A DNA stretch of 64,000 nt, taken from an uncultured Acidobacteriota bacterium. GTDB taxonomy: Bacteria; Acidobacteriota; Thermoanaerobaculia; UBA5066; Gp7-AA6. The translations under genes were made by a program, and so were the position numbers. Shown here piece after piece: positions 1-64,000 of the stretch; positions within the stretch are counted from its first letter, which is position 1, and every line of letters starts with the position of its first letter. Location of the stretch: contig CAVXTP010000001.1 of assembly GCA_963764715.1 (NCBI GenBank), forward strand, positions 1 through 64,000. Reading direction: 5' to 3'. The notes beneath the pieces are model-generated. The model saw nothing but the letters and a program-made list of their open reading frames with translations, was not told the origin of the DNA and searched no databases.

Positions 1-2259
<2,259 letters not shown>

Positions 2260-2263
<4 letters not shown>

Positions 2264-3654
2264 GCGAGACGACTCCTCCCCGCTCGGGCGCCAAGCCCGC
2301 CCCGTCGGGCGCGATCCTCGCCCCGGGCTACTCGTTCACGACGCTGACGGACAAGCTCGCGTCGATCGCGCTCTCGCGCCGGACGCCGCTCGTCTGGTTC
2401 ATCGGGATCGGCATCGGCTTCTCCCTGATGATGGTCCTCCTCGGCGCCCTCGGGTACCTGCTCGTCAAGGGCATCGGGATCTGGGGCGTGAACCAGCCCG
2501 TCGGCTGGGGATTCGAGATCGTGAACTTCGTCTGGTGGATCGGCATCGGCCACGCCGGCACGCTGATCTCGGCGATCCTGCTCCTCCTGCGCCAGCCGTG
2601 GCGCAACTCGATCAACCGCTTCGCGGAGGCGATGACGATCTTCGCCGTCGCCTGCGCCGGCCTCTACCCCGCCTTCCACACCGGCCGGCCCTGGCTCGAC
2701 TACTGGCTGCTGCCCTACCCGAACACGATGGGCATGTGGCCCAACTTCCGCAGCCCGCTGATCTGGGACGTCTTCGCCGTCTCGACGTACGCGACGGTGT
2801 CGCTGCTCTTCTGGTACGTCGGCATGATCCCGGACCTCGCGACGCTGCGCGACCGGGCCAAGAAGCTGTGGGCCAGGATCCTCTACGGCATGCTCGCCAT
2901 GGGCTGGCGCGGGTCGGCCCGGCACTGGCACCGGTACGAGACGGCCTCGCTCCTCCTCGCGGGCCTCGCGACACCCCTCGTCGTCTCGGTCCACACCGTC
3001 GTGTCGTTCGACTTCGCGGCCGGCATCGTGCCCGGCTGGCACGCGACGATCTTCCCGCCCTACTTCGTGGCCGGCGCCATCTACGCCGGCTTCGCGATGG
3101 TCCTGACGCTCGCGATCCCGCTCCGGAAAGTCTACGGGCTCGAGGACTTCATCACCCTCAAGCACCTCGACAACATGGCCAAGATCCTCCTCGCGACGGG
3201 GCTGATCGTCGGCTACGGCTACCTCGTCGAGGCCTTCATGTCCTTCTACAGCGGCAACCCCTACGAGCGCTTCATGATCTGGAACCGGATGCACGGCCCG
3301 TACAAGCACATGTACTGGCTGCTTCTCTTCTGCAACCTCCTCGCGCCGCAGGCGCTGTGGTTCCGCAAGGTCCGGCACAACATCCCGGCCCTCTTCGGCA
3401 TGGCGATGATCGTCAACGTCGGCATGTGGCTGGAGCGGTACGTCATCGTCGTCGTCAGCCTCTCGCGCGACTTCCTGCCGTCCTCCTGGGGCATGTACAA
3501 GGGGACGATCTTCGACTGGGCCACCTTCGTCGGCTCGATCGGCCTCTTCATCGCGCTGCTCTTCCTCTTCATCCGGCTCCTCCCGATGATCTCGATCTTC
3601 GAGATGCGGGCGATCCTGCCGGAGGCGAAGGTCGAGGGAGAGGAGAAGGAATGA
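2260..3654 (+). CDS. actC: Alternative complex III subunit C (NrfD/polysulfide reductase membrane subunit)
   Basis: NFVWWIGIGHAGTLISAIL, INRFAEAMT, SVHTVVSFDFA and WHATIFPPYFVAGAI motifs; ATG at 2260 follows GGAGG. Confidence 0.93.
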
Positions 3655-4187
3655 CCGCCGCCAAGCTCTACGGCCTGATGGCCGAGTTCGAGAATCCGCA
3701 CGACCTCGTCGAGGCCACGCGGACGGTCCGCGAGGCCGGGTTCACGAAGCTCGACGCCTACTCGCCGTACCCGATCGAGGCGCTGACCGAGGCGCTCGAC
3801 ATCCACGACCGGAAGCTCCCGGCGGTCGTGCTCGGCGGCGGCATCCTCGGCGGGCTCTGCGGCTACGCCCTGTGCTACTGGACCTCCGTCATCGCCTACC
3901 CGCTCAACATCGGCGGCAAGCCCTTCCACAGCGCGCCGGCCTTCATCGTCCCGACCTTCGAGACGACGATCCTCTTCGCCGCATTCTCGGCCGTCCTCGG
4001 CATGCTGGCCTTGAACGGCCTCCCGATGCCCTACCACCCCGTCTTCAACTCCCCGCGCTTCGCGCTCGCCTCGCGCGACCGCTTTTTCCTCTGCATCGAG
4101 GCGCGCGACCCGAAGTTCGATCACGACGAGACCTGGGCCTTCCTGACCAGGCTCGGGCCGCGGGTCGTCATGGACGTGGAGGAGTAG
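3651..4187 (+). CDS. actD: Alternative complex III subunit D (DUF3341)
   Basis: YGLMAEF...DAYSPYPI...YPLNIGGKP...PAFIVPTFETTIL; ATGA overlap with actC. Confidence 0.9.
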   Translation: MTAAKLYGLMAEFENPHDLVEATRTVREAGFTKLDAYSPYPIEALTEALDIHDRKLPAVVLGGGILGGLCGYALCYWTSVIAYPLNIGGKPFHSAPAFIVPTFETTILFAAFSAVLGMLALNGLPMPYHPVFNSPRFALASRDRFFLCIEARDPKFDHDETWAFLTRLGPRVVMDVEE

Positions 4188-4189
4188 GG

Positions 4190-4861
4190 TTGCGACGCGC
4201 TCTGCCGATCCTGCTCCTCGCGGCCGCGGCCTCGCTCGCCGGCTGCCGCCGCGACATGCAGGACCAGCCGAAGTACAAGGACCTGCGCGGGTCCGCGTTC
4301 TTCGAGGACCGCCGCGCGGCGCGGCCGGTCGTCGAGGACACGGTCGCCCGGGGGCTCCCGTACGGCGACACCGTGTTCCTGACGGGCAAGTCGAACGGCC
4401 AGCCGGTCGCCGAGCTGCCCGTGCCGCTGACCCGGGAGCTCCTGGCGCGCGGGCAGGAGCGGTACGGCATCTTCTGCACGCCCTGCCACGGCCTGACCGG
4501 CAACGGGCTCGGGATCGTCGTCCAGCGCGGCTATCGGCAGCCGCCGTCGTACGCGATCGACCGGCTGCGCGCGGCGCCCGTGGGCTACTTCTTCGACGTC
4601 ATGACCAACGGCTTCGGCGCGATGATGGACTACCGGGCGCAGATCCCGCCGGCGGACCGCTGGGCGATCGCGGCCTACGTGCGCGCTCTCCAGCTCTCCC
4701 AGAGCGCCACGCTCGCGGACGTGCCGGCCGAGGCCCGCGGTCCGCTCGAGAGCCCCGACGCCCCGCCGAAGCCGGCGCCCCTGCCCGTCGGCGCCGACGA
4801 CTGGAAGAAGGCCGTCGAGATCGAGAAGGAGTTTTCGCAGCCCGGAGGCGAGAAACACTGA
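4190..4861 (+). CDS. actE: Alternative complex III monoheme cytochrome c lipoprotein subunit E
   Basis: Probable TTG start, lipobox LAGC, DMQDQPK, single CxxCH (CTPCH). Confidence 0.88.
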   Translation: MRRALPILLLAAAASLAGCRRDMQDQPKYKDLRGSAFFEDRRAARPVVEDTVARGLPYGDTVFLTGKSNGQPVAELPVPLTRELLARGQERYGIFCTPCHGLTGNGLGIVVQRGYRQPPSYAIDRLRAAPVGYFFDVMTNGFGAMMDYRAQIPPADRWAIAAYVRALQLSQSATLADVPAEARGPLESPDAPPKPAPLPVGADDWKKAVEIEKEFSQPGGEKH

Positions 4862-6048
4862 TGGACGTCTCGAACGATCCCCGCCTCCCGGAGACGACCG
4901 GCCGCGCCGCCCGGCGCGCGCTCATCGTCGGCGTGCTCGCGCTCGCCGTCTCCATCGTGGGCGCGTTCAAGGACCCGACCCAGTTCCACCGGTCGTACCT
5001 GGCGGCCTTCGTCTTCTGGAACGGCCTCGCCGTCGGGTCGCTCGCGGTCCTCATGCTGCAGTACCTGACGGGCGGCGCCTGGGGCATCGCCATCCGGCGC
5101 GAGCTCGAGGCCGCCACGCGCACGCTCCCGCTCTGCGCCGTGCTCTTCGTCCCGGTCGCCCTCGGGATGCACCGCGTCTACGAGTGGACCCACGCGGACC
5201 TCGTCGCCAAAGACGAGCTCCTGCGGAAGAAGGCGGCCTACCTGAACGAGCCCTTCTTCCTGGTGCGCGCGGCCGCGGCGTTCGCCGGCTGGCTGCTGCT
5301 CGCGTACTTCCTCGGGAAGTGGTCGCGGCAGCAGGACGCGGCCGACGAGCACCGGCTCCTCGACCGCAAGCTGCAGCTCCTGTCGGGGGGCGGGCTCGTC
5401 TTCTACGCGCTCTCGGTCACCTGGACGTCGGTCGACTGGGTGATGTCGCTCGAGCCCCACTGGTACTCGACGATGTACGGCGTGATCTTCATGGTCAACC
5501 AGGCGCTCGGGGCGCTCGCGCTGGCGGCCCTCGCGGTCCTGCGCCTCGCGCCGCTCCAGCCGTTGAAGTCGTTCCTCGGCGGCCGGCACCTCCACGACCT
5601 CGGCAAGATGATGTTCGCCTTCGTGATGATCTGGGCGTACGTCAACTTCTCCCAGTACCTGATCGTCTGGTCCGGCAACCTCCCGGAGGAGATCGGCTGG
5701 TACCTCGCGCGGTTCCGCGGCGGCTGGGGCGCGCTCGGGCTCGCCATCCTGCTGTTCCACTTCGTCCTGCCGTTCCTGCTGCTCCTCTCGCGGCAGGCGA
5801 ACCGGAGCCCGCGCCTTCTCGGCGAGGCGGCGGCGCTGCTCGTCGTCATGCGGTTCCTCGACGTCGCCTGGCTCGTCCTGCCGGCCTTCTCGGCCGGCGC
5901 GTTCCGCATCCACTGGCTCGACCTGACCGTGCCGGTGGGCCTCGGCGGACTGTGGGTGTCCTTCTACGCCCGCAACCTCGCCGCCCGCCCGCTCCTGCCC
6001 GCCCACGACCCCGGCTTCGAGGAGGCGCTCGCGCATGGCCGCGGATAG
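4861..6048 (+). CDS. actF: Alternative complex III membrane subunit F
   Basis: Polytopic membrane protein with DWVMSLEPHWYSTMYG and SQYLIVWSGNLPEEI; position in the act operon. Confidence 0.88.
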   Translation: MDVSNDPRLPETTGRAARRALIVGVLALAVSIVGAFKDPTQFHRSYLAAFVFWNGLAVGSLAVLMLQYLTGGAWGIAIRRELEAATRTLPLCAVLFVPVALGMHRVYEWTHADLVAKDELLRKKAAYLNEPFFLVRAAAAFAGWLLLAYFLGKWSRQQDAADEHRLLDRKLQLLSGGGLVFYALSVTWTSVDWVMSLEPHWYSTMYGVIFMVNQALGALALAALAVLRLAPLQPLKSFLGGRHLHDLGKMMFAFVMIWAYVNFSQYLIVWSGNLPEEIGWYLARFRGGWGALGLAILLFHFVLPFLLLLSRQANRSPRLLGEAAALLVVMRFLDVAWLVLPAFSAGAFRIHWLDLTVPVGLGGLWVSFYARNLAARPLLPAHDPGFEEALAHGRG

Positions 6049-6481
6049 CCGCAAGCCCAACGCCCACGGCGTGGCCGCCGAGCCCGACGTGGTGAAGACG
6101 TCGGTCGCGGTCGGTCTCGGGATCGTGCTCGTGGGCGCCGCCATCGCCGGCGCGCTCCTGACGTTCCTGGTGTTCCGGCGCCACGAAAAGAGCGAGGTGA
6201 AGAAGGACGAGGCCTCGATCGCCGCCGCGGGAATGGAGCGGCGGGAGGACGCCGCGCCGCCGCTGCCGAGGCTCCAGGTCCAGCCGGTCCGCCACTGGAG
6301 GGAGTTCCGCTCCGCGGAGATGGATCGCCTCGCGACCTACGGCTGGATGGACCGGACCTCGGGCGTCGTGCACATCCCGATCGACCGCGCGATGGACCTC
6401 GTCGCCGAGCGCGGCATCGCGCCGCTCGCGCCGCTCGTGCCGCCGCCCGCGCCGACGCCCGGCGTAGAGGTGAAGAAGTGA
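6035..6481 (+). CDS. Small single-TM ACIII accessory subunit (ActG-like)
   Basis: One TM helix, C-terminal YGWMDRTSGVVHIPIDRAM; lies between actF and sco. Confidence 0.65.
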   Translation: MAADSRKPNAHGVAAEPDVVKTSVAVGLGIVLVGAAIAGALLTFLVFRRHEKSEVKKDEASIAAAGMERREDAAPPLPRLQVQPVRHWREFRSAEMDRLATYGWMDRTSGVVHIPIDRAMDLVAERGIAPLAPLVPPPAPTPGVEVKK

Positions 6482-7338
6482 AGCGCGTCGCCCCCGCTCT
6501 CGGCGTCCTGGCGGCGCTCGCGCTTTCGGCGTCCCTTCGCGCCCAGTCCGCCATGGCGCCGCCGCCGGGACAGATCGTGCGGGCCGACGAGAAGCCCGCG
6601 ATGCTGAAGGACATCGGGATCGACCAGCGCCTCAACGAGAGCCTTCCGCTCGCGCTCCCCTTTCGCGACGAGGCCGGACGGACGGTCGCGCTCGGCGACT
6701 TCTTCGGGAAGCGCCCCGTCATCCTCGCCCTCGTCTATTACAACTGCCCGATGCTCTGCACCCAGGTCCTGAACGGCCTCGTCGCGTCCCTGAACGTCAT
6801 GTCGCTCGAGGCCGGGCGCGATTTCGACGTCGTGGCCGTCAGCTTCGACACGCGCGAGACGCCGGCGATGGCCGCGGCCAAGAAGGAGGCCTACCTGTCG
6901 CGCTACAAGCACCCCGCGGCGAGCGCGGGCTGGCACTTCCTGACCGGGGACGCCGCGTCGGTCGAGGCGCTGACGAAGGCCGCCGGGTTCCGGTACCGCT
7001 ACGACGAGAAGCTCGAGCAGTTCGCGCACGTCAGCGCGATCATGGTCGCGACTCCCGAAGGCCGCCTCGCCCGTTACTTCTACGGCATCGAGTACGCCCC
7101 GCGGGACCTGCGGCTCGGGCTCGTCGAGGCCTCGGCCGGGCGCATCGGGACGCCCGTCGACCAGGTCCTCCTCTACTGCTTCCACTACGACCCGGCGAGC
7201 GGCAAGTACGGGGCCGTCATCGTCAACATCATTCGCCTCGCCGGCCTGGCGACCGTCGTCCTGATCGGGCTCGGGATGCTGGCGATGTCCCGCCGCCGGG
7301 CCCGAGCGCTCGCCGCCGCGCACGGAGAGGTCCGCTGA
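6478..7338 (+). CDS. SCO family copper chaperone
   Basis: Signal peptide, CPMLC (CxxxC) motif, FAH His, C-terminal TM. Confidence 0.9.
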
Positions 7339-8339
7339 TGCCGCAGATCTGGCCGGAGCAGGCATCCTCGTTCGCCCCGCACGTCGACGCGCTCTACGGC
7401 TTCATGATCGCCGTCACGGCGTTCTTCTCGATCCTGATCGGGACGCTCGTCGTCGTCTTCGCGATCAAGTACCGCCGCCGCGCCGGACACGAGGTGGCCA
7501 CCGAGATTCACGAGTCGGGCACGCTCGAGATCGCCTGGACGATCGTCCCGTTCCTGATCGTGCTCGTCATGTTCTTCTGGGGCGCGTCCGTCTGGTTCCG
7601 CATCACGCGGCCCCCCGCCAACGCGATCGACGTCTACGTCACGGCCAAGCAGTGGATGTGGAAGATCCAGCACGCCGACGGCCACCGGGAGATGAACGAG
7701 CTCCACGTGCCCGTCGGCCAGGCGGTGCGCCTGACGATGGCGTCCGAGGACGTCATCCACAGCTTCTTCGTGCCGGCCTTCCGCTTCAAGCGGGACGTCG
7801 TCCCGGGCCGGTTCTCGACGGCCTGGTTCCAGGCCACGAAGCCCGGGAAGTACCATCTCTTCTGCGCCGAGTACTGCGGGACCCGCCACTCCGGGATGAT
7901 CGGCTGGATCTACGCCATGACGCCGGCCGACTACCAGGCCTGGGTCGCGGGCGGCACGGCCGGCGAGTCGCTCGCGGCGGCCGGGGCCAAGCGGTTCGTC
8001 GAACAGGCCTGCAACAACTGCCACGGCGAGGTGAAGGGGGCGCGCGGGCCGTCGCTCATCGGCATCTTCGGCAAGCCCGTGCGCACCCAGGCCGGGACCG
8101 TCCTCGTCGACGAGGCGTACGTGCGCGAGTCGATCACCAACCCGCAGGCGAAGCTCGTCGAGGGCTTCCCGCCCATCATGCCGACCTACCAGGGCCTCAT
8201 CAGCGAGGAGGGTCTCCTGCAGCTGACGGCCTACATCAAATCCCTGTCTCCCGCGGCCGCCTCGGCGCCGGCCGCCGCGCCGGCCGTCCCGGCGCCCGCC
8301 GCCGTCGCCGCGCCGGAAAGGAAGCCCGCAAAGCCATGA
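7338..8339 (+). CDS. coxB: Cytochrome c oxidase subunit II with fused cytochrome c (caa3 type)
   Basis: CuA motif DVIHSF...[12 protein letters not shown]; C-terminal CNNCH heme c site. Confidence 0.95.
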
Positions 8340-9970
8340 GCGACAACGCCCCCGTCGAATCCGCGGTCCGCCGCCCGAACTACCTGAACTCGAGCTACGG
8401 CGTGAAGTCCTGGCTCCTGACGCAGGACCACAAGCGGATCGCGATCCTGTACCTGATCGGCGTCACGTTCTTCTTCGCCATCGGCGGGCTCTACGCCGCC
8501 GCGATCCGCCTCGAGCTCCTGACGCCGGCCGGCGACTTCTTCCAGTCCGAGACGTACAACAAGATGTTCACCACGCACGGCGTGATGATGGTGTTCTTCT
8601 TCATGATCCCGGGCATCCCGGGCGTCCTCGGCAACTTCCTCATTCCCCTGATGATCGGCGCCAAGGACGTGGCCTTCCCGCGGCTGAACCTCCTGTCCTG
8701 GTACCTGATGGTCGTCGGCGGCCTGATCTCGCTGTGGGCCGTGGTCCATGGCGGCGTCGACACGGGCTGGACCTTCTACACGCCCTACTCGACCGTCTAC
8801 TCGAACGGCTGGGTCGTCGTCACCGCGGTCGGGATCTTCATCGCAGGGTTCTCGTCGATCCTGACGGGGCTCAACTTCCTCGTCACGATCCACACGATGC
8901 GCGCGCCCGGGATGGGCTGGGCGCGGATGCCGCTCTTCTGCTGGGGCATGTACGCGACGGCGCTCATCCAGATCCTGGGCACGCCGGTCGTCGCGATCAC
9001 GATCCTGCTCGTCGGGGCCGAGCGGCTCTTCCACCTCGGCATCTTCGACCCCGCGCAGGGCGGGGACCCCGTGCTCTTCCAGCACCTGTTCTGGTTCTAC
9101 TCCCACCCCGCCGTCTACATCATGGTGCTGCCGGCCATGGCGGTCATCTCGGAGCTCGTCACGGCCTTCGCCCGCAAGCCGATCTTCGGGTACAAGTTCA
9201 TCGCCGCGTCCTCGGTCACGATCGCCGGCCTCTCGTTCCTGGTCTGGGGCCACCACATGTTCGTGTCGGGCCAGTCGGTCTACGCCGGCCTCGTGTTCTC
9301 GATCCTGTCCTTCATGGTCGGCGTGCCGTCGGCGATCAAGGTCTTCAACTGGACGGCGACCCTGTACAAGGGCTCGGTGTCGTACCAGACGCCGCTCCTC
9401 TACGCCCTCGGCTTCATCGGCCTCTTCACGTTCGGCGGGCTGACGGGCCTCTTCCTCGCGGCGCTCGGCCTCGACATCCACGTGCACGACACGTACTTCA
9501 TCGTCGCGCACTTCCACTACATCATGGTCGGCGGCACGATCATGGCGTACCTCGGCGGGCTCCACTACTGGTGGCCCAAGATCTCCGGCAAGCTGTACCC
9601 GGAGTACTGGTCGCGCGTCTCGGCGTGGGTCATCTTCATCGGCTTCAACCTGACTTTCTTCCCGCAGTTCATCGCGGGCTACATGGGCATGCCCCGGCGC
9701 TACCACGCCTATCCCGAGGAGTTCCAGGTCTTGAACGTCATGTCGACGGCGGGCGCCTCGATCCTCGGCATCGGGTACCTGATCCCGCTCGTCTACTTCG
9801 CCTGGTCCATGCGATACGGCAAGGACGCGGCCGACAATCCCTGGGGCGCGACGGGCCTCGAGTGGCAGACGCCCTCGCCGCCGCCGACCGAGAACTTCCC
9901 GGAGACGCCCGTCGTCACGGGCCGTCCCTACGACTACCTGACCGGACACGAGGAGCCCGCCGTTGGCTGA
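8336..9970 (+). CDS. coxA: Cytochrome c oxidase subunit I (type A2 heme-copper oxidase)
   Basis: ATG at 8336; [15 protein letters not shown] (YS motif marks type A2), WGHHM, VAHFHY, GMPRRY. Confidence 0.96.
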
Positions 9971-10658
9971 CGCGCACGCCCACGCCGCCGCCCACGACAC
10001 GCCGCCCGAGCTCAAGCACCACTTCGTGGACCTCGAGGCCCAGCGGACGGCCTCGACGCTCGGGATGTGGGTCTTCCTCGTCACCGAGGTCCTCTTCTTC
10101 GGCGGCCTCTTCACGGCCTACGTCATCTACCGGGCCACGTACCGGCACGCCTTCGAGGGGGCCTCGAACCTCCTCGACATCAAGCTCGGCGCGTTCAACA
10201 CGGCGGTCCTGATCCTCTCGTCGCTGACGATGGCGCTGGCGGTCTGGGCGTCGTCGCAGGGGAAGAAGAAGGCCCTGATCCTCTTCCTCGTGCTGACGGT
10301 CCTCCTCGGCTCCGTGTTCCTCGGGGTCAAGGTCGTCGAGTACGCCCAGAAGTTCGAGCACCACGAGGTCCCGGGCCCCGCCTTCGTCGTCCCCCTCGAC
10401 GAGAAGACCCACCAGCCCCTGCCACGGCAGACCGAGATGTTCTTCTCGCTCTACTTCTGCATGACCGGGCTCCACGCCCTCCACATGATCATCGGGATCG
10501 GCCTGCTGACCTGGCTGATCGTCAAGGCGCAGGCCGGCGCGTTCTCGCCCCGCTACAACACCCCCGTCGACATGGTCGGCCTCTACTGGCACTTCGTCGA
10601 CATCGTCTGGATCTTCCTGTTTCCGCTGCTCTATCTGCTCGGGAGGCACACGCTGTGA
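9963..10658 (+). CDS. coxC: Cytochrome c oxidase subunit III
   Basis: [45 protein letters not shown]. Confidence 0.94.
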
Positions 10659-10960
10659 GCGACAAGACTCACGGTTCCGGAGTCGGGGCGTACCTCGGCG
10701 TCTTCGCGGCGCTGATGATCCTGACCGCGTTGACCGTCTGGGCCGCGTTCCAGCACCTCGGCATCTGGAACACGCCGCTCGCCCTCGGCATCGCGGTGAC
10801 CAAGGCGCTGCTCGTGGCCTGGATCTTCATGCACCTGCGGGGCTCGCCGCGGCTGACCCTCTTCGTCGTCTCGGCGAGCATCATCTTCCTCGGCTTCCTG
10901 ATCCTGATCACGGCGTCGGACTACTTCACGCGCGCCTGGGTCCCGATTTATTCGCGCTGA
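10655..10960 (+). CDS. coxD: Cytochrome c oxidase subunit IV
   Basis: GTG at 10655 overlaps the coxC stop; three TM helices; [12 protein letters not shown]. Confidence 0.88.
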
Positions 10961-10963
10961 GCC

Positions 10964-12016
10964 GTGCGCGGCATCAGCGTGCTCCTCCTCGGTCTCCCGG
11001 GCGCGATCGCGTGCCGGGTCCTCCACGCCCCGGAGTGGACGATCTTCGCGGCTTCGGCGCTGGCACTGGTCCCGCTCGCGGCCTGGATCGGCCTCGCCAC
11101 CGAGCACGCGGCGGCCCGGCTGGGCAGCTCCCTCGGGGGTTTGCTCAATGCGACGTTCGGAAATGCCGCGGAGCTCATCATCACGCTCTTCGCTTTGCGG
11201 AGCGGACTGACGGACCTCGTGAAGGCGTCCATCACGGGCTCGATCATCGGCAACACCCTGCTCATCCTGGGGCTCTCCGCCTTTCTGGGCGGGATCAAGA
11301 ACGGCAGCCAGCAGTTCGAGGTCAAGACCGTGGGCCGTCATGCCGCGATGATGATCCTCGCCGTCTCGGCGTTGACGCTGCCCGCGGTGTTCGCGACCCT
11401 GGAGAAGAGCGCCTACATCCGCGAGGAAGTCTCCGTCGGCGTCTCGATCCTGCTGCTCGCGACCTACGGCGCGTACCTCTTCTATTCCTACTTCTCGCGG
11501 GAGGCCCGCGCGGCGGCGCCTGCCCACCCGGCCGAGACCGCCGGGAAAGCCTGGACCCTCCGCAAGTCGCTCTTCGTCCTGGCCGCGGCCGTCGTCGCGA
11601 CCGGGGCCGCGAGCGAGCTGCTCGTAGGCGCCATCGACCCGGTGTCGAAATCCCTCGGCCTCTCGCAGTTCTTCGTGGGCCTGATCGTGGTCCCGCTCGT
11701 CGGCAACGTGGCGGAGAACTACGGGGCGATCAAGTTCGCGCGCCGGAACCAGATGGAGCTCGCGCTCTCCATCGCGGCCAATTCGTCGACGCAGATCGCC
11801 GTGTTCGTGGCCCCTGTGCTCGTGCTCGCGAGCCTCTTCTTCCACCCCATGGACCTGGTCTTCCAGCCGATCGAGCTCGTGACGCTCTACGCCTCGACGG
11901 CGATCTTCGCCTACGTGTCGCTCGACGGCGAAACGAACTGGCTCGAGGGGTTCCAGCTCCTCGCGCTCTACCTGATCGCCGCGGTTTCCTTCTACTTCCT
12001 GCCCGGCCGGATCTGA
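10964..12016 (+). CDS. Ca2+/H+ antiporter (CAX/ChaA family)
   Basis: GGLLNATFGNAAEL, ASITGSIIGN, PLVGNVAE, DGETNWLEG motifs. Confidence 0.92.
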   Translation: MRGISVLLLGLPGAIACRVLHAPEWTIFAASALALVPLAAWIGLATEHAAARLGSSLGGLLNATFGNAAELIITLFALRSGLTDLVKASITGSIIGNTLLILGLSAFLGGIKNGSQQFEVKTVGRHAAMMILAVSALTLPAVFATLEKSAYIREEVSVGVSILLLATYGAYLFYSYFSREARAAAPAHPAETAGKAWTLRKSLFVLAAAVVATGAASELLVGAIDPVSKSLGLSQFFVGLIVVPLVGNVAENYGAIKFARRNQMELALSIAANSSTQIAVFVAPVLVLASLFFHPMDLVFQPIELVTLYASTAIFAYVSLDGETNWLEGFQLLALYLIAAVSFYFLPGRI

Positions 12017-12023
12017 GCCCGTC

Positions 12024-12932
12024 TCAGGCGATCGCCGGCTCGGTCTTTCGTCTCGTCGCCGCGAGCAGCACGGCCAGCAGGATGAGGGCCGCACCCGCGA
12101 GGACCCTCGGGGACAGCGACTCCCCGAGAACGAGGCTGCCGAGGACGACGGCGATGACGGTGTCGACGATCGGGATCGTCCCGATCACCGAGACCGGCAC
12201 GCGGTGCAGGAGCCAGAAGAGCCCGGCAAAGGGCAGCGCCGTCCCGAACAGGGCGAGATAGACGAGCGCTCCGACGGAGCTCGGCGTCCAGCGCATGACG
12301 GCGCCGGGCTCGAAGGCCGCCGCCAGCGCGAGCAGGAGGGCCGAGCCCGCGAGCGTCTGGAGCCAGACGTTCCAGACCGGCGGCACGGCCGAGAGGTACT
12401 TTTTGTTGTAGACGTTGGCGTACGCCGCGACGAGCGAGGCCGCGAGGATGAGCGCGCTGCCGGCGAGGAGCGGCCGCGTCTGCGCCGAGAAGAGGGTCGC
12501 CAGCGCCGGCGCCTCGATCACCGCGACGCCGCCGAGGCCGAGGATCGCGGAGCCCGCCGTCCGCGCGGTCAGCGGTTCGGCCGCGAGCATGAAGTGCGCG
12601 AAGAGCCCGGCGAAGATCGGAAACGTCGCGAAGAGGACCGCCGAGAGGCCCGAGTCGATCCACTGCTCCGCGAGGAAGATGCACGCGTAGTTGACGCCGA
12701 TCTGGAGGACGCCGCTCCAGAGGATGCGCCGCGTCCTTCCCCGCGCGCCCTCGCGGCCGCCCCGGGCGAGGGCGAAGGGCGCGAGCAGCGCGCAGGCGAG
12801 CGCCATGCGGACGCCGCCGAACCACAACGGCGGCAGGTCCCGCAGGCCGATCTTTATGACGAGCCACGTCGAGCCCCAGACCGCGCACAGCGCGACGTAC
12901 ATCGCGAGGCGGCGGCCCGAGAGCGCGGACAT
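12024..12932 (-). CDS. EamA/DMT family transporter
   Basis: Start MSALSGRR at 12932; VWGSTWLVIKIGL; about 10 TM helices; LGE near the C-terminus. Confidence 0.88.
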   Translation of the reverse strand: MSALSGRRLAMYVALCAVWGSTWLVIKIGLRDLPPLWFGGVRMALACALLAPFALARGGREGARGRTRRILWSGVLQIGVNYACIFLAEQWIDSGLSAVLFATFPIFAGLFAHFMLAAEPLTARTAGSAILGLGGVAVIEAPALATLFSAQTRPLLAGSALILAASLVAAYANVYNKKYLSAVPPVWNVWLQTLAGSALLLALAAAFEPGAVMRWTPSSVGALVYLALFGTALPFAGLFWLLHRVPVSVIGTIPIVDTVIAVVLGSLVLGESLSPRVLAGAALILLAVLLAATRRKTEPAIA

Positions 12933-12959
12933 GGTCGCGCATCCTATAGAATTCGCGCG

Positions 12960-13457
12960 ATGTTCGAGGCCACGATCGACCACAGCCGCGGGAAATCGGC
13001 GCTCTACGGCGATCTCGCCGCCTCGCTCGCCGCGATGCTCGAGGGCGAGTCGGACCCCGTGGCCAACCTGGCGAACGCGTCGGGACTGCTCGCGCAGGCC
13101 CTCGACCGCATCAACTGGTGCGGCTTCTACCTGCTGCGCTCGGGCGAGCTCGTCCTCGGACCCTTCCAGGGCAAGCCCGCCTGCGTGCGCATCGCGATGG
13201 GCCAGGGCGTCTGCGGAACCGCCGCCGCGCGGCGCGCGACACTCGTCGTTCCGGATGTCAACGCGTTTCCGGGACACATTGCCTGCGACGCGGCCTCGCG
13301 CTCGGAGATCGTGGTCCCGATCCTCGACGGCGGGTCGCTCCGCGGCGTCCTCGACGTGGACGCGCCCGAGCCCGGCCGCTTCGACGCCGAGGACCAGGCG
13401 GGGCTCGAGGAATTCGTCCGCGTGCTGACGCCGCGAGTGGCCTGGACGAAGCTCTAG
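12960..13457 (+). CDS. msrC: GAF-domain free methionine-R-sulfoxide reductase
   Basis: NWCGFY, LGPFQGKPACVRI, GVCGTAA, FPGHIACDAASRSEIVVP. Confidence 0.9.
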   Translation: MFEATIDHSRGKSALYGDLAASLAAMLEGESDPVANLANASGLLAQALDRINWCGFYLLRSGELVLGPFQGKPACVRIAMGQGVCGTAAARRATLVVPDVNAFPGHIACDAASRSEIVVPILDGGSLRGVLDVDAPEPGRFDAEDQAGLEEFVRVLTPRVAWTKL

Positions 13458-13472
13458 GAGCGGCTTTCTAAG

Positions 13473-13561
13473 GGGGTCAGGTCTTCATTTTTCGGATCTC
13501 GGTTCCTGCGTCGCGTGAGCAAGACTCGCCTGAGATCTCGAAAAAGTGAAGACCTGACCCC
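13473..13561. repeat. Long inverted-repeat element (GGGGTCAGGTCTTCA family), copy 1
   Basis: ggggtcaggtcttcatttttc ... gaaaaagtgaagacctgacccc between convergent genes. Confidence 0.85.
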
Positions 13562-13590
13562 GACCTCGTCTCGACGACCGTTCCGACGGT

Positions 13591-14760
13591 CTAGGTCAGC
13601 GGCAGGCGGCCGGCGAAGCCTTCGTCGTACGAGTGGAAGTGGTTGAGGCCCGCCTCGGGGTACTTCCAGCAGTAGTAGCCGCCGCCCGAGTCGAAGTCGA
13701 CGAGCCAGACGCCCTTGATCTCGAGGCCCATCCCCTGGAGCTCCTCGGCCCAGGCGCGCACGATTTCCTGCCGCGCCTCCTCGAGGTCGCCCGGCAGCTT
13801 CGAGAACTGGGCCACGGCCTCCGAGGTGATCTCCTGGACGCGCGGAAGGAGCTCCCGGGCTTCCTCGAGCGTGAAGATCCGCCGCTCCGAGGCCGGGGCC
13901 GCGCCGTATTCCGAATCCTCCTCGTCGTCGATCTCGCCGGCCTCGCCGCGCAGACGCGCCCGCACCGCCTCGATGAGCCGGGTGATGCCCTCGGCGTCCT
14001 CGCCGGCGGCCACCGCGGCGTATGCCTCGAGCACCGGGAGCGCCTCCTCCGGCCGGCCGCACTTGATCAGCAGGAGCCCGCGCTCGCGGACGATCTCGGG
14101 ATCGTCGGGCTCGAGCGCCTCGGCGCAGGTGAGCACCTCGAGGGCGTCCTCCCAGCGGTCGCGCTGCTCGTAGGAGCGCCGCAGGTTGAGCAGCACGCGC
14201 GCGAGAATCGCGCGGGGCGGGTCCGGCTGCAGGATCTCTGGCCCGACGGCCACCGGCTGCCCGAAGATCGCGGCGAGCCGGCGCGCCAGCCCGCCCGCCT
14301 CGTAGAGCTCGCCGCCGTCGAAGGGGTCGAGGTACATGCCGTCGGGCAGGTCCGGGCCGCCCACGACGAAGTGGCCGGGCAGCCCCACGCCGGTCAGCCG
14401 CAGGCCGGCGAGCCGGCCGACTTCGATCGCGAGGATCGAGAGCGTGATCGGAAGGCCGCGGTGGCGAAAGAGCGCCCGCGCGACCGAGGAGTTGGAAGGC
14501 TGGTCGTAGTCCTCGTCGTCGCCGCGGAAGCCCTCCTCCTCGAAGAGGACCTGGCCGAGCGCCGCGTGGGGCGCCGCGCCGGCGGCGATCTTCTCCTCGA
14601 CGCGTGTCGCGAGGGCCGCGACGGCCTCGCGCGCCGCCCCGACGTCCTCGCCCGGGTCGACGAGCTCGGCGACGAGGAGCGCGCCCTCGAAGAGATCGGG
14701 CTCGGCCGCGTCGGCGAACCGGCGGAATCTCGCCGAGACGGAGTCCCGATCGCCGGGCAC
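13591..14760 (-). CDS. SirB1/transglutaminase-like plus TPR protein fused to a C-terminal DUF2203-like domain
   Basis: GFRGDDEDY, RGLPITLSI, GLPGHFV, DPFDGG, ERGLL; then FTLEEARELLP...GLEIKG..LVDF...YYCWKYPE..L.HFH..DEGFAGR.PL. Confidence 0.8.
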   Translation of the reverse strand: MPGDRDSVSARFRRFADAAEPDLFEGALLVAELVDPGEDVGAAREAVAALATRVEEKIAAGAAPHAALGQVLFEEEGFRGDDEDYDQPSNSSVARALFRHRGLPITLSILAIEVGRLAGLRLTGVGLPGHFVVGGPDLPDGMYLDPFDGGELYEAGGLARRLAAIFGQPVAVGPEILQPDPPRAILARVLLNLRRSYEQRDRWEDALEVLTCAEALEPDDPEIVRERGLLLIKCGRPEEALPVLEAYAAVAAGEDAEGITRLIEAVRARLRGEAGEIDDEEDSEYGAAPASERRIFTLEEARELLPRVQEITSEAVAQFSKLPGDLEEARQEIVRAWAEELQGMGLEIKGVWLVDFDSGGGYYCWKYPEAGLNHFHSYDEGFAGRLPLT

Positions 14761-14765
14761 GCGCC

Positions 14766-15401
14766 CTACCCTTCCCGCCGCGCGATGGCGACGCCGTCGC
14801 GCAGGGGAACGATCGCGGTCTCGAACTCCTGCAGGGCGAAGAGGCGCCGGTTGAACTGCCGGATGCCTTCCGTCGCCGCGTCCTGGACCTTCGGGTCGAC
14901 GACCTTGCCCGACCAGAGCACGTTGTCGGCGACGAGATACCCGCCCCGGCGCACGCGCGGCGCCGCCGCCTGGAGGGCCTTCGGGTAGCCGTCCTTGTCG
15001 ACGTCGATGAAGATGACGTCGTAATACCCCGTCGTCGCCTCGAGCGACGTGACGGCGTCGCCCACGCGAATCGCGACGCGGTCGAGGTAGCCGAGGCGCT
15101 CGAGGTACCCCTTCGCCCGCTCGGCGTTATCGGCGTTCCCGTCGGTGTAGGTGACCTGGCCGCCCTTGCCGACCGCGCGCGCGAAGAAGGCCGTGGAGTA
15201 GCCGATGGCGCTTCCGAGCTCGAAGACACGCTGCGCGCCGATCGAGCGCGCCAGGATCTCCAGCAGCGTCGCGACGGCGGGCCCCACGATCGGCACGTCG
15301 TGCTTCGCGGCGTAGGCCTCCATCTCCGCGATCACGGGGTCGCGCGGCGGCAGCAGGTCGAGTACGTAGCGGTCGAGCTCGGGGGCGATCAATCCGGCCA
15401 T
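14766..15401 (-). CDS. SAM-dependent O-methyltransferase (YrrM/CCoAOMT-like)
   Basis: ELGSAIGYS, DVIFIDVDK, VADNVLWSG, PLRDG. Confidence 0.9.
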   Translation of the reverse strand: MAGLIAPELDRYVLDLLPPRDPVIAEMEAYAAKHDVPIVGPAVATLLEILARSIGAQRVFELGSAIGYSTAFFARAVGKGGQVTYTDGNADNAERAKGYLERLGYLDRVAIRVGDAVTSLEATTGYYDVIFIDVDKDGYPKALQAAAPRVRRGGYLVADNVLWSGKVVDPKVQDAATEGIRQFNRRLFALQEFETAIVPLRDGVAIARREG

Positions 15402-15466
15402 GGGCTGAATCTTATAAGGATCGCAGACATCCGGCAGGCCGGCCCGAACCCTATAATCCCGCGCGC

Positions 15467-16633
15467 ATGGAGAAGCTCGAAAAGCTGCTGGCCGACTTTC
15501 CGACGGAGGAGCAGGCGCTCCTCGTCGCGACGCGGCGCGACCTCCACGTCCATCCCGAGCTCGCCTACGAGGAGACGCGCACCGGGCAGGTCGTCGCGGA
15601 TCGGCTCGCGGCGCTCGGCCTGACGCCGCGGCGCGGGATCGGGCGGACCGGCGTCTTCGCGGACGCGGGGCCGGAGGGACGCCGGCTGCTGCTGCGCGCG
15701 GACATGGACGCCCTGCCCATCGACGAGGAGTCGGGCGAGCCGTACGTCTCGCGGAGCCCGGGGAGCATGCACGCCTGCGGGCACGACGGCCACGTCGCGA
15801 TCGGCCTCGCCGTCGCCGGGCGTCTGGCGCGCCGTCCGGCGGAGCGCGGCCTGCGCTTTCTCTACCAGCCGGCCGAGGAGGGCCGCGGCGGCGCGGACTC
15901 CTGCGTGCGCGACGGAGCGCTCGAGGGCGTCGCGGCGGCCCTCGGCCTCCACCTCTGGAGCCCGCTGCCGGTCGGGAAGATCGGGATCAACCGGGGCGCG
16001 CTGATGGCGGCCGTCGACCAGTTCACGATCGAGGTCCAGGGCCGAGGAGGCCACGGCGCGATGCCCCACGAGGCCGTGGACCCGGTCCTCGCCGCGGCGC
16101 GCATCGTCGAGTCCCTGCAGTCGGTCGTGTCGCGGGAGATCTCGCCCCTCGATTCCGCGGTCGTCACGATCGGGTCGATCCACGGCGGCACCGCCTTCAA
16201 CGTCATCCCCCCGAACGTGACGCTCGCCGGAACCGCCCGCTCCTTCACGCCGGAAACCGGCCGCGCGCTTCCCGAGAAGATCCGCCGCGTCGTCGAGGGC
16301 ACCGCCGCGGCGTGCGGCGTCTCGGCGGCCCTGAAGTACGACCGCACCAACGCCGCAACGGTCAACGACCCGGCAATCGCCGACGTCGTGATCGAAGCGG
16401 CCGCGCGGCTCCTCGGAGAGGAGAACGTCGAGACCGATACACGCACGCTCGCCGGCGAGGACATGTGCGTGTACCTCGAGCGCGTCCCCGGCGCCTTCTT
16501 CTTCGTCGGCTGCGCGCGGGAGGGCGAGCCGCGGCCGCACCACTCGCCCCGCTTCGACCTCGACGAGCGGGCGCTCGCGATCGGGACGCTCGTCCTCGAA
16601 GAGGCCGCCCGGGAGCTCGCGCGACGCATCTGA
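15467..16633 (+). CDS. M20D amidohydrolase
   Basis: HPELAYEE, LRADMDALP, MHACGHDGH, QPAEEG, HHSPRF. Confidence 0.92.
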   Translation: MEKLEKLLADFPTEEQALLVATRRDLHVHPELAYEETRTGQVVADRLAALGLTPRRGIGRTGVFADAGPEGRRLLLRADMDALPIDEESGEPYVSRSPGSMHACGHDGHVAIGLAVAGRLARRPAERGLRFLYQPAEEGRGGADSCVRDGALEGVAAALGLHLWSPLPVGKIGINRGALMAAVDQFTIEVQGRGGHGAMPHEAVDPVLAAARIVESLQSVVSREISPLDSAVVTIGSIHGGTAFNVIPPNVTLAGTARSFTPETGRALPEKIRRVVEGTAAACGVSAALKYDRTNAATVNDPAIADVVIEAAARLLGEENVETDTRTLAGEDMCVYLERVPGAFFFVGCAREGEPRPHHSPRFDLDERALAIGTLVLEEAARELARRI

Positions 16634-16671
16634 CGCCGCGCCGGCCGGCGTCCAAGCCATAATGCCGCGCC

Positions 16672-18066
16672 GTGCCGACGCTTCCCCTCGCGGCCCTCGC
16701 CGTCTACCTCCTGGCCGTCCTCTCGATCGGCTTCGCGTACCGCCGCCGCGCCGGGCGTGACGAGGCGTCCTACTACCTGGCCGACCGCTCGCTCGGCACG
16801 TTCTGGGGATTCACGGGGCTGGCTTCGCTGACGACCGGCGGATCGACGACGATCGCCCTCGCCGCCCTGGTCTACACCCACGGGATCTCGGGCCTCTGGC
16901 TCGACCTCGCCGGGGCCCTCGGCCTCGCCACGCTGGGCCTCTTTCTCGCCCGGCGGGTCCGCCGCGAGGGCGCCGTGACGCTGCCCGAGATCGTCGGCCG
17001 CTACTACGGCGTCGCGGCGAGGCGTGTGGCGGCCCTCCTCGTCCTCGTCTCGGAGATCGTCTGGTTCGCGCTGCTGACGGAGACGACGCAGGTCGTCCTG
17101 ACCGCTGCGCTCGGCCTCTCCCCCGTCCCCGCGATCGTCCTGTCGACCGCCGTCTTCGTGGCCTACACGTCGCTCGGCGGCCAGTTCGCGGTCGTGCGCA
17201 CGGACCTCCTGCAGTACGGCCTGATGCTCGTCGGGATCCCGGGCATCGCCCTCGTCTGCGCGCTCTCGGGGGCGGGCGGGCTCTCGGGGCTTCCGAAGGA
17301 GGTCTGGAGCTTCCCGACCTCGGCCTCCTTTCACTCCGGCGACATCGCGGCGATGCTCGTCCTCATCGGTCTTCCCCACCTCGTCGGCAGCGACGTGTAC
17401 GCGAAGCTCCTCTCCTGCCGCGACGAGGAGACGGCGAGGCGCTCGGCGCTGCTCGCGGCCGGCTCGAAGGTCCTGTTCGGCTTCTCGGTCGCGGCGATCG
17501 CGCTCGCGGCGAGAAAGGCGCTGCCACCAATGGACGCCGCCGGCGCCCTGCCCGCCGCGGTCCTCGGCTTCGCGCCGCCGGCGCTCTCGGCCCTCGTCCT
17601 CGTGGCGCTCGTGGCGACGATGCAGACCTCGGCGGACGTCGTGCTGCTCTCGGCCACGGCCGTCACTGCGCGCGATCTCGCGCCGGCCGTTCTCGGGCGG
17701 ACGCTGCCGCTCTCGGGCGCGCGCCTGCTCGCGCCGGTCTACGGTGCCCTGGGCCTCGCCGTCGCGCTCGCTCTCGACCGCAACGTCCTCGCGACCCTGA
17801 AGCTCGGCTACTCGATCTTCGCCGCGGGCCTGATCCTGCCGGTCCTCGCGGCGTTTCTCCCGGGGCGTCTCCGCATCCCGACGGGCGGGGCCATCGCGGC
17901 CATGGCGGCGGGCGGCGCGATCGCGGCCGCGGGGCGCTTCGCGCCCGCCCTCGCGTTCGGGCGCGATCCGGTGCTCGCCGGCACCGCCGTCAACGCCGCG
18001 GTCCTCGCCGCCGCGTTCCTCGCGGGCCGCCGACGCGGCGCCTCGCCCGCGCCGGCCCGCGCATGA
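16672..18066 (+). CDS. Sodium:solute symporter family protein
   Basis: YYLADRSLG, TLPE, YTSLGG..AVVRTDLLQ; about 13 TM helices. Confidence 0.85.
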   Translation: MPTLPLAALAVYLLAVLSIGFAYRRRAGRDEASYYLADRSLGTFWGFTGLASLTTGGSTTIALAALVYTHGISGLWLDLAGALGLATLGLFLARRVRREGAVTLPEIVGRYYGVAARRVAALLVLVSEIVWFALLTETTQVVLTAALGLSPVPAIVLSTAVFVAYTSLGGQFAVVRTDLLQYGLMLVGIPGIALVCALSGAGGLSGLPKEVWSFPTSASFHSGDIAAMLVLIGLPHLVGSDVYAKLLSCRDEETARRSALLAAGSKVLFGFSVAAIALAARKALPPMDAAGALPAAVLGFAPPALSALVLVALVATMQTSADVVLLSATAVTARDLAPAVLGRTLPLSGARLLAPVYGALGLAVALALDRNVLATLKLGYSIFAAGLILPVLAAFLPGRLRIPTGGAIAAMAAGGAIAAAGRFAPALAFGRDPVLAGTAVNAAVLAAAFLAGRRRGASPAPARA

Positions 18067-19364
18067 AGTGGCGCCTGCGCCCCGAGGCGCATCCCGAGCT
18101 CGTCAAGCCGGCAGGGCCCAACCTCGGCGTCGCCCCGCCCCGCGGGGCCGAGGCGCCGCGCCGCGGGATGTTCGCCTCGCTCGCTCACACCCAGTACCGC
18201 CGCTACTGGACCGGCCTCTTCCTCTCGAACGTCGGGACGTGGATGCAGTCGGTGGCCCAGGGCTGGCTCGTCCTGCGCCTCTCGAACTCGGCGTTCCTGC
18301 TCGGCCTCGTCGGGTTCGTCGGCTCGATCCCGACGCTGCTGCTCGCGCCGCTCGCCGGCGTGGCCGCGGACCGCCTCGACCGGAGACGGCTCCTCCTCGC
18401 CACCCAGGCGACCCAGATGGCCTGCGCGTTCACGCTCGCCGGCGCGGTCTACGGCGGCTTCGTCTCGGTCGGGCTCGTGGCCGGGGTGGCGATCGTCAAC
18501 GGCGTGGCGAACGCGCTGACCACGCCGGCGCACCAGACGCTCTTCCTCGATCTCGTGGGGCCCGAGGACCTGACCAACGCCATCGCGCTCAACTCGATGC
18601 AGTTCAACCTCTCGCGCATCGTCGGCCCGGCGCTCGCCGGCCTCGCCATCGGCGCCCTCGGCGAGGCCGCGTGTTTCGCCCTCAACGGGATCTCGTTCGT
18701 CGCGATCCTCGTGCCCCTCGCGATCCTTCCCGCCATGCCCCCGTCCCGCCGCCGGGCCCGCAGCGCCTGGATCGACCTGCGCGCGGGCCTGCGCTTCGCC
18801 CGGCGGCATCCGCTGATCCCGCAGCTCCTCGTCCTGATCGCCTCGCTCGCCATCTTCGGGACGCCCGCGGTCACGATGGCCCCGCTCTTCGCGAAGAACC
18901 TGCTCGGCGTGGGGCCCGAGGGCCTCGGCGGCATGCTCTCGGCGGTCGGCGTCGGCGCCGTCGCGACCGCCCTGCTCATGGCTTCGGGCGGAGATTTCGG
19001 GCACAAGGGCGCCGGCGTCCTCGCCGCCTCGACCGGGTTTGCGCTCTCGCTCGCGGGCTTCGCGCTGTCCCGCAGCTACGCGCTCTCGCTCGCCTGCCTG
19101 GTCCTGCTCGGCGGCTCGATGACCTCGACGGCCTCGCTCGTCAACACGCTCCTCCAGAAGAGCGCTCCCAGCCGCATGCGGGGCCGCGTGATCTCGCTCT
19201 ACGCCCTGGCCTGGCTGGGTCTCGTCCCGCTCGGCAACCTTCAGGCCGGGATCGTGGCGGAGCGCTTCGGCGCGGCCTCGACGCTCCTCGTCGGCGCCGC
19301 CGGCATCACGCTGACTCTCGTGCTGCTCCGCCTCGTTCGCCCCGTGCCCCTCGAAGCGGCGTAG
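18063..19364 (+). CDS. MFS transporter (DUF894/H+ antiporter-like)
   Basis: SNVGTWMQSVAQGWLV, ADRLDRRR, NAIALNS.QFN.SRIVGPA, MRGRVIS. Confidence 0.9.
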   Translation: MKWRLRPEAHPELVKPAGPNLGVAPPRGAEAPRRGMFASLAHTQYRRYWTGLFLSNVGTWMQSVAQGWLVLRLSNSAFLLGLVGFVGSIPTLLLAPLAGVAADRLDRRRLLLATQATQMACAFTLAGAVYGGFVSVGLVAGVAIVNGVANALTTPAHQTLFLDLVGPEDLTNAIALNSMQFNLSRIVGPALAGLAIGALGEAACFALNGISFVAILVPLAILPAMPPSRRRARSAWIDLRAGLRFARRHPLIPQLLVLIASLAIFGTPAVTMAPLFAKNLLGVGPEGLGGMLSAVGVGAVATALLMASGGDFGHKGAGVLAASTGFALSLAGFALSRSYALSLACLVLLGGSMTSTASLVNTLLQKSAPSRMRGRVISLYALAWLGLVPLGNLQAGIVAERFGAASTLLVGAAGITLTLVLLRLVRPVPLEAA

Positions 19365-19367
19365 CTC

Positions 19368-19406
19368 CCTGCCTCCTGCCTCCTGCCTCCTGCCTCCTGC
19401 CTCCTG
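19368..19406. repeat. Heptamer tandem repeat (CCTGCCT) x5.5
   Basis: Read directly between two convergent stop codons. Confidence 0.9.
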
Positions 19407-19410
19407 AGGC

Positions 19411-20586
19411 TTACGGCTTCCCGCTCACCGGCGCCTCGCCCAGGCACTCGTACGCCGGCTCCTCGGGCGAGCGGATCAGGGCGAAGTCCCACAGGCTCTT
19501 GTCGCCTTCCCACTCGCGGAGAGGCTGGAACACGACGAGGTGCGCCGGGCAGTTGACGCGGTCGAAGTTGACGATCGCGAGCCCCGGCTGCCGTACCGTC
19601 ACCTGGACGTCGCGCGCGTCGGGGTAACGCTTCTTCACGAGCTCGGTGGGGTCGAGCGCCCATGGCGCCTCGGCCACGACTTTCTTCTGGCGCTCCTGGA
19701 GCTTCGCGAGGTCGCTCGCAAAGGTCGACTGGTGGACGAGCCCCCAGTAGGAGAGATCCAGGCCGCCGCCCTGGGACCATTCCGGCTCGAGCGCCTCGGA
19801 CGCGATCCGGAACTTGCGCTCGCCGAAGACGAAGTTGGTCGTCAGCGTGAAGCTCCGGTAGCGGGGCGGCAGCTCCTTGTTGATGAACGTGTCGACGGCG
19901 ATCCGGCGCGTGATGCCCTCCGGGCCGAACTCGACGTCGACCGCCGTGCGCGGCAGCACGACCGAGAAGGTGGTGTCGAAGCGGTCGCGGTCGAGCCGGT
20001 AGAAGTGGGTCTCGGAGAGGCGCGGGTCGCCGGGGTGGATGACCTGGAGAGCGACCTGGGGCCGGTCGTCGAACCGGAAGTCGACGCTGCGGAAGGCGAC
20101 GAGCTCGTCGCACTTGGTCGGGTCGTCGCTCTGCGAGCAGAGGAGCGGAAGGTGCCCTGCGAGCAGGAGCTCCCACTCCGCGCCCTTGCCCTTCTTGAAG
20201 ACGGCGAGGATCGGGTTCTCGAACGGCAGGCGCGTCCGGGAGACGAAGCCGACGGCCGGAATGTCCGGCGGCAGCCCTTTGAACGAGCCGATGCCTTCGA
20301 CGAGCGCCTCGAAGACGCCGTCGCGGTCGAGATCCACCTCCTCGACTCGCGTCAGCTTCGAGAAGGTCACGAAGCGGTTCTCGTACCGCGCGACCCGCGC
20401 GCCCGGGGCCGCGCCCTTGTACTGGCGACCCTCGCGCTCCGGCGGAACGGGCGTCGGGATGGGAGTCGGCGCGACCGTGGGCCGCGGGCGCGGGCGCGGC
20501 GTCTGGGCGGAGGCCGACGCGGGCAGCGACAGCGCCGCCGCCAGGGCGAGCACGCCGGCCAGGGCCGTTCGATTGTGGGGATGCAT
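19411..20586 (-). CDS. Secreted hypothetical protein
   Basis: Signal peptide (ASA cleavage), Pro-rich linker, DLDRDG motif; codon usage looks coding; no family recognised. Confidence 0.75.
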   Translation of the reverse strand: MHPHNRTALAGVLALAAALSLPASASAQTPRPRPRPTVAPTPIPTPVPPEREGRQYKGAAPGARVARYENRFVTFSKLTRVEEVDLDRDGVFEALVEGIGSFKGLPPDIPAVGFVSRTRLPFENPILAVFKKGKGAEWELLLAGHLPLLCSQSDDPTKCDELVAFRSVDFRFDDRPQVALQVIHPGDPRLSETHFYRLDRDRFDTTFSVVLPRTAVDVEFGPEGITRRIAVDTFINKELPPRYRSFTLTTNFVFGERKFRIASEALEPEWSQGGGLDLSYWGLVHQSTFASDLAKLQERQKKVVAEAPWALDPTELVKKRYPDARDVQVTVRQPGLAIVNFDRVNCPAHLVVFQPLREWEGDKSLWDFALIRSPEEPAYECLGEAPVSGKP

Positions 20587-20642
20587 CGGTTTCGCCGATT
20601 TTACAGGACTCGGGCCCCGCTGGTTTAGGCTAGCGGCCGCGC

Positions 20643-21497
20643 ATGCGAGTCTTCGACGTCCACGTCCACGTCCAGCCCTGGGAGCAGATGAAGCCGGGCG
20701 TGCGCGCCCTGATGGCCGGGGGCCGCAAGGACCTTCCGGCGATCCAGGAAGCCCTCTCCGATCCGGCCGCGCTCCTGGCGCTGATGGACCGGGAGGGGGT
20801 CGAGAAGGCCGCCCTGATCAACTACGTGGCCCCCGAGGTGATGGGTTTCACGCCCGAGGCCAACGACTGGATCGCCCGCTACGTGCGCGGCCACGAGGAC
20901 CGCCTGTACGCCGTCGGATCGGTCCACCCGCGGCACACGCGCGACGCCGCGGGCGACACCCGCCGCCTCTTCGAGTCGCTCGGCATCCGGCTCCTCAAGA
21001 TCCATCCGCCGCACCAGCTCTTCGCCGCCAACGCGTACCTCTCGGGCGAGCCGGGCCTCGCCGACGTCTACCGCGTCGCCGAGGAGCTCGGACGCCCGGT
21101 GACGATCCACACCGGCACCTCGATCTTTCCGGGCGCCCGCAACCGGTTCGCCGACCCGATGCCGGTCGACGACGTCGCGGTGGACTTTCCGAAGTTGAAG
21201 ATCCTGCTCGCCCACGCGGGCCGGCCGCTCTCCATGGAGACCGCCATGTTCCTCGTGCGGCGGCACCCCAACGTGCACCTCGACCTCTCGGGCATTCCGC
21301 CGAAGAAGCTCCTCGAGTACCTCCCCCGCCTCGAGGACCTCTCGGACCGTTGCCTCTGGGGGACGGACTACCCGAGCCCCGGGGTCGCCTCGATGCGAAA
21401 GAACGTCGACGACTTCCTGGCGCTCCCGCTCTCCGAGGCGGCAAAAGAACGGATCCTCTGGGGCAACGCCGACCGGGTTTTCGGCCACTCCATATAA
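20643..21497 (+). CDS. Amidohydrolase_2 family metallo-hydrolase
   Basis: DVHVH, KIHP, IHTG, LAHAG, WGTDYP. Confidence 0.88.
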   Translation: MRVFDVHVHVQPWEQMKPGVRALMAGGRKDLPAIQEALSDPAALLALMDREGVEKAALINYVAPEVMGFTPEANDWIARYVRGHEDRLYAVGSVHPRHTRDAAGDTRRLFESLGIRLLKIHPPHQLFAANAYLSGEPGLADVYRVAEELGRPVTIHTGTSIFPGARNRFADPMPVDDVAVDFPKLKILLAHAGRPLSMETAMFLVRRHPNVHLDLSGIPPKKLLEYLPRLEDLSDRCLWGTDYPSPGVASMRKNVDDFLALPLSEAAKERILWGNADRVFGHSI

Positions 21498-21504
21498 TCC
21501 GGCC

Positions 21505-22404
21505 ATGGCCTCCGTCCTCGTCATCGGCGCGGGCACGATGGGCCGCGGGATCGCCGGGGTCTGCGCCCTCGCGGGCCACGACACGCGGGTCTTCGACGCC
21601 GATCCCGACGCCCAGCGCGCCGTGCGCGGGCACGTGGAGTCGACCTGGAGCCGCGCCGTCGACAAGGGCAAGCTGACCGCCGCCGCGGCGGAGAGCGCGC
21701 GGCACCGGCTGCGCATCATCGAGCGGCTCAAGGACGCGACGGAGGTCGACATCGCCATCGAGGCCGTGCCCGAGGCCCTCGACCTGAAGCAGATGCTCTT
21801 CTCGGAGCTCGACGACCTCTGCCCGCCGCGCACGATCCTCGCGTCCAACACGTCCTCGCTCTCGATCACCCGGATCGGAAAGGCCACGGGCCGCCGCGAC
21901 CGCGTCATCGGCATCCACTTCTTCAACCCGGTCGCCGCGATGCCTCTCGTCGAGATCGTCCTGGGCCACGACACCTCCGCCGAGACCGAGACCCGGGCGC
22001 TCGAGCTCGTCCGCTCGCTCGGCAAGGAGGCGGTCCGGGTCCACGACTCGCCGGGCTTCGCCACCTCGCGCCTCGGCGTCGCGCTCGGCCTCGAGGCGAT
22101 GCGGATGGTCGAGGAGGGGATCGCCAGCGCCGCGGACATCGACCGCGCCCTCGAGCTCGGCTACGGCCACCGGATGGGACCGCTCAAGACGACCGACCTC
22201 GTGGGCCTGGACGTGCGCCTCGCGATCGCCGAGACGCTCGCCGCCGAGCTGCCCTCGGACCGGTTCACGCCCCCGGAGATTCTGCGCACCCTCGTGGCCG
22301 AGGGGAAGGTCGGCCGGAAGTCCGGCGAGGGCTTCTACCACTGGGAGGGCGACAAGGCCGTCGGCCCGGGGCCACGGGCGGCCTCGCTCGCGAAGAAGCG
22401 ATGA
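21505..22404 (+). CDS. 3-hydroxyacyl-CoA dehydrogenase family protein
   Basis: GAGTMGRGIA, IEAVPE, ASNTSSL, HFFNP, GRKSGEGFY. Confidence 0.93.
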   Translation: MASVLVIGAGTMGRGIAGVCALAGHDTRVFDADPDAQRAVRGHVESTWSRAVDKGKLTAAAAESARHRLRIIERLKDATEVDIAIEAVPEALDLKQMLFSELDDLCPPRTILASNTSSLSITRIGKATGRRDRVIGIHFFNPVAAMPLVEIVLGHDTSAETETRALELVRSLGKEAVRVHDSPGFATSRLGVALGLEAMRMVEEGIASAADIDRALELGYGHRMGPLKTTDLVGLDVRLAIAETLAAELPSDRFTPPEILRTLVAEGKVGRKSGEGFYHWEGDKAVGPGPRAASLAKKR

Positions 22405-22907
22405 GCGTTCCGGACCGCCGGGGCCTGAACCTCGGGATCGCCCTGATGGCGCTCGGCGTCTTCTTCCTGGTGCGCCGCGAGCTGCACCTGACCGGTCCCG
22501 GGCCGATCCTGCTGCTGATCGGGACGGTGCTCTTCGCGATCTCGGCGCTGCGCAACTTCCGCGGGCCGGTCGTGCCCGCCGGGGTCCTCATCGGCCTGGG
22601 GACGGGATTTCTCCTGCGCGACCCGCTCGAGCCCTGGATGCCTCACTGGGCGACGCTGCTCGCCTTTCTCGGGGGCGGCCTGCTCCTCGCCGCCGCCGTG
22701 GATCGCTACGCGGGCCGGGAGCGGCGGCCGTCGACCCTGACCCCCGGCCTCGTGCTCGTCGCGATCGCGGCGGCGACCGCCTTCTCCCAGAACATCGAGC
22801 TGCCGGAGAACCTGTTCCAGATCGCCTGGAAGCTCTGGCCGTGGGCGCTCGTGGCGGCGGGGGTGATGCTCGTCGTCCAGGGGATGCGCGGGCGCCGGAG
22901 CACGTAG
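22401..22907 (+). CDS. Hypothetical membrane protein (LiaF-TM-like)
   Basis: About 6 hydrophobic helices; LWPWALVAAG; ATGA overlap with the upstream gene. Confidence 0.65.
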   Translation: MSVPDRRGLNLGIALMALGVFFLVRRELHLTGPGPILLLIGTVLFAISALRNFRGPVVPAGVLIGLGTGFLLRDPLEPWMPHWATLLAFLGGGLLLAAAVDRYAGRERRPSTLTPGLVLVAIAAATAFSQNIELPENLFQIAWKLWPWALVAAGVMLVVQGMRGRRST

Positions 22908-23132
22908 GCCGGGCCCTCCGATTCGCGTCGAGGCACGACACGTCGCGGTCTGCGGCGTGCGAGGGCGGGGACGAGCCCCGCCCCTACGACCGGAGCGCGG
23001 CACTCGCAGCGCCGGCTGCATCGTCGGCCCCACGGTCGTCGGGGCGCCCATGTCGCCGCCCTCTGCGTCGCGTCGAGGCACGACACGTCGCGGTCTGCGG
23101 CGTGAGGGGGCGGGGACGAGCCCCGCCCCTAC
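22904..23132. repeat. Two tandem GTAG-type REP doublets sharing a 37-nt spacer
   Basis: Near-identical 65-nt direct repeats at 22923-22987 and 23068-23132, each ending ggggacgagccccgcccctac. Confidence 0.85.
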
Positions 23133-23154
23133 TTTGTTCGACGGCGAGAGGACT

Positions 23155-23718
23155 TCAGTCCAGGTTCAGCACCCGCACGACCTCTTTCGGCTTCTCTGCC
23201 GGCGGCGGCGCGGAGCGGCGGGCGGCGAGCAGGCCCGCGGTCGCCACGAGCACCAGCGCGGCGGCCGCGATCTCGAGCGAGAAGAACCCCGTCGCCAGGC
23301 GGTGGTAGCGGTCGAGGAGGACGCGCGACGGGTCGGCGGCGGGCAGGCTGTCGATCAGCCCCGGCGCCTCCTCGCGGATGCGGTCGATCGGCGGGATCAG
23401 GAGCTGCCGGATGACGAGCGCCGCGAAGAACCCGAGGACCGGCATCCGGGTCAGGAGCGCGCGGGTCGCCTTCGGGGCGTCGCGCCGGGTCAGGAGCCAG
23501 GAGGTCGCGAAGAGCACCGCGAAGCTCGCCTCGGCGAGGACGCACATCTTCGAGAGGATCGGGCTCTGCACGGCCGCCGCGAGGTCGCGGGTCGGCAGGA
23601 CGCGGAAGACCGACGGCGCGACGACCGCCCCGAAGAAGACCGGCGGAGCCAGCGCCAGGGCGAGGGCCGCCAGGTGGACCGTCAGGACGAGCGTGTCGAG
23701 CCGGCCGTCGGTCCTCAC
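23155..23718 (-). CDS. DUF4149/TMEM205-like membrane protein
   Basis: FFGAVVAPSVFRVLP, four TM helices, late YH motif. Confidence 0.7.
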   Translation of the reverse strand: MRTDGRLDTLVLTVHLAALALALAPPVFFGAVVAPSVFRVLPTRDLAAAVQSPILSKMCVLAEASFAVLFATSWLLTRRDAPKATRALLTRMPVLGFFAALVIRQLLIPPIDRIREEAPGLIDSLPAADPSRVLLDRYHRLATGFFSLEIAAAALVLVATAGLLAARRSAPPPAEKPKEVVRVLNLD

Positions 23719-23719
23719 C

Positions 23720-24559
23720 CTACGGAGCCCACTCGGCCTCGACCGCCGGGGTCAGGCCCGCGGCGTGCGCCCGATCGAGCAGGGTCTGGACCGCCCGGCG
23801 GCCCGCCTCGCCGTACCCCTGCGTCCAGGCGTTAACGTACATCCCGACGAATCGGTCGGCCTTTTCCCGGGGGAGCCCCCGGGCGTACTTCATGGCGTGA
23901 TCGAGGGCCGCGCCGCGATGCGCCAGGCCGTACTCGATCGAGCGGGAGAGGGCGCGCGAGATGCGGCCGATCCGCTCGGCGCCGAGGTCCTTCCGGACGA
24001 CGTTGCCCCCGAGGGGAAGCGGCAGCCCGGTCTCCTCCTTCCACCAGCGGCCGAGGTCGACGATTTCCGTCAGCCCCTCGTCGCGGAAGGTGAGCTGGCC
24101 CTCGTGGATGAGCAGGCCCGCACGCTCCTCGCCCGACGCCACCGCCTCCTGGATCCGGTCGAAGGAGAGCGGGCGCATGCGAACGCCCGGCGCCCAGAGC
24201 TGGAGGGCGAGCGCCGCGGTCGTCCAGGGCCCGGGCGACGCGACGACGACGTCGCCGGCGGCGATCGCGGCGCGTTCGATCGGCTCGCGCGCGACGACGA
24301 CCGGCCCGTAGCCGTCGCCGAACGACGCGCCGTGGGGAAGGAGGAGGTAGCGGTCCGCCAGTCGCGTGTACGCGTGGAAGGACACGGCGGTGACGGCGAG
24401 CTCCCCGGCCATCGCGCGGCGGTTGAGCGACTCGATGTCGGACAGCTCGTGCGTGAACGCGAGGCCCTCGGTGTCGACGCGCCCCTCGGCGAGGGCGTAG
24501 AACATGAAGGCGTCGTCCGAGTCGGGACTGTGCGCGACGGTGATGGTCTCGGCGGTCAC
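23720..24559 (-). CDS. mqnD: 1,4-dihydroxy-6-naphthoate synthase (futalosine menaquinone pathway)
   Basis: HSPDSDDAFMF, GASFGDGYGP, GLLIHEGQL, GLPLPLGG, MYVN. Confidence 0.9.
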   Translation of the reverse strand: MTAETITVAHSPDSDDAFMFYALAEGRVDTEGLAFTHELSDIESLNRRAMAGELAVTAVSFHAYTRLADRYLLLPHGASFGDGYGPVVVAREPIERAAIAAGDVVVASPGPWTTAALALQLWAPGVRMRPLSFDRIQEAVASGEERAGLLIHEGQLTFRDEGLTEIVDLGRWWKEETGLPLPLGGNVVRKDLGAERIGRISRALSRSIEYGLAHRGAALDHAMKYARGLPREKADRFVGMYVNAWTQGYGEAGRRAVQTLLDRAHAAGLTPAVEAEWAP

Positions 24560-24691
24560 GGGTCGGATTCTAGTCGCAGCCGGCGACGCGCGGGCGCGTC
24601 GGGATCGCGGCCGGAGGAGACGCGAGGTCGCGCCGCGGGTCGCGGCGAGCCCGAAGTCGGGCTCCGGAGACGCCGCGGAGGTCGCGGCGAC

Positions 24692-24720
24692 TTGACTTGC
24701 GTCCCCGCGAACGCCACAAT
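24692..24720 (+). promoter_or_regulatory. Putative sigma70 promoter TTGACT-N17-CACAAT
   Basis: -35 at 24692-24697, -10 at 24715-24720; bracketed by the inverted repeat cttgactt/aagtcaag. Confidence 0.55.
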
Positions 24721-24944
24721 GAAGTCAAGAGCGATTGCAAGGAAAAATCTTGTACCAACGCGAGGGATGCTTCTAAAATCAAATCGCCGGCTGGGTTGCG
24801 GCCCAACCGGCGATTTTGACGAGCGTATGACCCATCAAACATTCGGCAGCGGCAGACTGAAGGCGATACGCCCTTTGACGGGGGCGGAAAAACTAGCATC
24901 TCGCCCGAGGGCTGTCAATTGGCTGTCGGGAGGGAGGTGACGTA

Positions 24945-25004
24945 ATGGCGACGAAGAAGAAGGCCGCGAAGAAGGCGAAGAAGGCTACCAAGAAGAAGAA
25001 GTAA
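24945..25004 (+). CDS. 19-aa Lys/Ala-rich basic mini-protein MATKKKAAKKAKKATKKKK
   Basis: Strong SD GGGAGGTGA just upstream, all 11 Lys codons are AAG, TAA stop, intrinsic terminator downstream. Confidence 0.75.
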   Translation: MATKKKAAKKAKKATKKKK

Positions 25005-25036
25005 GTCAACGACTTACGCTTCGAACACGGTTTCTC

Positions 25037-25062
25037 GGGGGCCCGCGGGCCCCCTTTTTTTT
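25037..25062 (+). terminator. Rho-independent terminator
   Basis: gggggccc-gc-gggccccc followed by T8. Confidence 0.88.
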
Positions 25063-25112
25063 CGCCTTGATTTTCACCACGAGAGGACACGCCCGGGCCG
25101 GAACCCGCTCCA

Positions 25113-25136
25113 GACTATATCTATGTTGATATAGTC
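25113..25136. promoter_or_regulatory. Perfect 9-bp inverted repeat GACTATATC-N6-GATATAGTC, probable PadR operator
   Basis: Ends 4 nt before the PadR GTG and overlaps a TATAGT -10-like box. Confidence 0.7.
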
Positions 25137-25140
25137 GGCC

Positions 25141-25716
25141 GTGTCCCTCCCCCACCTGCTCCTCGGGTTGCTCCACGCCGAGCCGCGCACGGGCTACGAT
25201 CTCGCGCGCGCGGTCCGCGACGAGGTCGACCCGGCGTGGAGCGCGGGCTACTCCCAGATCTACCCCGCCCTGGCGGGGCTGCGCCGCCGCGGGTGGGTCC
25301 TCCTCCGGACGCTGGGCCCCCGCCGCGGCCCCCCCCGCCTCCTCTACCGGGCGACCGCCGCCGGCCGCCGGGAGCTCCAGCGGTGGCTCGCGGAAGCTCC
25401 CCCGCCTCCCCGCCGCAACGACGCCATCCTCGCCCGGGTCGCGCTGCTCGACGCCCTCCCTCCCGCCGCCCGCGCCGGCGTCCTCTCGCGGCTCGCCGCG
25501 GTTCTCGCGGCGGAGGCCGACCGGCTCGAGGCGCTCGGCGCCGGCGAGGGGTCGCGCGGCTTCGCCCGGCGGGCCGCCGCGGCCGAGCGCCGGGGACTCG
25601 CGCTCTTCCTCGATCGCGGGGCCGCTCCCGCTCCCGCCGTCCGGCGCTCGGCGCTCTCCCGCCCCGGCTCGCCGCAAAGTCCTTCCGGCGCCCGCCGTCG
25701 GAAGTATCATCGGTAG
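25141..25716 (+). CDS. PadR family transcriptional regulator
   Basis: LLGLL..EPRTGYDL...W..GYSQIYPAL..L...GWV...Y..T.AGRREL.RWL. Confidence 0.85.
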   Translation: MSLPHLLLGLLHAEPRTGYDLARAVRDEVDPAWSAGYSQIYPALAGLRRRGWVLLRTLGPRRGPPRLLYRATAAGRRELQRWLAEAPPPPRRNDAILARVALLDALPPAARAGVLSRLAAVLAAEADRLEALGAGEGSRGFARRAAAAERRGLALFLDRGAAPAPAVRRSALSRPGSPQSPSGARRRKYHR

Positions 25717-25732
25717 CCCGAGGGGAGGAGCC

Positions 25733-26440
25733 ATGAGCGAAGAGCCGAAGGGCGGCTTCACGCGTCGAGACCTCGTCCGAGGCACGCTCGTCGGAGCGAT
25801 CGCCGCCGGAGCACCCGTCAAGCTTCGCGCCGGCGAGACCGGGATCGTCGGCCCGGGTCCGGCGCCCGTCGACCTGAAGGTCAACGGCGAGGTGCATCAC
25901 CTTTCCGTCGAGCCCCGGGTCACGCTCGTCGACGCACTGCGGGACCGCATCGGCCTGACCGGCACCAAGTCGGTCTGCGGCCGCGGCGCCTGCGGCGCCT
26001 GCACGGTGCTCGTCGACGGAGTGGCCGTCTGCTCCTGCCTGACGCTCGCGCACGAGGTCGCGGGCCGGTCGATCACGACGATCGAGGGCCTCGCCGCCGA
26101 CGGGCGGCTGTCTCCCCTCCAGGAGGCCTTCGTCGCCGCCGACGCCCTGCAGTGCGGCTTCTGCACCTCCGGCATGGTGCTTTCCTGCAAGGTCCTCCTG
26201 GACCACAACCCGAAACCCTCCCGCGCCGAGATCCGCGCCGCCGTGGCCGGCAACCTGTGCCGATGCGGAACCTACCCGCACGTTTACGACGCCGTCGAGC
26301 GCGCGGCGGGCCTGAAGACGGCGGCGGCCGGTGAGGCGTTGCCGGAGGCCGCCGCGCTCGAGGCCCGGGCCCGGGGATTCCACGACGACTCCCGCGTCGC
26401 GCTCGCGACCGCGGAAGCCCTCGAAGCCGAGGAGGCCTGA
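25733..26440 (+). CDS. 2Fe-2S subunit of a xanthine dehydrogenase-family oxidoreductase with Tat signal (PaoA/YagT-like)
   Basis: TRRDLV twin-arginine motif; CGRGACGACT, QCGFCTSG, GNLCRCG. Confidence 0.9.
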   Translation: MSEEPKGGFTRRDLVRGTLVGAIAAGAPVKLRAGETGIVGPGPAPVDLKVNGEVHHLSVEPRVTLVDALRDRIGLTGTKSVCGRGACGACTVLVDGVAVCSCLTLAHEVAGRSITTIEGLAADGRLSPLQEAFVAADALQCGFCTSGMVLSCKVLLDHNPKPSRAEIRAAVAGNLCRCGTYPHVYDAVERAAGLKTAAAGEALPEAAALEARARGFHDDSRVALATAEALEAEEA

Positions 26441-26441
26441 C

Positions 26442-28739
26442 ATGACCGAGAAGCTTCGCGTCGGCTTCAACGGAGAGTTTCAGACCAAGGAGATCACGGT
26501 CTCGGCGGACGATCCCGCGCCCTGGGACCCGTCGGCCAGGCTGTCGATCGTCGGAACGCGCGTCCCGCGCCTCGACGGTCCGGCCAAGGCGAGCGGGGAG
26601 GCGCGCTACTCGATCGACGTCCGCCTCCCGGGGCTTCTCTATGGGCGGATCCTGCGGAGCCCCTGGGCGGCCGCCACGGTCAAGTCGATCGACCTCGCCC
26701 CGGCCCTGAAGCTCCCGGGCGTCCGGGCCGCGGTCGCGCTCGCCGAGCCGGGCGAGAAGGTCCGCTTCGCCGGCCAGGAGGTCGCCGCGGTCGCCGCCGA
26801 CACCCCGGAGCGGGCCGGCGACGCCCTCGCGGCGATCGTCGTCGCCTACGAGCAGCGTCCGTTCGTCGTCGGCATCGAGGCCGCCTCCAAGCCCGGCGCG
26901 CCCCTCGTCTTCGAGGGCCAGGCCCAGGAAAAGACCTCCGCCGGCGAGGTCGAGGAGCGCAAGTCCGGACTGCCCCGCAAGGGCAACGTCATGGGCCCCC
27001 GCCAGAGCGGCAAGGGCAGCGTCGAAGCGGGCTTCCGCCGGGCCGACGCCGTCGTCGAAGCCACCTACGTCACGCAGGTCCAGCTCCACACGGCCCTGGA
27101 GACCCACGGCCTGGTGGCGCACTGGGACGGCGGGGACCTGAAGGTCTGGGCCTCGACGCAGGGCATCTTCTCGGTCCGCGACGAGCTCGCCGAGGCCCTG
27201 AAGATCCCGGCCTCGCGCATCCAGGTGGTCACGGAGTACATGGGCGGAGGCTTCGGCGCCAAGTTCGGCGCCCGCATCGAGGGCGTCGCGGCCGCGAAGC
27301 TGGCGAAGCAGGCCGGCGCCCCGGTCAAGCTCTTCCTCGACCGCAAGGAGGAGCAGCTCGCGACCGGCAATCGCCCCTCCTCGATCCAGTGGATCAAGGC
27401 CGGCGCCACGAAGGACGGGAAGCTGACGGCCCTGCACCTGATCGCCCGCGGCACCGGCGGCACCAACGGGGGCACCGGCACGTCCGGGCCGATCAAGAAC
27501 GTCTACGCCTGCGAGAACCTCAAGGTCGAGGAGTACGACGTCTTCACCAACGCCGGACCGTCGGCCGCGATGCGCGCGCCCGGGCACCCGCAGGGCGCCT
27601 TCGCCCTCGAGGCGACGATGGACGAGCTCGCGGCGAAGCTCGGCATGGATCCGCTCGAGTTCCGGATGAAGAACGACCCGTCGGAGGTCCGGCGGGAGGA
27701 GTTCCGGATCGGCGCCGAGAAGATCGGCTGGAAGACGCGCGACGCCCGCCGCAAGACCGACGACCCGGCCGTCCGGCGGGGCATCGGCGTCGGGGCGGCC
27801 GTCTGGTACGACACGGGCGGCACCGGCCCCCGGGCGACCGTCGCGATCAACCGGGACGGCTCGGCCGAGGTCGAGCACGGCGTCCAGGACCTCGGCACCG
27901 GCTCGCGCACGATGGTCGCGATCGTCGCGGCCGAAGAGCTCGGCCTGCCGCTCGAGAAGGTCTCGGTCCGCATCGGAAACACGCGCATGCCCTTCGGGCC
28001 GGCCTCGGGCGGGTCGACCACGACGCCCTCGAGCGCGCCCACGATCCGCCGGGCGGCCTGGCAGGCCAAGCAGAAGATGGCCGCGGCCGTCGCGAAGGAG
28101 TGGAAGGTCCCCGCCGCCTCGGTCTCGATCGAGCGCGGCGCGGTCACGGCCTCGGGCGGTACGCCCAGGAAGGCGAGCTGGGAGGAGGCCTGCAAGCTCC
28201 TGCCCGAGGAGGGCGTCTCCGCCACCGCCGACCGGGCCGAGAACAACGAGGGCGCCTGGAAGCGGTTCATCTGCGGGGCCCAGTTCGCGGAGGTCCTCGT
28301 CGACACGGAGACCGGCCGGGTCACCGTCGAGAAGGTCGTCGCCGTGCACGACTGCGGCCTCGCGATCAACACCCTGACGACCGAGAGCCAGATCCAGGGC
28401 GGCGTCATCCAGGGGGTCTCCTACGCGCTGTTCGAGAACCGGGTGCTCGACCGCGGCAGCGGCCGGGTGCTCAACCCCAACGTCGAGCAGTACAAGATCG
28501 CCGGCGCGCTGGACTGTCCGGAGATCGAGACCGTCATCCTCCCGGTCTGGGCCGGGGTCAACAACACGCAGTCGACGGGCATCGGCGAGCCCGCGACGGT
28601 GCCCACGGCCGCCGCCATCGCCAACGCCGTCTCGCACGCCATCGGCGTGCGGATCACGAGGCTTCCGATCACGCCGGAGGTCGTTCTCGCCGCCGTGGAC
28701 GCGGCCGGGAAGTCGAAGGCTAAGGGGGGTCGCGCATGA
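26442..28739 (+). CDS. Molybdopterin-binding subunit, xanthine dehydrogenase family
   Basis: MGGGFGAK, MRAPGHPQ, QDLGTG, SQIQGG, GIGEP. Confidence 0.92.
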   Translation: MTEKLRVGFNGEFQTKEITVSADDPAPWDPSARLSIVGTRVPRLDGPAKASGEARYSIDVRLPGLLYGRILRSPWAAATVKSIDLAPALKLPGVRAAVALAEPGEKVRFAGQEVAAVAADTPERAGDALAAIVVAYEQRPFVVGIEAASKPGAPLVFEGQAQEKTSAGEVEERKSGLPRKGNVMGPRQSGKGSVEAGFRRADAVVEATYVTQVQLHTALETHGLVAHWDGGDLKVWASTQGIFSVRDELAEALKIPASRIQVVTEYMGGGFGAKFGARIEGVAAAKLAKQAGAPVKLFLDRKEEQLATGNRPSSIQWIKAGATKDGKLTALHLIARGTGGTNGGTGTSGPIKNVYACENLKVEEYDVFTNAGPSAAMRAPGHPQGAFALEATMDELAAKLGMDPLEFRMKNDPSEVRREEFRIGAEKIGWKTRDARRKTDDPAVRRGIGVGAAVWYDTGGTGPRATVAINRDGSAEVEHGVQDLGTGSRTMVAIVAAEELGLPLEKVSVRIGNTRMPFGPASGGSTTTPSSAPTIRRAAWQAKQKMAAAVAKEWKVPAASVSIERGAVTASGGTPRKASWEEACKLLPEEGVSATADRAENNEGAWKRFICGAQFAEVLVDTETGRVTVEKVVAVHDCGLAINTLTTESQIQGGVIQGVSYALFENRVLDRGSGRVLNPNVEQYKIAGALDCPEIETVILPVWAGVNNTQSTGIGEPATVPTAAAIANAVSHAIGVRITRLPITPEVVLAAVDAAGKSKAKGGRA

Positions 28740-29707
28740 AGCCGTTCACGCTGGTGCACGCGAAGTCGCTCGCCGAGGCCTCCCGCGCGACGGAAAAGCC
28801 GGATACCGAGCTGAAGGCCGGAGGCGTCGACCTGCTCGATCGGATGAAGGAGGGCTGCGACAGCCCGGCGACCGTGGTCTCGATCGCCGAGGTGCCGGGG
28901 CTCGACCGCATCGAGGCGGGACCGCCCGGAAAGATCGGGGCGCTGGCGACCCTCGCGAAGATCGCGGCCGACCCGGGGCTCCGGAAGCACTACCCCGCCC
29001 TCGCCGCGTCCGCCGACGGGGCCGCCACGCCCCAGATCCGGAACATGGCGACCCTCGGCGGCAACCTCTGCCAGCGCCCGCGCTGCTGGTACTACCGCCT
29101 CGAGGAGTTCGACTGCCGCAAGAAGGGCGGCAACGACTGCTTCGCCCGCGACGGGGAGAACCGCTTTCACGCGATCTTCGACTCGAACCTGACCTGCTGC
29201 TGCGTCCATCCCTCGGCCACCGGGGTCGCCCTCTCGGCCTACGGCGCGACCCTCGAGGTCGTTTCCGCGAAGGGGCGGCGGACGCTTCCGATGGACAAGT
29301 TCTTCTTCCGGCCGGTCGACGATGCGACCCACGAGAACACGCTGTCGGCGGGCGAGATCGTCGAGACGATCGTGCTGCCCGCGCCGGCCGAGGGCGCCCG
29401 CTCGGTCTACCGGAAGCTCAAGGAGAAGGAGTCGTTCGACTGGCCGATCGTCGAGGTCTGCGTGGCGCTGACGATCTCGGGGGGGACGATCCGCAACCCG
29501 CGGGTCGTCTTCGGCTCGGTCGCACCGACCCCGCACCGGTCGCCCGAGGCCGAGACGGTCCTGAACGGCGCGAAGCCCTCGCCGGAGGTCGCCCGCAAGG
29601 CGGCCGAGGCCGCGGTCGCCTCCGCGAAGCCGCTCTCGCAGAACGCATACAAGGTCCGCCTGGCGAAAGTCGAGCTCGAGCGGGCACTCAAGGAGGTCTT
29701 CGCCTGA
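28736..29707 (+). CDS. FAD-binding subunit with a Cys-rich (4Fe-4S) insert (PaoB/YagS-like)
   Basis: AGGVDL, TPQIRNMATLGGNLCQRPRCWYYR...C...C, HPS, NAYKV. Confidence 0.92.
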   Translation: MKPFTLVHAKSLAEASRATEKPDTELKAGGVDLLDRMKEGCDSPATVVSIAEVPGLDRIEAGPPGKIGALATLAKIAADPGLRKHYPALAASADGAATPQIRNMATLGGNLCQRPRCWYYRLEEFDCRKKGGNDCFARDGENRFHAIFDSNLTCCCVHPSATGVALSAYGATLEVVSAKGRRTLPMDKFFFRPVDDATHENTLSAGEIVETIVLPAPAEGARSVYRKLKEKESFDWPIVEVCVALTISGGTIRNPRVVFGSVAPTPHRSPEAETVLNGAKPSPEVARKAAEAAVASAKPLSQNAYKVRLAKVELERALKEVFA

Positions 29708-29737
29708 GGAGACCTCGGGTGGATGCGGGCTCTCGTC

Positions 29738-29763
29738 GTAGGGGCGGGGCTTGTGGCCGCCCG
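29738..29763. repeat. Single GTAG-type REP
   Basis: gtaggggcggggcttgtggccgcccg. Confidence 0.6.
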
Positions 29764-29792
29764 CTCAGAGAAGGGTTACGACCGGGGGCCCG

Positions 29793-30074
29793 ATGACGGA
29801 CGACCCGCTCGGCCCGATGCGGCGCTTCGCCCGCAAGGGCGAGGCGCCGATCGAGCCCGATGCTCTCCTCTGCCGCCACCTGCGGACCAAGACCTGGTTT
29901 TCCCCCGACGCGTTCGGCGAGGGGGATCCACGCCAGTCGCCCTCGACCGCGCAGTACTGGTGCCTGCGGACGATGCGCCCCAACGGGCCGGACGGCGACC
30001 TCGCACTGCCCGAAGAATGCACGGACGAGCGGATCTGCTTCGAGGCGCTGGTCGGAAAGAGCGGCGAGAGCTAG
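29793..30074 (+). CDS. Small Cys-containing hypothetical protein
   Basis: CRHLRTK...YWCLRTM..NGPDG....PEEC...RICFE; four Cys; follows the Mo-enzyme operon. Confidence 0.65.
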   Translation: MTDDPLGPMRRFARKGEAPIEPDALLCRHLRTKTWFSPDAFGEGDPRQSPSTAQYWCLRTMRPNGPDGDLALPEECTDERICFEALVGKSGES

Positions 30075-30082
30075 AGGGCACC

Positions 30083-30181
30083 GGGGGTCAGGTCTTCATT
30101 TTTCGGCTCGGGGCGACAGTTCGCGACGGCTGAAAAATGAAGACCTGACCCCCTGCGGCTGAAAAATGAAGACCTGACCCC
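30083..30181. repeat. GGGGTCAGGTCTTCA family inverted-repeat element, copy 2 (one left arm, two right arms)
   Basis: gggggtcaggtcttcatttttcggc followed by two copies of ggctgaaaaatgaagacctgacccc. Confidence 0.88.
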
Positions 30182-30182
30182 T

Positions 30183-30767
30183 CTACCTCTTCTTCAGGTC
30201 CATCAGGACCTGGCGCGCCACGGCCTTCAGGGTGTCGAAAACCCCGGCGCCGGTCGTGGCGACGGCTTCGAAGGTCGGCTCCCGCTTGATGTTGAGGCGC
30301 CGGTACATCTCGTCGGCCGCCATCGAGGTCGGCAGGTCCCGCTTGTTGAACTGCAGGACGTACGGCACGTTGGCGATGTCGTAGCCCTGCTCCTTGAGGT
30401 TCTTGTCGAGGTTGCGGATCGACTCGATGTTGGCTTCGAGGCGCGCCTCCTGCGAGTCGGCCACGAAGACGACGCCGTCGACGCCCTTGAGGATCAGCTT
30501 GCGCGAGGCGTCGTAGAAGACCTGGCCGGGGACGGTGTAGAGGTGGAACCGGGTCTTGAAGCCCTTGACCGTGCCGAGGTCGAGCGGCAGGAAATCGAAG
30601 AAGAGCGTGCGGTCGGTCTCGGTCGCGAGCGAGATCAGCTTGCCCTTGGCCGAGGGATTCGTGCGGTCGTAGATGTACTGGAGGTTCGTCGTCTTCCCGC
30701 AGAGGCCGGGGCCGTAATAGACGATCTTGCAGTTGATCTCCCGGGCCGCGTAATTGATGAACGTCAT
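30183..30767 (-). CDS. mglA: Small Ras-like GTPase MglA
   Basis: [38 protein letters not shown]. Confidence 0.95.
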
Positions 30768-30805
30768 GAGGGTGCCATCGCCCGCCGATCCCGGCCGTCC
30801 GCCGC

Positions 30806-31306
30806 CTACTCCGAGAAGAGGCGGTCGATGTCCTCGTCCGTGATCTCGGCGAAGGGCGAGTCGAAGTCGGCCTGGAGCGCCTGCTTCTCCTTCTCGGCCT
30901 TGCGGGCGATGTCCTGGAAGATGGTCTCGAGCTCGGCCATGGCCCGGCGGACGCGCAGGCGCACGAGCCCGAGGGAGGTCCGCTCGTCGAAGATCACGAC
31001 GAGGATGACGCGCTGCGCCACGATCGAGATGTGGATGTTGTCGCGCTCGCCCTCGTGGAAGAGGATCGAGAACTCCTTCTCTCCGATCAGCCGGGCGAGG
31101 CCGTCGGTGGCGGCGACGTTGCCGGCGGTCAGGGAAGCGAGGGAGGTCGTGTCGAGCGTCGTGAGGTCGCCGACGGCCGCGATCTGCTGGCCGTTCTTGT
31201 CCACCAGGAAGACCACGTTCGCGTTGGCGTCGGACGCCAGGCGGTGGAGCGATTCCTTGATCTTCCGGAATTCCTCGTCGTAGAGGACGAGGTCAGGCAG
31301 CGTCAT
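30806..31306 (-). CDS. mglB: Roadblock/LC7 GAP MglB
   Basis: [48 protein letters not shown]. Confidence 0.94.
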
Positions 31307-31351
31307 GGATTAACTGATTCTCCTGTGAGGACTTATTCTAACAGCTTTATC

Positions 31352-31948
31352 TCACAACTCGCGCCGGTTCTCCAGCGACCGGGCCATCGTCACCTCGTCA
31401 GCGTACTCGATGTCTCCGCCGACCGGCAGCCCGAAGGCGATGCGGGTCACCCGCACGCCCGTCGGTTTGAGACGCCGGGCGAGATAGAGGGCCGTCGCCT
31501 CGCCCTCGACGTTGGGGTTCGTCGCGATCACGACCTCCCGGACCTCGGGCGTGACCCGCGACACCAGGCCGGCGACGTCGATCTCGTCGGGCCCGATGCC
31601 CTTCAGCGGCGAGAGGGCGCCCCAGAGGACGTGGTAGCGGCCCCGGAACTCGCGCGTCTTCTCCACGGCGGCGAGATTCCCGGGCTCCTCGACGACGCAG
31701 AGCAGCGACGGATCGCGCTGCGGGTCGGAGCAGATGTCGCACGGGTCTTCCTCGGTCAGCGTGTTGCAGGTCGAGCAGCGCTTGACCGAGGAGCGCGCGT
31801 CGGCGATCGCGTGGGCGAGGCGCTCGGCGTCCTCCGAGGGCGACCGGAGCAGGTAGTAGGCCAGCCGCGCGGCGCTCTTGGCGCCGATCCCGGGCAGGCG
31901 CTGGAACTCGGCGGCGAGGCGCTCCAGCGATTTCGGGGTTCCGGGCAA
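31352..31948 (-). CDS. recR: Recombination mediator RecR
   Basis: LPGIGAKSAARL, CxxC..CxxC zinc finger, ATNPNVEGEATA, GLPVGGDIEYAD. Confidence 0.96.
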   Translation of the reverse strand: MPGTPKSLERLAAEFQRLPGIGAKSAARLAYYLLRSPSEDAERLAHAIADARSSVKRCSTCNTLTEEDPCDICSDPQRDPSLLCVVEEPGNLAAVEKTREFRGRYHVLWGALSPLKGIGPDEIDVAGLVSRVTPEVREVVIATNPNVEGEATALYLARRLKPTGVRVTRIAFGLPVGGDIEYADEVTMARSLENRREL

Positions 31949-31951
31949 GGC

Positions 31952-32086
31952 CTAGTGTCCTGTGGCGGGGGCCGTTTCGCGGGCCCGGCACGGCGACGAC
32001 GGCCTCGCTCGGCCACAGGACCAGGAGCCGCTCAGCCGATCGCGCACCGTGCCGCCGACGTCAAGATCTCGGTGACTGAACACTAG
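31952..32086. mobile_element. Possible MITE-like element bounded by CTAG with imperfect terminal inverted repeats
   Basis: Left end ctagtgtcctgt; right end actgaacactag (10/12 inverted match); internal inverted repeat gtcctgtggc/gccacaggac. Confidence 0.45.
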
Positions 32087-32379
32087 CGCATCCCCGGCAT
32101 CATTCCGCCGAGCATCGACGCCGTCTTCTTCTGTACGGCCTCGTCCACGCGCCGCGAGGCCTCGCGGGCCGCGGCGAGGACCAGGTCCTGCAGCGTCTCG
32201 ACGTCTTCGGGATCGACGGCGGCCTTCTCGATGTGGACGGCGAGGACTTCCTTGGTCCCCGACATCTCGATCTTGACCATCCCGCCGCCCGAGGTCGCCT
32301 CGACCCGCATGGCCGTGAGCTCCTCCTGCAGCTTCGTCTGCATGGCCTGGGCCTGCTGCATCATCTTCTGGATGTTCAT
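32083..32379 (-). CDS. ybaB: YbaB/EbfC nucleoid-associated protein
   Basis: MMQQAQAMQ, SGGGMVK, VDPEDVETLQDLV; between dnaX and recR. Confidence 0.94.
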   Translation of the reverse strand: MNIQKMMQQAQAMQTKLQEELTAMRVEATSGGGMVKIEMSGTKEVLAVHIEKAAVDPEDVETLQDLVLAAAREASRRVDEAVQKKTASMLGGMMPGMR

Positions 32380-32394
32380 TGCGCCTCGGACGGG

Positions 32395-32448
32395 GTAGGG
32401 GCGGCCCTCGTGGCCGCCCGCCCGGGCGGGGGCAAGCCCCGCCCCTAC
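32395..32448. repeat. GTAG-type REP doublet
   Basis: gtaggggcggccctcgtggccgccc ... gggcgggggcaagccccgcccctac. Confidence 0.8.
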
Positions 32449-32452
32449 TCCG

Positions 32453-34087
32453 CTATTCCTCCTCCTTGATCTCGGTCAGCTCGCCGTGGAAGAGCTCCAT
32501 GGCCGAGCGCACCATCGGGTCGGCTTCCGCGCGGGTGCTCGCCCGCTCGCGGGAGATCGTCGAGCGCGGCACTTCCCGCGCGGCCTTGCCGAGATCGCCG
32601 TCGGCCGGCGGGCCCGTCTTCAGCACGATCTTGAGCGGCCGGCCGAAGGCCTCGCGGGCCACCTCGGCGAGCAGCTTCTTCGCGGCGTGCTCCTCGAGCG
32701 CCTCCTTGGCGGCCGCGCGGTCGATCCCGAAGCGCAGGACGAGCTCCTCGCCGGCCACGCCGATCGACTCGGCCAGGCTGACCTGGGCGGCCGTCACGCG
32801 GCGGCGCGAATCGAGGATCTCGTGGAAGCGCTCGATCGGATCGCCGGCCGCGGGCGCCGCCGCGGTCTCGCGGGGCTCCGGCTCGGGCTCGACCGGAACG
32901 AGGGAGACGATCCGGGGGCCCGCGTCCGCGGCGCGGGGCGGGACAGGCGTCGGCGGCGGCACGCTTCGCGCCGGGGGCGCTCCGCCGATCGACGCCTCGA
33001 TGTCGCGCAGCCGCGGCAGCTCGGCGAGCTTCAGGACGAGCATCTGCACGACGAGGCCGGGGTCGTCGACGCGGCGCACCTGCTCCTCGGCCTGGAGCGT
33101 CAGCGAGACGGCGCGGAGCAGGTTTTCGTAGGGCATCGCCCGCGCGAGCGCCGCCATCCGCGCCTGCTCCTCCTTCGGGAGGTCGCTCGGGGCGCCGGCC
33201 GCCGAAAGGAGCGCGCGGCGCAGGAACACGACGAACTCGCGGAGCACGTGCCGCGGGTCCGCGCCCCCCTCGGTCAGGCGCGACAGGCTCGCGATCGCCG
33301 CGGCCCGGTCGCCGCCGGCGACCGCCGAGTACATGGCCTCGAGCAGGGTCGAGTCGACGAGCGCGAGGATCTCGGCGCAGCGTCCCTCGTCCACCCGGCC
33401 CGCGGCGAGGGTCGCCGCCTGGTCCAGCAGCGACAGGGCGTCGCGCAGGCTTCCCTCGGCGGCGCCCGCGAGCAGGCGCAGCGCGCCCGGCGTCGCGTCG
33501 ATCTTTTCGGCCTTCGCCACCTTCGTGAGCTGCGCCGTGATCTCGGGGACGGTCAGCGCGCGGAACGCGAACCGCTGGCAGCGCGAGACGATCGTCGCCG
33601 GGATCTTGTGGAGCTCGGTCGACGCCAGGATGAACCGCGCGTGGGGCGGAGGCTCCTCGAGGGTCTTCAGGAGGGCGTTGAACGCCTCGGTCGTGAGCAT
33701 GTGGACTTCGTCGATGATGGCGATCCGGTAGCGGTCGCGCTGCGGCGCGTAGCGCACCGTCTCGATGAGCTCCCGGGCGTTCTCGATCTTTCGGTTCGAC
33801 GCGCCGTCCATCTCGTGCACGTCGAGCGACTCGCCGCGATCCAGGATCTCGCGGCAGGACGCGCACTCGCCGCACGGACGGATCGTCGGCCCCTTGTCGC
33901 AGTTGAGGGCCCGGGCGAGCATCCGCGCCGTCGAGGTCTTTCCGACGCCGCGGGGACCGGTCAGCAGGTAGGCCTGCGCGACGCGCCCGTCGGCGATGGC
34001 GTTGGAGAGCGTCCGCGCGACCGCCTCCTGGCCGACCAGGTCTTCGAAGATGCGGGGCCGCCATTTGCGGGCAAGCGCGAGGTGCAT
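32453..34087 (-). CDS. dnaX: DNA polymerase III subunit gamma/tau
   Basis: LARKWRP, GPRGVGKTS, IIDEVHML, FNALLKTLEEPP, SRCQ, GSLRDALSLLDQ. Confidence 0.96.
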   Translation of the reverse strand: MHLALARKWRPRIFEDLVGQEAVARTLSNAIADGRVAQAYLLTGPRGVGKTSTARMLARALNCDKGPTIRPCGECASCREILDRGESLDVHEMDGASNRKIENARELIETVRYAPQRDRYRIAIIDEVHMLTTEAFNALLKTLEEPPPHARFILASTELHKIPATIVSRCQRFAFRALTVPEITAQLTKVAKAEKIDATPGALRLLAGAAEGSLRDALSLLDQAATLAAGRVDEGRCAEILALVDSTLLEAMYSAVAGGDRAAAIASLSRLTEGGADPRHVLREFVVFLRRALLSAAGAPSDLPKEEQARMAALARAMPYENLLRAVSLTLQAEEQVRRVDDPGLVVQMLVLKLAELPRLRDIEASIGGAPPARSVPPPTPVPPRAADAGPRIVSLVPVEPEPEPRETAAAPAAGDPIERFHEILDSRRRVTAAQVSLAESIGVAGEELVLRFGIDRAAAKEALEEHAAKKLLAEVAREAFGRPLKIVLKTGPPADGDLGKAAREVPRSTISRERASTRAEADPMVRSAMELFHGELTEIKEEE

Positions 34088-34169
34088 CGGGGGTATCTTA
34101 ATCGGTCGCTCGACGCGACCGGACGGGAGCGGAGAGCGGAATCGGCAAGATCGGGACCATCAAGAGTGT

Positions 34170-34300
34170 CCGGCGGCCGAAGATGAGCTCAGGTTGACCT
34201 GCGGCGCACGGTGGCGCCTCCTGATCGCTGCTTCCTTCCGGACCTGACGAGGTTCGGAGACTTCCGTCGCACAGGGCCCGAACTCATCTTCCGCCGCCGG
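34170..34300 (-). ncRNA. ffs: Signal recognition particle RNA (4.5S)
   Basis: Minus strand carries TCAGGTCCGGAAGGAAGCAGC inside a long hairpin with complementary ends; upstream of dnaX. Exact ends uncertain. Confidence 0.92.
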
Positions 34301-34310
34301 ACGAGCGATT

Positions 34311-34514
34311 CTATCCCACGGAGGACGGGCGGCGCGGACGGAGGAACGTCGCGAGAAGGACCGCGCCGAACAGCAGGCCCGCGGCGAGGTCCGAGCCGTG
34401 CAGGAATCCCTCGGGCGGCAGGGGCCACGCGCCGAAGGCCGCGCCCGCCGAAAAGACGAGAGCGAAGGCCGCGAGCCAGCCCGCGCCCGCCGCCGCGACC
34501 CGGGCGGGCGTCAT
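34311..34514 (-). CDS. Small hypothetical membrane protein (2 TM)
   Basis: ATG overlaps the anti-sigma stop; two hydrophobic stretches. Confidence 0.5.
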   Translation of the reverse strand: MTPARVAAAGAGWLAAFALVFSAGAAFGAWPLPPEGFLHGSDLAAGLLFGAVLLATFLRPRRPSSVG

Positions 34515-34765
34515 TCCTTGTCGCGGCACCGCGCGCGGACGAACTCCATGACCACCTGGGCGAGATTTCGCGGCACCTCGCGCGGCTTGAGCATCCGGAG
34601 GGTTCGGCCGGTCGCCCGGTAGGTCTTCAGAAAGACCACGCAGGGCGGGCAATGGGAGAGGTGCTTCTCGAGGTCCTGGCGCACGTCCTCGGGCATGGAG
34701 CCGTCCTCGTAGTCCGCGAGGTAGTCGACGATCAGCTTGCGGCAGGAGATCTCGTCGTGGCTCAT
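34511..34765 (-). CDS. zf-HC2 (ZAS) anti-sigma factor
   Basis: C...L.DY..G.....HLSHCPPC; coupled to the ECF sigma gene. Confidence 0.87.
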   Translation of the reverse strand: MSHDEISCRKLIVDYLADYEDGSMPEDVRQDLEKHLSHCPPCVVFLKTYRATGRTLRMLKPREVPRNLAQVVMEFVRARCRDKE

Positions 34766-35403
34766 GGCGCCACTCTCCTCTCCGCCGCGCGCCGGTCCGG
34801 GGGCGCCGAGGCGACTTCCGTGAGCCGCTGGCGCACGTAGAGACGGGCGCGGTGCAGCCGGGACTTCAGGGCCGCCAGGGAGATCTCGAGGGTCTCGGCC
34901 ACGTCCGCCGGCTTCATCTCTTCGACGTCGACCATCCAGATCGCGTCCCGGTACGTCGGGGGCAGCTCGGCGATGAAGCCCTCCGCGCGCTCGGCCAGGT
35001 CGCGGGCGATCGCGTCGTTCTCGGTGCCGTCCACCCAGGCCGTGAACTCCGAGGACGGGGGCTGGCCGTCGCCGCCGAAGCGCGGCAGGTAGTCCTCGAG
35101 GGAGACCGTCGAGCCGGCGGACTTGCGGCGCCGGGCGCGGGTGTAGGCCGAATTCAGGGCGACGCGGTAGAACCAGGAGAAGAACTTCTTCGACTCGTCG
35201 AAGGTCCCGATCTTCCGGTAGAGCGTAAGGAAGGTGTCCTGCGTCGCCTCCTCCGCGTCTTCCGGGTTCCGGAGGACGCCGTAGGAGAGCGAGTAGACGC
35301 GAGCGTTGTATCGGTCGACCATGTCTCGAAAGGCCTGATCGTCGCCCCTCTTGATCCGCCGGACGAGGTCGAGGTCGGAGGCGTTGGGATCGTCTGCCAT
35401 CAA
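34762..35403 (-). CDS. ECF RNA polymerase sigma factor
   Basis: DAEEATQDTF, FSWFYRVALN (region 2); LKSRLHRAR (region 4). Confidence 0.92.
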   Translation of the reverse strand: MMADDPNASDLDLVRRIKRGDDQAFRDMVDRYNARVYSLSYGVLRNPEDAEEATQDTFLTLYRKIGTFDESKKFFSWFYRVALNSAYTRARRRKSAGSTVSLEDYLPRFGGDGQPPSSEFTAWVDGTENDAIARDLAERAEGFIAELPPTYRDAIWMVDVEEMKPADVAETLEISLAALKSRLHRARLYVRQRLTEVASAPPDRRAAERRVAP

Positions 35404-35503
35404 AAGTACGCTATCGCGTGCAGGGCTGATTCGGGAAATGAGTTGGGCGGGTTGCGCGATTTGGACGGGACAAGCGGGTTTGGGCGCGGATTCAGCTCAA
35501 CTG

Positions 35504-35592
<89 letters not shown>

Positions 35593-35695
35593 GGGGGCGG
35601 GGAATCCTACAACACCAGGCGACAGTCGCATGCGAGTAAACGCCGCGCGCCGCGCGGCGTTGCCTACTGCCGGGGGTCTGCCTCTGGTGGTCGGC

Positions 35696-35736
35696 TCCAA
35701 GCGTGCTCCTTAAGCCACTCGGACACCTCTCCGGGG
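35696..35736 (-). repeat. Exact copy of the 5' half of tRNA-Ser (nt 1-37, ending at the anticodon) plus 4 upstream nt
   Basis: 41 nt identical to 35556-35596, offset by 140 bp. Confidence 0.92.
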
Positions 35737-35837
35737 CGCGGAATCCTAACAGGGTCACCGACCATAAACGAAGGGTCCGAGAGCCTGCGCCGAGTGATGT
35801 CCGGACGTTTTAGGGTTAGGGGGGTTACACTCAACGC

Positions 35838-36476
35838 GTGACGGGAGAGCGGGCGGCGAGGGGCGATCGGGCCGATTTCGTGTTTCTGGGGGGGCACCCC
35901 TGCCTCGATTTCCTCAATACGCGTCCTTTCGTGCGCGGACGGGCGGTCGAGCTGCTGCCGGACCTCGAGGCCTTCATCCGCTGGCTGGGGCGCGCGGGGA
36001 GGCTCGATCCGCGAACCGCGGCCGACGCACTCAAGCGGTGGGGTGAAAACCCCGAAGGCGCGCGAATCGCCGAGCGCGCCCGGGCCTTCCGCGAAACGCT
36101 CCGGCAAACCATCGACGGGCTGACCCGGGGACGCGGCGTCTCGACCGAGGGGTTCGCCGCGATCAACTTCATCCTGGCCGAGAACGACGGGAACCTCCGC
36201 CTCGAACGCATCGGCGGCGGATTCCGGACCCGCTTCACCTCCCGCCCCACGCACCCGATCTCGCTCCTCGGGAACGTCGCCGAGGCGGCCGCGGACCTCC
36301 TCTGCACGAAGAAGCCGGAGCTCATCCGCCGCTGCGGGAACCCGGATTGCGTGCTCTTCTTCTACGACGCGACGCGCAACCACCGGCGCCAGTGGTGCGC
36401 GATGGGGACCTGCGGGAACCTGATGAAGGTGCGGGCCTTCCGCCGGCGGCACCGGCGTCCGACCGAGAAGCGGTGA
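35838..36476 (+). CDS. CGNR zinc finger / ABATE domain protein
   Basis: GGHPCLDFLNT; C-terminal CGNPDC..FYD.TRN..RQWCAM.TCGNLMK. Confidence 0.9.
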   Translation: MTGERAARGDRADFVFLGGHPCLDFLNTRPFVRGRAVELLPDLEAFIRWLGRAGRLDPRTAADALKRWGENPEGARIAERARAFRETLRQTIDGLTRGRGVSTEGFAAINFILAENDGNLRLERIGGGFRTRFTSRPTHPISLLGNVAEAAADLLCTKKPELIRRCGNPDCVLFFYDATRNHRRQWCAMGTCGNLMKVRAFRRRHRRPTEKR

Positions 36477-36530
36477 GTTCGGTTCAGCGCGGGCGGTCGA
36501 CTCGCTCCCGCTCGTAACGCTCATTCAAGT

Positions 36531-36839
36531 CTACGCGCCGGAGGCCATCCGCCGCAGCGACTCGAACGAATAGATCCCGTCGTTGTGGCCGTCGGCCCAG
36601 TCGATCTGCAGGGCGTACGAGCCGACCCACCGGTGGGCCGCCGCCTGGATCGACAGGGGCGTGAGCGGCCGGTCCGGCCCGCGGTAGATCTTGCCGAAGA
36701 GGTCGGGCTCCCCCTTGCACATGGCGCACGGGCAGGCGCGGCGGAGCTTCTCGAGCGACAGGTAGTCCTCGCGCCCGTCGTCCCAGACGATGACGAGCTC
36801 CTGGCCTAGGACCTGGACCTGCTTCGGGACCGAGATCAC
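36531..36839 (-). CDS. DUF971 / gamma-butyrobetaine-hydroxylase-like N-terminal domain protein
   Basis: W.DG, LRRACPCAMC, VGSYAL...W.DGH.DGIYS; its GTG overlaps the kinase K1 stop (GTGA). Confidence 0.88.
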   Translation of the reverse strand: MISVPKQVQVLGQELVIVWDDGREDYLSLEKLRRACPCAMCKGEPDLFGKIYRGPDRPLTPLSIQAAAHRWVGSYALQIDWADGHNDGIYSFESLRRMASGA

Positions 36840-39442
36840 CGGATGCCTTCGGCCAGGAAGAGGTCCGAGAGGATGCGGTTGTACGAGTAGACGTACGTCT
36901 TGCCGTCGGGCGTCAGGGCGGGAGGCGACAGGAGGTCAATCCCCGCGGGGTCGAGCGGCACGAGCTCTTTCCAGAGCTCGCGCTTCCCGGTCGAAAGCTC
37001 GACGCGGAACACGCGGCCCGGAATCTTTTGCCGGTCGAAGAGAAACAGCCAGTGGCTGTCCCCCATCCAGCCGACCGGATCCTCTCCCGGCACGAGGCTC
37101 GGGATCGGCTGCGGCTCCCCGCCGGCGAGCGGATAGAGATATCGGCGGCGGTCGGGTCCCTGCACGGACGCGAACTTCCCGTCCGGCGAAATCGACCGAA
37201 GGAAGGCCCGATAGCCGGGAGGACTGATGGAACGCGGTTTGGCATCGGCCGAATCCAGAAGGTAGAGGCGCTCGCCCCGGGTTCCCTCGCTCGCGGTGAT
37301 GAGGATCGTCTGCCCGTTGGGGAACCACTCGGCGGTCTTGACGACGAGCCCCCCGGCGGTGACCGGCCGCGGAGATCCCGCGCCGGTTGGCAGCATCGAG
37401 AGCTTCGGGTCCTTCGAAATGTTCGTGACTCCCAGTACCCATCGGCCGTCCGGCGAGATCGACATCGGGATTCCCTCGCCGAGCCTGACCGGGGGCGATC
37501 CGTCCATGCGCCGCGTGTACGCCGAGTAGCCCGCTCCCCCGCCCTCGCCCGACTCGACGAACGCGAACCACGAGCCGTCGGCGGCGATGTCGCGCACGCC
37601 GGACCAGTCGAGCCACGAGAGATCCTTTTCGCCCCTGTCGCCCGGGGCGTAACCGAGGATGCCCGACCGCAGTGTGTCGTGCGCGACGAGAACGCGCCCG
37701 TCCCGGGCCACGTCGTGGAGAGTCAGGTTGCCGGTCACGCGGGCGAGCACCCGCGTCCGACCCGAGAGGCTCGCGGCGTAGATGCTGCGATTCCCGCCGA
37801 CCTCGGCGGCCGTAAACCACACCTCGCGGCCGCCCGGGGGCCACGCGAGGCCGCCCGCCGTGGAGAACTCGCGCGCCAGCGTCGTCATCTTCCCGGCCCG
37901 GTCGATCACGGCCACCGATCCCCCGTCGTCGCCGATGGAAGGATGGTTGATGAAGGCCACGGAATCGCCGCCCGGCGAAACGCGCAGGTTGGTGATCCAG
38001 CCGTCGGTCTCGTAGAGCGTCTTGCCGATCGGATATTCGACTCGGGTCTTGGATCCGACGGTGCGCACGATCGCGAGCGTCTGGCCGTCGGGAGCCCAGT
38101 CGGCGAACTGGACCTCCTCCTGGATCTCCCGGGGCGTTCCCCCGCCCGTGATCCCGATGCGGGCGAGCGTGCCGGCCCGCTCGAACGGTCCGACGAAGTG
38201 TCGATTCAGGCCGACGGCCATCTCGCCGGACGACGAGATCGACAGGACGTCGGCTCCCACGAGCCCGAACGGCCGGGCCTCGGGGCTCTCCAACCGGCTC
38301 ACGTAGATTTCGACCGGCCTCCCCTCCCAGGCCGCGGAGTAGATGATGGTCTGGCCGTCGGGCGCGAAGCGCGCCGTGAAGATCTCGCCGCGCTGGAAGG
38401 TCAGCTCCCGGAAGGACGGCGGGGTCGTCGCGCCCGCCTTCTTCCCGCCGGCGAACGCGGCGGCGCCGACGATCGCGGCGAGGGCCAGGGCGGCGAGGAT
38501 CCACGGCCAGGCCCGCCGGCCCGATCGGACCGCCGCCGTTGCCGCGGCCGTCTGATCGGTCGACGTCGAGAACGACGCTTCCGAGAGATGGTCGCGCACG
38601 TCCGCGAGATCGCGCGCGAGGTCCTTCGTCGTGCCGAACCGGTCCTCCGGGTCCTTCGCGAGGCAGCGCTCGACGAGCCAGCGCACGGGCGAGGGCACCT
38701 TCGGGTTGAGCTGCCCGAGAGGCGCCGGCTCCTCGCGGATGATCGCCGTCATCGTCTCCGCCGTCGTCGCCCGCTCGAAGGCGCGCTTGCCCGTCGCGAG
38801 CTCGTAGACCATCGATCCGAAGGAGAACTGGTCGGAGCGAAAGTCGACCATCCGTCCGGACGCCTGCTCCGGCGACATGTAGCCGACCGTCCCCATGACC
38901 ATGCCCGGCCGCGTCGGCTCTCCGACCGCCGTCTTCAGGGCCGAGACCTCCTGGTCCTCGGGCGTGATGAGCTTGGCGAGGCCGAAGTCCAGGATCTTCG
39001 CGAACCCGTGCTTGGAGACCATGACGTTCTGCGGCTTCAGGTCGCGATGAACGATTCCGGCGGCGTGGGCCGCGGCGAGCCCGTCGGCGATCTGCACCGA
39101 AATCTCGAGGAGCTTCTTGACCGGCACGGGGCCGGCCGCCGAGAGGTCCTTCAGCGTCCCGCCCTCGACGAGCTCCATCGCGATGTAGACGTTCGACTCG
39201 TGGGTGCCGATGTCGTAGATCGTCAGGATGTTCGGGTGCGAGAGCGCCGAGGCCGCCCGGGCCTCCCGCTCGAAGCGGGACCGGCGCTCCGGGTCCGAGG
39301 CGAGCTCGGGAGGCAGCACCTTGACGGCGACGTCGCGTTTCAAACGCTCGTCGCGCGCGCGGTAGACCTCCCCCATCCCGCCGGCCCCGATGGGCGCGAC
39401 GATTTCGTAGGGTCCGAGCTTCGTTCCGGCGGCGAGGGTCAT
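36836..39442 (-). CDS. Ser/Thr kinase K1: Hanks kinase - TM - TolB/PD40-like beta-propeller
   Basis: [37 protein letters not shown]; TM WPWILAALALAAIVG; repeated (S/A)PDG blade motifs. Confidence 0.93.
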   Translation of the reverse strand: MTLAAGTKLGPYEIVAPIGAGGMGEVYRARDERLKRDVAVKVLPPELASDPERRSRFEREARAASALSHPNILTIYDIGTHESNVYIAMELVEGGTLKDLSAAGPVPVKKLLEISVQIADGLAAAHAAGIVHRDLKPQNVMVSKHGFAKILDFGLAKLITPEDQEVSALKTAVGEPTRPGMVMGTVGYMSPEQASGRMVDFRSDQFSFGSMVYELATGKRAFERATTAETMTAIIREEPAPLGQLNPKVPSPVRWLVERCLAKDPEDRFGTTKDLARDLADVRDHLSEASFSTSTDQTAAATAAVRSGRRAWPWILAALALAAIVGAAAFAGGKKAGATTPPSFRELTFQRGEIFTARFAPDGQTIIYSAAWEGRPVEIYVSRLESPEARPFGLVGADVLSISSSGEMAVGLNRHFVGPFERAGTLARIGITGGGTPREIQEEVQFADWAPDGQTLAIVRTVGSKTRVEYPIGKTLYETDGWITNLRVSPGGDSVAFINHPSIGDDGGSVAVIDRAGKMTTLAREFSTAGGLAWPPGGREVWFTAAEVGGNRSIYAASLSGRTRVLARVTGNLTLHDVARDGRVLVAHDTLRSGILGYAPGDRGEKDLSWLDWSGVRDIAADGSWFAFVESGEGGGAGYSAYTRRMDGSPPVRLGEGIPMSISPDGRWVLGVTNISKDPKLSMLPTGAGSPRPVTAGGLVVKTAEWFPNGQTILITASEGTRGERLYLLDSADAKPRSISPPGYRAFLRSISPDGKFASVQGPDRRRYLYPLAGGEPQPIPSLVPGEDPVGWMGDSHWLFLFDRQKIPGRVFRVELSTGKRELWKELVPLDPAGIDLLSPPALTPDGKTYVYSYNRILSDLFLAEGIR

Positions 39443-39469
39443 GGAGAGCGGGGGGATTCTACCGGAGGC

Positions 39470-42049
39470 CTATTTCAGGCCTTCGACGAGCTGGAGATAG
39501 GACAGAACCCGCAAATAGCTGTACGCGTAGAAGCTGCCGTCGGGAGTGCACACGAAACGGCTGGCGCCCGCGAGGCCCGCGGCGTCGGCGGGCGAAACTT
39601 CCTTCCAGAGGTCGAGCCGGCCCGTGACCGGGTCATACCGCCAGACCTGCATCGGAAGTCGGTTGGCGTCCTGCACGAAGAGGCTCCGCCCGTCCGGCGC
39701 CCAGCGGATGGGGCGATGGTTGGAGGTCAGGCCCGGGAGCGCGGTGGGCTCGCCGCCCCCGACGGCGTAAAGATAGATCCGCTGGTCCGGGCCGCTCACG
39801 ACGACGGACTTTCCGTCGGGCGTCACGGTTCCCCGGAAAAGCGAATAGCCTTCCGGCGAAATGGCGCGCGCTTTCGCTCCCGCGATGTCCCGCACGTACA
39901 GCCGCGTTCCCCGGCCGGCCTCGGACGCGGTAAAGATCAGCGTCTTCCCGTCGGGAAGAAAGTCGGCGTTGAACACGTCGAGCCCGTCGTGCGAAAGAGC
40001 CCGGGGCTCGCCCACGCTCGTGGGAAGCAGGTGAATCTGCGGGGTGGCCGTGTGCGTGATTGCGATCGCCCAAGCGCCGTCGGGCGAGAACGCCTCGGTG
40101 GAGCCGTCGCCGATTCGCACCGCCGGAGTGCCGTCGAAGCCCCGAAGGTATGAGGAGTAGGCGGGACCGCCGCCCTCTCCCGACTCCGTAATGAGGATCT
40201 TGCTCCCGTCGGAGCGAATGTCGGTCACGAGGGAGTAGTCGAGCCACGAAAGCTCCCGCTCCTTGGCATCGCTCGGCCCCCGCGCCAGAATCCCGAGCCG
40301 GGCGCTCTCGTTGGTCATCAACACCCGCCCCTGCTGAGAAATGTCGCGGATCGTGCTGATGCCCGGCACGCGCCCGACCAGGCGCACCTTCCCGGACAGC
40401 GTCACGCCGTGGACGGCCCGGTTGAAGCCGCCCACGGCCGCCGTGTACCAGATCTCGCTGCCGTCCGGCCTCCAGACGAGGCCCTGGGCCGTCGCATAGA
40501 GAGGCGACACGTCCCGCTTCTTCCCGGCCCGATCCACGACGGAGACGACCCCCCCGTCGTCGTTGGGGACCTGATGGTCGAGGAAGGCGACGAGCCCCCC
40601 ATCCGGAGAGATCCGAGGGTGGCTGATCCAGCCCGAGGTTTCGTAGAGCACCTTCCCGATCGGATACTCCACGCGACACTTCGCGCCGACGTCCCGCACG
40701 ATCGCCAGGTCCTTCCCGTCGGGAGACCAGTCCGCGAACTGGACGTCGTCGAGGATGTCGCGCGGAGCGCCCCCGGCGATCGATATCCGGGCGAGCCGGC
40801 CCGTCGTCACGAAAGCTTTCGAGCGACGGGGAGCGAGCTTGATCGCCATCTCGCCGGCCTTCGAGATGGCGAGCACCTCGGCGGGGGGCAGGCCGAAGGG
40901 CCGCGATTCCGGGCTTTCCGGTCGGTTGATGAAGATCTCGAAGGGCGCCCCTTCCCAGGCGGCGGAATAGACGACCGTCTGGCCGTCCGGGGCGAAGAGC
41001 GAGCCCGCGACCTCGCCGCGCGAGAACGTGATCTGGTGAAACTCGGGCGGTTCGACGACGCCGGCCTTCTTGCCGGCGGAGTAGAGGAACGGCGCGGCGA
41101 TGGCCGCGCCGAGGACCGCCGCGAGGATCAGCGCCGGCCAGGGCCGCTTCTTCCCGGCCGACGGCAGGGCGCGCACGCCGGTCGTCGTCCCGGAGACGCC
41201 GGAGAGCGCCTCGAGGTCGAACGCGACGTCGCGCGCCGACTCGAACCGCTCCTCCGGGTTCTTCTCCAGGCAGTGCCGCACGATCCGGTCGAGGCCCGGA
41301 TGCACCTCCTTGTTCGTCGCGGACAGGTCGGGCGGCTCCTTGGTCAGGATCGCCGTGATCGTATCGGCCGCCGTGTCCCCGCGGAATGCGCGCTGGCCCG
41401 AGAGCATCTCGTACAGGATCGTCCCGAACGCGAAGATGTCGGACCGGCGGTCGGCGGCCTTCCCGCGCACCTGCTCGGGCGCCATGTAGCCCATCGTGCC
41501 GAGGACGACGCCGGGCTCGGTGCCGCCCGAGACGGTGTTCATGTCCGTCTGGCCGTGCTCGTCCCGCTCGGTCTTCAGCTTCGCCAGTCCGAAGTCGAGG
41601 ATCTTCACCCGCCCGTCCTTCGTCAGGAAGAGGTTCTCGGGCTTGAGGTCCCGATGCACGATCCCCTTCTCGTGCGCGGCCGCGAGACCCCGCGCCATCT
41701 GGACGGCGTACTCGATGGCCTTCCGCACCGGGAGCGAGCCCGTCAGCAGCCGCGCCCGCAGCGTTTCGCCTTCGAGGAGCTCCGTCACGATGTAGGGCGC
41801 GCCCGCGTGCATTCCGAAGTCGTAGACCGCGGTGATGCCCGGATGGTTCAGCACGCCCGCCGCCCGCGCCTCCTGCTCGAAGCGCTTGAGGCGGTCGGGG
41901 TCCTGCGAGAAGGTCGCGGGCAGCACCTTGATCGCCACGTCGCGCCCCAGCCGCGGATCCTTCGCCCGGTAGACCTCGCCCATGCCGCCCGCGCCGATCG
42001 GCGCGAGGATCTCGTAGGGACCGAGCTTCGATCCGGCGGAAAGCGTCAC
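39470..42049 (-). CDS. Ser/Thr kinase K2: kinase - TM - beta-propeller
   Basis: Same architecture as K1; intact [18 protein letters not shown] motifs. Confidence 0.93.
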   Translation of the reverse strand: MTLSAGSKLGPYEILAPIGAGGMGEVYRAKDPRLGRDVAIKVLPATFSQDPDRLKRFEQEARAAGVLNHPGITAVYDFGMHAGAPYIVTELLEGETLRARLLTGSLPVRKAIEYAVQMARGLAAAHEKGIVHRDLKPENLFLTKDGRVKILDFGLAKLKTERDEHGQTDMNTVSGGTEPGVVLGTMGYMAPEQVRGKAADRRSDIFAFGTILYEMLSGQRAFRGDTAADTITAILTKEPPDLSATNKEVHPGLDRIVRHCLEKNPEERFESARDVAFDLEALSGVSGTTTGVRALPSAGKKRPWPALILAAVLGAAIAAPFLYSAGKKAGVVEPPEFHQITFSRGEVAGSLFAPDGQTVVYSAAWEGAPFEIFINRPESPESRPFGLPPAEVLAISKAGEMAIKLAPRRSKAFVTTGRLARISIAGGAPRDILDDVQFADWSPDGKDLAIVRDVGAKCRVEYPIGKVLYETSGWISHPRISPDGGLVAFLDHQVPNDDGGVVSVVDRAGKKRDVSPLYATAQGLVWRPDGSEIWYTAAVGGFNRAVHGVTLSGKVRLVGRVPGISTIRDISQQGRVLMTNESARLGILARGPSDAKERELSWLDYSLVTDIRSDGSKILITESGEGGGPAYSSYLRGFDGTPAVRIGDGSTEAFSPDGAWAIAITHTATPQIHLLPTSVGEPRALSHDGLDVFNADFLPDGKTLIFTASEAGRGTRLYVRDIAGAKARAISPEGYSLFRGTVTPDGKSVVVSGPDQRIYLYAVGGGEPTALPGLTSNHRPIRWAPDGRSLFVQDANRLPMQVWRYDPVTGRLDLWKEVSPADAAGLAGASRFVCTPDGSFYAYSYLRVLSYLQLVEGLK

Positions 42050-44631
42050 TTCAAGCCCTCGACGAGATACAGGTCCGACAGCGTGCGCTGAAAGCTGTAG
42101 ACGTAACCTGTGCCGTCCGGAGTGATGATGATCGGCGCGATGTCGACGATCCCCGAACCGTCGGCCGGCATGACCTCGCGCACGAAGTCCTTCTTTCCGG
42201 TGCCGAGGTCCAGTCGAAACACGCGCCCGGGCAGATCGCGTCTTCGGAAGACGTAGAGGGATTTGCCGCCGGCTCCCCAGCCTGCAGGCGACTCGTCATC
42301 GGCGAGTCCCGGGACCGGAACGGGCTCGCCACCGGCCATGGGATAGAAGTAGCGCTTCCGGTCGGGCCCGACGACCAGGACCCGGGTGCCGTCCGGCGTG
42401 ACGCCTCGGGAGAACGACCGATACCCCTCCGGCGTCAGCGCCCGCGGTTTGCCGGCTTCGATCGGGATGACCCAGATCCGCGGGCCGTGCCCCGGCTCGT
42501 TCGCCGTGAAAACGATGCTCTTTCCGTCGGGGGTGAACGAGCTTCCGCCCTGGGTCTCGAGATCACCCGTCGCAAGGACCTTTTTCTCGCCGGCCCCCGT
42601 CGGGTAGAGGGTGATGGTGCGTTTCTCCCGACCGACCTGGACCGCGGCCCATTGCCCGTCGGGGGAAAGCGCCTGGCCGCCACCCTCGCCGAGACGGACC
42701 GGGGGCGCGCCATCGGTGCTCCGAACGAAGGTCGAGTACGCCGGACCCGAGCCTTCGCCGGTTTCCGAAAAGAGAATCGTTTTCCCGTCGTCGGAAAGGT
42801 CGAAGAGCGAGGACCAGTCGAGCCACGTGAGCTCCTTCTCCCTGGCCTGGCCTTCCCTCCCCCCGAGGATCCCGATGCGGATCGAGTCGTGCGCGACGAG
42901 GACGCGCCCGTCCCGCGAAACGTCCTGGAGCGTGAGGCTCTGCGTCACCCGGGCGAGCAGGCGTTCGCCGCCGCTCAGCAGAAAGGCGTGAATCGCGCGA
43001 TTGCCCCCCACCTTGGCTCCGGTGACCCAGATCTCCTTCCCGTTCGGCGACCACGCGAGGCCGTATTCCGACGAGAACGCCCCGGCGAGCGACGTCTTTT
43101 TCCCGGCCCGGTCGACGATCGCGACCGACCCTCCGTCGTCGCCGCGCTGCGGATGGTCGAGAAAGGCGACGATTTTGCCGTCGGGAGAAACGCGCGCATG
43201 GCTGATCCAGCCGGCCGTCTGGTAGAGGACCTTCCCCGCGGGAAACTCGAGCTGGTTGCGCAGGTTCACGTCCCGAACGAGCGCCAGATCTTTCCCGCCC
43301 GGCCCCCAGTCCGCCCATTGCACTTCTTTGTGGATCTCGCGGGGAGCGACTCCGCCGCTCACGCCCACCTCGGCGAGCGTGCCGCTCCGGGTGAAGGGCC
43401 CGTCGTTGTGGCGGTCGAGCGAGACCGCCATTTCGCCGGTCTCGGAGATCGCGAGAAGGTCCGCGCCGACGAGGCCGAACACGCGGGACTCGGGGCGGTC
43501 CGTGCGGGTCGAGAAGAGCTCGACCGGCCTTCCGTCCCACGCCGCCGCGTAGACCACGGTCTGGCCGTCGGGCGCGAACCTCGCGGAGTAGACCTCGCCC
43601 CGCCGGAACGTGAGCTGCTGGTAGTTCGGCGGCGGAACGTAACCCGCCTTCTTGCCGTACCGGTATCCGGCCGCGACGCCGGCCGCGAGGGCGAGCAGGG
43701 CGGCGAGAAGCGCCGGCCCGATCCAACGCGAGCGCTTCGCCACGACCGGGGTGAGGACGGCGCCCGTCTGCGAGGAGACGCTCGAAAGGGATTCCAGGTC
43801 GAACGCGACGTCCCGCGCCGACTCGAAACGCTCCTCCGGGTTCTTCTCGAGGCAGTGCCGCACGATCCGGTCGAGGCCGGGATGGATTTCCTTGTTGGTC
43901 TGCGAGAGGTCCGGCGGCTCCTTGGTCAGGATCGCCGTGATCGTGTCCGCCGCCGTGTCCCCGCGGAACGCGCGCTGACCCGACAGCATCTCGTAGAGGA
44001 TCGTTCCGAACGCGAAGATGTCCGACCGCCGGTCGGCCGTCTTGCCCCGCACCTGCTCCGGCGCCATGTAGCCCATCGTCCCCAGCACGACGCCCGGTGT
44101 CGTCCCGCCCGAGACGGTCTGCATGTCGGTCTGGCTGCCGTCGCCCTTCTCGGTCTTCAGCTTCGCGAGGCCGAAGTCGAGAATCTTCACCCGTCCGTCC
44201 TTCGTGAGGAAGACGTTCTCGGGCTTCAGGTCCCGGTGGATGATCCCCTTCTCGTGCGCCGCCGCGAGACCCTTCGCGAGCTGCACGGCATAGTCGACGG
44301 CCTTGCGGACCGGCAGCGAACCGGAGAGAAGGCGCGCCCGGAGCGTCTCGCCCTCGAGAAGCTCGGTCACGATGTACGGCGCATCGTCGTGCGTCCCGAA
44401 ATCGTAGACCGCCGTGATGTTCGGGTGGTTCAGAAGGCCCGCGGCGCGCGCCTCCTGCTCGAAGCGCTTGAGGCGGTCCGGGTCCTGCGAAAACGACGCC
44501 GGGAGCACCTTGATCGCGACGTCGCGCGAAAGGCGCGGGTCCTTCGCCCGGTAGACCTCGCCCATCCCTCCCGCGCCGAGCGGCGAGAGGATCTCGTAGG
44601 GACCGAGCTTGTTTCCGGCGGAGAGCGTCAT
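42046..44631 (-). CDS. Ser/Thr kinase K3: kinase - TM - beta-propeller
   Basis: Same architecture; kinase domain nearly identical to K2. Confidence 0.93.
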
Positions 44632-44657
44632 TAAGGCGGCAGGATTCTAACCGCGAA

Positions 44658-47228
44658 TCACTTGACGCCGTCGACGAGGTAGAGGTCCGACAGCAGCCGG
44701 AAGTAGCCGTAGACGTAGGACTGGCCGTCGCTCGCCGGCCCAGGATTGATGTTCGAGACGCCTGCGGCGTCGGCCGGCATCAGCGTTCGCCAGAGCTCCT
44801 TCTTCCCCGTGGCGAGCTCCAGGCGGTAGGCCTTCGCCGGCACTTCGCTGCGTCGGTGAACATAGAGAAAGCGGCCGTCGGCGCTGCGCTGGTCGACCGA
44901 GTCGTCGTCGTCGAGCCCCGTTATGGGAGAAGGTTCTCCGCCAGCGAGCGGATAGAGGTAACGCCGTCGATCCGGGCCGCCGACGACGGTCCACTTTCCG
45001 TCGGGAGCGGTGACTCCGGCCAGCGAGTAGCCCTCCGGAGTCAGGGCCTTGGGCTTGCCGCCCGCCACGTCGAGCCGGAAGACCCGCGAGCCGCGGCCCG
45101 GTTCGGCCGCCTCGATGAGAACGCTCTTTCCGTCGGGGACCCACGCGGCTCCGAAAACCCTGAGGCCGTCGGTCTTGAAGACCTTCATCTCTCCCGCCCG
45201 GGTCGGATACGCAACGAGGCGGGGATCGGAGGACGTGCGCTGGATCGCCAGTGCCCACTCTCCGTCCAGCGACAGGTCCCGGGCTCCGCCCTCGCCCAGC
45301 CTCACGGCCGGAGAGCCGTCCGTCTTCCGTATGTAGACGGAGTACCCGGCGCCTCCTCCCTCCCCTGTCTCGGAGAAGAGGATCGTCCGGCCGTCGGCGG
45401 CGATGGCGGCGCCGAGCGTCCAGTCGAGCCAGGTCATGTCGCGCTCCTTCGTCTCGCCCGGAGCCAGGCCGACCATCTCGGAACGAAGCGTGTCGCGCGT
45501 GACCAGCATGCGGCCTTCCCGCGAGATGTCCTGCAGCGTGAGGCATCCCGGCACCCCGGCGCGAAGCGCCGCCTTCCCCGAAAGGGTGGTCACGTAAAGA
45601 GCGCGGTTGCCCCCGACCTCCGTCGCCGTGAACCAGATCCGCCCGTCGGCGCTCCATGCGAGACCCTGCGCCGACGCAAACGACTGCGAGGCTGTCCGCT
45701 TCTTCCCGGAGCGGTCGACCACCGCGATCGACCCGCCGTCGTCCCCGGGCGTGGGATGGTCGTCGAAGGCCACGAGCTCTCCGTCGGGCGAAACGCGCAG
45801 GTGACTGACCCATCCGCTCGTCTCGTAGACGGTCTTGCCGACCGGGTACTCGATTCGGCTCTTTCCAGCTCCTCGGAGAGAGACGGCAAGGGCCTTGCCG
45901 TCGGGCGCCCAGTCCGCCCATTCCACCCCTTCGAGGATCTCGCGTGGCGCCGCGCCCCCCGCGACGGAGATCTGCGCGAGCGTTCCCTGGCGCCGGAACC
46001 CACTCACGGATCTCCGGTTGAGCGAAACGGCCATGTCCCCCGTTCGCGAGATCGCGAGGAGCTCCGCGCCGACGAGGCCGAACGGCCGCGATTCCGGGCT
46101 CTCGGGACGCCCCACGAAGATCTCCATGGGGCCGCCGTCCCAGGCGGAGGAGTACACGACCGTCTGGCCGTCGGGTGCGAAGCGCGCGGCGTAGATCGTG
46201 CCGCGGCGGAAGGTGAGCTGACGAAACGACGGCGTGTCGAACTTCACCGTGCCGCGGCCGAGGAAGAACGTCGCCGCCATACCCGCGACTGCGAGCGCGC
46301 CGACGAGGAGAAGCGCCCGGCGCGGCCGCGACATCACGACCCCCTTCGCCGCCGCGGCGACCGCCGCCGGGGTCGACCCGGACAGCGCCTGGAGGTCGAA
46401 CGCCAGATCGTGCGCCGAGTGGAAACGTTCCTCGGGGTTCTTCTCGAGGCAGTGGCGCACCACGCGCTCGAGGCCCGGCGCCACGTTCTTGTTCGTCGCG
46501 GAAAGGTCCGGCGGCTCCTCGCGCAGGATCGCCGACATCGTCTCGGCCGCGGTGTCGCGGTGGAAGGCGCGCGATCCCGAGAGCATCTCGTAGAGCACTG
46601 CCCCGAACGCGAAGATGTCCGAGCGAGCGTCCGCCGGCTTTCCCTTGACCTGCTCGGGCGCCATGTAGCCGAGCGTCCCGAGGACGACGCCGGGCTCCGT
46701 CCCGTCCGCCGTCGGAAGGTTGGTCTGGGGATTCGTTTGATTTTCGGGCTGGGTCAGCTTCGCCAGGCCGAAGTCGAGGATCTTGACCCGCCCGTCCTTC
46801 GTCAGGAACAGGTTCTCGGGCTTCAGGTCGCGGTGGACGATGCCCTTCTCGTGCGCCGCCGCGAGACCGCGCGCGATCTGCGTCGCGTAGTCGGTGGCCT
46901 TGCGGACCGGCAGCGCTCCGCCCGAGAGGCGCGCGCGCAGCGTCTCCCCTTCGAGGAGCTCCGTGACGATGTACGGCGCGCCGTCGTGGGTGCCGAGGTC
47001 GTGGACGGCGGTGATGTTCGGGTGGTTGAGCCCGCCGGCCGTCTGGGCCTCCTGCTCGAAGCGCCGCAGCCGTTCCGGGTCGCCCGAGTACGACGCCGGC
47101 AGGACCTTGACGGCGACCTCGCGCTTCAAGCGCTCGTCGCGCGCCCGGTAGACCTCCCCCATCCCTCCGGCGCCGATCGGCGCGAGGACCTCGTAGGGCC
47201 CGAGCTTCGTTCCGGCGGCGAGGCTCAT
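44658..47228 (-). CDS. Ser/Thr kinase K4: kinase - TM - beta-propeller
   Basis: True start MSLAAGTKLGPYEV at 47228 (ATGA overlap with K5); intact catalytic motifs. Confidence 0.92.
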   Translation of the reverse strand: MSLAAGTKLGPYEVLAPIGAGGMGEVYRARDERLKREVAVKVLPASYSGDPERLRRFEQEAQTAGGLNHPNITAVHDLGTHDGAPYIVTELLEGETLRARLSGGALPVRKATDYATQIARGLAAAHEKGIVHRDLKPENLFLTKDGRVKILDFGLAKLTQPENQTNPQTNLPTADGTEPGVVLGTLGYMAPEQVKGKPADARSDIFAFGAVLYEMLSGSRAFHRDTAAETMSAILREEPPDLSATNKNVAPGLERVVRHCLEKNPEERFHSAHDLAFDLQALSGSTPAAVAAAAKGVVMSRPRRALLLVGALAVAGMAATFFLGRGTVKFDTPSFRQLTFRRGTIYAARFAPDGQTVVYSSAWDGGPMEIFVGRPESPESRPFGLVGAELLAISRTGDMAVSLNRRSVSGFRRQGTLAQISVAGGAAPREILEGVEWADWAPDGKALAVSLRGAGKSRIEYPVGKTVYETSGWVSHLRVSPDGELVAFDDHPTPGDDGGSIAVVDRSGKKRTASQSFASAQGLAWSADGRIWFTATEVGGNRALYVTTLSGKAALRAGVPGCLTLQDISREGRMLVTRDTLRSEMVGLAPGETKERDMTWLDWTLGAAIAADGRTILFSETGEGGGAGYSVYIRKTDGSPAVRLGEGGARDLSLDGEWALAIQRTSSDPRLVAYPTRAGEMKVFKTDGLRVFGAAWVPDGKSVLIEAAEPGRGSRVFRLDVAGGKPKALTPEGYSLAGVTAPDGKWTVVGGPDRRRYLYPLAGGEPSPITGLDDDDSVDQRSADGRFLYVHRRSEVPAKAYRLELATGKKELWRTLMPADAAGVSNINPGPASDGQSYVYGYFRLLSDLYLVDGVK

Positions 47229-49795
47229 TTCAATCCCTCGACGAGGTAGAGATTCGACAGGTTGCGGAAGTAGCTGTAGGCGTAGGCACCGTTCGGCGCA
47301 TTTCGGAACGCGACCAGACCGTTCACGCCGGTCGCGTCGGCCGGAAAGAACTCGCGCCAGAGCTCCTCGCGTCCGGTCTCCGGGTCGAGCGCGTAGATCC
47401 GCATCGGAATCTCGGTCGAGGTCCCCTTGCGCACGAGAAGGCGGCCGTCGGGCGCCCAACCGGCCAGCGATGATGATGCCTCGAATCCGGGAACCGCCTT
47501 CGGTTCTCCGCCGTCGACCGACACGATGAACGCTTCGCCCTTCGGTCCCCTGGCCGCGAAACGCTTTCCGTCCGGGGACACCGTGGCCCCGCTGACGCCC
47601 TCCGCGGTCAGCGGCCGCGGAGCGCCACCCTCGACGTCGAAGACGTACGTCCGCGCGGCGCGTCCCTTCTCGACGGCGACGCCTAGAAAGTGCCGTCCGT
47701 CGGGCAGCCACCGGGCAGCCCGAACCGCGAGGCCCCCGTTCGGCACCTTCTTCGCTTCGCCGGCGCCCGTCGGGTACACGACGAGCTCGGGCGCGTCGGG
47801 CGGGCCCACGAACGCCAGCACGCTCTTCCCGTCGGCGGAAATGGACTGCGCGTTGCCTTCTCCCAGCCGCACCGCCGGCGAACCGTCGATCGCGCGCACG
47901 TAGACCGAATAGCCCTTTCCACCGCCCTCGCCCGCTTCGCTGAACAGGACGGTCCGACCGTCCTGGGAGATGTCCGACATCAGGCTCCAGTCGAGCCAGC
48001 TCAGGTCGACTTCCTTCGCGTCGCCGGCGCCGCGGGCGAGAACCCCGATCTGCGCGGTGTCGTGCGAGATGAGGACCCGGCCGTCCCGCGAGACGTCCTC
48101 GAGCGTCAGCGACCCCGCGACGCGGGCGAGCGTCCGAATCCGGCCCGACAGCGTGGCGGAGCGGAGAACGCGGTTGCTGCCGACCTCCGCCGCCGTGAAC
48201 CAGACTTCCGAGCCCCCGGGCGACCAGGCGAGCCCGCTCGACGACGCGTAGACGGGCGAGATCGTGGTCTTCTTCCCGGCGCGGTCGACCACGGCCACGG
48301 ATCCTCCGTCGTCGTTGACCGCCGGATGATCCAGGAACGCGATCCGGGCGCCGTCGGGCGAGATACGGGGATTGCCGATCCATCCCGCGGTCTCGAACAG
48401 GACCTTTCCGGTCGGGAACTCGAGCCGGCACTTGCGGTTCAGGACCCGCACGATCGCGAGGTCCTTGCCGTCGGGAGACCAGTCGGCGTAGTCCACGTTC
48501 TCGAGGAGCTCGCGCGGCGCGCCGCCGGTCGCGCTCACGCGCGCGAGAGTGCCGGCGCGCGTGAAGGCGGTGTCGAAGTCGGCCTTGAGGATGACGGCGA
48601 CTTCGCCCGAAGCCGACACGGCCGCGACGTCGGCGCCGGGAAGGCCGAACGGCCGCGACTCCGGGCTGTCGGGACGGCTGACGTAGATCTCGGCGGGCTT
48701 GCCGTCCCAGGCCGCCGTCGTCAGGATCGTCTTCCCGTCGGACCCGAAGCGGGCGCCCCAGATGGCGCCCTTGCGGAACGTGAGCTGGTGGAACGTCGGG
48801 GGCTCGGTCGCTCCCTTCCCGTGGCCGAGGAAATAGCCGACCGCCACGGCGGCCGCGAGGGCCGCGGCGCCGAGCGCGTACGGAACGACGCGCATCCGCG
48901 CGGACCGCTCCGGGACGGCCGGAACCGCGGTGGAGCCGGTCGTGCCCGACAGGGCCTCGAGGTCGAACGCCAGGTCGTGCGCCGAGTGGAAGCGCTCCTC
49001 GGGATTCTTTTCGAGGCAGTGCCGCACGACGCGGTCGAGGCCGGGCGCGACGTTCTTGTTGGTCGCCGAGAGGTCCGGCGGATCCTCCCGCAGGATCGCG
49101 GACATCGTCTCGGCCGCGGAGTCGCGATGGAAGGCGCGCGAGCCCGAGATCATCTCGTAGAGGACCGCTCCGAACGAGAAGATGTCCGAGCGCGCGTCCG
49201 CCTTCTTTCCCTTGACCTGCTCGGGCGCCATGTAGCCGAGCGTGCCCAGAACGACGCCGGGTTCGGTGCCGTCGGCGGTCGGCAGGTTCGTCTGCGGGCC
49301 CGCAGCGCCATCGGCCTGCGTGAGCTTGGCGAGCCCGAAGTCGAGGATCTTCACCCGCCCGTCGTTGGTGACGAAGAGGTTCTCAGGCTTCAGGTCCCGG
49401 TGAACGATCCCCTTCTCGTGCGCGGCCGCCAGCCCTCGGGCGACCTGGATCGCGTAATCGGTCGCCTTGCGGACCGGCAGCGCGCCGCCCGAGAGGCGCG
49501 CCCGCAGCGTCTCGCCCTCCAGAAGCTCGGTGACGATGTACGGCGACCCCTCGAACGCGCCGAGCTCGTAGACCGAGGTGATGTTGGGGTGGTTGAGCCC
49601 GCCCGCGGACTGGGCCTCCTGCTCGAACCGGCGCAGCCGCTCCGGGTCCTGCGCGAAGGACGCTGGCAGCACCTTGACCGCGACGTCGCGTTTCAACCGC
49701 TCGTCGCGCGCCCGGTAGACCTCTCCCATCCCGCCGGCGCCGAGCAGGCCGAGGACCTCGTAGGGACCGACCTTCGTACCCGCGGCAAGGCTCAC
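47225..49795 (-). CDS. Ser/Thr kinase K5: kinase - TM - beta-propeller
   Basis: Same architecture; kinase domain nearly identical to K4. Confidence 0.93.
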   Translation of the reverse strand: MSLAAGTKVGPYEVLGLLGAGGMGEVYRARDERLKRDVAVKVLPASFAQDPERLRRFEQEAQSAGGLNHPNITSVYELGAFEGSPYIVTELLEGETLRARLSGGALPVRKATDYAIQVARGLAAAHEKGIVHRDLKPENLFVTNDGRVKILDFGLAKLTQADGAAGPQTNLPTADGTEPGVVLGTLGYMAPEQVKGKKADARSDIFSFGAVLYEMISGSRAFHRDSAAETMSAILREDPPDLSATNKNVAPGLDRVVRHCLEKNPEERFHSAHDLAFDLEALSGTTGSTAVPAVPERSARMRVVPYALGAAALAAAVAVGYFLGHGKGATEPPTFHQLTFRKGAIWGARFGSDGKTILTTAAWDGKPAEIYVSRPDSPESRPFGLPGADVAAVSASGEVAVILKADFDTAFTRAGTLARVSATGGAPRELLENVDYADWSPDGKDLAIVRVLNRKCRLEFPTGKVLFETAGWIGNPRISPDGARIAFLDHPAVNDDGGSVAVVDRAGKKTTISPVYASSSGLAWSPGGSEVWFTAAEVGSNRVLRSATLSGRIRTLARVAGSLTLEDVSRDGRVLISHDTAQIGVLARGAGDAKEVDLSWLDWSLMSDISQDGRTVLFSEAGEGGGKGYSVYVRAIDGSPAVRLGEGNAQSISADGKSVLAFVGPPDAPELVVYPTGAGEAKKVPNGGLAVRAARWLPDGRHFLGVAVEKGRAARTYVFDVEGGAPRPLTAEGVSGATVSPDGKRFAARGPKGEAFIVSVDGGEPKAVPGFEASSSLAGWAPDGRLLVRKGTSTEIPMRIYALDPETGREELWREFFPADATGVNGLVAFRNAPNGAYAYSYFRNLSNLYLVEGLK

Positions 49796-52374
49796 TTCAG
49801 GTCCCTCACGCGGTACAGGGTCGAAAGAATGCGATTGAACCCCGCCGTCATGATCCGCCCGTCGGGGATGACGCGGGCCGGGCCGAACGCCGTCACGCCG
49901 GCGCTGTCGGGACCGACGAGGTCCCGGACGTGCGTTCGGTGGCCGGAGACGATGTCGATCAAGTCGACGCGGCAGGGAATGCCCACAACCGAGACGTAGA
50001 GGCCCTTTCCGTCCGCCGACCAGCCCGCGGGATAGTCGCCAACCTGCGAGGCGGGCAGATCCACGGGCGGTCCGCCGCCGACCGGATAGAGATGGACCTT
50101 CTGGTCGGGGCCGGTCGCCGTGACGAAGCGACCGTCGGGGGACACAAACAGGCGGCTCGGGTTCAGACCTTCCGCGCTGATCGGGGTCGGCTTCCCTCCC
50201 GCAACGGGCTGGGCATACAGCCGCGCTCCATGGCCCGGCGCCGCGGCTTCGAAGAAGAATTTCGACCCGTCCGGAAGGAACGCGCCGTACGTGGGCCTCC
50301 CGAGCCCGTCCGGCGGGAACTCGCGGGGCTGCCCCGCCTTGACCGGAACGAGCACGAAGTGGGACGGCTCGGTGTAGGTCCGCGTCAGGGCCCAGGCGGC
50401 GTCCGGCGAGAGCGCCAGCCCCACCCCGTCGCCGAGTCGCACGGCGGGGGATCCATCCGTTTGCCGCAGGTACACCGACCCGTTGGCGCCTCCGCCCTCG
50501 CCCGATTCGTCGAACAGAAGGAGCTTCCCGTCGCTGGACAAAGCGCGATCGCCCGACCAGTCGAACCAGCCCAGATCGCGGCCCGCCGACTGATCCGGCA
50601 GGAATGCCAGGACTCCGGAGCGATAGTCGTCCTCCGTGACGAGAGCGTTCGTGCCGGCCAGATCGAGCAGGGCCGGTGTTCCTTGCATCGTCCGAAGCAG
50701 GCGCAGCTTGCCCGAAAGCGTAACCGCCCAGATCTCACGCTCGATGCCCTGGCTTGCGGCCGTAAACCAGATCTCGCGTCCTCCCGGCGCCCAGACGAGG
50801 CCCTGGACGGTGGACCATCCCCCGGCGAGGTCGAGCTTCTTCCCCGAACGGTCCACGACGGCGATCGTGCCGTCGTCCCCGAATCCCGGGTGATCGATGA
50901 AGCCGATCTGCGATCCGTCCGGCGAGAAGCGCGGGCCCTGGATCCAGCCGGCCGTTTCGTAGAGCACCTTGCCGATCGGGAATTCGAGGCGCTCCTTTCC
51001 CGACGTTCGCTGGACCACCGCGAGATCCGTCCCTCCCGGCGCCCAATCGGCATACGTCACGTCCTGCAGGATCTCCTTCGGCGCGCCCCCCGAGAGCGGC
51101 GCCCTCGCGAGCGTTCCGGTGTAGGCGAAGCCGGCCGGAGACGGTTTCGAGTCGAGTTGAATCGCAACCTCGCCGCCGGAGGAGATTCCGAGCAGGTTCG
51201 CCGCCGGGAGATTCAGCGCGGAGGATTCCGGATTTCCCGGCCTCAGGGAATAGATGCGAGGAGCGGCGCCTTCCCAGGCGGCACCGTAATAGACGGTCTG
51301 GCCGTCGGGCCCGAACCGGGCCGCGAGGATCGTCCCTCGCTGAAACGTCAGGCGCTGGAAGGTGGGCTGAGCTGCCGGAGCCGCCCGACGGCCGACGAAC
51401 AGGCCGACCGCCGCGCCGAGAAGGATTCCGGCCGCGACGAGCGGGATCGCCCACGACCTCCGGCGCACCGGCTCGGCGACGGCCATCCCTCCGGAGGCCG
51501 ACGTCGTGACCTCCGAAATGTGCTCGCGCACGCTCTTCAAGTCCCTCGCGAGGTCGCGCGTCGACGCATAGCGCTCGTCGGCGTCCTTGGCGAGGCAGCG
51601 TTCCACGATCCATCGGAACGGGGCGGGCGCGCGCGGGTTGACCTGCGCGACCGGCTCCGGTTCGTCCCGGATGATCGCCGTCAGCGTCTCCGCGCCCGTG
51701 TTCTTCTGAAACGCGCGCTTCGAGGTCGCCATCTCGTACAGGATCGAGCCCAGCGCAAACTGGTCGGACCGGAAGTCGACCGGGCGGCCGCTCGCCTGCT
51801 CCGGGGACATGTACCCCACCGTTCCCATCACCGTGCCGGGCTGTGTCTCCTGGGGGATCGCGGTCGGGGCCCCGGACTCCTTGTCGCTCGGCGCGACGAA
51901 GAGCTTCGCGAGACCGAAGTCGAGGATCTTGACGAAGCCGTCCTTCGTGACCATCACGTTTTCGGGTTTCAGGTCGCGGTGGACGATCCCTGCGCCGTGC
52001 GCCTTGGCGAGGCCTTCCGCGATCTGGACGGCGACGTCGAGCAGCTTCTTGCCCGCGAGGGGCCCGGAGGCGAGCAGCTCGCGCAGGCTCGCGCCTTCGA
52101 CCAGCTCCATCGCGAGGTAGGGGGACCCGTCCGAGGATCCGATCTCGTGGATCGTGATGATGTTGGGATGGTTGAGGGCGGACGCAGCTCGCGCCTCCTG
52201 CTCGAAGCGCTTGAGGCGGTCCGGGTCCTGCGAGAACGAGGCCGGCAGGACCTTGATGGCCAGCTCGCGCGAGAGGCGGGGATCCTTCGCGCGATAAACC
52301 TCCCCCATGCCTCCCGCCCCGAGAGGCGCAAGGATCTCGTAGGGTCCGAGCTTTGTTCCGGCGGAGAGGGTCAA
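49792..52374 (-). CDS. Ser/Thr kinase K6: kinase - TM - beta-propeller
   Basis: TTG start; intact motifs; first ~64 aa resemble K3, the rest of the kinase domain resembles K1. Confidence 0.93.
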   Translation of the reverse strand: MTLSAGTKLGPYEILAPLGAGGMGEVYRAKDPRLSRELAIKVLPASFSQDPDRLKRFEQEARAASALNHPNIITIHEIGSSDGSPYLAMELVEGASLRELLASGPLAGKKLLDVAVQIAEGLAKAHGAGIVHRDLKPENVMVTKDGFVKILDFGLAKLFVAPSDKESGAPTAIPQETQPGTVMGTVGYMSPEQASGRPVDFRSDQFALGSILYEMATSKRAFQKNTGAETLTAIIRDEPEPVAQVNPRAPAPFRWIVERCLAKDADERYASTRDLARDLKSVREHISEVTTSASGGMAVAEPVRRRSWAIPLVAAGILLGAAVGLFVGRRAAPAAQPTFQRLTFQRGTILAARFGPDGQTVYYGAAWEGAAPRIYSLRPGNPESSALNLPAANLLGISSGGEVAIQLDSKPSPAGFAYTGTLARAPLSGGAPKEILQDVTYADWAPGGTDLAVVQRTSGKERLEFPIGKVLYETAGWIQGPRFSPDGSQIGFIDHPGFGDDGTIAVVDRSGKKLDLAGGWSTVQGLVWAPGGREIWFTAASQGIEREIWAVTLSGKLRLLRTMQGTPALLDLAGTNALVTEDDYRSGVLAFLPDQSAGRDLGWFDWSGDRALSSDGKLLLFDESGEGGGANGSVYLRQTDGSPAVRLGDGVGLALSPDAAWALTRTYTEPSHFVLVPVKAGQPREFPPDGLGRPTYGAFLPDGSKFFFEAAAPGHGARLYAQPVAGGKPTPISAEGLNPSRLFVSPDGRFVTATGPDQKVHLYPVGGGPPVDLPASQVGDYPAGWSADGKGLYVSVVGIPCRVDLIDIVSGHRTHVRDLVGPDSAGVTAFGPARVIPDGRIMTAGFNRILSTLYRVRDLK

Positions 52375-52406
52375 GTCGGGGCGATTCTACGACGGCCGCG
52401 CTTCGT

Positions 52407-55097
52407 CTAACCGGCGGCAGCAATGAGCTTCTGAAACCGAGGATTCCCGCGCAGCGGATCGAAGTTCGGGTCGATCTTCAGCCAGCCGGGCGAAAGGATG
52501 TAGGGGATCTTTAGAAGGGGCTCGAGCTGGTCGAGCGCTTTGTCGGGCTCCCCCGCCAGGATGTAGATCCGCGCGAGCTGGTGCTGCAGGAATGGGCCGG
52601 TGAACCCGTCCTTCGCGATCGGGAGCATCGCCACGCCCTTCTGCGCCTCGGCGATCCCCTGCGCGGTGTCGCCCGCGTAGGCGAGCGCCAGACCGAGGCC
52701 CACGCGGCGCTGCGCGTCCTCGGGGGAGGACTGCAGCTGCTCCTCGATCGCCTTCCTTGCCGCGTCGGCGTGCGCGCGCGTCTTCGCCGCGTCGCCGCGG
52801 AGGGCCCAGGCCTGCGCGAGGCAGAGGCCCCAGGTGGCGCGATCGCCGTCGAAGGCGCTCGGCGCCAGGCTCACGAGAAGGTCTCGCTGCTTCTCGTCGA
52901 GGAGCCACACGACGTCCCAGTAGGCCGCCACGTAGGCGACGAGCGCCGCGGGTTCGACCTCCCGGGGCGCCGCGGCGAGCACGCTCCTCGCTCCCGCCAG
53001 ATCGGCCTCTCCGAGAAACGTCATGGCCTTGCCTTCGATCAGGCCGAGGTGCGTCGGCGCGATGACGAGCCCCCGGTCGAAGGCCTCCCGCGCCGGGGAA
53101 AAGCGACGAAGCCAGTAGTACGCGTCGCCCAGCCGGCGCAGCACGCTGACCGAGCGGGGGTCGAGCCGTTCCGCCTTCTGCAGCGTCTCGACGGCGGCGT
53201 CCCACCGGCCGAGCGCCACATCGGCCACGGCGATCGCCGAGAGCAGGTCGGCGTTTCCGGGCGAAAGGGCCCGCGCGCGGGCGTACTGCTCGAGGGCCCG
53301 GTCGGAGTCCTTCGTCACGAGCCGTTCGTACTGGCCCATGGCGACGTAACCGTCCGGGCGATTCGGCGCGAGGCGGACGGCCCGCTCGGCGGCCTGCCGC
53401 GCGGCCTCGGCGAGCGCGGGCGTCGGCCCGCTGTTGCCGTAGAGCATGGAGTTCGCCCTCGAAACCCTCGCCCAGGCCTGCGCAAACCCGGCATCGAGCG
53501 CCACGGCCCGCTCGTAGAAGGAGAGGGCCTGGCGCAGGCTCGGCGGGTCCTGGACACCCATGCTCCGGGAGACCTGCTCGCCCCGGAGAAACTCGTCGTA
53601 CGCGGCGAGGTCCTTCGTGGGCCTTTCGTTCAACTGCTGCTGCTCGCGCGGCTGGAGCACGACGCCGAGCTCCTGCGCCACGCGCGAGGCGATGTCCGAC
53701 TGCACCTGGAACACGTTGGTCAGGGCGGCGTCGAAGGGCTGCTGCCACTTGGACGCCGGCGCCTCCGAGCCCGCCACTTCGACGAGCTCCGTCGAGACGT
53801 GCACCCGACTCTCCGCCGCGGCCTTGTCCCAGCGCACCGTCGCGGTCAGGAGGTATCGCACGCCGAGCTCCCGGGCGATCTCCTGAGGCGTCTTCGTCGT
53901 CTTGCGGTAGGGAGTCGAGCTGCCGCGCGCGATCACCTGCAGCCCCGGCAGGAGCGTCAGCTTGCCGCGGACCTCGTCGGCGATCCCGTCGGCGAAGTAC
54001 TCGTCCTCGGGCGCGCCGAGATTTTCGAACGGCAGCACGGCGAGTCGGGTCGGGGCGGCCGGAGCCGCCGCGGTGGTCTTCGCCGGCCGTTGCGGCCTCA
54101 GCAGGAGGAAGAGGCCGACGGCGGCGGCGAGCCCGATCCCGCCCCAGAGGGCGAGCCGGCCGACCGGTCTCCGGCGCCTCCGGGGCGGAGGAGGCTCGGG
54201 CGCAACGGGCCGGGGGCCGCTTCCCGCCACCGCGGCCGCCGCGGAGAGCGAGGCCTCCGAGAGCGCGAAGACGACGTCCTTGGCCGACTGAAAACGGTGG
54301 TTCGGGTTTTTCTCCAGACAGTGGCGCACGACGTGGTCGAGAGCCGGCGCGATCCCGCGACCGGACTCGGCCGGATCGGGCGGTTCGTCGCGCAGGATCG
54401 CCGTCATGGTCTCGATCGCAGAGGTCCGCCGGAAGGCCCGCTGGCCCGACAGCATCTCGTAGAGGATCGCTCCGAACGAAAAGATGTCCGAGCGGTGATC
54501 GGTTTTCGCGGCGCGCACCTGCTCCGGTGACATGTAGCCGGCCGTGCCGAGCACGACGCCGGGTTCGGTCAGGCCCGGGTCGGTGAGCGCCGGCGACGCC
54601 GAGCCCGCGGGGTCGCCGCCGACGCGCTTGGCGAGCCCGAAGTCGAGGATCTTCAAATGCCCTGCGTTGGTCACGAAAATGTTCTCGGGCTTCAGGTCCC
54701 GGTGGACGACCCCCTTCTCGTGCGCCGCGGAGAGCCCACGCGCGATCTGGAGCGCGTAGTCGACGGCCGCCGCCTCGGTGAGAGGGCCCGCCTCGAGGCG
54801 TCCGCGCAGCGTGTCGCCCTCGAGCAGCTCGGTGACGGCGTACGCGACGCCCTGCGCGCTTCCGAACTCGTGGATCGCAAGGATGTTCGGATGCGACAGG
54901 GCCGCGACGGCCTTGGCCTCGCGCTCGAACCGCGCATACGCGTCCTGGTCCAGCGCGAGGTTCCCGGGCAGCACCTTGATCGCCACCTCGCGATCGAGCG
55001 TCGTGTCGCGGGCGCGGTAGACCTCCCCCATGCCTCCGGCTCCGAGGGGCGCAAGCACCTCGTAGTGGCCGAGGAGGCTGCCCTCGGAGAGTGGCAT
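52407..55097 (-). CDS. Ser/Thr kinase K7: kinase - TM - TolB-N-like domain - TPR repeats
   Basis: Start MPLSEGSLLGHYEV; LAVLPFENLG...EYFADGIA; TPR helices; IDPNFDPLRGNPRFQ tail. Confidence 0.92.
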   Translation of the reverse strand: MPLSEGSLLGHYEVLAPLGAGGMGEVYRARDTTLDREVAIKVLPGNLALDQDAYARFEREAKAVAALSHPNILAIHEFGSAQGVAYAVTELLEGDTLRGRLEAGPLTEAAAVDYALQIARGLSAAHEKGVVHRDLKPENIFVTNAGHLKILDFGLAKRVGGDPAGSASPALTDPGLTEPGVVLGTAGYMSPEQVRAAKTDHRSDIFSFGAILYEMLSGQRAFRRTSAIETMTAILRDEPPDPAESGRGIAPALDHVVRHCLEKNPNHRFQSAKDVVFALSEASLSAAAAVAGSGPRPVAPEPPPPRRRRRPVGRLALWGGIGLAAAVGLFLLLRPQRPAKTTAAAPAAPTRLAVLPFENLGAPEDEYFADGIADEVRGKLTLLPGLQVIARGSSTPYRKTTKTPQEIARELGVRYLLTATVRWDKAAAESRVHVSTELVEVAGSEAPASKWQQPFDAALTNVFQVQSDIASRVAQELGVVLQPREQQQLNERPTKDLAAYDEFLRGEQVSRSMGVQDPPSLRQALSFYERAVALDAGFAQAWARVSRANSMLYGNSGPTPALAEAARQAAERAVRLAPNRPDGYVAMGQYERLVTKDSDRALEQYARARALSPGNADLLSAIAVADVALGRWDAAVETLQKAERLDPRSVSVLRRLGDAYYWLRRFSPAREAFDRGLVIAPTHLGLIEGKAMTFLGEADLAGARSVLAAAPREVEPAALVAYVAAYWDVVWLLDEKQRDLLVSLAPSAFDGDRATWGLCLAQAWALRGDAAKTRAHADAARKAIEEQLQSSPEDAQRRVGLGLALAYAGDTAQGIAEAQKGVAMLPIAKDGFTGPFLQHQLARIYILAGEPDKALDQLEPLLKIPYILSPGWLKIDPNFDPLRGNPRFQKLIAAAG

Positions 55098-55167
55098 CGG
55101 GCGTTGTCCGGATTCTACCCGCAGTCGTGGAATATCCTTGCCGCGCTTACTCAATCGAAAGGCCGTC

Positions 55168-57375
55168 ATGAGACCAGCGCCGACGCGTCGCCTCGCCTCG
55201 CTCATCGCCCTTCTCGGGGCCCTTCCGCTCCTGGCCCAGACCCCGCGCGAGCTCACCGTCGACTGGATCTACGGCGAGGAAGCGACCGCGGCGGCGAGGC
55301 TTCCGAAGTTCGCCTGGACGACCGCCGACGACGTCCTCGTCCTCGATGAGCGGGCCGCTCCGCCCCGGCGGACGATCGAGCGGATCCGGGCGAAGACCGG
55401 GCAGCGCTCCGCGGCCGTCGACGCCGCCGCCGCGCTCGCGAGCCTCCGGGCGATCTCTTCGGAGAACGCCCCGGCGTCCCTCGCCTGGCCGGAGGCGTTC
55501 GATCCCGCGGGAGCCACCGGGATCTACGTCCTGGGAGACGACCTCTACGCCCTCGACCTGGCGGCGTCGCGCTTCTCGCGCCTGACCACGACGGACGCGA
55601 AGGAGACCCTGCCTCGATTCTCGCCGGACGGCCGGAAGCTCGCGTTCGTCCGAAGCAATGACCTCTACGTGATGGACCTCGCCACGAAGCGGGAGTCGCG
55701 GCTCACCTCCGACGGAAGCGACACGATCTTGAACGGCACGCTCTCCTGGGTCTACTGGGAAGAAATCTTCGACCGCGGCGATACCGGTTACTGGTGGTCG
55801 CCCGACTCGAAGTCCATCGCCTTTCTGCGGACCGACGAATCCGGCGTCGACGTCACGACGTTCACCGACTTCGCTCCGGCGGTGCCGCGCGAGATTCGCC
55901 AGCGCTACCCGCGAACGGGCCGGCCGAACCCGGCCGTCCGACTCGCAATCACGGACCTCGCCGGGGCGAAGACGGCCTGGATGGAGCCGTCCGGAGCCGC
56001 CTACGAGTACCTCCTCGGCGTGGACTGGCTGCCCGACAGCTCCGCCGTCGTCGTCCAGACGATGAACCGGGCCCAGACGAAGCTCGACGTCTGGCGATTC
56101 GATCGCGCCGCCGGGAGAGCGACCGTGGTCCTGAGCGACAGCGATCCCGCCCTCGTGTACCAGAAGGAGATCCAGTTCGCGGACGGCGGGAGAACGTGGA
56201 TCGTCTCGTTCGAGAAGAACGGCTACACGCACCTGTACCGCTACGGCGCCGACGGCGTTCGGAAGAACGCGATCACGCAGGGCGACTGGTCGGTCCGCGG
56301 AGGCGGCGGGTACGACGCGCCCCAGGGTTCGACCTTCATCGACGACGTGAGCGGCGACATCTATTTCTCGTCGACCGAGAAATCGCCTCTCGAATCCCAC
56401 ATCTACCGGATCCGGTCCGACGGCACCGGAAAGGTCCGCATCACGAAGGACGACGGAACGCACAAGGTCACGTTCTCTCCGGACCGCCGCTACTTCGTGG
56501 ATGCGTACTCGAACCGGAACACCCTGCCGTCGCTGGCGCTGTACGCCGCTTCCGGCGAGCGGCTGGCGACGATCTGGGAAACCGGGCCGGACTTCCTCGC
56601 GCCCTACGGTCTGACCGCCCGCGAGCTCCTCACGATCCCGGCGCCCGACGGCTTCCCCATCCCGGCGAGCATCCTGAAGCCGGCGGATTTCGACCCCGCC
56701 AGGAAGTATCCCGTCCTCATCCACGTCTACGGAGGGCCGGGCTCTCCGATCGTCCTGGACCGCTGGGGCCGCGACGATCTCTTCGAGCACCTTCTCGTCC
56801 AGCAGGGCTACGTCGTGGCGTCCTTCGATCCGCGCAGCGCCGCGGGTCGGAGCAAGGCGCTGGAGGACCCCGTCGTCGGCAAGATGATGAGCGACTCCGA
56901 GCTCGCCGACCTCCAGGCCGCCGTGAAGTGGCTCAAGGCCCAGTCCTGGGCGGACCCGTCGCGTTTCGGCATCTGGGGCTGGAGCGGCGGGGGCTCCTAC
57001 ACGCTCCTTGCGATGACCAGGACGTCGGAGTTCAAGGCCGGCATCGCCGGCGCGCCCGTGACCGACTGGCACTTCTACGACACGAAGTTCGGCGAGGCCT
57101 ACATGCAGACCGCGGAGACGAACCCGGAGGGCTACGCTTACACGTCCTTCGTGAAGCGCGCGAAGGACCTCTCGGGGCGGCTGCTCCTGGTCTTCGGGAC
57201 CTACGACGACAACGTCCACCCGCAGAACGAGTGGGCCTTCGCAGACGCCCTGATCGCGGCGGGCAAGCCCTTCGACATCATGGTCTACCCGATGCGCAAG
57301 CACGGCTTCGTCGACAAGCCGGCGATCCGCCACCGGGCCGCGAAGATGCTGGAGTTCTGGAAGCTCTACCTTTGA
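55168..57375 (+). CDS. Dipeptidyl-peptidase IV family (S9B) serine peptidase, exported
   Basis: Signal peptide, WVYWEEI, YGGPG, GWSGGG nucleophile motif, DDNVH, late His. Confidence 0.93.
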   Translation: MRPAPTRRLASLIALLGALPLLAQTPRELTVDWIYGEEATAAARLPKFAWTTADDVLVLDERAAPPRRTIERIRAKTGQRSAAVDAAAALASLRAISSENAPASLAWPEAFDPAGATGIYVLGDDLYALDLAASRFSRLTTTDAKETLPRFSPDGRKLAFVRSNDLYVMDLATKRESRLTSDGSDTILNGTLSWVYWEEIFDRGDTGYWWSPDSKSIAFLRTDESGVDVTTFTDFAPAVPREIRQRYPRTGRPNPAVRLAITDLAGAKTAWMEPSGAAYEYLLGVDWLPDSSAVVVQTMNRAQTKLDVWRFDRAAGRATVVLSDSDPALVYQKEIQFADGGRTWIVSFEKNGYTHLYRYGADGVRKNAITQGDWSVRGGGGYDAPQGSTFIDDVSGDIYFSSTEKSPLESHIYRIRSDGTGKVRITKDDGTHKVTFSPDRRYFVDAYSNRNTLPSLALYAASGERLATIWETGPDFLAPYGLTARELLTIPAPDGFPIPASILKPADFDPARKYPVLIHVYGGPGSPIVLDRWGRDDLFEHLLVQQGYVVASFDPRSAAGRSKALEDPVVGKMMSDSELADLQAAVKWLKAQSWADPSRFGIWGWSGGGSYTLLAMTRTSEFKAGIAGAPVTDWHFYDTKFGEAYMQTAETNPEGYAYTSFVKRAKDLSGRLLLVFGTYDDNVHPQNEWAFADALIAAGKPFDIMVYPMRKHGFVDKPAIRHRAAKMLEFWKLYL

Positions 57376-57403
57376 CGCCTGAACCTCGGCGAAGCTCCCG
57401 GTC

Positions 57404-57456
57404 GTAGGGGCGGCCCTTGCGGCCGCCCTCGGACGGGGACGAGCCCCGCCCCCTGC
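57404..57456. repeat. GTAG-type REP doublet
   Basis: gtaggggcggcccttgcggccgccc ... ggggacgagccccgccccctgc between convergent genes. Confidence 0.78.
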
Positions 57457-57478
57457 CCGGAGCCGGAACGACGCTGCT

Positions 57479-58312
57479 TCAGCCCCGCATCGCCAGAAGC
57501 CGCCGGATCCGCTCTTCGAGCGGCGGGTGGGTCGAGAAGAGCGCCATGAGGCCTCCGCCCGTCAGCGGATTGACGATGCAGAGGTGGGCGTTCGTCGGCG
57601 TCGCGCCCTCGAGCGGAATGCGGCCGGACGCGGCGCCGAGCTTCTCGAGCGCGCTCGCGAGCGGGCGCGGGTCTCCCATGAGCGTCGCTCCCGAGGCGTC
57701 GGCGCCGTACTCGCGGCTCCGGCTGACGGCGAACTGGATGAGCATCGCGGCGATCGGGGCGAGGATCACGAAGAGCAGGGCGAGCGGGTTCCCGCCGCCG
57801 CGGCGGTCGTCGCCGCTCCTCGGCGTCATGTAGGCGAACCGCGTCAGGAACGTCAGCGCGCCGGCGAGCGTCGCGGCGATCGACGACGTCAGGATGTCGC
57901 GGTTCAGGACGTGGGAGATCTCGTGGGCGAGAACCCCCTCGAGCTCGGCCTCGTTCATCGCCTGGAGGATGCCCTCCGTCGCGGCGACCGCGGCGTGCTG
58001 CGGGTTGCGCCCGGTCGCGAAGGCGTTCAAGGCCGGGCTCGGGACGACGTAGAGCCGCGGCATCGGGATGCCGGCCTTGCTCGCCAGGCGCTGGACGATC
58101 GCGTGGAGCTTCGGCGACTCGGCCTCGGTGACGGGCTGCGCCCGGTAGGCGGCGAGCGCGAGCTTGTCGCTGAAGAAGTACGAGACGAAGTTCATCACCG
58201 CCGAGAAGGCCAGGGCGAGGAGCATCCCCTGCTCGCCTCCGAGGGCGTACCCCGCGAGCAGGAAGAGTCCCGTGAGGAGCCCCAGCAGGAGCGTGGTCTT
58301 CATCATGTTCAT
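57479..58312 (-). CDS. htpX: Zinc metalloprotease HtpX
   Basis: NAFATGRNP, GVLAHEISH, SRSREYGAD, FSTHPP..ERI. Confidence 0.94.
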   Translation of the reverse strand: MNMMKTTLLLGLLTGLFLLAGYALGGEQGMLLALAFSAVMNFVSYFFSDKLALAAYRAQPVTEAESPKLHAIVQRLASKAGIPMPRLYVVPSPALNAFATGRNPQHAAVAATEGILQAMNEAELEGVLAHEISHVLNRDILTSSIAATLAGALTFLTRFAYMTPRSGDDRRGGGNPLALLFVILAPIAAMLIQFAVSRSREYGADASGATLMGDPRPLASALEKLGAASGRIPLEGATPTNAHLCIVNPLTGGGLMALFSTHPPLEERIRRLLAMRG

Positions 58313-58361
58313 CGCCGCACCTCCGCCGTGGTGTCGACGATATCGCTGTAACGGCGGGACG

Positions 58362-59641
58362 CTACTCGTAACGGAGCGCTTCGATCGGATCGAGCCGCGA
58401 CGCCTTCACCGCCGGGTACAGGCCGAAGAAGATCCCGACCGACAGCGAGACGACGAGCCCGAGGACGACGGACCACAACGGCGTCTCGGCCGGCAGGGCG
58501 TCGAAGGCCGCCTTGATCGCGGCGGGCACCGCGACGCCGACGGCGACGCCGATGATGCCGCCGAGGACCGAAAGGGTCGTGGCCTCCGTCAGGAACTGCA
58601 GCACGATGTCCCGGCGAAAGGCGCCGACGGCCTTGCGCACGCCGATCTCCCGCGTCCGCTCGGTCACCGAGACGAGCATGATGTTCATCACGCCCACGCC
58701 GCCGATCACGAGCGACACGAACGCGATGAAGATCATGGCCAGGGTGATGCCCTGGGTGATCCCGCGGAAGCTCTCGATCATCTTGTCCGGCGTGACGATC
58801 CCGAAGTCGTTCGGCTGGTCGAACCGGACGTGGCGCCGGGTCCGCAGGACCTGCTGGACCTTGTCGATGAGGGCGGGGACCTGGTCGGGCCGGTGCGGCA
58901 CCATGGCGATCCGGAGCGCGTCGCCGTCGAGGCCGCCGACCTTGATCCAGGGGAAGCGCCGGTCGAAGGTCGTCAGCGGGATCGTGACGAAGTTGTCCTG
59001 CGACTCGCCGAACATCTTCCCCTTCTTCTCGAAGACCCCGATCACCGTGTAGGCGTCGTGGCCGAGCGTGATCCGCTTCTGCAGGGGGTCCTCGCCGGGG
59101 AAAGAGCTTCTCCGCGATCTCCGCTCCGAGCACGATGACGTCGGCCGCGTGCTCCACGTCGAGCTCGTTCAGGAACCGTCCCTGCGACACGAAGCGGCTC
59201 AGGGCGACGGCGTAGGGCTCCATCACGCCGAAGACCCTCGGCGACTGGACCTCGTTGTCGCGGTACTTCAGGTGGAAGTTCGAGTTGTCCCAGAGGTAGC
59301 GCTGCGGCGAGACGGCCCGCGCCTCCGGCACCTGCTTCCCGGATCGCTTCGGCGTCGGCGAGGGTCAGGTCCTTCCTCCGCAGCTCCCCTTCCGGGCGCG
59401 GCCCGCCGGGCCCGAAGCGCGGCTCGTACTTCTGGACCATGACGAGGCTCGCGCCGAAGCTCTGGAAGTTGCGGACCATGTTGTTGTTGAAACCGGTGAC
59501 GATCGAGACCATCGCGATGACCGTCGCCACGCCGACGACGATCCCGAGAACCGTCAACCCGGCGCGCAGCTTGTGCAGGCGCACGGCGAGCATCGCGAAC
59601 CGCAGGTTCTCCCCGAACCCGCGCCTCAGGTGCTGGAACAC
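58362..59641 (-). CDS. MacB/FtsX-family ABC permease with two apparent frameshifts
   Basis: Paralog of 59702-60979; one extra base near 59337 and one in a C-run near 59098 join the three frames; C-terminal VTERTREIG...LDPIEALRYE. Confidence 0.85.
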
Positions 59642-59668
59642 GGGCGGACGCTATCAGCAGTCAGGCGC

Positions 59669-59694
59669 CCTGCCTCCTGCCTCCTGCCTCCTGC
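59669..59694. repeat. Heptamer tandem repeat (CCTGCCT) x3.7
   Basis: Same unit as 19368-19406. Confidence 0.85.
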
Positions 59695-59701
59695 GGGCGG
59701 G

Positions 59702-60979
59702 CTACTCGTACCGCAGCGCTTCGATCGGGTCGAGCCGCGAGGCCTTCACGGCCGGGTAGAGCCCGAAGAAGATGCCGACCGACATCGACACGAGGAGGCC
59801 AACGAGGATCGCCCAGAAGGGCGTCTCCGCCGGAAGGGCCGCGAAGGCCGCCTTGATCCCTGCCGGGACGGCGACCCCGACGACGACCCCGATGACGCCG
59901 CCGAGCAGCGACAGCGTCGTGGCCTCGGTCAGGAACTGGAGGACGATGTCGCGGCGGAAAGCGCCGACGGCCTTGCGCACGCCGATCTCCCGCGTCCGCT
60001 CCGTCACCGACACGAGCATGATGTTCATCACGCCGACGCCGCCGATCAGAAGCGAGATGAAGGCGATGAAGATCATCGCGCCCGTGACGCCGTTGGTGAT
60101 GCCGCGGAACGACTCGATCATCTTGTCGGGCGTCAGGATGTAGAAGTCGTCCTCGGCGTTGAACGGAACGGCCCGGCGCGCGCGCAGCAGGGCCCGCCCC
60201 TTCTCGATCACGGCGTCGACCTGGTCCGGCCGGTACGGCACCGTCGCGATGTGGATCGTGTCGCCCCGGCTGTTCTTGATCTGCGGGAACTGGTGGTCGA
60301 AGGTCGAGAAGGGAATGAAGAACCAGTGGTTGCTCGAGCCTCCACCGAAGTCGCCCTTCTCTTCCATGATGCCGACGACGGTGTACTTCCAGCCGTTCAG
60401 CTCGACGGTCTTGTTGAGCGGGCTCTCGTTGGGAAAGAGCGCCTTCTGGACGTCGGTGCCGATGACGCAGACCTCGGACGAGTGCGCGATGTCCGTCTCC
60501 GTGAAGAAGCGGCCGTGCTCGACGAAATGGTTGTTCGCGAGCGTGTAGTCGGGATAGACGCCCGCGACGGTCGGCGAGGTCGACTCGTTGCCGCGGTACT
60601 TGACCGTGACGTTGGTGCCGTCGAACAGGTAGCGCTCGGGCGACACGCCGCGGATCTCCGGGATCTGGGCCTTGAGCGCGAGCGCGTCCTCGAGCGTCAG
60701 GTCCTTGCGGTTGCGCTCCGTGTCGGAGCGGTGGCCGGGCCCGAAGCGCATCGAGAACTTCTGGAACTGCACCAGGGTCGCGCCGAAGCTCTGGAACTGG
60801 CGCGCCATGCTGTTGTTGAAGCCGTTGACGATCGACACCATCGCGATGACCGTCGAGACGCCCACGACGATGCCGAGCACCGTCAGCGAGGCCCGCAGCT
60901 TGTGCGCGCGGACCGCGAGCATCGCGAACCGCATGTTCTCGCCGAAACCGCGGCGCAGGTGGGAGATCAGGGAGGACAT
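59702..60979 (-). CDS. MacB/FtsX-family ABC permease
   Basis: HKLRASLTVLGIVVGV, GGVGVMNIMLVSVTERTREIG, LDPIEALRYE. Confidence 0.93.
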   Translation of the reverse strand: MSSLISHLRRGFGENMRFAMLAVRAHKLRASLTVLGIVVGVSTVIAMVSIVNGFNNSMARQFQSFGATLVQFQKFSMRFGPGHRSDTERNRKDLTLEDALALKAQIPEIRGVSPERYLFDGTNVTVKYRGNESTSPTVAGVYPDYTLANNHFVEHGRFFTETDIAHSSEVCVIGTDVQKALFPNESPLNKTVELNGWKYTVVGIMEEKGDFGGGSSNHWFFIPFSTFDHQFPQIKNSRGDTIHIATVPYRPDQVDAVIEKGRALLRARRAVPFNAEDDFYILTPDKMIESFRGITNGVTGAMIFIAFISLLIGGVGVMNIMLVSVTERTREIGVRKAVGAFRRDIVLQFLTEATTLSLLGGVIGVVVGVAVPAGIKAAFAALPAETPFWAILVGLLVSMSVGIFFGLYPAVKASRLDPIEALRYE

Positions 60980-60998
60980 GGCGACTAGCCCCCGGTCC

Positions 60999-62213
60999 TT
61001 ACTCGTATCTCAGCGCTTCGACCGGCGGCAGCTTGCTCGCCTGCGACGACGGGATCCAGCCCGCCAGGATGCCGGTCACGGTGGCGACGCCGACGCCGAG
61101 CAGGATGAACGAGAGTCGGACCTGCGCCGGGAACACCTGCTTGACCGCGAGCGCGATGAGGGTGCCGAGGATCACGCCGATGACGCCGCCGATCGAGGAC
61201 AGCAGGGCCGCCTCGAGAAGGAACTGCCGGCGGATGTCCCGGCGCCGCGCGCCGAGAGCCCGCCGCACGCCGATCTCCTTGGTCCGCTCGACGACCGACA
61301 CGAACATGATGTTCGCGACCACGATCGCGCCGACGACGAGCGAGATGCCCGAGATCAGGACCATCAGCAGGAACATCCCCGCCGAGATGCCGCGCCACAG
61401 GGTCTGGAGCAGCTCCGCCGTGACGAGGCCGAACGGATCGTCCTTCTCGAAGCCCGTCTTCCGGAGCGCCCGGAGGATCGTCCGGACCTCGTCGGTCGCG
61501 GCCGTCACGCCCTCGACGCCGCCTTTCGGCTTCAAGAAGATGCCGATGTCCTCGCTCGGCGCGATGTGCTTGTGGAAGAGCGTCAGCGGGATGTAGATCA
61601 CGTTGTCCTGGCTCTGGCCCAGGACCGAGCCCTGCTTGGCGAGCGTCCCGATGACCTTGACCGGATAGCCGTCGATCTTCATCACGCGGCCGATCGGATC
61701 GATATTCGGGAAGAGCTCGTCCTGCACGTCCCAGCCGATGACGGCGACGGGGAACGACTGGTTGTACTCGGTCTCGGTGAAGTAGCGCCCGTTGACGATG
61801 TCGAACTTCATGGCCTCGCCCATGTTCGGCGTGTGGCCCTGGATCTCGACCTGCGGGAGCTTGCGGTCCTCGTACTTGACGGGACGGTTGCGGTCGCCGC
61901 GCGCGCCGATCGACGCACAGAGCTTGCACTCGCGGCGCACGACCTCCATGTCCGTCAGCGTGAGGTCCTTGCGCTTGCGGGCCATCAGCCACTCTTCGCG
62001 GCTCGTGATGATCCCGTACTTCGTGAAGATGACGATGTCGGGATTGAGGCCGATCACCTTGTCCTTGACGTAGGCGTTCAACCCCGAGATGACCGAGACG
62101 ACGCCGACGACGGTGGCCACGCCGATGATGACGCCGAGCAGCGTCAGGAACGCGCGGAGCTTGTGCCGCGTGAGCGCCGACCCCGAGACGCGGAAGAGCT
62201 CGGCGGTGGTCAT
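60999..62213 (-). CDS. MacB/FtsX-family ABC permease
   Basis: HKLRAFLTLLGVIIGV, NIMFVSVVERTKEIG, PVEALRYE. Confidence 0.93.
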   Translation of the reverse strand: MTTAELFRVSGSALTRHKLRAFLTLLGVIIGVATVVGVVSVISGLNAYVKDKVIGLNPDIVIFTKYGIITSREEWLMARKRKDLTLTDMEVVRRECKLCASIGARGDRNRPVKYEDRKLPQVEIQGHTPNMGEAMKFDIVNGRYFTETEYNQSFPVAVIGWDVQDELFPNIDPIGRVMKIDGYPVKVIGTLAKQGSVLGQSQDNVIYIPLTLFHKHIAPSEDIGIFLKPKGGVEGVTAATDEVRTILRALRKTGFEKDDPFGLVTAELLQTLWRGISAGMFLLMVLISGISLVVGAIVVANIMFVSVVERTKEIGVRRALGARRRDIRRQFLLEAALLSSIGGVIGVILGTLIALAVKQVFPAQVRLSFILLGVGVATVTGILAGWIPSSQASKLPPVEALRYE

Positions 62214-62215
62214 CG

Positions 62216-63472
62216 CTAGCCCTTCTTCGGCCCGTCCTTGCCCGGCCCGCTCTCCTTCTCGATGATGACCCGGTCGCCTTCCTTGATCTGCCGCAGCACC
62301 TTGAAGGGCCCCGTGACGATCTCCTGCCCCACGGCCGGTCCCTGCTTGACCTCGATCATGAGCTCGCCGGCGATGCCCGGCACGACCTTCGTGAAGGCGA
62401 GCTTGCCGTCCTTGATGGTGTACACGCCCTCCTCGGTCTCGGGGCGGCCGGTCGACGGCGCCTTGCCCTTCTTGTCGACGTCGCGGACGATGAGCGCCTG
62501 GATCGGGATCGTCGTCGCGCCGTCGCGGCGGCCGGTGACGATGTCGGCCGTCACCGAGAAGCCGGGGCGGATCGTGTCCGGCGGGTTGTCGATCTTGATC
62601 TTGACCTTGAAGTTGATCGCCTCCGAGTTGGCGGTCAGCGCGAGCAGGTCCGGGTCGTTCTTGGGGATCGGCGAGGAGCCGACCTCGGTGACGGTGCCGA
62701 TGAACTTGGTGTTCGGGTAGGCGTCGATCGAGAGGGTGGCCTTCTGCCCGACCTTGACCTGCGGCACGGAGGTCTCATCGACCATCATGACCGCCTCGAC
62801 CGTCGCCATGTCGGAAATCGTCATGAGCTGCGTGCCGGCGTTGTTCATCGTGCCGATGACCGTGACCTCGCCCTCCTTGATCGGAAGCGCGGTCACGACG
62901 CCTTCGAGGGGAGCCGTCACCGTCGTCTTCGACAGCGAGTCGCGACTCGCCGCGAGGCTCGCCGAGGTGGAGCGCATGCGCTGCTCGGTCGCCGCGAGGT
63001 TCGCCTCCGCCGTGTCGAGGTTCGACTTGGCCTTCTGGAGGTCGGCCTCGGCGAGGATGTTCCCCTTGAAGTTCGCGGCGGCGCGCTCGTAGTCGAACTT
63101 CGCCTGCGCGGCGGTCGCCCTGGCCGCGTCGAGGTCGTGGCGCATCGCCTCGAGATTCGACTCCGCTCCCTGGGCCTGGGCGGCGAGCTGCGCGCGGTCG
63201 ATCTGGAGAAGGAGCTGGCCCTTCTTGACGTGGTCGCCTTCCTTGACCGCCAGGTTCACGATCTGTCCCATGACGAGGGCGGACATGTCGACCTTGCGCT
63301 GGGCCTGGATCTTGCCGTTGGCGGTGACCTTCGAGACGAGGTCGAGCTTCTCGACCTTGGCGGTCGTCACGCGGGGCACGTCCTTGTCCCGCCCGCGGAT
63401 GAAGGCGGTCAGGGCGCCGATGACGGCGACCCCCAGGATGGCCCCCCCGATGATCTTGGTCCTCTTCGACAT
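62216..63472 (-). CDS. Efflux periplasmic adaptor subunit (MacA/HlyD family)
   Basis: N-terminal TM, VKEGDHVKKGQLL lipoyl motif, coiled coil, VDETSV..VKVGQ, IRPGFS. Confidence 0.92.
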   Translation of the reverse strand: MSKRTKIIGGAILGVAVIGALTAFIRGRDKDVPRVTTAKVEKLDLVSKVTANGKIQAQRKVDMSALVMGQIVNLAVKEGDHVKKGQLLLQIDRAQLAAQAQGAESNLEAMRHDLDAARATAAQAKFDYERAAANFKGNILAEADLQKAKSNLDTAEANLAATEQRMRSTSASLAASRDSLSKTTVTAPLEGVVTALPIKEGEVTVIGTMNNAGTQLMTISDMATVEAVMMVDETSVPQVKVGQKATLSIDAYPNTKFIGTVTEVGSSPIPKNDPDLLALTANSEAINFKVKIKIDNPPDTIRPGFSVTADIVTGRRDGATTIPIQALIVRDVDKKGKAPSTGRPETEEGVYTIKDGKLAFTKVVPGIAGELMIEVKQGPAVGQEIVTGPFKVLRQIKEGDRVIIEKESGPGKDGPKKG

Positions 63473-63559
63473 GGCCCTCAATCCTCCGGTCTAACGCGGT
63501 TTTCCTGCGTATTCCTTTCTACGGAACGGCCCTCGGAAAGTTCAATTCCCCGGAGCCCA

Positions 63560-63588
63560 TTGAAAAGACTGGGGCTTTTCGCTAGCCT
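63560..63588 (+). promoter_or_regulatory. sigma70-like promoter TTGAAA-N17-TAGCCT for tRNA-Arg
   Basis: Canonical spacing; ends 11 nt before the tRNA. Confidence 0.65.
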
Positions 63589-63599
63589 TCCGCTCCCCT

Positions 63600-63676
63600 G
63601 CGCCCATAGCTCAATTGGATAGAGCGTCTGACTACGGATCAGGAGGTTGGGGGTTCGACTCCCTCTGGGCGCACCA
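63600..63676 (+). tRNA. tRNA-Arg(ACG)
   Basis: GCGCCCA...TCTGA-CTACGGA-TCAGG...GGTTCGACTCC...TGGGCGC-ACCA. Confidence 0.96.
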
Positions 63677-63702
63677 CTTCCGACTGGGGTAGCCTCCCCG
63701 CG

Positions 63703-64000
63703 GTGTCTTTCACGGACCAGGACCGCCGTTTCATGGCCGAGGCCCTCGCCTTCGCGCGCATCGCCTATGCCGAGCAGGAGGTCCCCATCGGGGCGGTCGT
63801 CGTTCGGGACGGACGGATGATCGGCCGGGGGCGCAACCGCCGGGAACGGCTCGCCGACCCCACCCACCACGCCGAGATCGAGGCCATCCGGGAGGCCGCC
63901 CGCGAGGTCGGTCACTGGCGCCTCGAGGACTGCACCCTCTATGCCACGGTGGAGCCCTGCGCGATGTGCGCCGGCGCCGCGGTCAACGCCCGGATCCGAC
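63703..64000 (+). CDS. tadA: tRNA adenosine(34) deaminase, truncated by the window end
   Basis: GTG start; [36 protein letters not shown]. Confidence 0.92.

Follow-up and report, generated by a model that had tools for sequence, protein, structure and literature searches.

In Chlamydia, the Lys-rich, H1-like protein HctA (Hc1) condenses the nucleoid and stops growth when expressed unchecked in E. coli, and the small RNA IhtA represses it by blocking translation and rescues growth (PMC3469542, PMC4355289). In hok/Sok/mok and ldr/Rdl/ldrX, the antisense gene lies inside a long 5' leader and leaves the Shine-Dalgarno sequence (SD) uncovered, the mRNA has alternative SD-hiding folds, and translation of the mok or ldrX leader ORF may matter rather than its product (PMC9841398, PMC4147584, PMC8594479). 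The string 'Acidobacter' is absent from the main text of PMC8594479, which sets out the layouts of type I families. Lys-rich tails with KKAAK-type spacing are described for Hc2/BpH1 (PF07382, PMC2848022) and for AlgP and PhaF (PMC9239181); KPAA peptides of AlgP bind DNA, and the K/A/P tail of AlgP acts at polyphosphate granules (PMC9239181). No published description of the locus or peptide family reported below was found; supplementary small-protein or RNA-motif catalogues could list it.

The locus, a mini-gene with its leader in the window (the whole 64,000-nucleotide stretch analysed), resembles each of these systems in part. Our best explanation, which we hold to be about evenly balanced between right and wrong, is that it is a single-copy gene for an H1-tail-like polycation under cis-antisense translational control in a hok/Sok-like layout. 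As with HctA and IhtA, a Lys-rich H1-like protein would be paired with a small RNA that blocks its translation, both the antisense RNA and the repression being predicted here. IhtA is trans-encoded, whereas the predicted RNA of this locus is cis-antisense. Hc1 has a conserved dimerising N-domain (PMC2848022), whereas the mini-gene protein consists only of a 19-aa tail. As in hok/Sok/mok and ldr/Rdl/ldrX, sequence signatures point to an antisense gene that has a promoter and a terminator of its own and lies within the mRNA, 5' of the ORF, leaving the SD uncovered; alternative SD-hiding folds are predicted, and there is a candidate leader ORF whose translation, not product, may matter. Unlike Hok and Ldr, the cargo is a soluble polycation and not a hydrophobic membrane peptide, judging from the composition of 89 ORFs. 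The mini-gene mRNA differs from that of hok in lacking a 5'-3' fold-back (long-range pairing with z below -2 was found in 1 of 89 loci, which we count as none), and, unlike hok/Sok and ldr/Rdl, the locus exists as a single copy in a fixed position. It has no sequence match above the gathering score to known Rfam antitoxins. The features are listed in Table 1. An earlier sequence-only reading overlooked both the opposite-strand promoter and terminator signatures in the leader and the predicted switchable leader itself; the mini-gene appears to carry a hitherto undescribed layer of RNA control.

Table 1. Features of the mini-gene locus, in window positions; promoters, folds and RNAs are predictions.
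Feature	Position	Strand	Remarks
mqnD-type gene (PF02621), divergent neighbour	23720..24572	-	own leaderless-type -10 box 24572-24567
Predicted promoter P1 (TTGACT-17-CACAAT)	24692..24720	+	family 1; 35/35 genus loci
Predicted promoter P2 (TTGTAC-18-TAAAAT)	24750..24779	+	predicted start ~24785; counterpart in all three families
Predicted cis-antisense small RNA	24774..24885	-	~110 nt; fold z -3.84
Predicted antisense-RNA terminator	24774..24816	-	hairpin, then U-rich run
Candidate mok-like leader ORF, 37 codons	24827..24940	+	stop TGA inside SD
Predicted 'ON' rod of mRNA leader (helices P1 and P2)	24845..24927	+	SD left free
Antisense promoter signature	24890..24918	-	TTGACA 24918-24913, 17-nt spacer, extended TG 24898-24897, -10 TAGTTT 24895-24890
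Predicted alternative 'OFF' hairpin pairing SD	24897..24939	+	
Shine-Dalgarno GGAGGTGA of mini-gene	24933..24940	+	its TGA is also the stop of the leader ORF
Mini-gene ORF	24945..25004	+	19 aa, 11 Lys, zero acidic or aromatic residues
Small inverted repeat across mini-gene stop	25001..25017	+	family 1 only; not a core part
Intrinsic terminator of mini-gene	25037..25062	+	7-bp GC stem 25037-25054, then 8-T run
padR -10 box and operator-like palindrome	25113..25136	+	padR 25141-25716, PF03551

Judged from its sequence and that of its relatives, the mini-gene is real, and its ORF is almost certainly translated. It is the only ORF with at least 30% Lys among the 19,391 ATG-started ORFs of 10–50 aa in the whole genome, 803 of which are preceded by an SD-like word. 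The sequence-only reading had pointed to a 19-aa ORF with 11 Lys, a near-perfect SD and a strong intrinsic terminator, and all three were borne out; the SD is invariant in 66 of 66 aligned leaders. The hairpin that it saw over the stop is present, but it is exact in only 35 of 60 family-1 loci and in 0 of 29 loci of the two other families. All Lys codons are indeed AAG, as it had remarked, but this carries no weight, since AAG makes up 15,639 of the 17,247 Lys codons in the genome's long ORFs and such usage is therefore expected; among the relatives, AAA occurs at 74 of 985 Lys codons.

BLAST with the intergenic region returned full-strength matches in 34 of 36 genus genomes (the two without a match are 73% and 89% complete), and homologous ORFs of 18–28 aa were present in all three families of the order. 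These relatives are Acidobacteriota, mostly Thermoanaerobaculia. Conservation of ORF and SD, on which the earlier proposal had been made to depend, was thus observed, and the synteny with mqnD that it had proposed as a check was found as well: in 89 of 91 loci the mini-gene is flanked by a divergent mqnD-type gene on one side and padR on the other, and the two remaining loci end at a contig edge. (Counts over 89 loci leave out L140 and L141, which lack full ORFs; rows L051 and L052, which are not this locus, were dropped, as were L053 and L054, which duplicate L141 and L140 in contig-cut form.) The variable columns of the 45 nineteen-aa ORFs comprised 13 third positions vs 4 first and 3 second. 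Lys positions changed only between AAG and AAA, ORF lengths (57–87 nt) differed solely by whole codons, and the stops were all TAA or TAG. The 250 bases upstream of the mini-gene are as conserved as the gene. Over the 89 ORFs the composition was K, A, T, M, S, G and P with three V and one R, a Lys:Arg ratio of 985:1, and the peptide pattern was KK-AA/AT/GG-KK in only 3–5 units. Both neighbours, padR and mqnD, look leaderless (25113-25141 and 24559-24572); the padR -10 box stood 5–7 nt ahead of its start in the loci inspected, and the palindrome overlapping it may be padR's own operator.

The antisense promoter signature consists of TTGACA 26–31 nt upstream of the mini-gene ATG, a spacer of 17–18 nt, TG and a TAnnTT hexamer. 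It was present in 51 of the 53 loci collected by BLAST, the remaining two being cut by contig ends; the 91-locus set was chosen partly on this motif. The -35 and the TG were invariant, while the spacer was 17 or 18 nt and seven different TAnnTT hexamers occurred, with variation in the spacer and in the hexamer's middle bases but not at the promoter-critical bases. Joined to the SD, the pattern was found in 71 of 74 order genomes (a tally that takes in one unpublished genome, G064). Elsewhere in the class it occurred in 8 of 226 genomes, and in none of these 8 did a Lys-rich ORF follow. Sites of this quality numbered three in the whole 4.36-Mb genome. The other two strong extended -10 sites (C8 near 2916 and C16 near 1902) are identical in sequence and probably represent one repeated element. 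Both promoter P2 and the antisense promoter were missed by the promoter scanner owing to its 4-of-6 rule.

The minus strand also carries a terminator signature ~100 nt downstream of the antisense promoter. Among the non-Watson-Crick oppositions in its stem, the G·U sign was minus in 65 vs plus in 16, and the mean T content of the 10 nt following the hairpin was 6.2–8.1 on the minus side vs 1.1–3.3 on the plus side, favouring the minus strand in all families. Within family 2, this stem showed two-sided changes at 9 of 14 pairs. Families 1 and 3 had a further G·U-rich helix that formed only in the minus-strand consensus (-24.1 vs -18.1 kcal/mol); 96% of its cells were paired, and on four of five measures none of 500 shuffles scored as high. 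The predicted RNA complements the mRNA over the latter's first ~100 nt and does not reach the SD; the overlap between predicted sense and antisense starts was 94–101 nt in families 1 and 3 and 127–156 nt in family 2. Conservation across families is highest in a segment that falls largely in the loop region of the antisense RNA and complements the 5' arm of the mRNA rod. We conclude that this anatomy is best read as a small antisense RNA, which is very probably made. No Rfam family scored above its gathering score at the locus, and weak PtaRNA1 and PhrS matches spanned only a hairpin or a terminator. The YUNR loop motif occurred in part of families 1 and 2, was not found in family 3 and was not used. 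A reading of the locus as 6S RNA was dropped because the rod measures only ~85 nt and the conserved words fit a DNA promoter. RF00013 (6S RNA) had no match at E up to 1 in this genome, which is 96.8% complete.

We then considered the folds of the mRNA leader. G·U pairs of the rod helices fit the plus strand, and the antisense RNA does not extend over the 3' arms of these helices; the mRNA and antisense folds carry opposite strand signs in the sequence comparison. The outer rod helix P1 kept 5 of 5 pairs in all 89 leaders, and covariation in the rod rests on few independent changes, with one two-sided pair (family 3) and kin that are not independent. The MAFFT alignment misplaced the family-2 5' arms, and the rod helices were therefore tallied by motif anchors. 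With the antisense-covered part blocked in folding, the rise in the cost of opening the ribosome site exceeded 0.5 kcal in 74 of 89 mRNAs but in only 24 of 37 genus loci. In all 22 loci compared with dinucleotide shuffles, native relief lay above the shuffle mean, and in 13 of them no more than 1 of 30 shuffles reached it; at the window's own locus the predicted switch is weak (0.7 kcal, 8/30 shuffles as high). The sequence-only reading had proposed high expression; these predictions suggest that mini-gene output is regulated rather than constitutive.

The leader ORF was present in 56 of 60 family-1 loci, 7 of 7 family-3 loci (38 codons) and 2 of 24 family-2 loci. Its changes were synonymous in 9 cases and otherwise in 72, a product without protein-level selection; in family 1 a second leader frame is also stop-free. 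The ATG is conserved no more than the bases beside it and may be kept for reasons of RNA structure. On these grounds we rate the chance that the mok-like ORF is genuine as about even or less.

Part of the stretch was contained in 20 of 24 sequencing runs, and 11 of these 20 are recorded as RNA. In a comparison of four runs, near-identical RNA-library contigs covered 24742-24976 (X4) and 24841-25027 (X7), whereas two contigs of depth ~2 (X1 and X2) ran across the mini-gene terminator, as would fit DNA carry-over; the RNA-library contigs may be of that origin. Such contigs give no strand, ends or level, and small word shares were not used for habitat or level.

According to the preferred explanation, in the absence of antisense RNA the leader rod would tie up the anti-SD and the peptide would be made; in two families, ribosomes on the 37-codon leader ORF, stopping inside the SD, might help this ON state. 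When antisense RNA is present, the 5' arm of the rod and the start of the leader ORF would be covered, the SD hairpin would form and the RNA duplex would be broken down. Mutual interference between the two convergent promoters, which are ~110 bp apart, may contribute as well. We consider it more likely than not that the antisense RNA represses the peptide. The peptide would bind DNA, RNA or polyphosphate without sequence specificity, and could compact or protect the polyanion under stress or dormancy, its mistimed production harming growth. By analogy with the basic tails cited above, the peptide is probably a polyanion-coating factor. The sequence-only reading had proposed a protamine- or H1-like nucleoid or ribosome-binding peptide. 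Conservation and composition uphold a stand-alone, H1-tail-like basic peptide, but not a protamine-like one, because of the Lys:Arg ratio. Its repeats of two basic plus three small residues resemble the pentamers of Hc2/BpH1 (PMC2848022), and composition and KKAAK-type spacing are shared with Hc2/BpH1 and with the AlgP and PhaF tails (PMC9239181); the mini-gene peptide differs from all of these in being about ten times shorter and in lacking a folded domain. A 137-aa class relative matched PF07382 weakly (16.3 bits, cut-off 40). None of 12 family members of 20–30 aa matched PF07382 or any other Pfam or NCBIfam profile, a result that limits membership rather than likeness, as short low-complexity peptides score poorly.

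Four other explanations were weighed. Production of an independent small RNA or an attenuated mqnD leader as the main product of the locus, with the mini-gene as an overlapping gene for a constitutive small basic protein, would account for the antisense RNA having its own conserved predicted fold, for the presence of mqnD farther downstream along the same strand in all 91 loci and, in family 3, for an mqnD that starts ~70 nt past the antisense terminator and has an SD but lacks a clear promoter of its own; the weakness of the predicted switch in the window's own genus points the same way. However, in 58 of 60 family-1 loci a leaderless-type -10 box belongs to mqnD itself, the best-conserved segment is the one complementing the 5' arm of the mRNA rod, and the alternative between anti-SD pairing and rod is kept in all three families; we regard this explanation as unlikely. 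Alternatively, the locus might be a true type I toxin-antitoxin, the peptide arresting growth by nucleic-acid condensation with the antisense RNA as antitoxin, in the service of persistence or anti-phage defence. The layout is that of Hok/Sok and of Ldr/Rdl, with the antisense gene inside the mRNA 5' of the ORF (PMC8594479), a mok/ldrX-like leader ORF is a candidate, and over-expressed HctA halts E. coli growth (PMC3469542). Against it stand a peptide without a hydrophobic helix, a locus that is not mobile, an mRNA that does not fold back on itself, the existence of relatives without an antisense promoter, and the viral contigs, where 0 of 24 and 0 of 23 pattern matches corresponded to the module. 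We therefore consider a toxin-antitoxin improbable.

The peptide could instead be a small ribosome- or RNA-bound factor or a polyphosphate-granule factor and not a nucleoid protein, with regulation as in our best explanation. Small ribosome-bound factors include bS22, bTHX and eL41. The very strong SD and the short basic sequence would suit such a role, as would the action of the AlgP tail at polyphosphate granules (PMC9239181), but a PDB sequence search with the peptide alignment gave no match, repeat expansion stretches the length from 12 up to 148 aa within the phylum, and the order's peptides are almost free of Arg. The length range and near-absence of Arg are easier to reconcile with a pattern of charge than with binding in a fixed ribosomal pocket, and such a factor seems to us rather improbable. 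The alternative raised by the sequence-only reading, a lysine-sensing leader peptide attenuating transcription into padR, drew on the position of a Lys-rich ORF ahead of a terminator and with padR next in 89 of 91 loci. It did not hold up well: a -10 box of its own precedes padR, together with an operator-like palindrome in 75 of 89 loci, the hairpin over the stop lacks conservation, no antiterminator was found among 11 folds inspected, the downstream genes (PadR and a 2Fe-2S subunit) are not those of lysine metabolism, and equivalent peptides stand alone elsewhere in the phylum with their own promoter and terminator. We consider attenuation very improbable.

We asked how far the module extends. 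Searching with the peptide-start pattern gave matches in 19 of the 201 phylum genomes and in 50 of the 251 class genomes covered. Outside the order, 17 of 31 loci examined were Lys-rich ORFs no longer than 50 aa (two being contig-cut), down to 12 aa, and others reached 148 aa via repeat expansion; many came with a TTGACA promoter and a terminator of their own and lay elsewhere in the genome. None of these 31 Lys-start genes had the antisense promoter. Such control is therefore dispensable for peptides outside the order, which weakens the step in the preferred explanation that the peptide is harmful if unchecked. The leader model, run over 141 phylum genomes, scored 78–92 bits within the order and at most 23 bits outside, and no Lys-rich ORF lay beside the 12 weak outside-order loci inspected. 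Similarly, none of the 18 non-Acidobacteriota matches among the 80 listed of at least 119 pattern matches had a Lys-rich ORF. As the leader model stays within the order and outside genes lack the antisense promoter, the sequences indicate that the Lys-rich peptide class is phylum-wide and the putative RNA switch is particular to the order.

Individual relatives varied in form. L278, L279, L280, L291 and L292 are stand-alone genes for 12–13-aa Lys-rich peptides with promoter, SD and terminator, and two such genes occur per genome in two genomes of one family. Stand-alone, repeat-expanded versions of 80–148 aa were seen in other families (L270, L276, L287, L086-L090 and L092). One phylum relative (L277:1284-1532, minus strand) encodes a protein of 83 aa: its N-terminal tail is rich in Lys, and after it comes a domain, without a Pfam match, that we take to resemble a bacterial histone fold.

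A bolder and more doubtful proposal would be that domestication of a hok/Sok-style switch (leader ORF, antisense RNA and SD-hiding refold) produced a core gene, present in single copy, that gates a 19-residue minimal linker histone and gives the order, made up of uncultured Acidobacteriota, an RNA-triggered switch for nucleoid compaction or dormancy, with the peptide belonging to an unannotated phylum-wide family of 12 to ~150 residues. If true, an RNA circuit of type I antitoxin kind would govern a chromatin-type effector in place of a membrane toxin, and the lower size limit of a histone-H1-like protein would be very low (19 aa here, 12 aa in relatives). None of six family members looked up was found among ~15 billion catalogued proteins (the 19-aa peptide itself is too short for that look-up), which points to a gap in gene calling. 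The module is shorter than 400 bp, so synthesis and testing in a laboratory host are feasible and the function of overlooked Lys-rich mini-genes is directly testable.

Some further observations were made in passing. Viral contigs L310 and L324, identical over 646 bases, carry a 20-aa Lys/Gly-rich mini-ORF with a strong SD and another ORF directly after it, a different module. Elsewhere in the window, a small GTPase and roadblock pair (PF00025, PF03259), presumably mglA/mglB-like, lies at 30183-31306 on the minus strand, and an SRP RNA gene, apart from the mini-gene locus, at 34184-34283 on the minus strand.

Follow-up and report, generated by a model that had tools for sequence, protein, structure and literature searches.

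A row of receptor-like Ser/Thr kinases in an uncultured Acidobacteriota bacterium: probably a shuffled repertoire of PknD-like sensors

Described propeller and TPR receptor kinases

The closest described counterpart is PknD of Mycobacterium tuberculosis, in which a kinase, one transmembrane (TM) segment and a beta-propeller follow each other, the sensor (1rwi) having a six-bladed fold. Dimerisation-driven activation has been shown for PknD, and its ligand, as here, is not known, according to the accessible part of a review (PMC3601408). The first six kinases described below share this order of parts and, in the predicted structure, the six-bladed fold of each sensor half. They are unlike PknD in that the sensor comprises two propellers rather than one six-bladed NHL propeller, the repeats are of PD40 type, many paralogues stand in a row and the host is Gram-negative. 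Ser/Thr kinases with WD40 or TPR domains behind a TM segment have also undergone lineage-wide expansion in Planctomycetota and Myxobacteria (PMC11032199). The available text of that study predicts these domains to be periplasmic, invokes duplication and recombination, and notes adjacent duplicates in myxobacteria. Its repeats form arrays of variable length, unlike the fixed, predicted 12-blade domain here, and that text mentions neither Acidobacteria nor fixed-site gene arrays with kinase exchange.

For the kinase RqkA of Deinococcus radiodurans, the C-terminal propeller is needed for stimulation by PQQ; as given in the available part of the preprint (bioRxiv 10.1101/2020.04.06.028845), RqkA differs from the present kinases in its single eight-bladed propeller on a linker, its single gene and its role in DNA damage. 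Ser/Thr kinase paralogues have expanded in the acidobacterium Ca. Solibacter usitatus, where no positive selection was found, and the accessible portion of that report (PMC3174227) describes no domain architecture, gene array or exchange, unlike here. CadC/ToxR-type transmembrane one-component regulators (3ly7-3lya) resemble the locus in the fold of one sensor, that of K7, and in double propellers located behind wHTH-TM heads; their output is a DNA-binding domain, while here it is a kinase. The earlier note on this DNA recognised no characterised system like it, and indeed no description of these kinase arrays was found in the literature searched, which comprised sources other than subscription journals. 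The main text of the bSTK atlas preprint, as far as available, contains no word beginning with Acidobact and none of WD40, PD40, propeller or TolB, and its supplements may list such kinases.

Array layout and predicted sensors

The window, that is, the whole stretch of DNA analysed (64,000 nucleotides), contains the following genes and regions.

36531..36839, minus strand: DUF971/GBBH-like_N gene that overlaps the stop of K1 and flanks the insertion site downstream
36836..39442, minus strand: K1, 868 aa; kinase subtype A, TM, predicted double propeller (propeller 36839-38416)
39470..42049, minus strand: K2, 859 aa; kinase subtype C, TM, predicted double propeller (39473-41044)
42046..44631, minus strand: K3, 861 aa; kinase subtype C, 90% identical to K2, TM, predicted double propeller (42049-43626; modelled, pLDDT 93.8)
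44658..47228, minus strand: K4, 856 aa; kinase subtype B, TM, predicted double propeller (44661-46229)
47225..49795, minus strand: K5, 856 aa; kinase subtype B, 88% identical to K4, TM, predicted double propeller (47228-48796)
49792..52374, minus strand: K6, 860 aa; kinase subtype A, chimeric, TM, predicted double propeller of a separate lineage (49795-51363)
52195..52374, minus strand: start of K6 (~60 codons), which is of K2/K3 type; 90-93% aa identity to K3, with a 44-nt stretch identical to K3
52407..55097, minus strand: K7, 896 aa; kinase, TM, sensor of alpha/beta + TPR type (52410-54080) folded like the periplasmic domain of CadC
55138..57375, plus strand: DPP IV-like S9 peptidase, divergent from K7; between kinases in 12/66 related loci
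57479..63481, minus strand: upstream flank, with HlyD adaptor, MacB-type permeases and HtpX

As the earlier note had described, and as the gene coordinates bear out, seven co-oriented kinase genes occupy 36836-55097 of the minus strand with no other gene interspersed; neighbours either overlap by 4 nt or are separated by 26-32 nt. The catalytic motifs reported as intact (Gly loop, AxK, HRDLKPxN, DFG and xPE) are present in 7/7 proteins. All seven also match Pfam Pkinase (PF00069) with 163-176 bits against a cut-off of 31.7, and combine this with the Gly loop, Lys, HRD, DFG and APE-type motifs of Hanks-type kinases. The additional Pfam matches are PD40 on K1-K6 and TPRs on K7. The closest solved relative of the kinase is PknB (E 8e-55). 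The PknB/Stk1 PASTA kinase family (NF033483) is matched with 290-311 bits against the required 450 and over the kinase part only, and Pfam finds no PASTA ectodomain in the array proteins. Each protein contains one hydrophobic 19-mer (KD 1.78-2.41), with no second one above 1.6 (7/7). Judged from these sequence features, the array genes very probably encode active single-pass receptor Ser/Thr kinases.

An assembly artefact, which the earlier note had named as a possible refutation, has to be considered, and the assembly does contain errors, other family members in it being broken by frameshifts. However, the propellers of the array paralogues are only 43-54% identical, the longest exact DNA shared between any two array genes is 44 nt, and arrays at the same site, with elements of the same order, are present in genomes independent of this assembly. 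An artefact is thereby ruled out, and neither it nor a recent exact duplication retains any appreciable probability.

The sensors of K1-K6 are predicted to be 12-blade double propellers composed of two six-bladed units. In the model of the K3 ectodomain (526 aa; pLDDT 93.8, pTM 0.90), two propellers are joined by crossing strands. One half of it has structural matches among six-bladed propellers, one of them being the PknD sensor (1rwi; Z 20.7, rmsd 2.8), at 13% identity and over 228 aligned residues only of the double propeller. None of the structural matches listed is a solved match to the whole domain (best TM-score 0.35). Membership in TolB is not indicated either, with 28-65 bits for TIGR02800 against a cut-off of 343 and neighbours that are not tol-pal genes. 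It should be noted that the ectodomains, put earlier at ~540 aa, measure 523-526 aa from their FxxLTFxRG motif, and that this start is exact in 3/6 (K1, K4 and K6), with conservative changes in K2, K3 and K5. A homodimer prediction for the K3 distal propeller scored 0.00, which is uninformative either way.

For the K7 sensor, both subdomains are covered by matches to the periplasmic domain of CadC (Z 18.1-18.2, 304-306 aligned residues, rmsd 4.3-4.4, 13-14% identity), and the Z scores are tied with those of TPR-only matches, which span only ~105 residues. As in CadC-type modules, an alpha/beta subdomain and then TPR helices lie behind one TM segment; the N-terminal winged-helix output is absent from K7, with a kinase in its place.

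Export of the sensors is quite likely. Seven homologues without TM have 4-7 Cys, compared with a mean of 1.3 in the 116 with TM, and the Cys-rich TM-less forms come from three independent lineages in the tree; this contrast supports the export of TM-linked propellers. A TM-less pair within such arrays has only 1-2 Cys. Heads of wHTH-TM and TIR-TM type are also followed by the same double propeller. The kinase side of the TM segment carries the higher net charge in 161/239, and the two sides are equal in 55, the outer flank being basic as well (2.2 K/R vs 3.3 inside). A composition classifier was set aside, since it is confounded by the all-beta fold. Alternatively, the hydrophobic helix could be a tether to the inner membrane face, with the propeller or TPR module reading cytoplasmic ligands. 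This would agree with the TM-less fusions to wHTH, SARP and kinase heads, with the basic residues at both ends of the Ala/Gly-rich helix and with the absence of an even-number Cys bias in TM-linked propellers. It is at odds with the Cys contrast, the charge excess and the fold that the K7 module shares with a solved periplasmic domain, and appears improbable. The earlier claim of receptor-type kinases with diversified, probably periplasmic sensors is supported.

Exchange among the kinase halves

In the propeller tree, sequences sort by type; in that of the kinases, they sort by subtype and to some extent by genome. K6-type propellers are paired with kinase subtypes A (5) and C (3), and K4-type propellers with subtypes B (10) and C (8). 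In AU tests, for which the groups were picked after the first trees had been inspected, kinase monophyly was rejected for both the K6-type and the K4-type sets (p 9e-5 and 2e-60), so that the propeller and kinase halves do not share a history. The nearest kinase neighbour lies within the same genome in 14/127 cases vs 3.0 expected, and the nearest propeller in 1/127. The dS between the K2 and K3 kinases (0.53) is about that between K3 and its L001 orthologue (0.55). K6 is chimeric, since its first codons, as listed above, are nearly those of K3, vs 41-76% aa identity in later kinase windows. Some close relatives are without single array members, and the breaks of unit indels between close relatives fall in kinase-coding DNA. 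Homogenisation is slow and partial, the four-fold-site identity of paralogous kinases being 0.57 within and 0.54 between genomes. We are confident that homologous recombination takes place within the kinase-coding part.

In the tree of the genome's own kinases, K1 and K6 fall among dispersed kinases and K7 among dispersed TPR kinases, and K2-K5 cluster with members of another array; a single clade of K1-K6 kinases is rejected (p-AU 1.4e-11). Therefore, the simple tandem expansion proposed earlier is not borne out. Grouping with dispersed kinases, which had been named as a refutation of that proposal, is found for the kinases of K1, K6 and K7, whereas the K1-K5 propellers, and only these, resemble a local radiation (two trees; weak support in one). 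The kinase halves stem from several lineages and have been exchanged between genes.

Four TAGAAT sites, spotted by reading the junctions, divide the row.

39456..39461, minus strand: -10-like TAGAAT, 13 nt upstream of the K1 start
44644..44649, minus strand: -10-like TAGAAT, 12 nt upstream of the K3 start
52384..52389, minus strand: -10-like TAGAAT, 9 nt upstream of the K6 start
55112..55117, minus strand: -10-like TAGAAT, 14 nt upstream of the K7 start

On the coding strand, a strict sigma-70 scan gave no promoter. The DNA at the junctions tracks the gene upstream (0.56), while for the propeller of the gene itself the value is that of the baseline (0.42); part of this signal includes the upstream stop-codon region. 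The TAGAAT sites travel with the upstream gene, which places the crossovers inside the kinase. Internal promoter-like sites and recombination inside the kinase halves were both absent from the earlier note.

Insertion site, outputs and possible roles

The same site holds 0 to 7 or more kinases across genomes, and at the empty site MacB directly adjoins DUF971 (genomes G212, G234, G230, G148, G207). DUF971 was rejected as a dedicated partner, since it follows MacB at empty sites and other genes in more distant families. The DPP IV-like S9 peptidase is probably a passenger. A peptide-sensing link via neighbouring peptidases was not supported: 2/21 peptidase paralogue matches, seeds excluded, lie within 8 kb of these kinases vs a background of 9.7%. 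No partner gene lies within the array, as had been noted earlier, and the 9 FHA and 2 PP2C-type phosphatase matches of the genome are all off contig C1. The 86 neighbours considered around homologues elsewhere come from 21/26 loci (the other 5 yielded no usable gene call); no conserved partner gene was found among them, and none gave an FHA match at E<=1e-12. A paralogue on contig C9 lies directly behind a wHTH-FHA gene, the one locus that provides an FHA link, and FHA-wHTH proteins are a tentative candidate for the main output.

The genome (Acidobacteriota, Thermoanaerobaculia relatives) carries ~70 kinase domains and a larger array of 15. Among them, 38/70 have another within 6 kb, vs a mean of 12 and a maximum of 26 for random placement (500 draws), so the clustering is beyond chance. 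Two or more kinases occur at 55/66 related loci; kinase arrays are the normal state of the lineage and not a rarity. The family comprises 3135 representatives at 50% identity (E<=1e-30) and occurs in at least 51/201 sampled genomes.

We suggest that the array is probably a shuffled repertoire of PknD-like single-pass receptor Ser/Thr kinases, in which many sensors feed few outputs. Each gene would join a cytoplasmic PknB-like kinase to an exported sensor, which would be a double propeller in K1-K6 or a CadC-like TPR module in K7. On the computational evidence, the ~870-bp kinase-coding segments serve as array repeats, and homologous recombination inside them deletes or inserts whole units, re-pairs a sensor with another kinase subtype and maintains the similarity of adjacent kinases; the start of the kinase and the promoter-like junction remain with the upstream gene. 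By analogy with PknD and PknB, a ligand may sit in the cleft between the two propellers and pair two kinases, leading to activation by autophosphorylation. The signal would then pass to proteins encoded elsewhere, the wHTH-FHA regulators being the best candidates, and many sensors may converge on about three kinase outputs. As for the ligands, our guess is that ordinary molecules from outside the cytoplasm (peptides or envelope fragments) are the likeliest; the chances that ligands differ between propeller types seem evenly balanced.

The row might instead be a redundant birth-and-death cluster of sensors for one ligand class or of dimerisation modules, growing and shrinking through unequal crossing-over, its copies being functionally much alike. 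The variable site content and the single members missing in close relatives are in keeping with this, as are the invariant residues, which cluster on the inferred top (ligand) face across nine propeller types, and the type-specific residues, which are not enriched there (23/184 vs 15/160, p 0.39), the faces having been assigned from secondary structure without coordinates. Invariant residues on this face may reflect plain packing, or a ligand class common to all types, just as well as ligands that differ. However, all seven genes here are intact, and types at ~50% identity are each retained across genera, with a domain-wide sensor dN/dS of 0.09-0.25 in 15/15 orthologue pairs, which indicates purifying selection. 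The propeller types are old, common to several species and conserved; pure redundancy would not maintain them, and we regard it as unlikely.

Plant receptor-like kinase clusters and bacterial chemoreceptor families combine a conserved signalling half with a variable sensor half, tandem clustering and exchange. The present array is comparable by analogy only, since the sensors are not homologous and no sign of arms-race selection is seen here. An immune-receptor cluster like plant RLK/NLR loci, in which recognition of phage or competitor molecules by the sensors sets off a defence response, would account for the tandem paralogues with exchange, the presence/absence variation, the domain swapping and the TIR head of homologue P0032. 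Against it, the domain-wide dN/dS indicates purifying rather than positive selection on the sensor, the site is set among housekeeping genes (dnaX, recR, MacB), no recurring effector was found among the 86 neighbours, and PADLOC 2.0, whose library holds described systems only, matched 0/7 non-kinase proteins or parts (E<=1e-5). Such an immune role is very unlikely. Consequently, the plant-RLK and phage-stress reading of the earlier note is not borne out, the sensors being conserved between species.

Acidobacteriota are abundant in soil, and to our knowledge their signalling has barely been studied. The surprise is limited, since the kinase-TM-propeller/TPR architecture, kinase expansion and adjacent duplicates are already known from other phyla. 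The array is a natural series of sensor-kinase chimeras, which lets one ask what the sensors bind and how specificity holds with ~70 Hanks kinases vs so few PP2C-type and FHA matches. Going beyond the shuffled repertoire, we give a rather small chance to a recombination-rewired combinatorial network. In it, exchange would preserve enough similarity between the kinase halves for paralogues to dimerise with and activate one another, the different double propellers would be interchangeable as receptor and co-receptor, and in-kinase crossovers would move a sensor to a different promoter and output subtype. If so, it would be a Ser/Thr-kinase counterpart of the chemoreceptor families, with a new ligand class read by a double-propeller module common to kinases, CadC-like regulators and TIR proteins across Acidobacteriota.

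The kinase array and its relatives

Seven intact kinase genes (K1-K7) occupy 36836-55097, all in the same orientation and with no other gene between them, at the positions where an earlier note had placed them. Their junctions are 4-nt overlaps or 26-32-nt gaps. All seven products pass the Pfam Pkinase cut-off, with PD40 repeats in six and TPRs in one (K7), and the catalytic motifs, noted earlier as intact, were found in all seven together with a single hydrophobic helix (TM). The paralogues are 53-90% identical in the kinase halves and 43-54% in the propellers, and the longest exact DNA common to any two genes is 44 nt. Therefore, a collapsed or duplicated assembly, the artefact that the earlier note had allowed for, is rejected.

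Features of the array region
30183-34087: after recR and dnaX, mglA/mglB-like GTPase and roadblock genes; order kept in many relatives
35504-35592 (-): tRNA-Ser(GGA); a second copy of a 54-bp stretch over its 5' end (35556-35609) lies at 35696-35748, with further copies in loci L013 and L007
36531-36839 (-): DUF971 gene, overlapping the K1 stop
36836-55097 (-): K1-K7
55138-57375 (+): S9 peptidase gene, adjoining K7
58309-59641: third MacB-type permease, split over two frames, possibly by assembly error; a single 428-aa frame in relatives

The 4.36 Mb of the genome (G000) encode 70 kinase domains. For 38 of them another kinase lies no more than 6 kb away, against a mean of 12 under random placement, and the genome contains the following arrays.

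Kinase arrays of G000
Array studied: 7 kinases
C21:180767-229378 (L067-L069): 15 kinase domains (13 PD40 and 2 TPR kinases)
C23:23835-40290 (L070-L071): 6 kinase domains

The latter two carry mostly other PD40 propeller types, again with near-identical kinase halves on different sensors. Two distant loci (C22:37508-40678 and C6:8851-12027) share near-identical kinase domains, as do the members of an adjacent pair (C17:28914-34394); these are recent duplicates from other classes of kinase.

The nearest relatives belong to the Acidobacteriota, and to Thermoanaerobaculia or group 7 wherever the class is named; a 3.2-kb contig titled Bifidobacteriaceae (L055), whose kinase is 69% identical to K3, is probably mis-binned. 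Among 66 related loci, picked by similarity to K3 and extending 10 kb each side, 55 have at least two kinases. The DUF971 gene is included in 34 of the loci, and in 12 the S9 peptidase lies between kinases. Two tandem S9 peptidase genes stand beside the array in some relatives (L007:1453-4607, L025:2854-7400). The propeller family occurs in at least 51 of 201 sampled Acidobacteriota genomes (seven candidates scored per genome, one unpublished genome, G023, included), and when five relatives were scored completely, each yielded 5-20 matches. The MacB-DUF971 site holds 7 kinases in G000, 5 in G209, 4 in G238, 5 in G215, 1 in G218 and at least 7 in G222; the arrangement was looked for in G226 and not found. 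The site is present with no kinases in G212, G234, G230, G148 and G207, and therefore DUF971 is rejected as a partner and regarded as a flank. The synteny and copy-number survey proposed earlier thus bore out arrays in relatives, with zero to at least seven kinases at the same site, and spoke against rarity: the kinase array is common in its lineage and made of known parts.

Such parts are on record elsewhere. For Planctomycetota and Myxobacteria, one study (PMC11032199) describes expanded kinase sets, duplicates lying next to each other, and kinase-TM-WD40/TPR proteins whose repeats are predicted to be periplasmic; another (PMC3174227) describes Solibacter kinase paralogues without positive selection. 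RqkA is a ligand-stimulated kinase-propeller. The bSTK atlas main text mentions neither Acidobacteria nor propellers, a survey of transmembrane regulators reports that these are enriched in Acidobacteriae, with no mention of a double-propeller sensor (PMC10269533), and no published description of such arrays was found in the literature searched.

Shuffling of kinase and sensor halves

For 136 intact genes (a further one, frame-extended, was left out), the kinase and propeller trees disagree. The propeller tree has about a dozen old types common to several genomes, and the kinase tree three subtypes (A, K1 and K6; B, K4 and K5; C, K2 and K3), partly by genome. For example, K6-type propellers are found on kinase subtypes A (5) and C (3), K4-type propellers on B (10) and C (8), and two more types likewise on differing subtypes. 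For 37 selected rows, with groups picked after the first trees had been viewed, the kinase data reject monophyly of the K6-type and K4-type sets (p-AU 9e-5 and 2e-60). Of 127 genes, 14 have their nearest kinase relative within their own genome, where 3.0 would be expected; for propellers the same holds for just one of the 127. Synonymous distances of the two halves differ in either direction (kinase 0.38 and propeller 0.16 for K4 versus L003; 0.38 and 0.92 for K1 versus L002), and the kinase distance of the K2-K3 paralogues (0.53) equals that between K3 and its orthologue in L001 (0.55). With four-fold-site identity of paralogous kinases at 0.57 within and 0.54 between genomes, the exchange is slow, not a rapid switch.

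In close relatives, units are gained or lost, and the breaks fall in kinase-coding DNA. L003, L023 and L013 lack K6, with the match extending 61-94 codons into it, and L001 and L003 have an extra propeller behind a K2/K3-like kinase. By its sequence K6 is a chimera, 90-93% identical to K3 over the first 60 residues versus 41-76% in later kinase windows. The local tandem duplication suggested earlier fares poorly in the tree of 63 kinase domains of G000: monophyly of K1-K6 is rejected (p-AU 1.4e-11), K1 and K6 fall among dispersed kinases, K7 among dispersed TPR kinases, and K2-K5 group with the C23 array.

TAGAAT precedes all four starts without upstream overlap (K7, K6, K3 and K1) by 9-14 nt. 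The window contains 8 such sites, where 2.8 are expected. The hexamer is a general signal: for 137 of 212 sites genome-wide a gene starts no more than 40 nt away, with a peak at 6-9 nt. We read it as the putative -10 element of housekeeping promoters whose transcripts have a very short leader or none, as described in other phyla (e.g., PMC12340547); transcription of this kind seems widespread in the lineage. Consequently, the row would probably be four short transcription units, not one operon. Among 132 family starts, 47 have the hexamer, 36 a confirmed overlap and 49 neither. In L004, L012 and L017, the short junction upstream of kinase starts gives way to G+C-rich palindromic spacers that are related to one another and look REP-like by eye. 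Over 37 junctions, DNA near TAGAAT goes with the upstream gene (identity 0.56) and not with the gene's own propeller (0.42, equal to the baseline of 0.42); thus the crossovers fall past the start codon, within the kinase. The mechanism of shuffling is well supported.

Sensor domains and proposed signalling

The structure prediction suggested earlier was run for the outer domains of K3 and K7. The K3 outer domain folds with high confidence (pLDDT 93.8, pTM 0.90); judging from the strand pattern, it would comprise two six-bladed propellers linked by two long crossing strands, their top faces lining a common cleft. Its top structural matches each span one propeller; the sensor of PknD is one of these (Z 20.7, 228 residues, rmsd 2.8). 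No whole-domain match exceeds a TM-score of 0.35. The arrangement of the sensor fold is undescribed in the literature searched. The K7 outer domain (pLDDT 88.0, 7-row alignment) matches both subdomains of the CadC periplasmic domain (Z 18.1-18.2, 304-306 residues). PknB is the nearest solved structure for the kinase half.

By analogy with PknD and PknB (PMC3601408), ligand bound outside would activate the kinases by uniting them, and proteins encoded elsewhere would then receive the signal. G000 has 9 FHA and 2 PP2C matches, all on other contigs, in agreement with the earlier remark that the array holds no phosphatase or FHA protein. On contig C9, a wHTH-FHA regulator gene directly precedes a same-family double-propeller kinase (L141:3989-7351), which is split by frameshifts in the assembly. 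The 86 genes next to homologues in other genomes include no recurring partner, nor was there any enrichment of peptidases near double-propeller kinases or of type-specific residues on the predicted ligand face; any ligand of the sensors, and even a difference in ligand between them, is therefore putative. The envelope or phage stress proposed earlier gained nothing toward defence: none of seven non-kinase proteins or parts compared matched a PADLOC model (E<=1e-5), and purifying selection acts on the propellers (dN/dS 0.09-0.25 for all of 15 orthologue pairs).

Of the 150 top-scoring sequences among 3135 homologues (E<=1e-30), 110 have a kinase head, and the others wHTH-TM, TIR-TM (such as P0032, a TIR-TM-double propeller fusion) or wHTH/SARP without TM, with many fragments. 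TM-less propellers served as an internal control for export. In 143 complete propellers (20 put aside as truncated or ambiguous), 7 TM-less ones have 4-7 cysteines versus a mean of 1.3 in 116 TM-linked ones; the seven fall into three distinct lineages, and most of their Cys positions are not shared. A fourth TM-less lineage, within such arrays (L005, L019), has just 1-2, cysteine counts show no even-number bias, and the outer flank of the TM helix is basic as well, which counts against export. Taken together, the evidence makes export of the TM-linked sensors probable.

TM-less double-propeller homologues
P0018, P0025, P0086, P0095, P0099, P0038, P0013
L005:4891-7431
L019:4776-7268

With wHTH, SARP/BTAD or kinase heads, these are probable cytoplasmic sensors, and would be simpler targets for ligand work.
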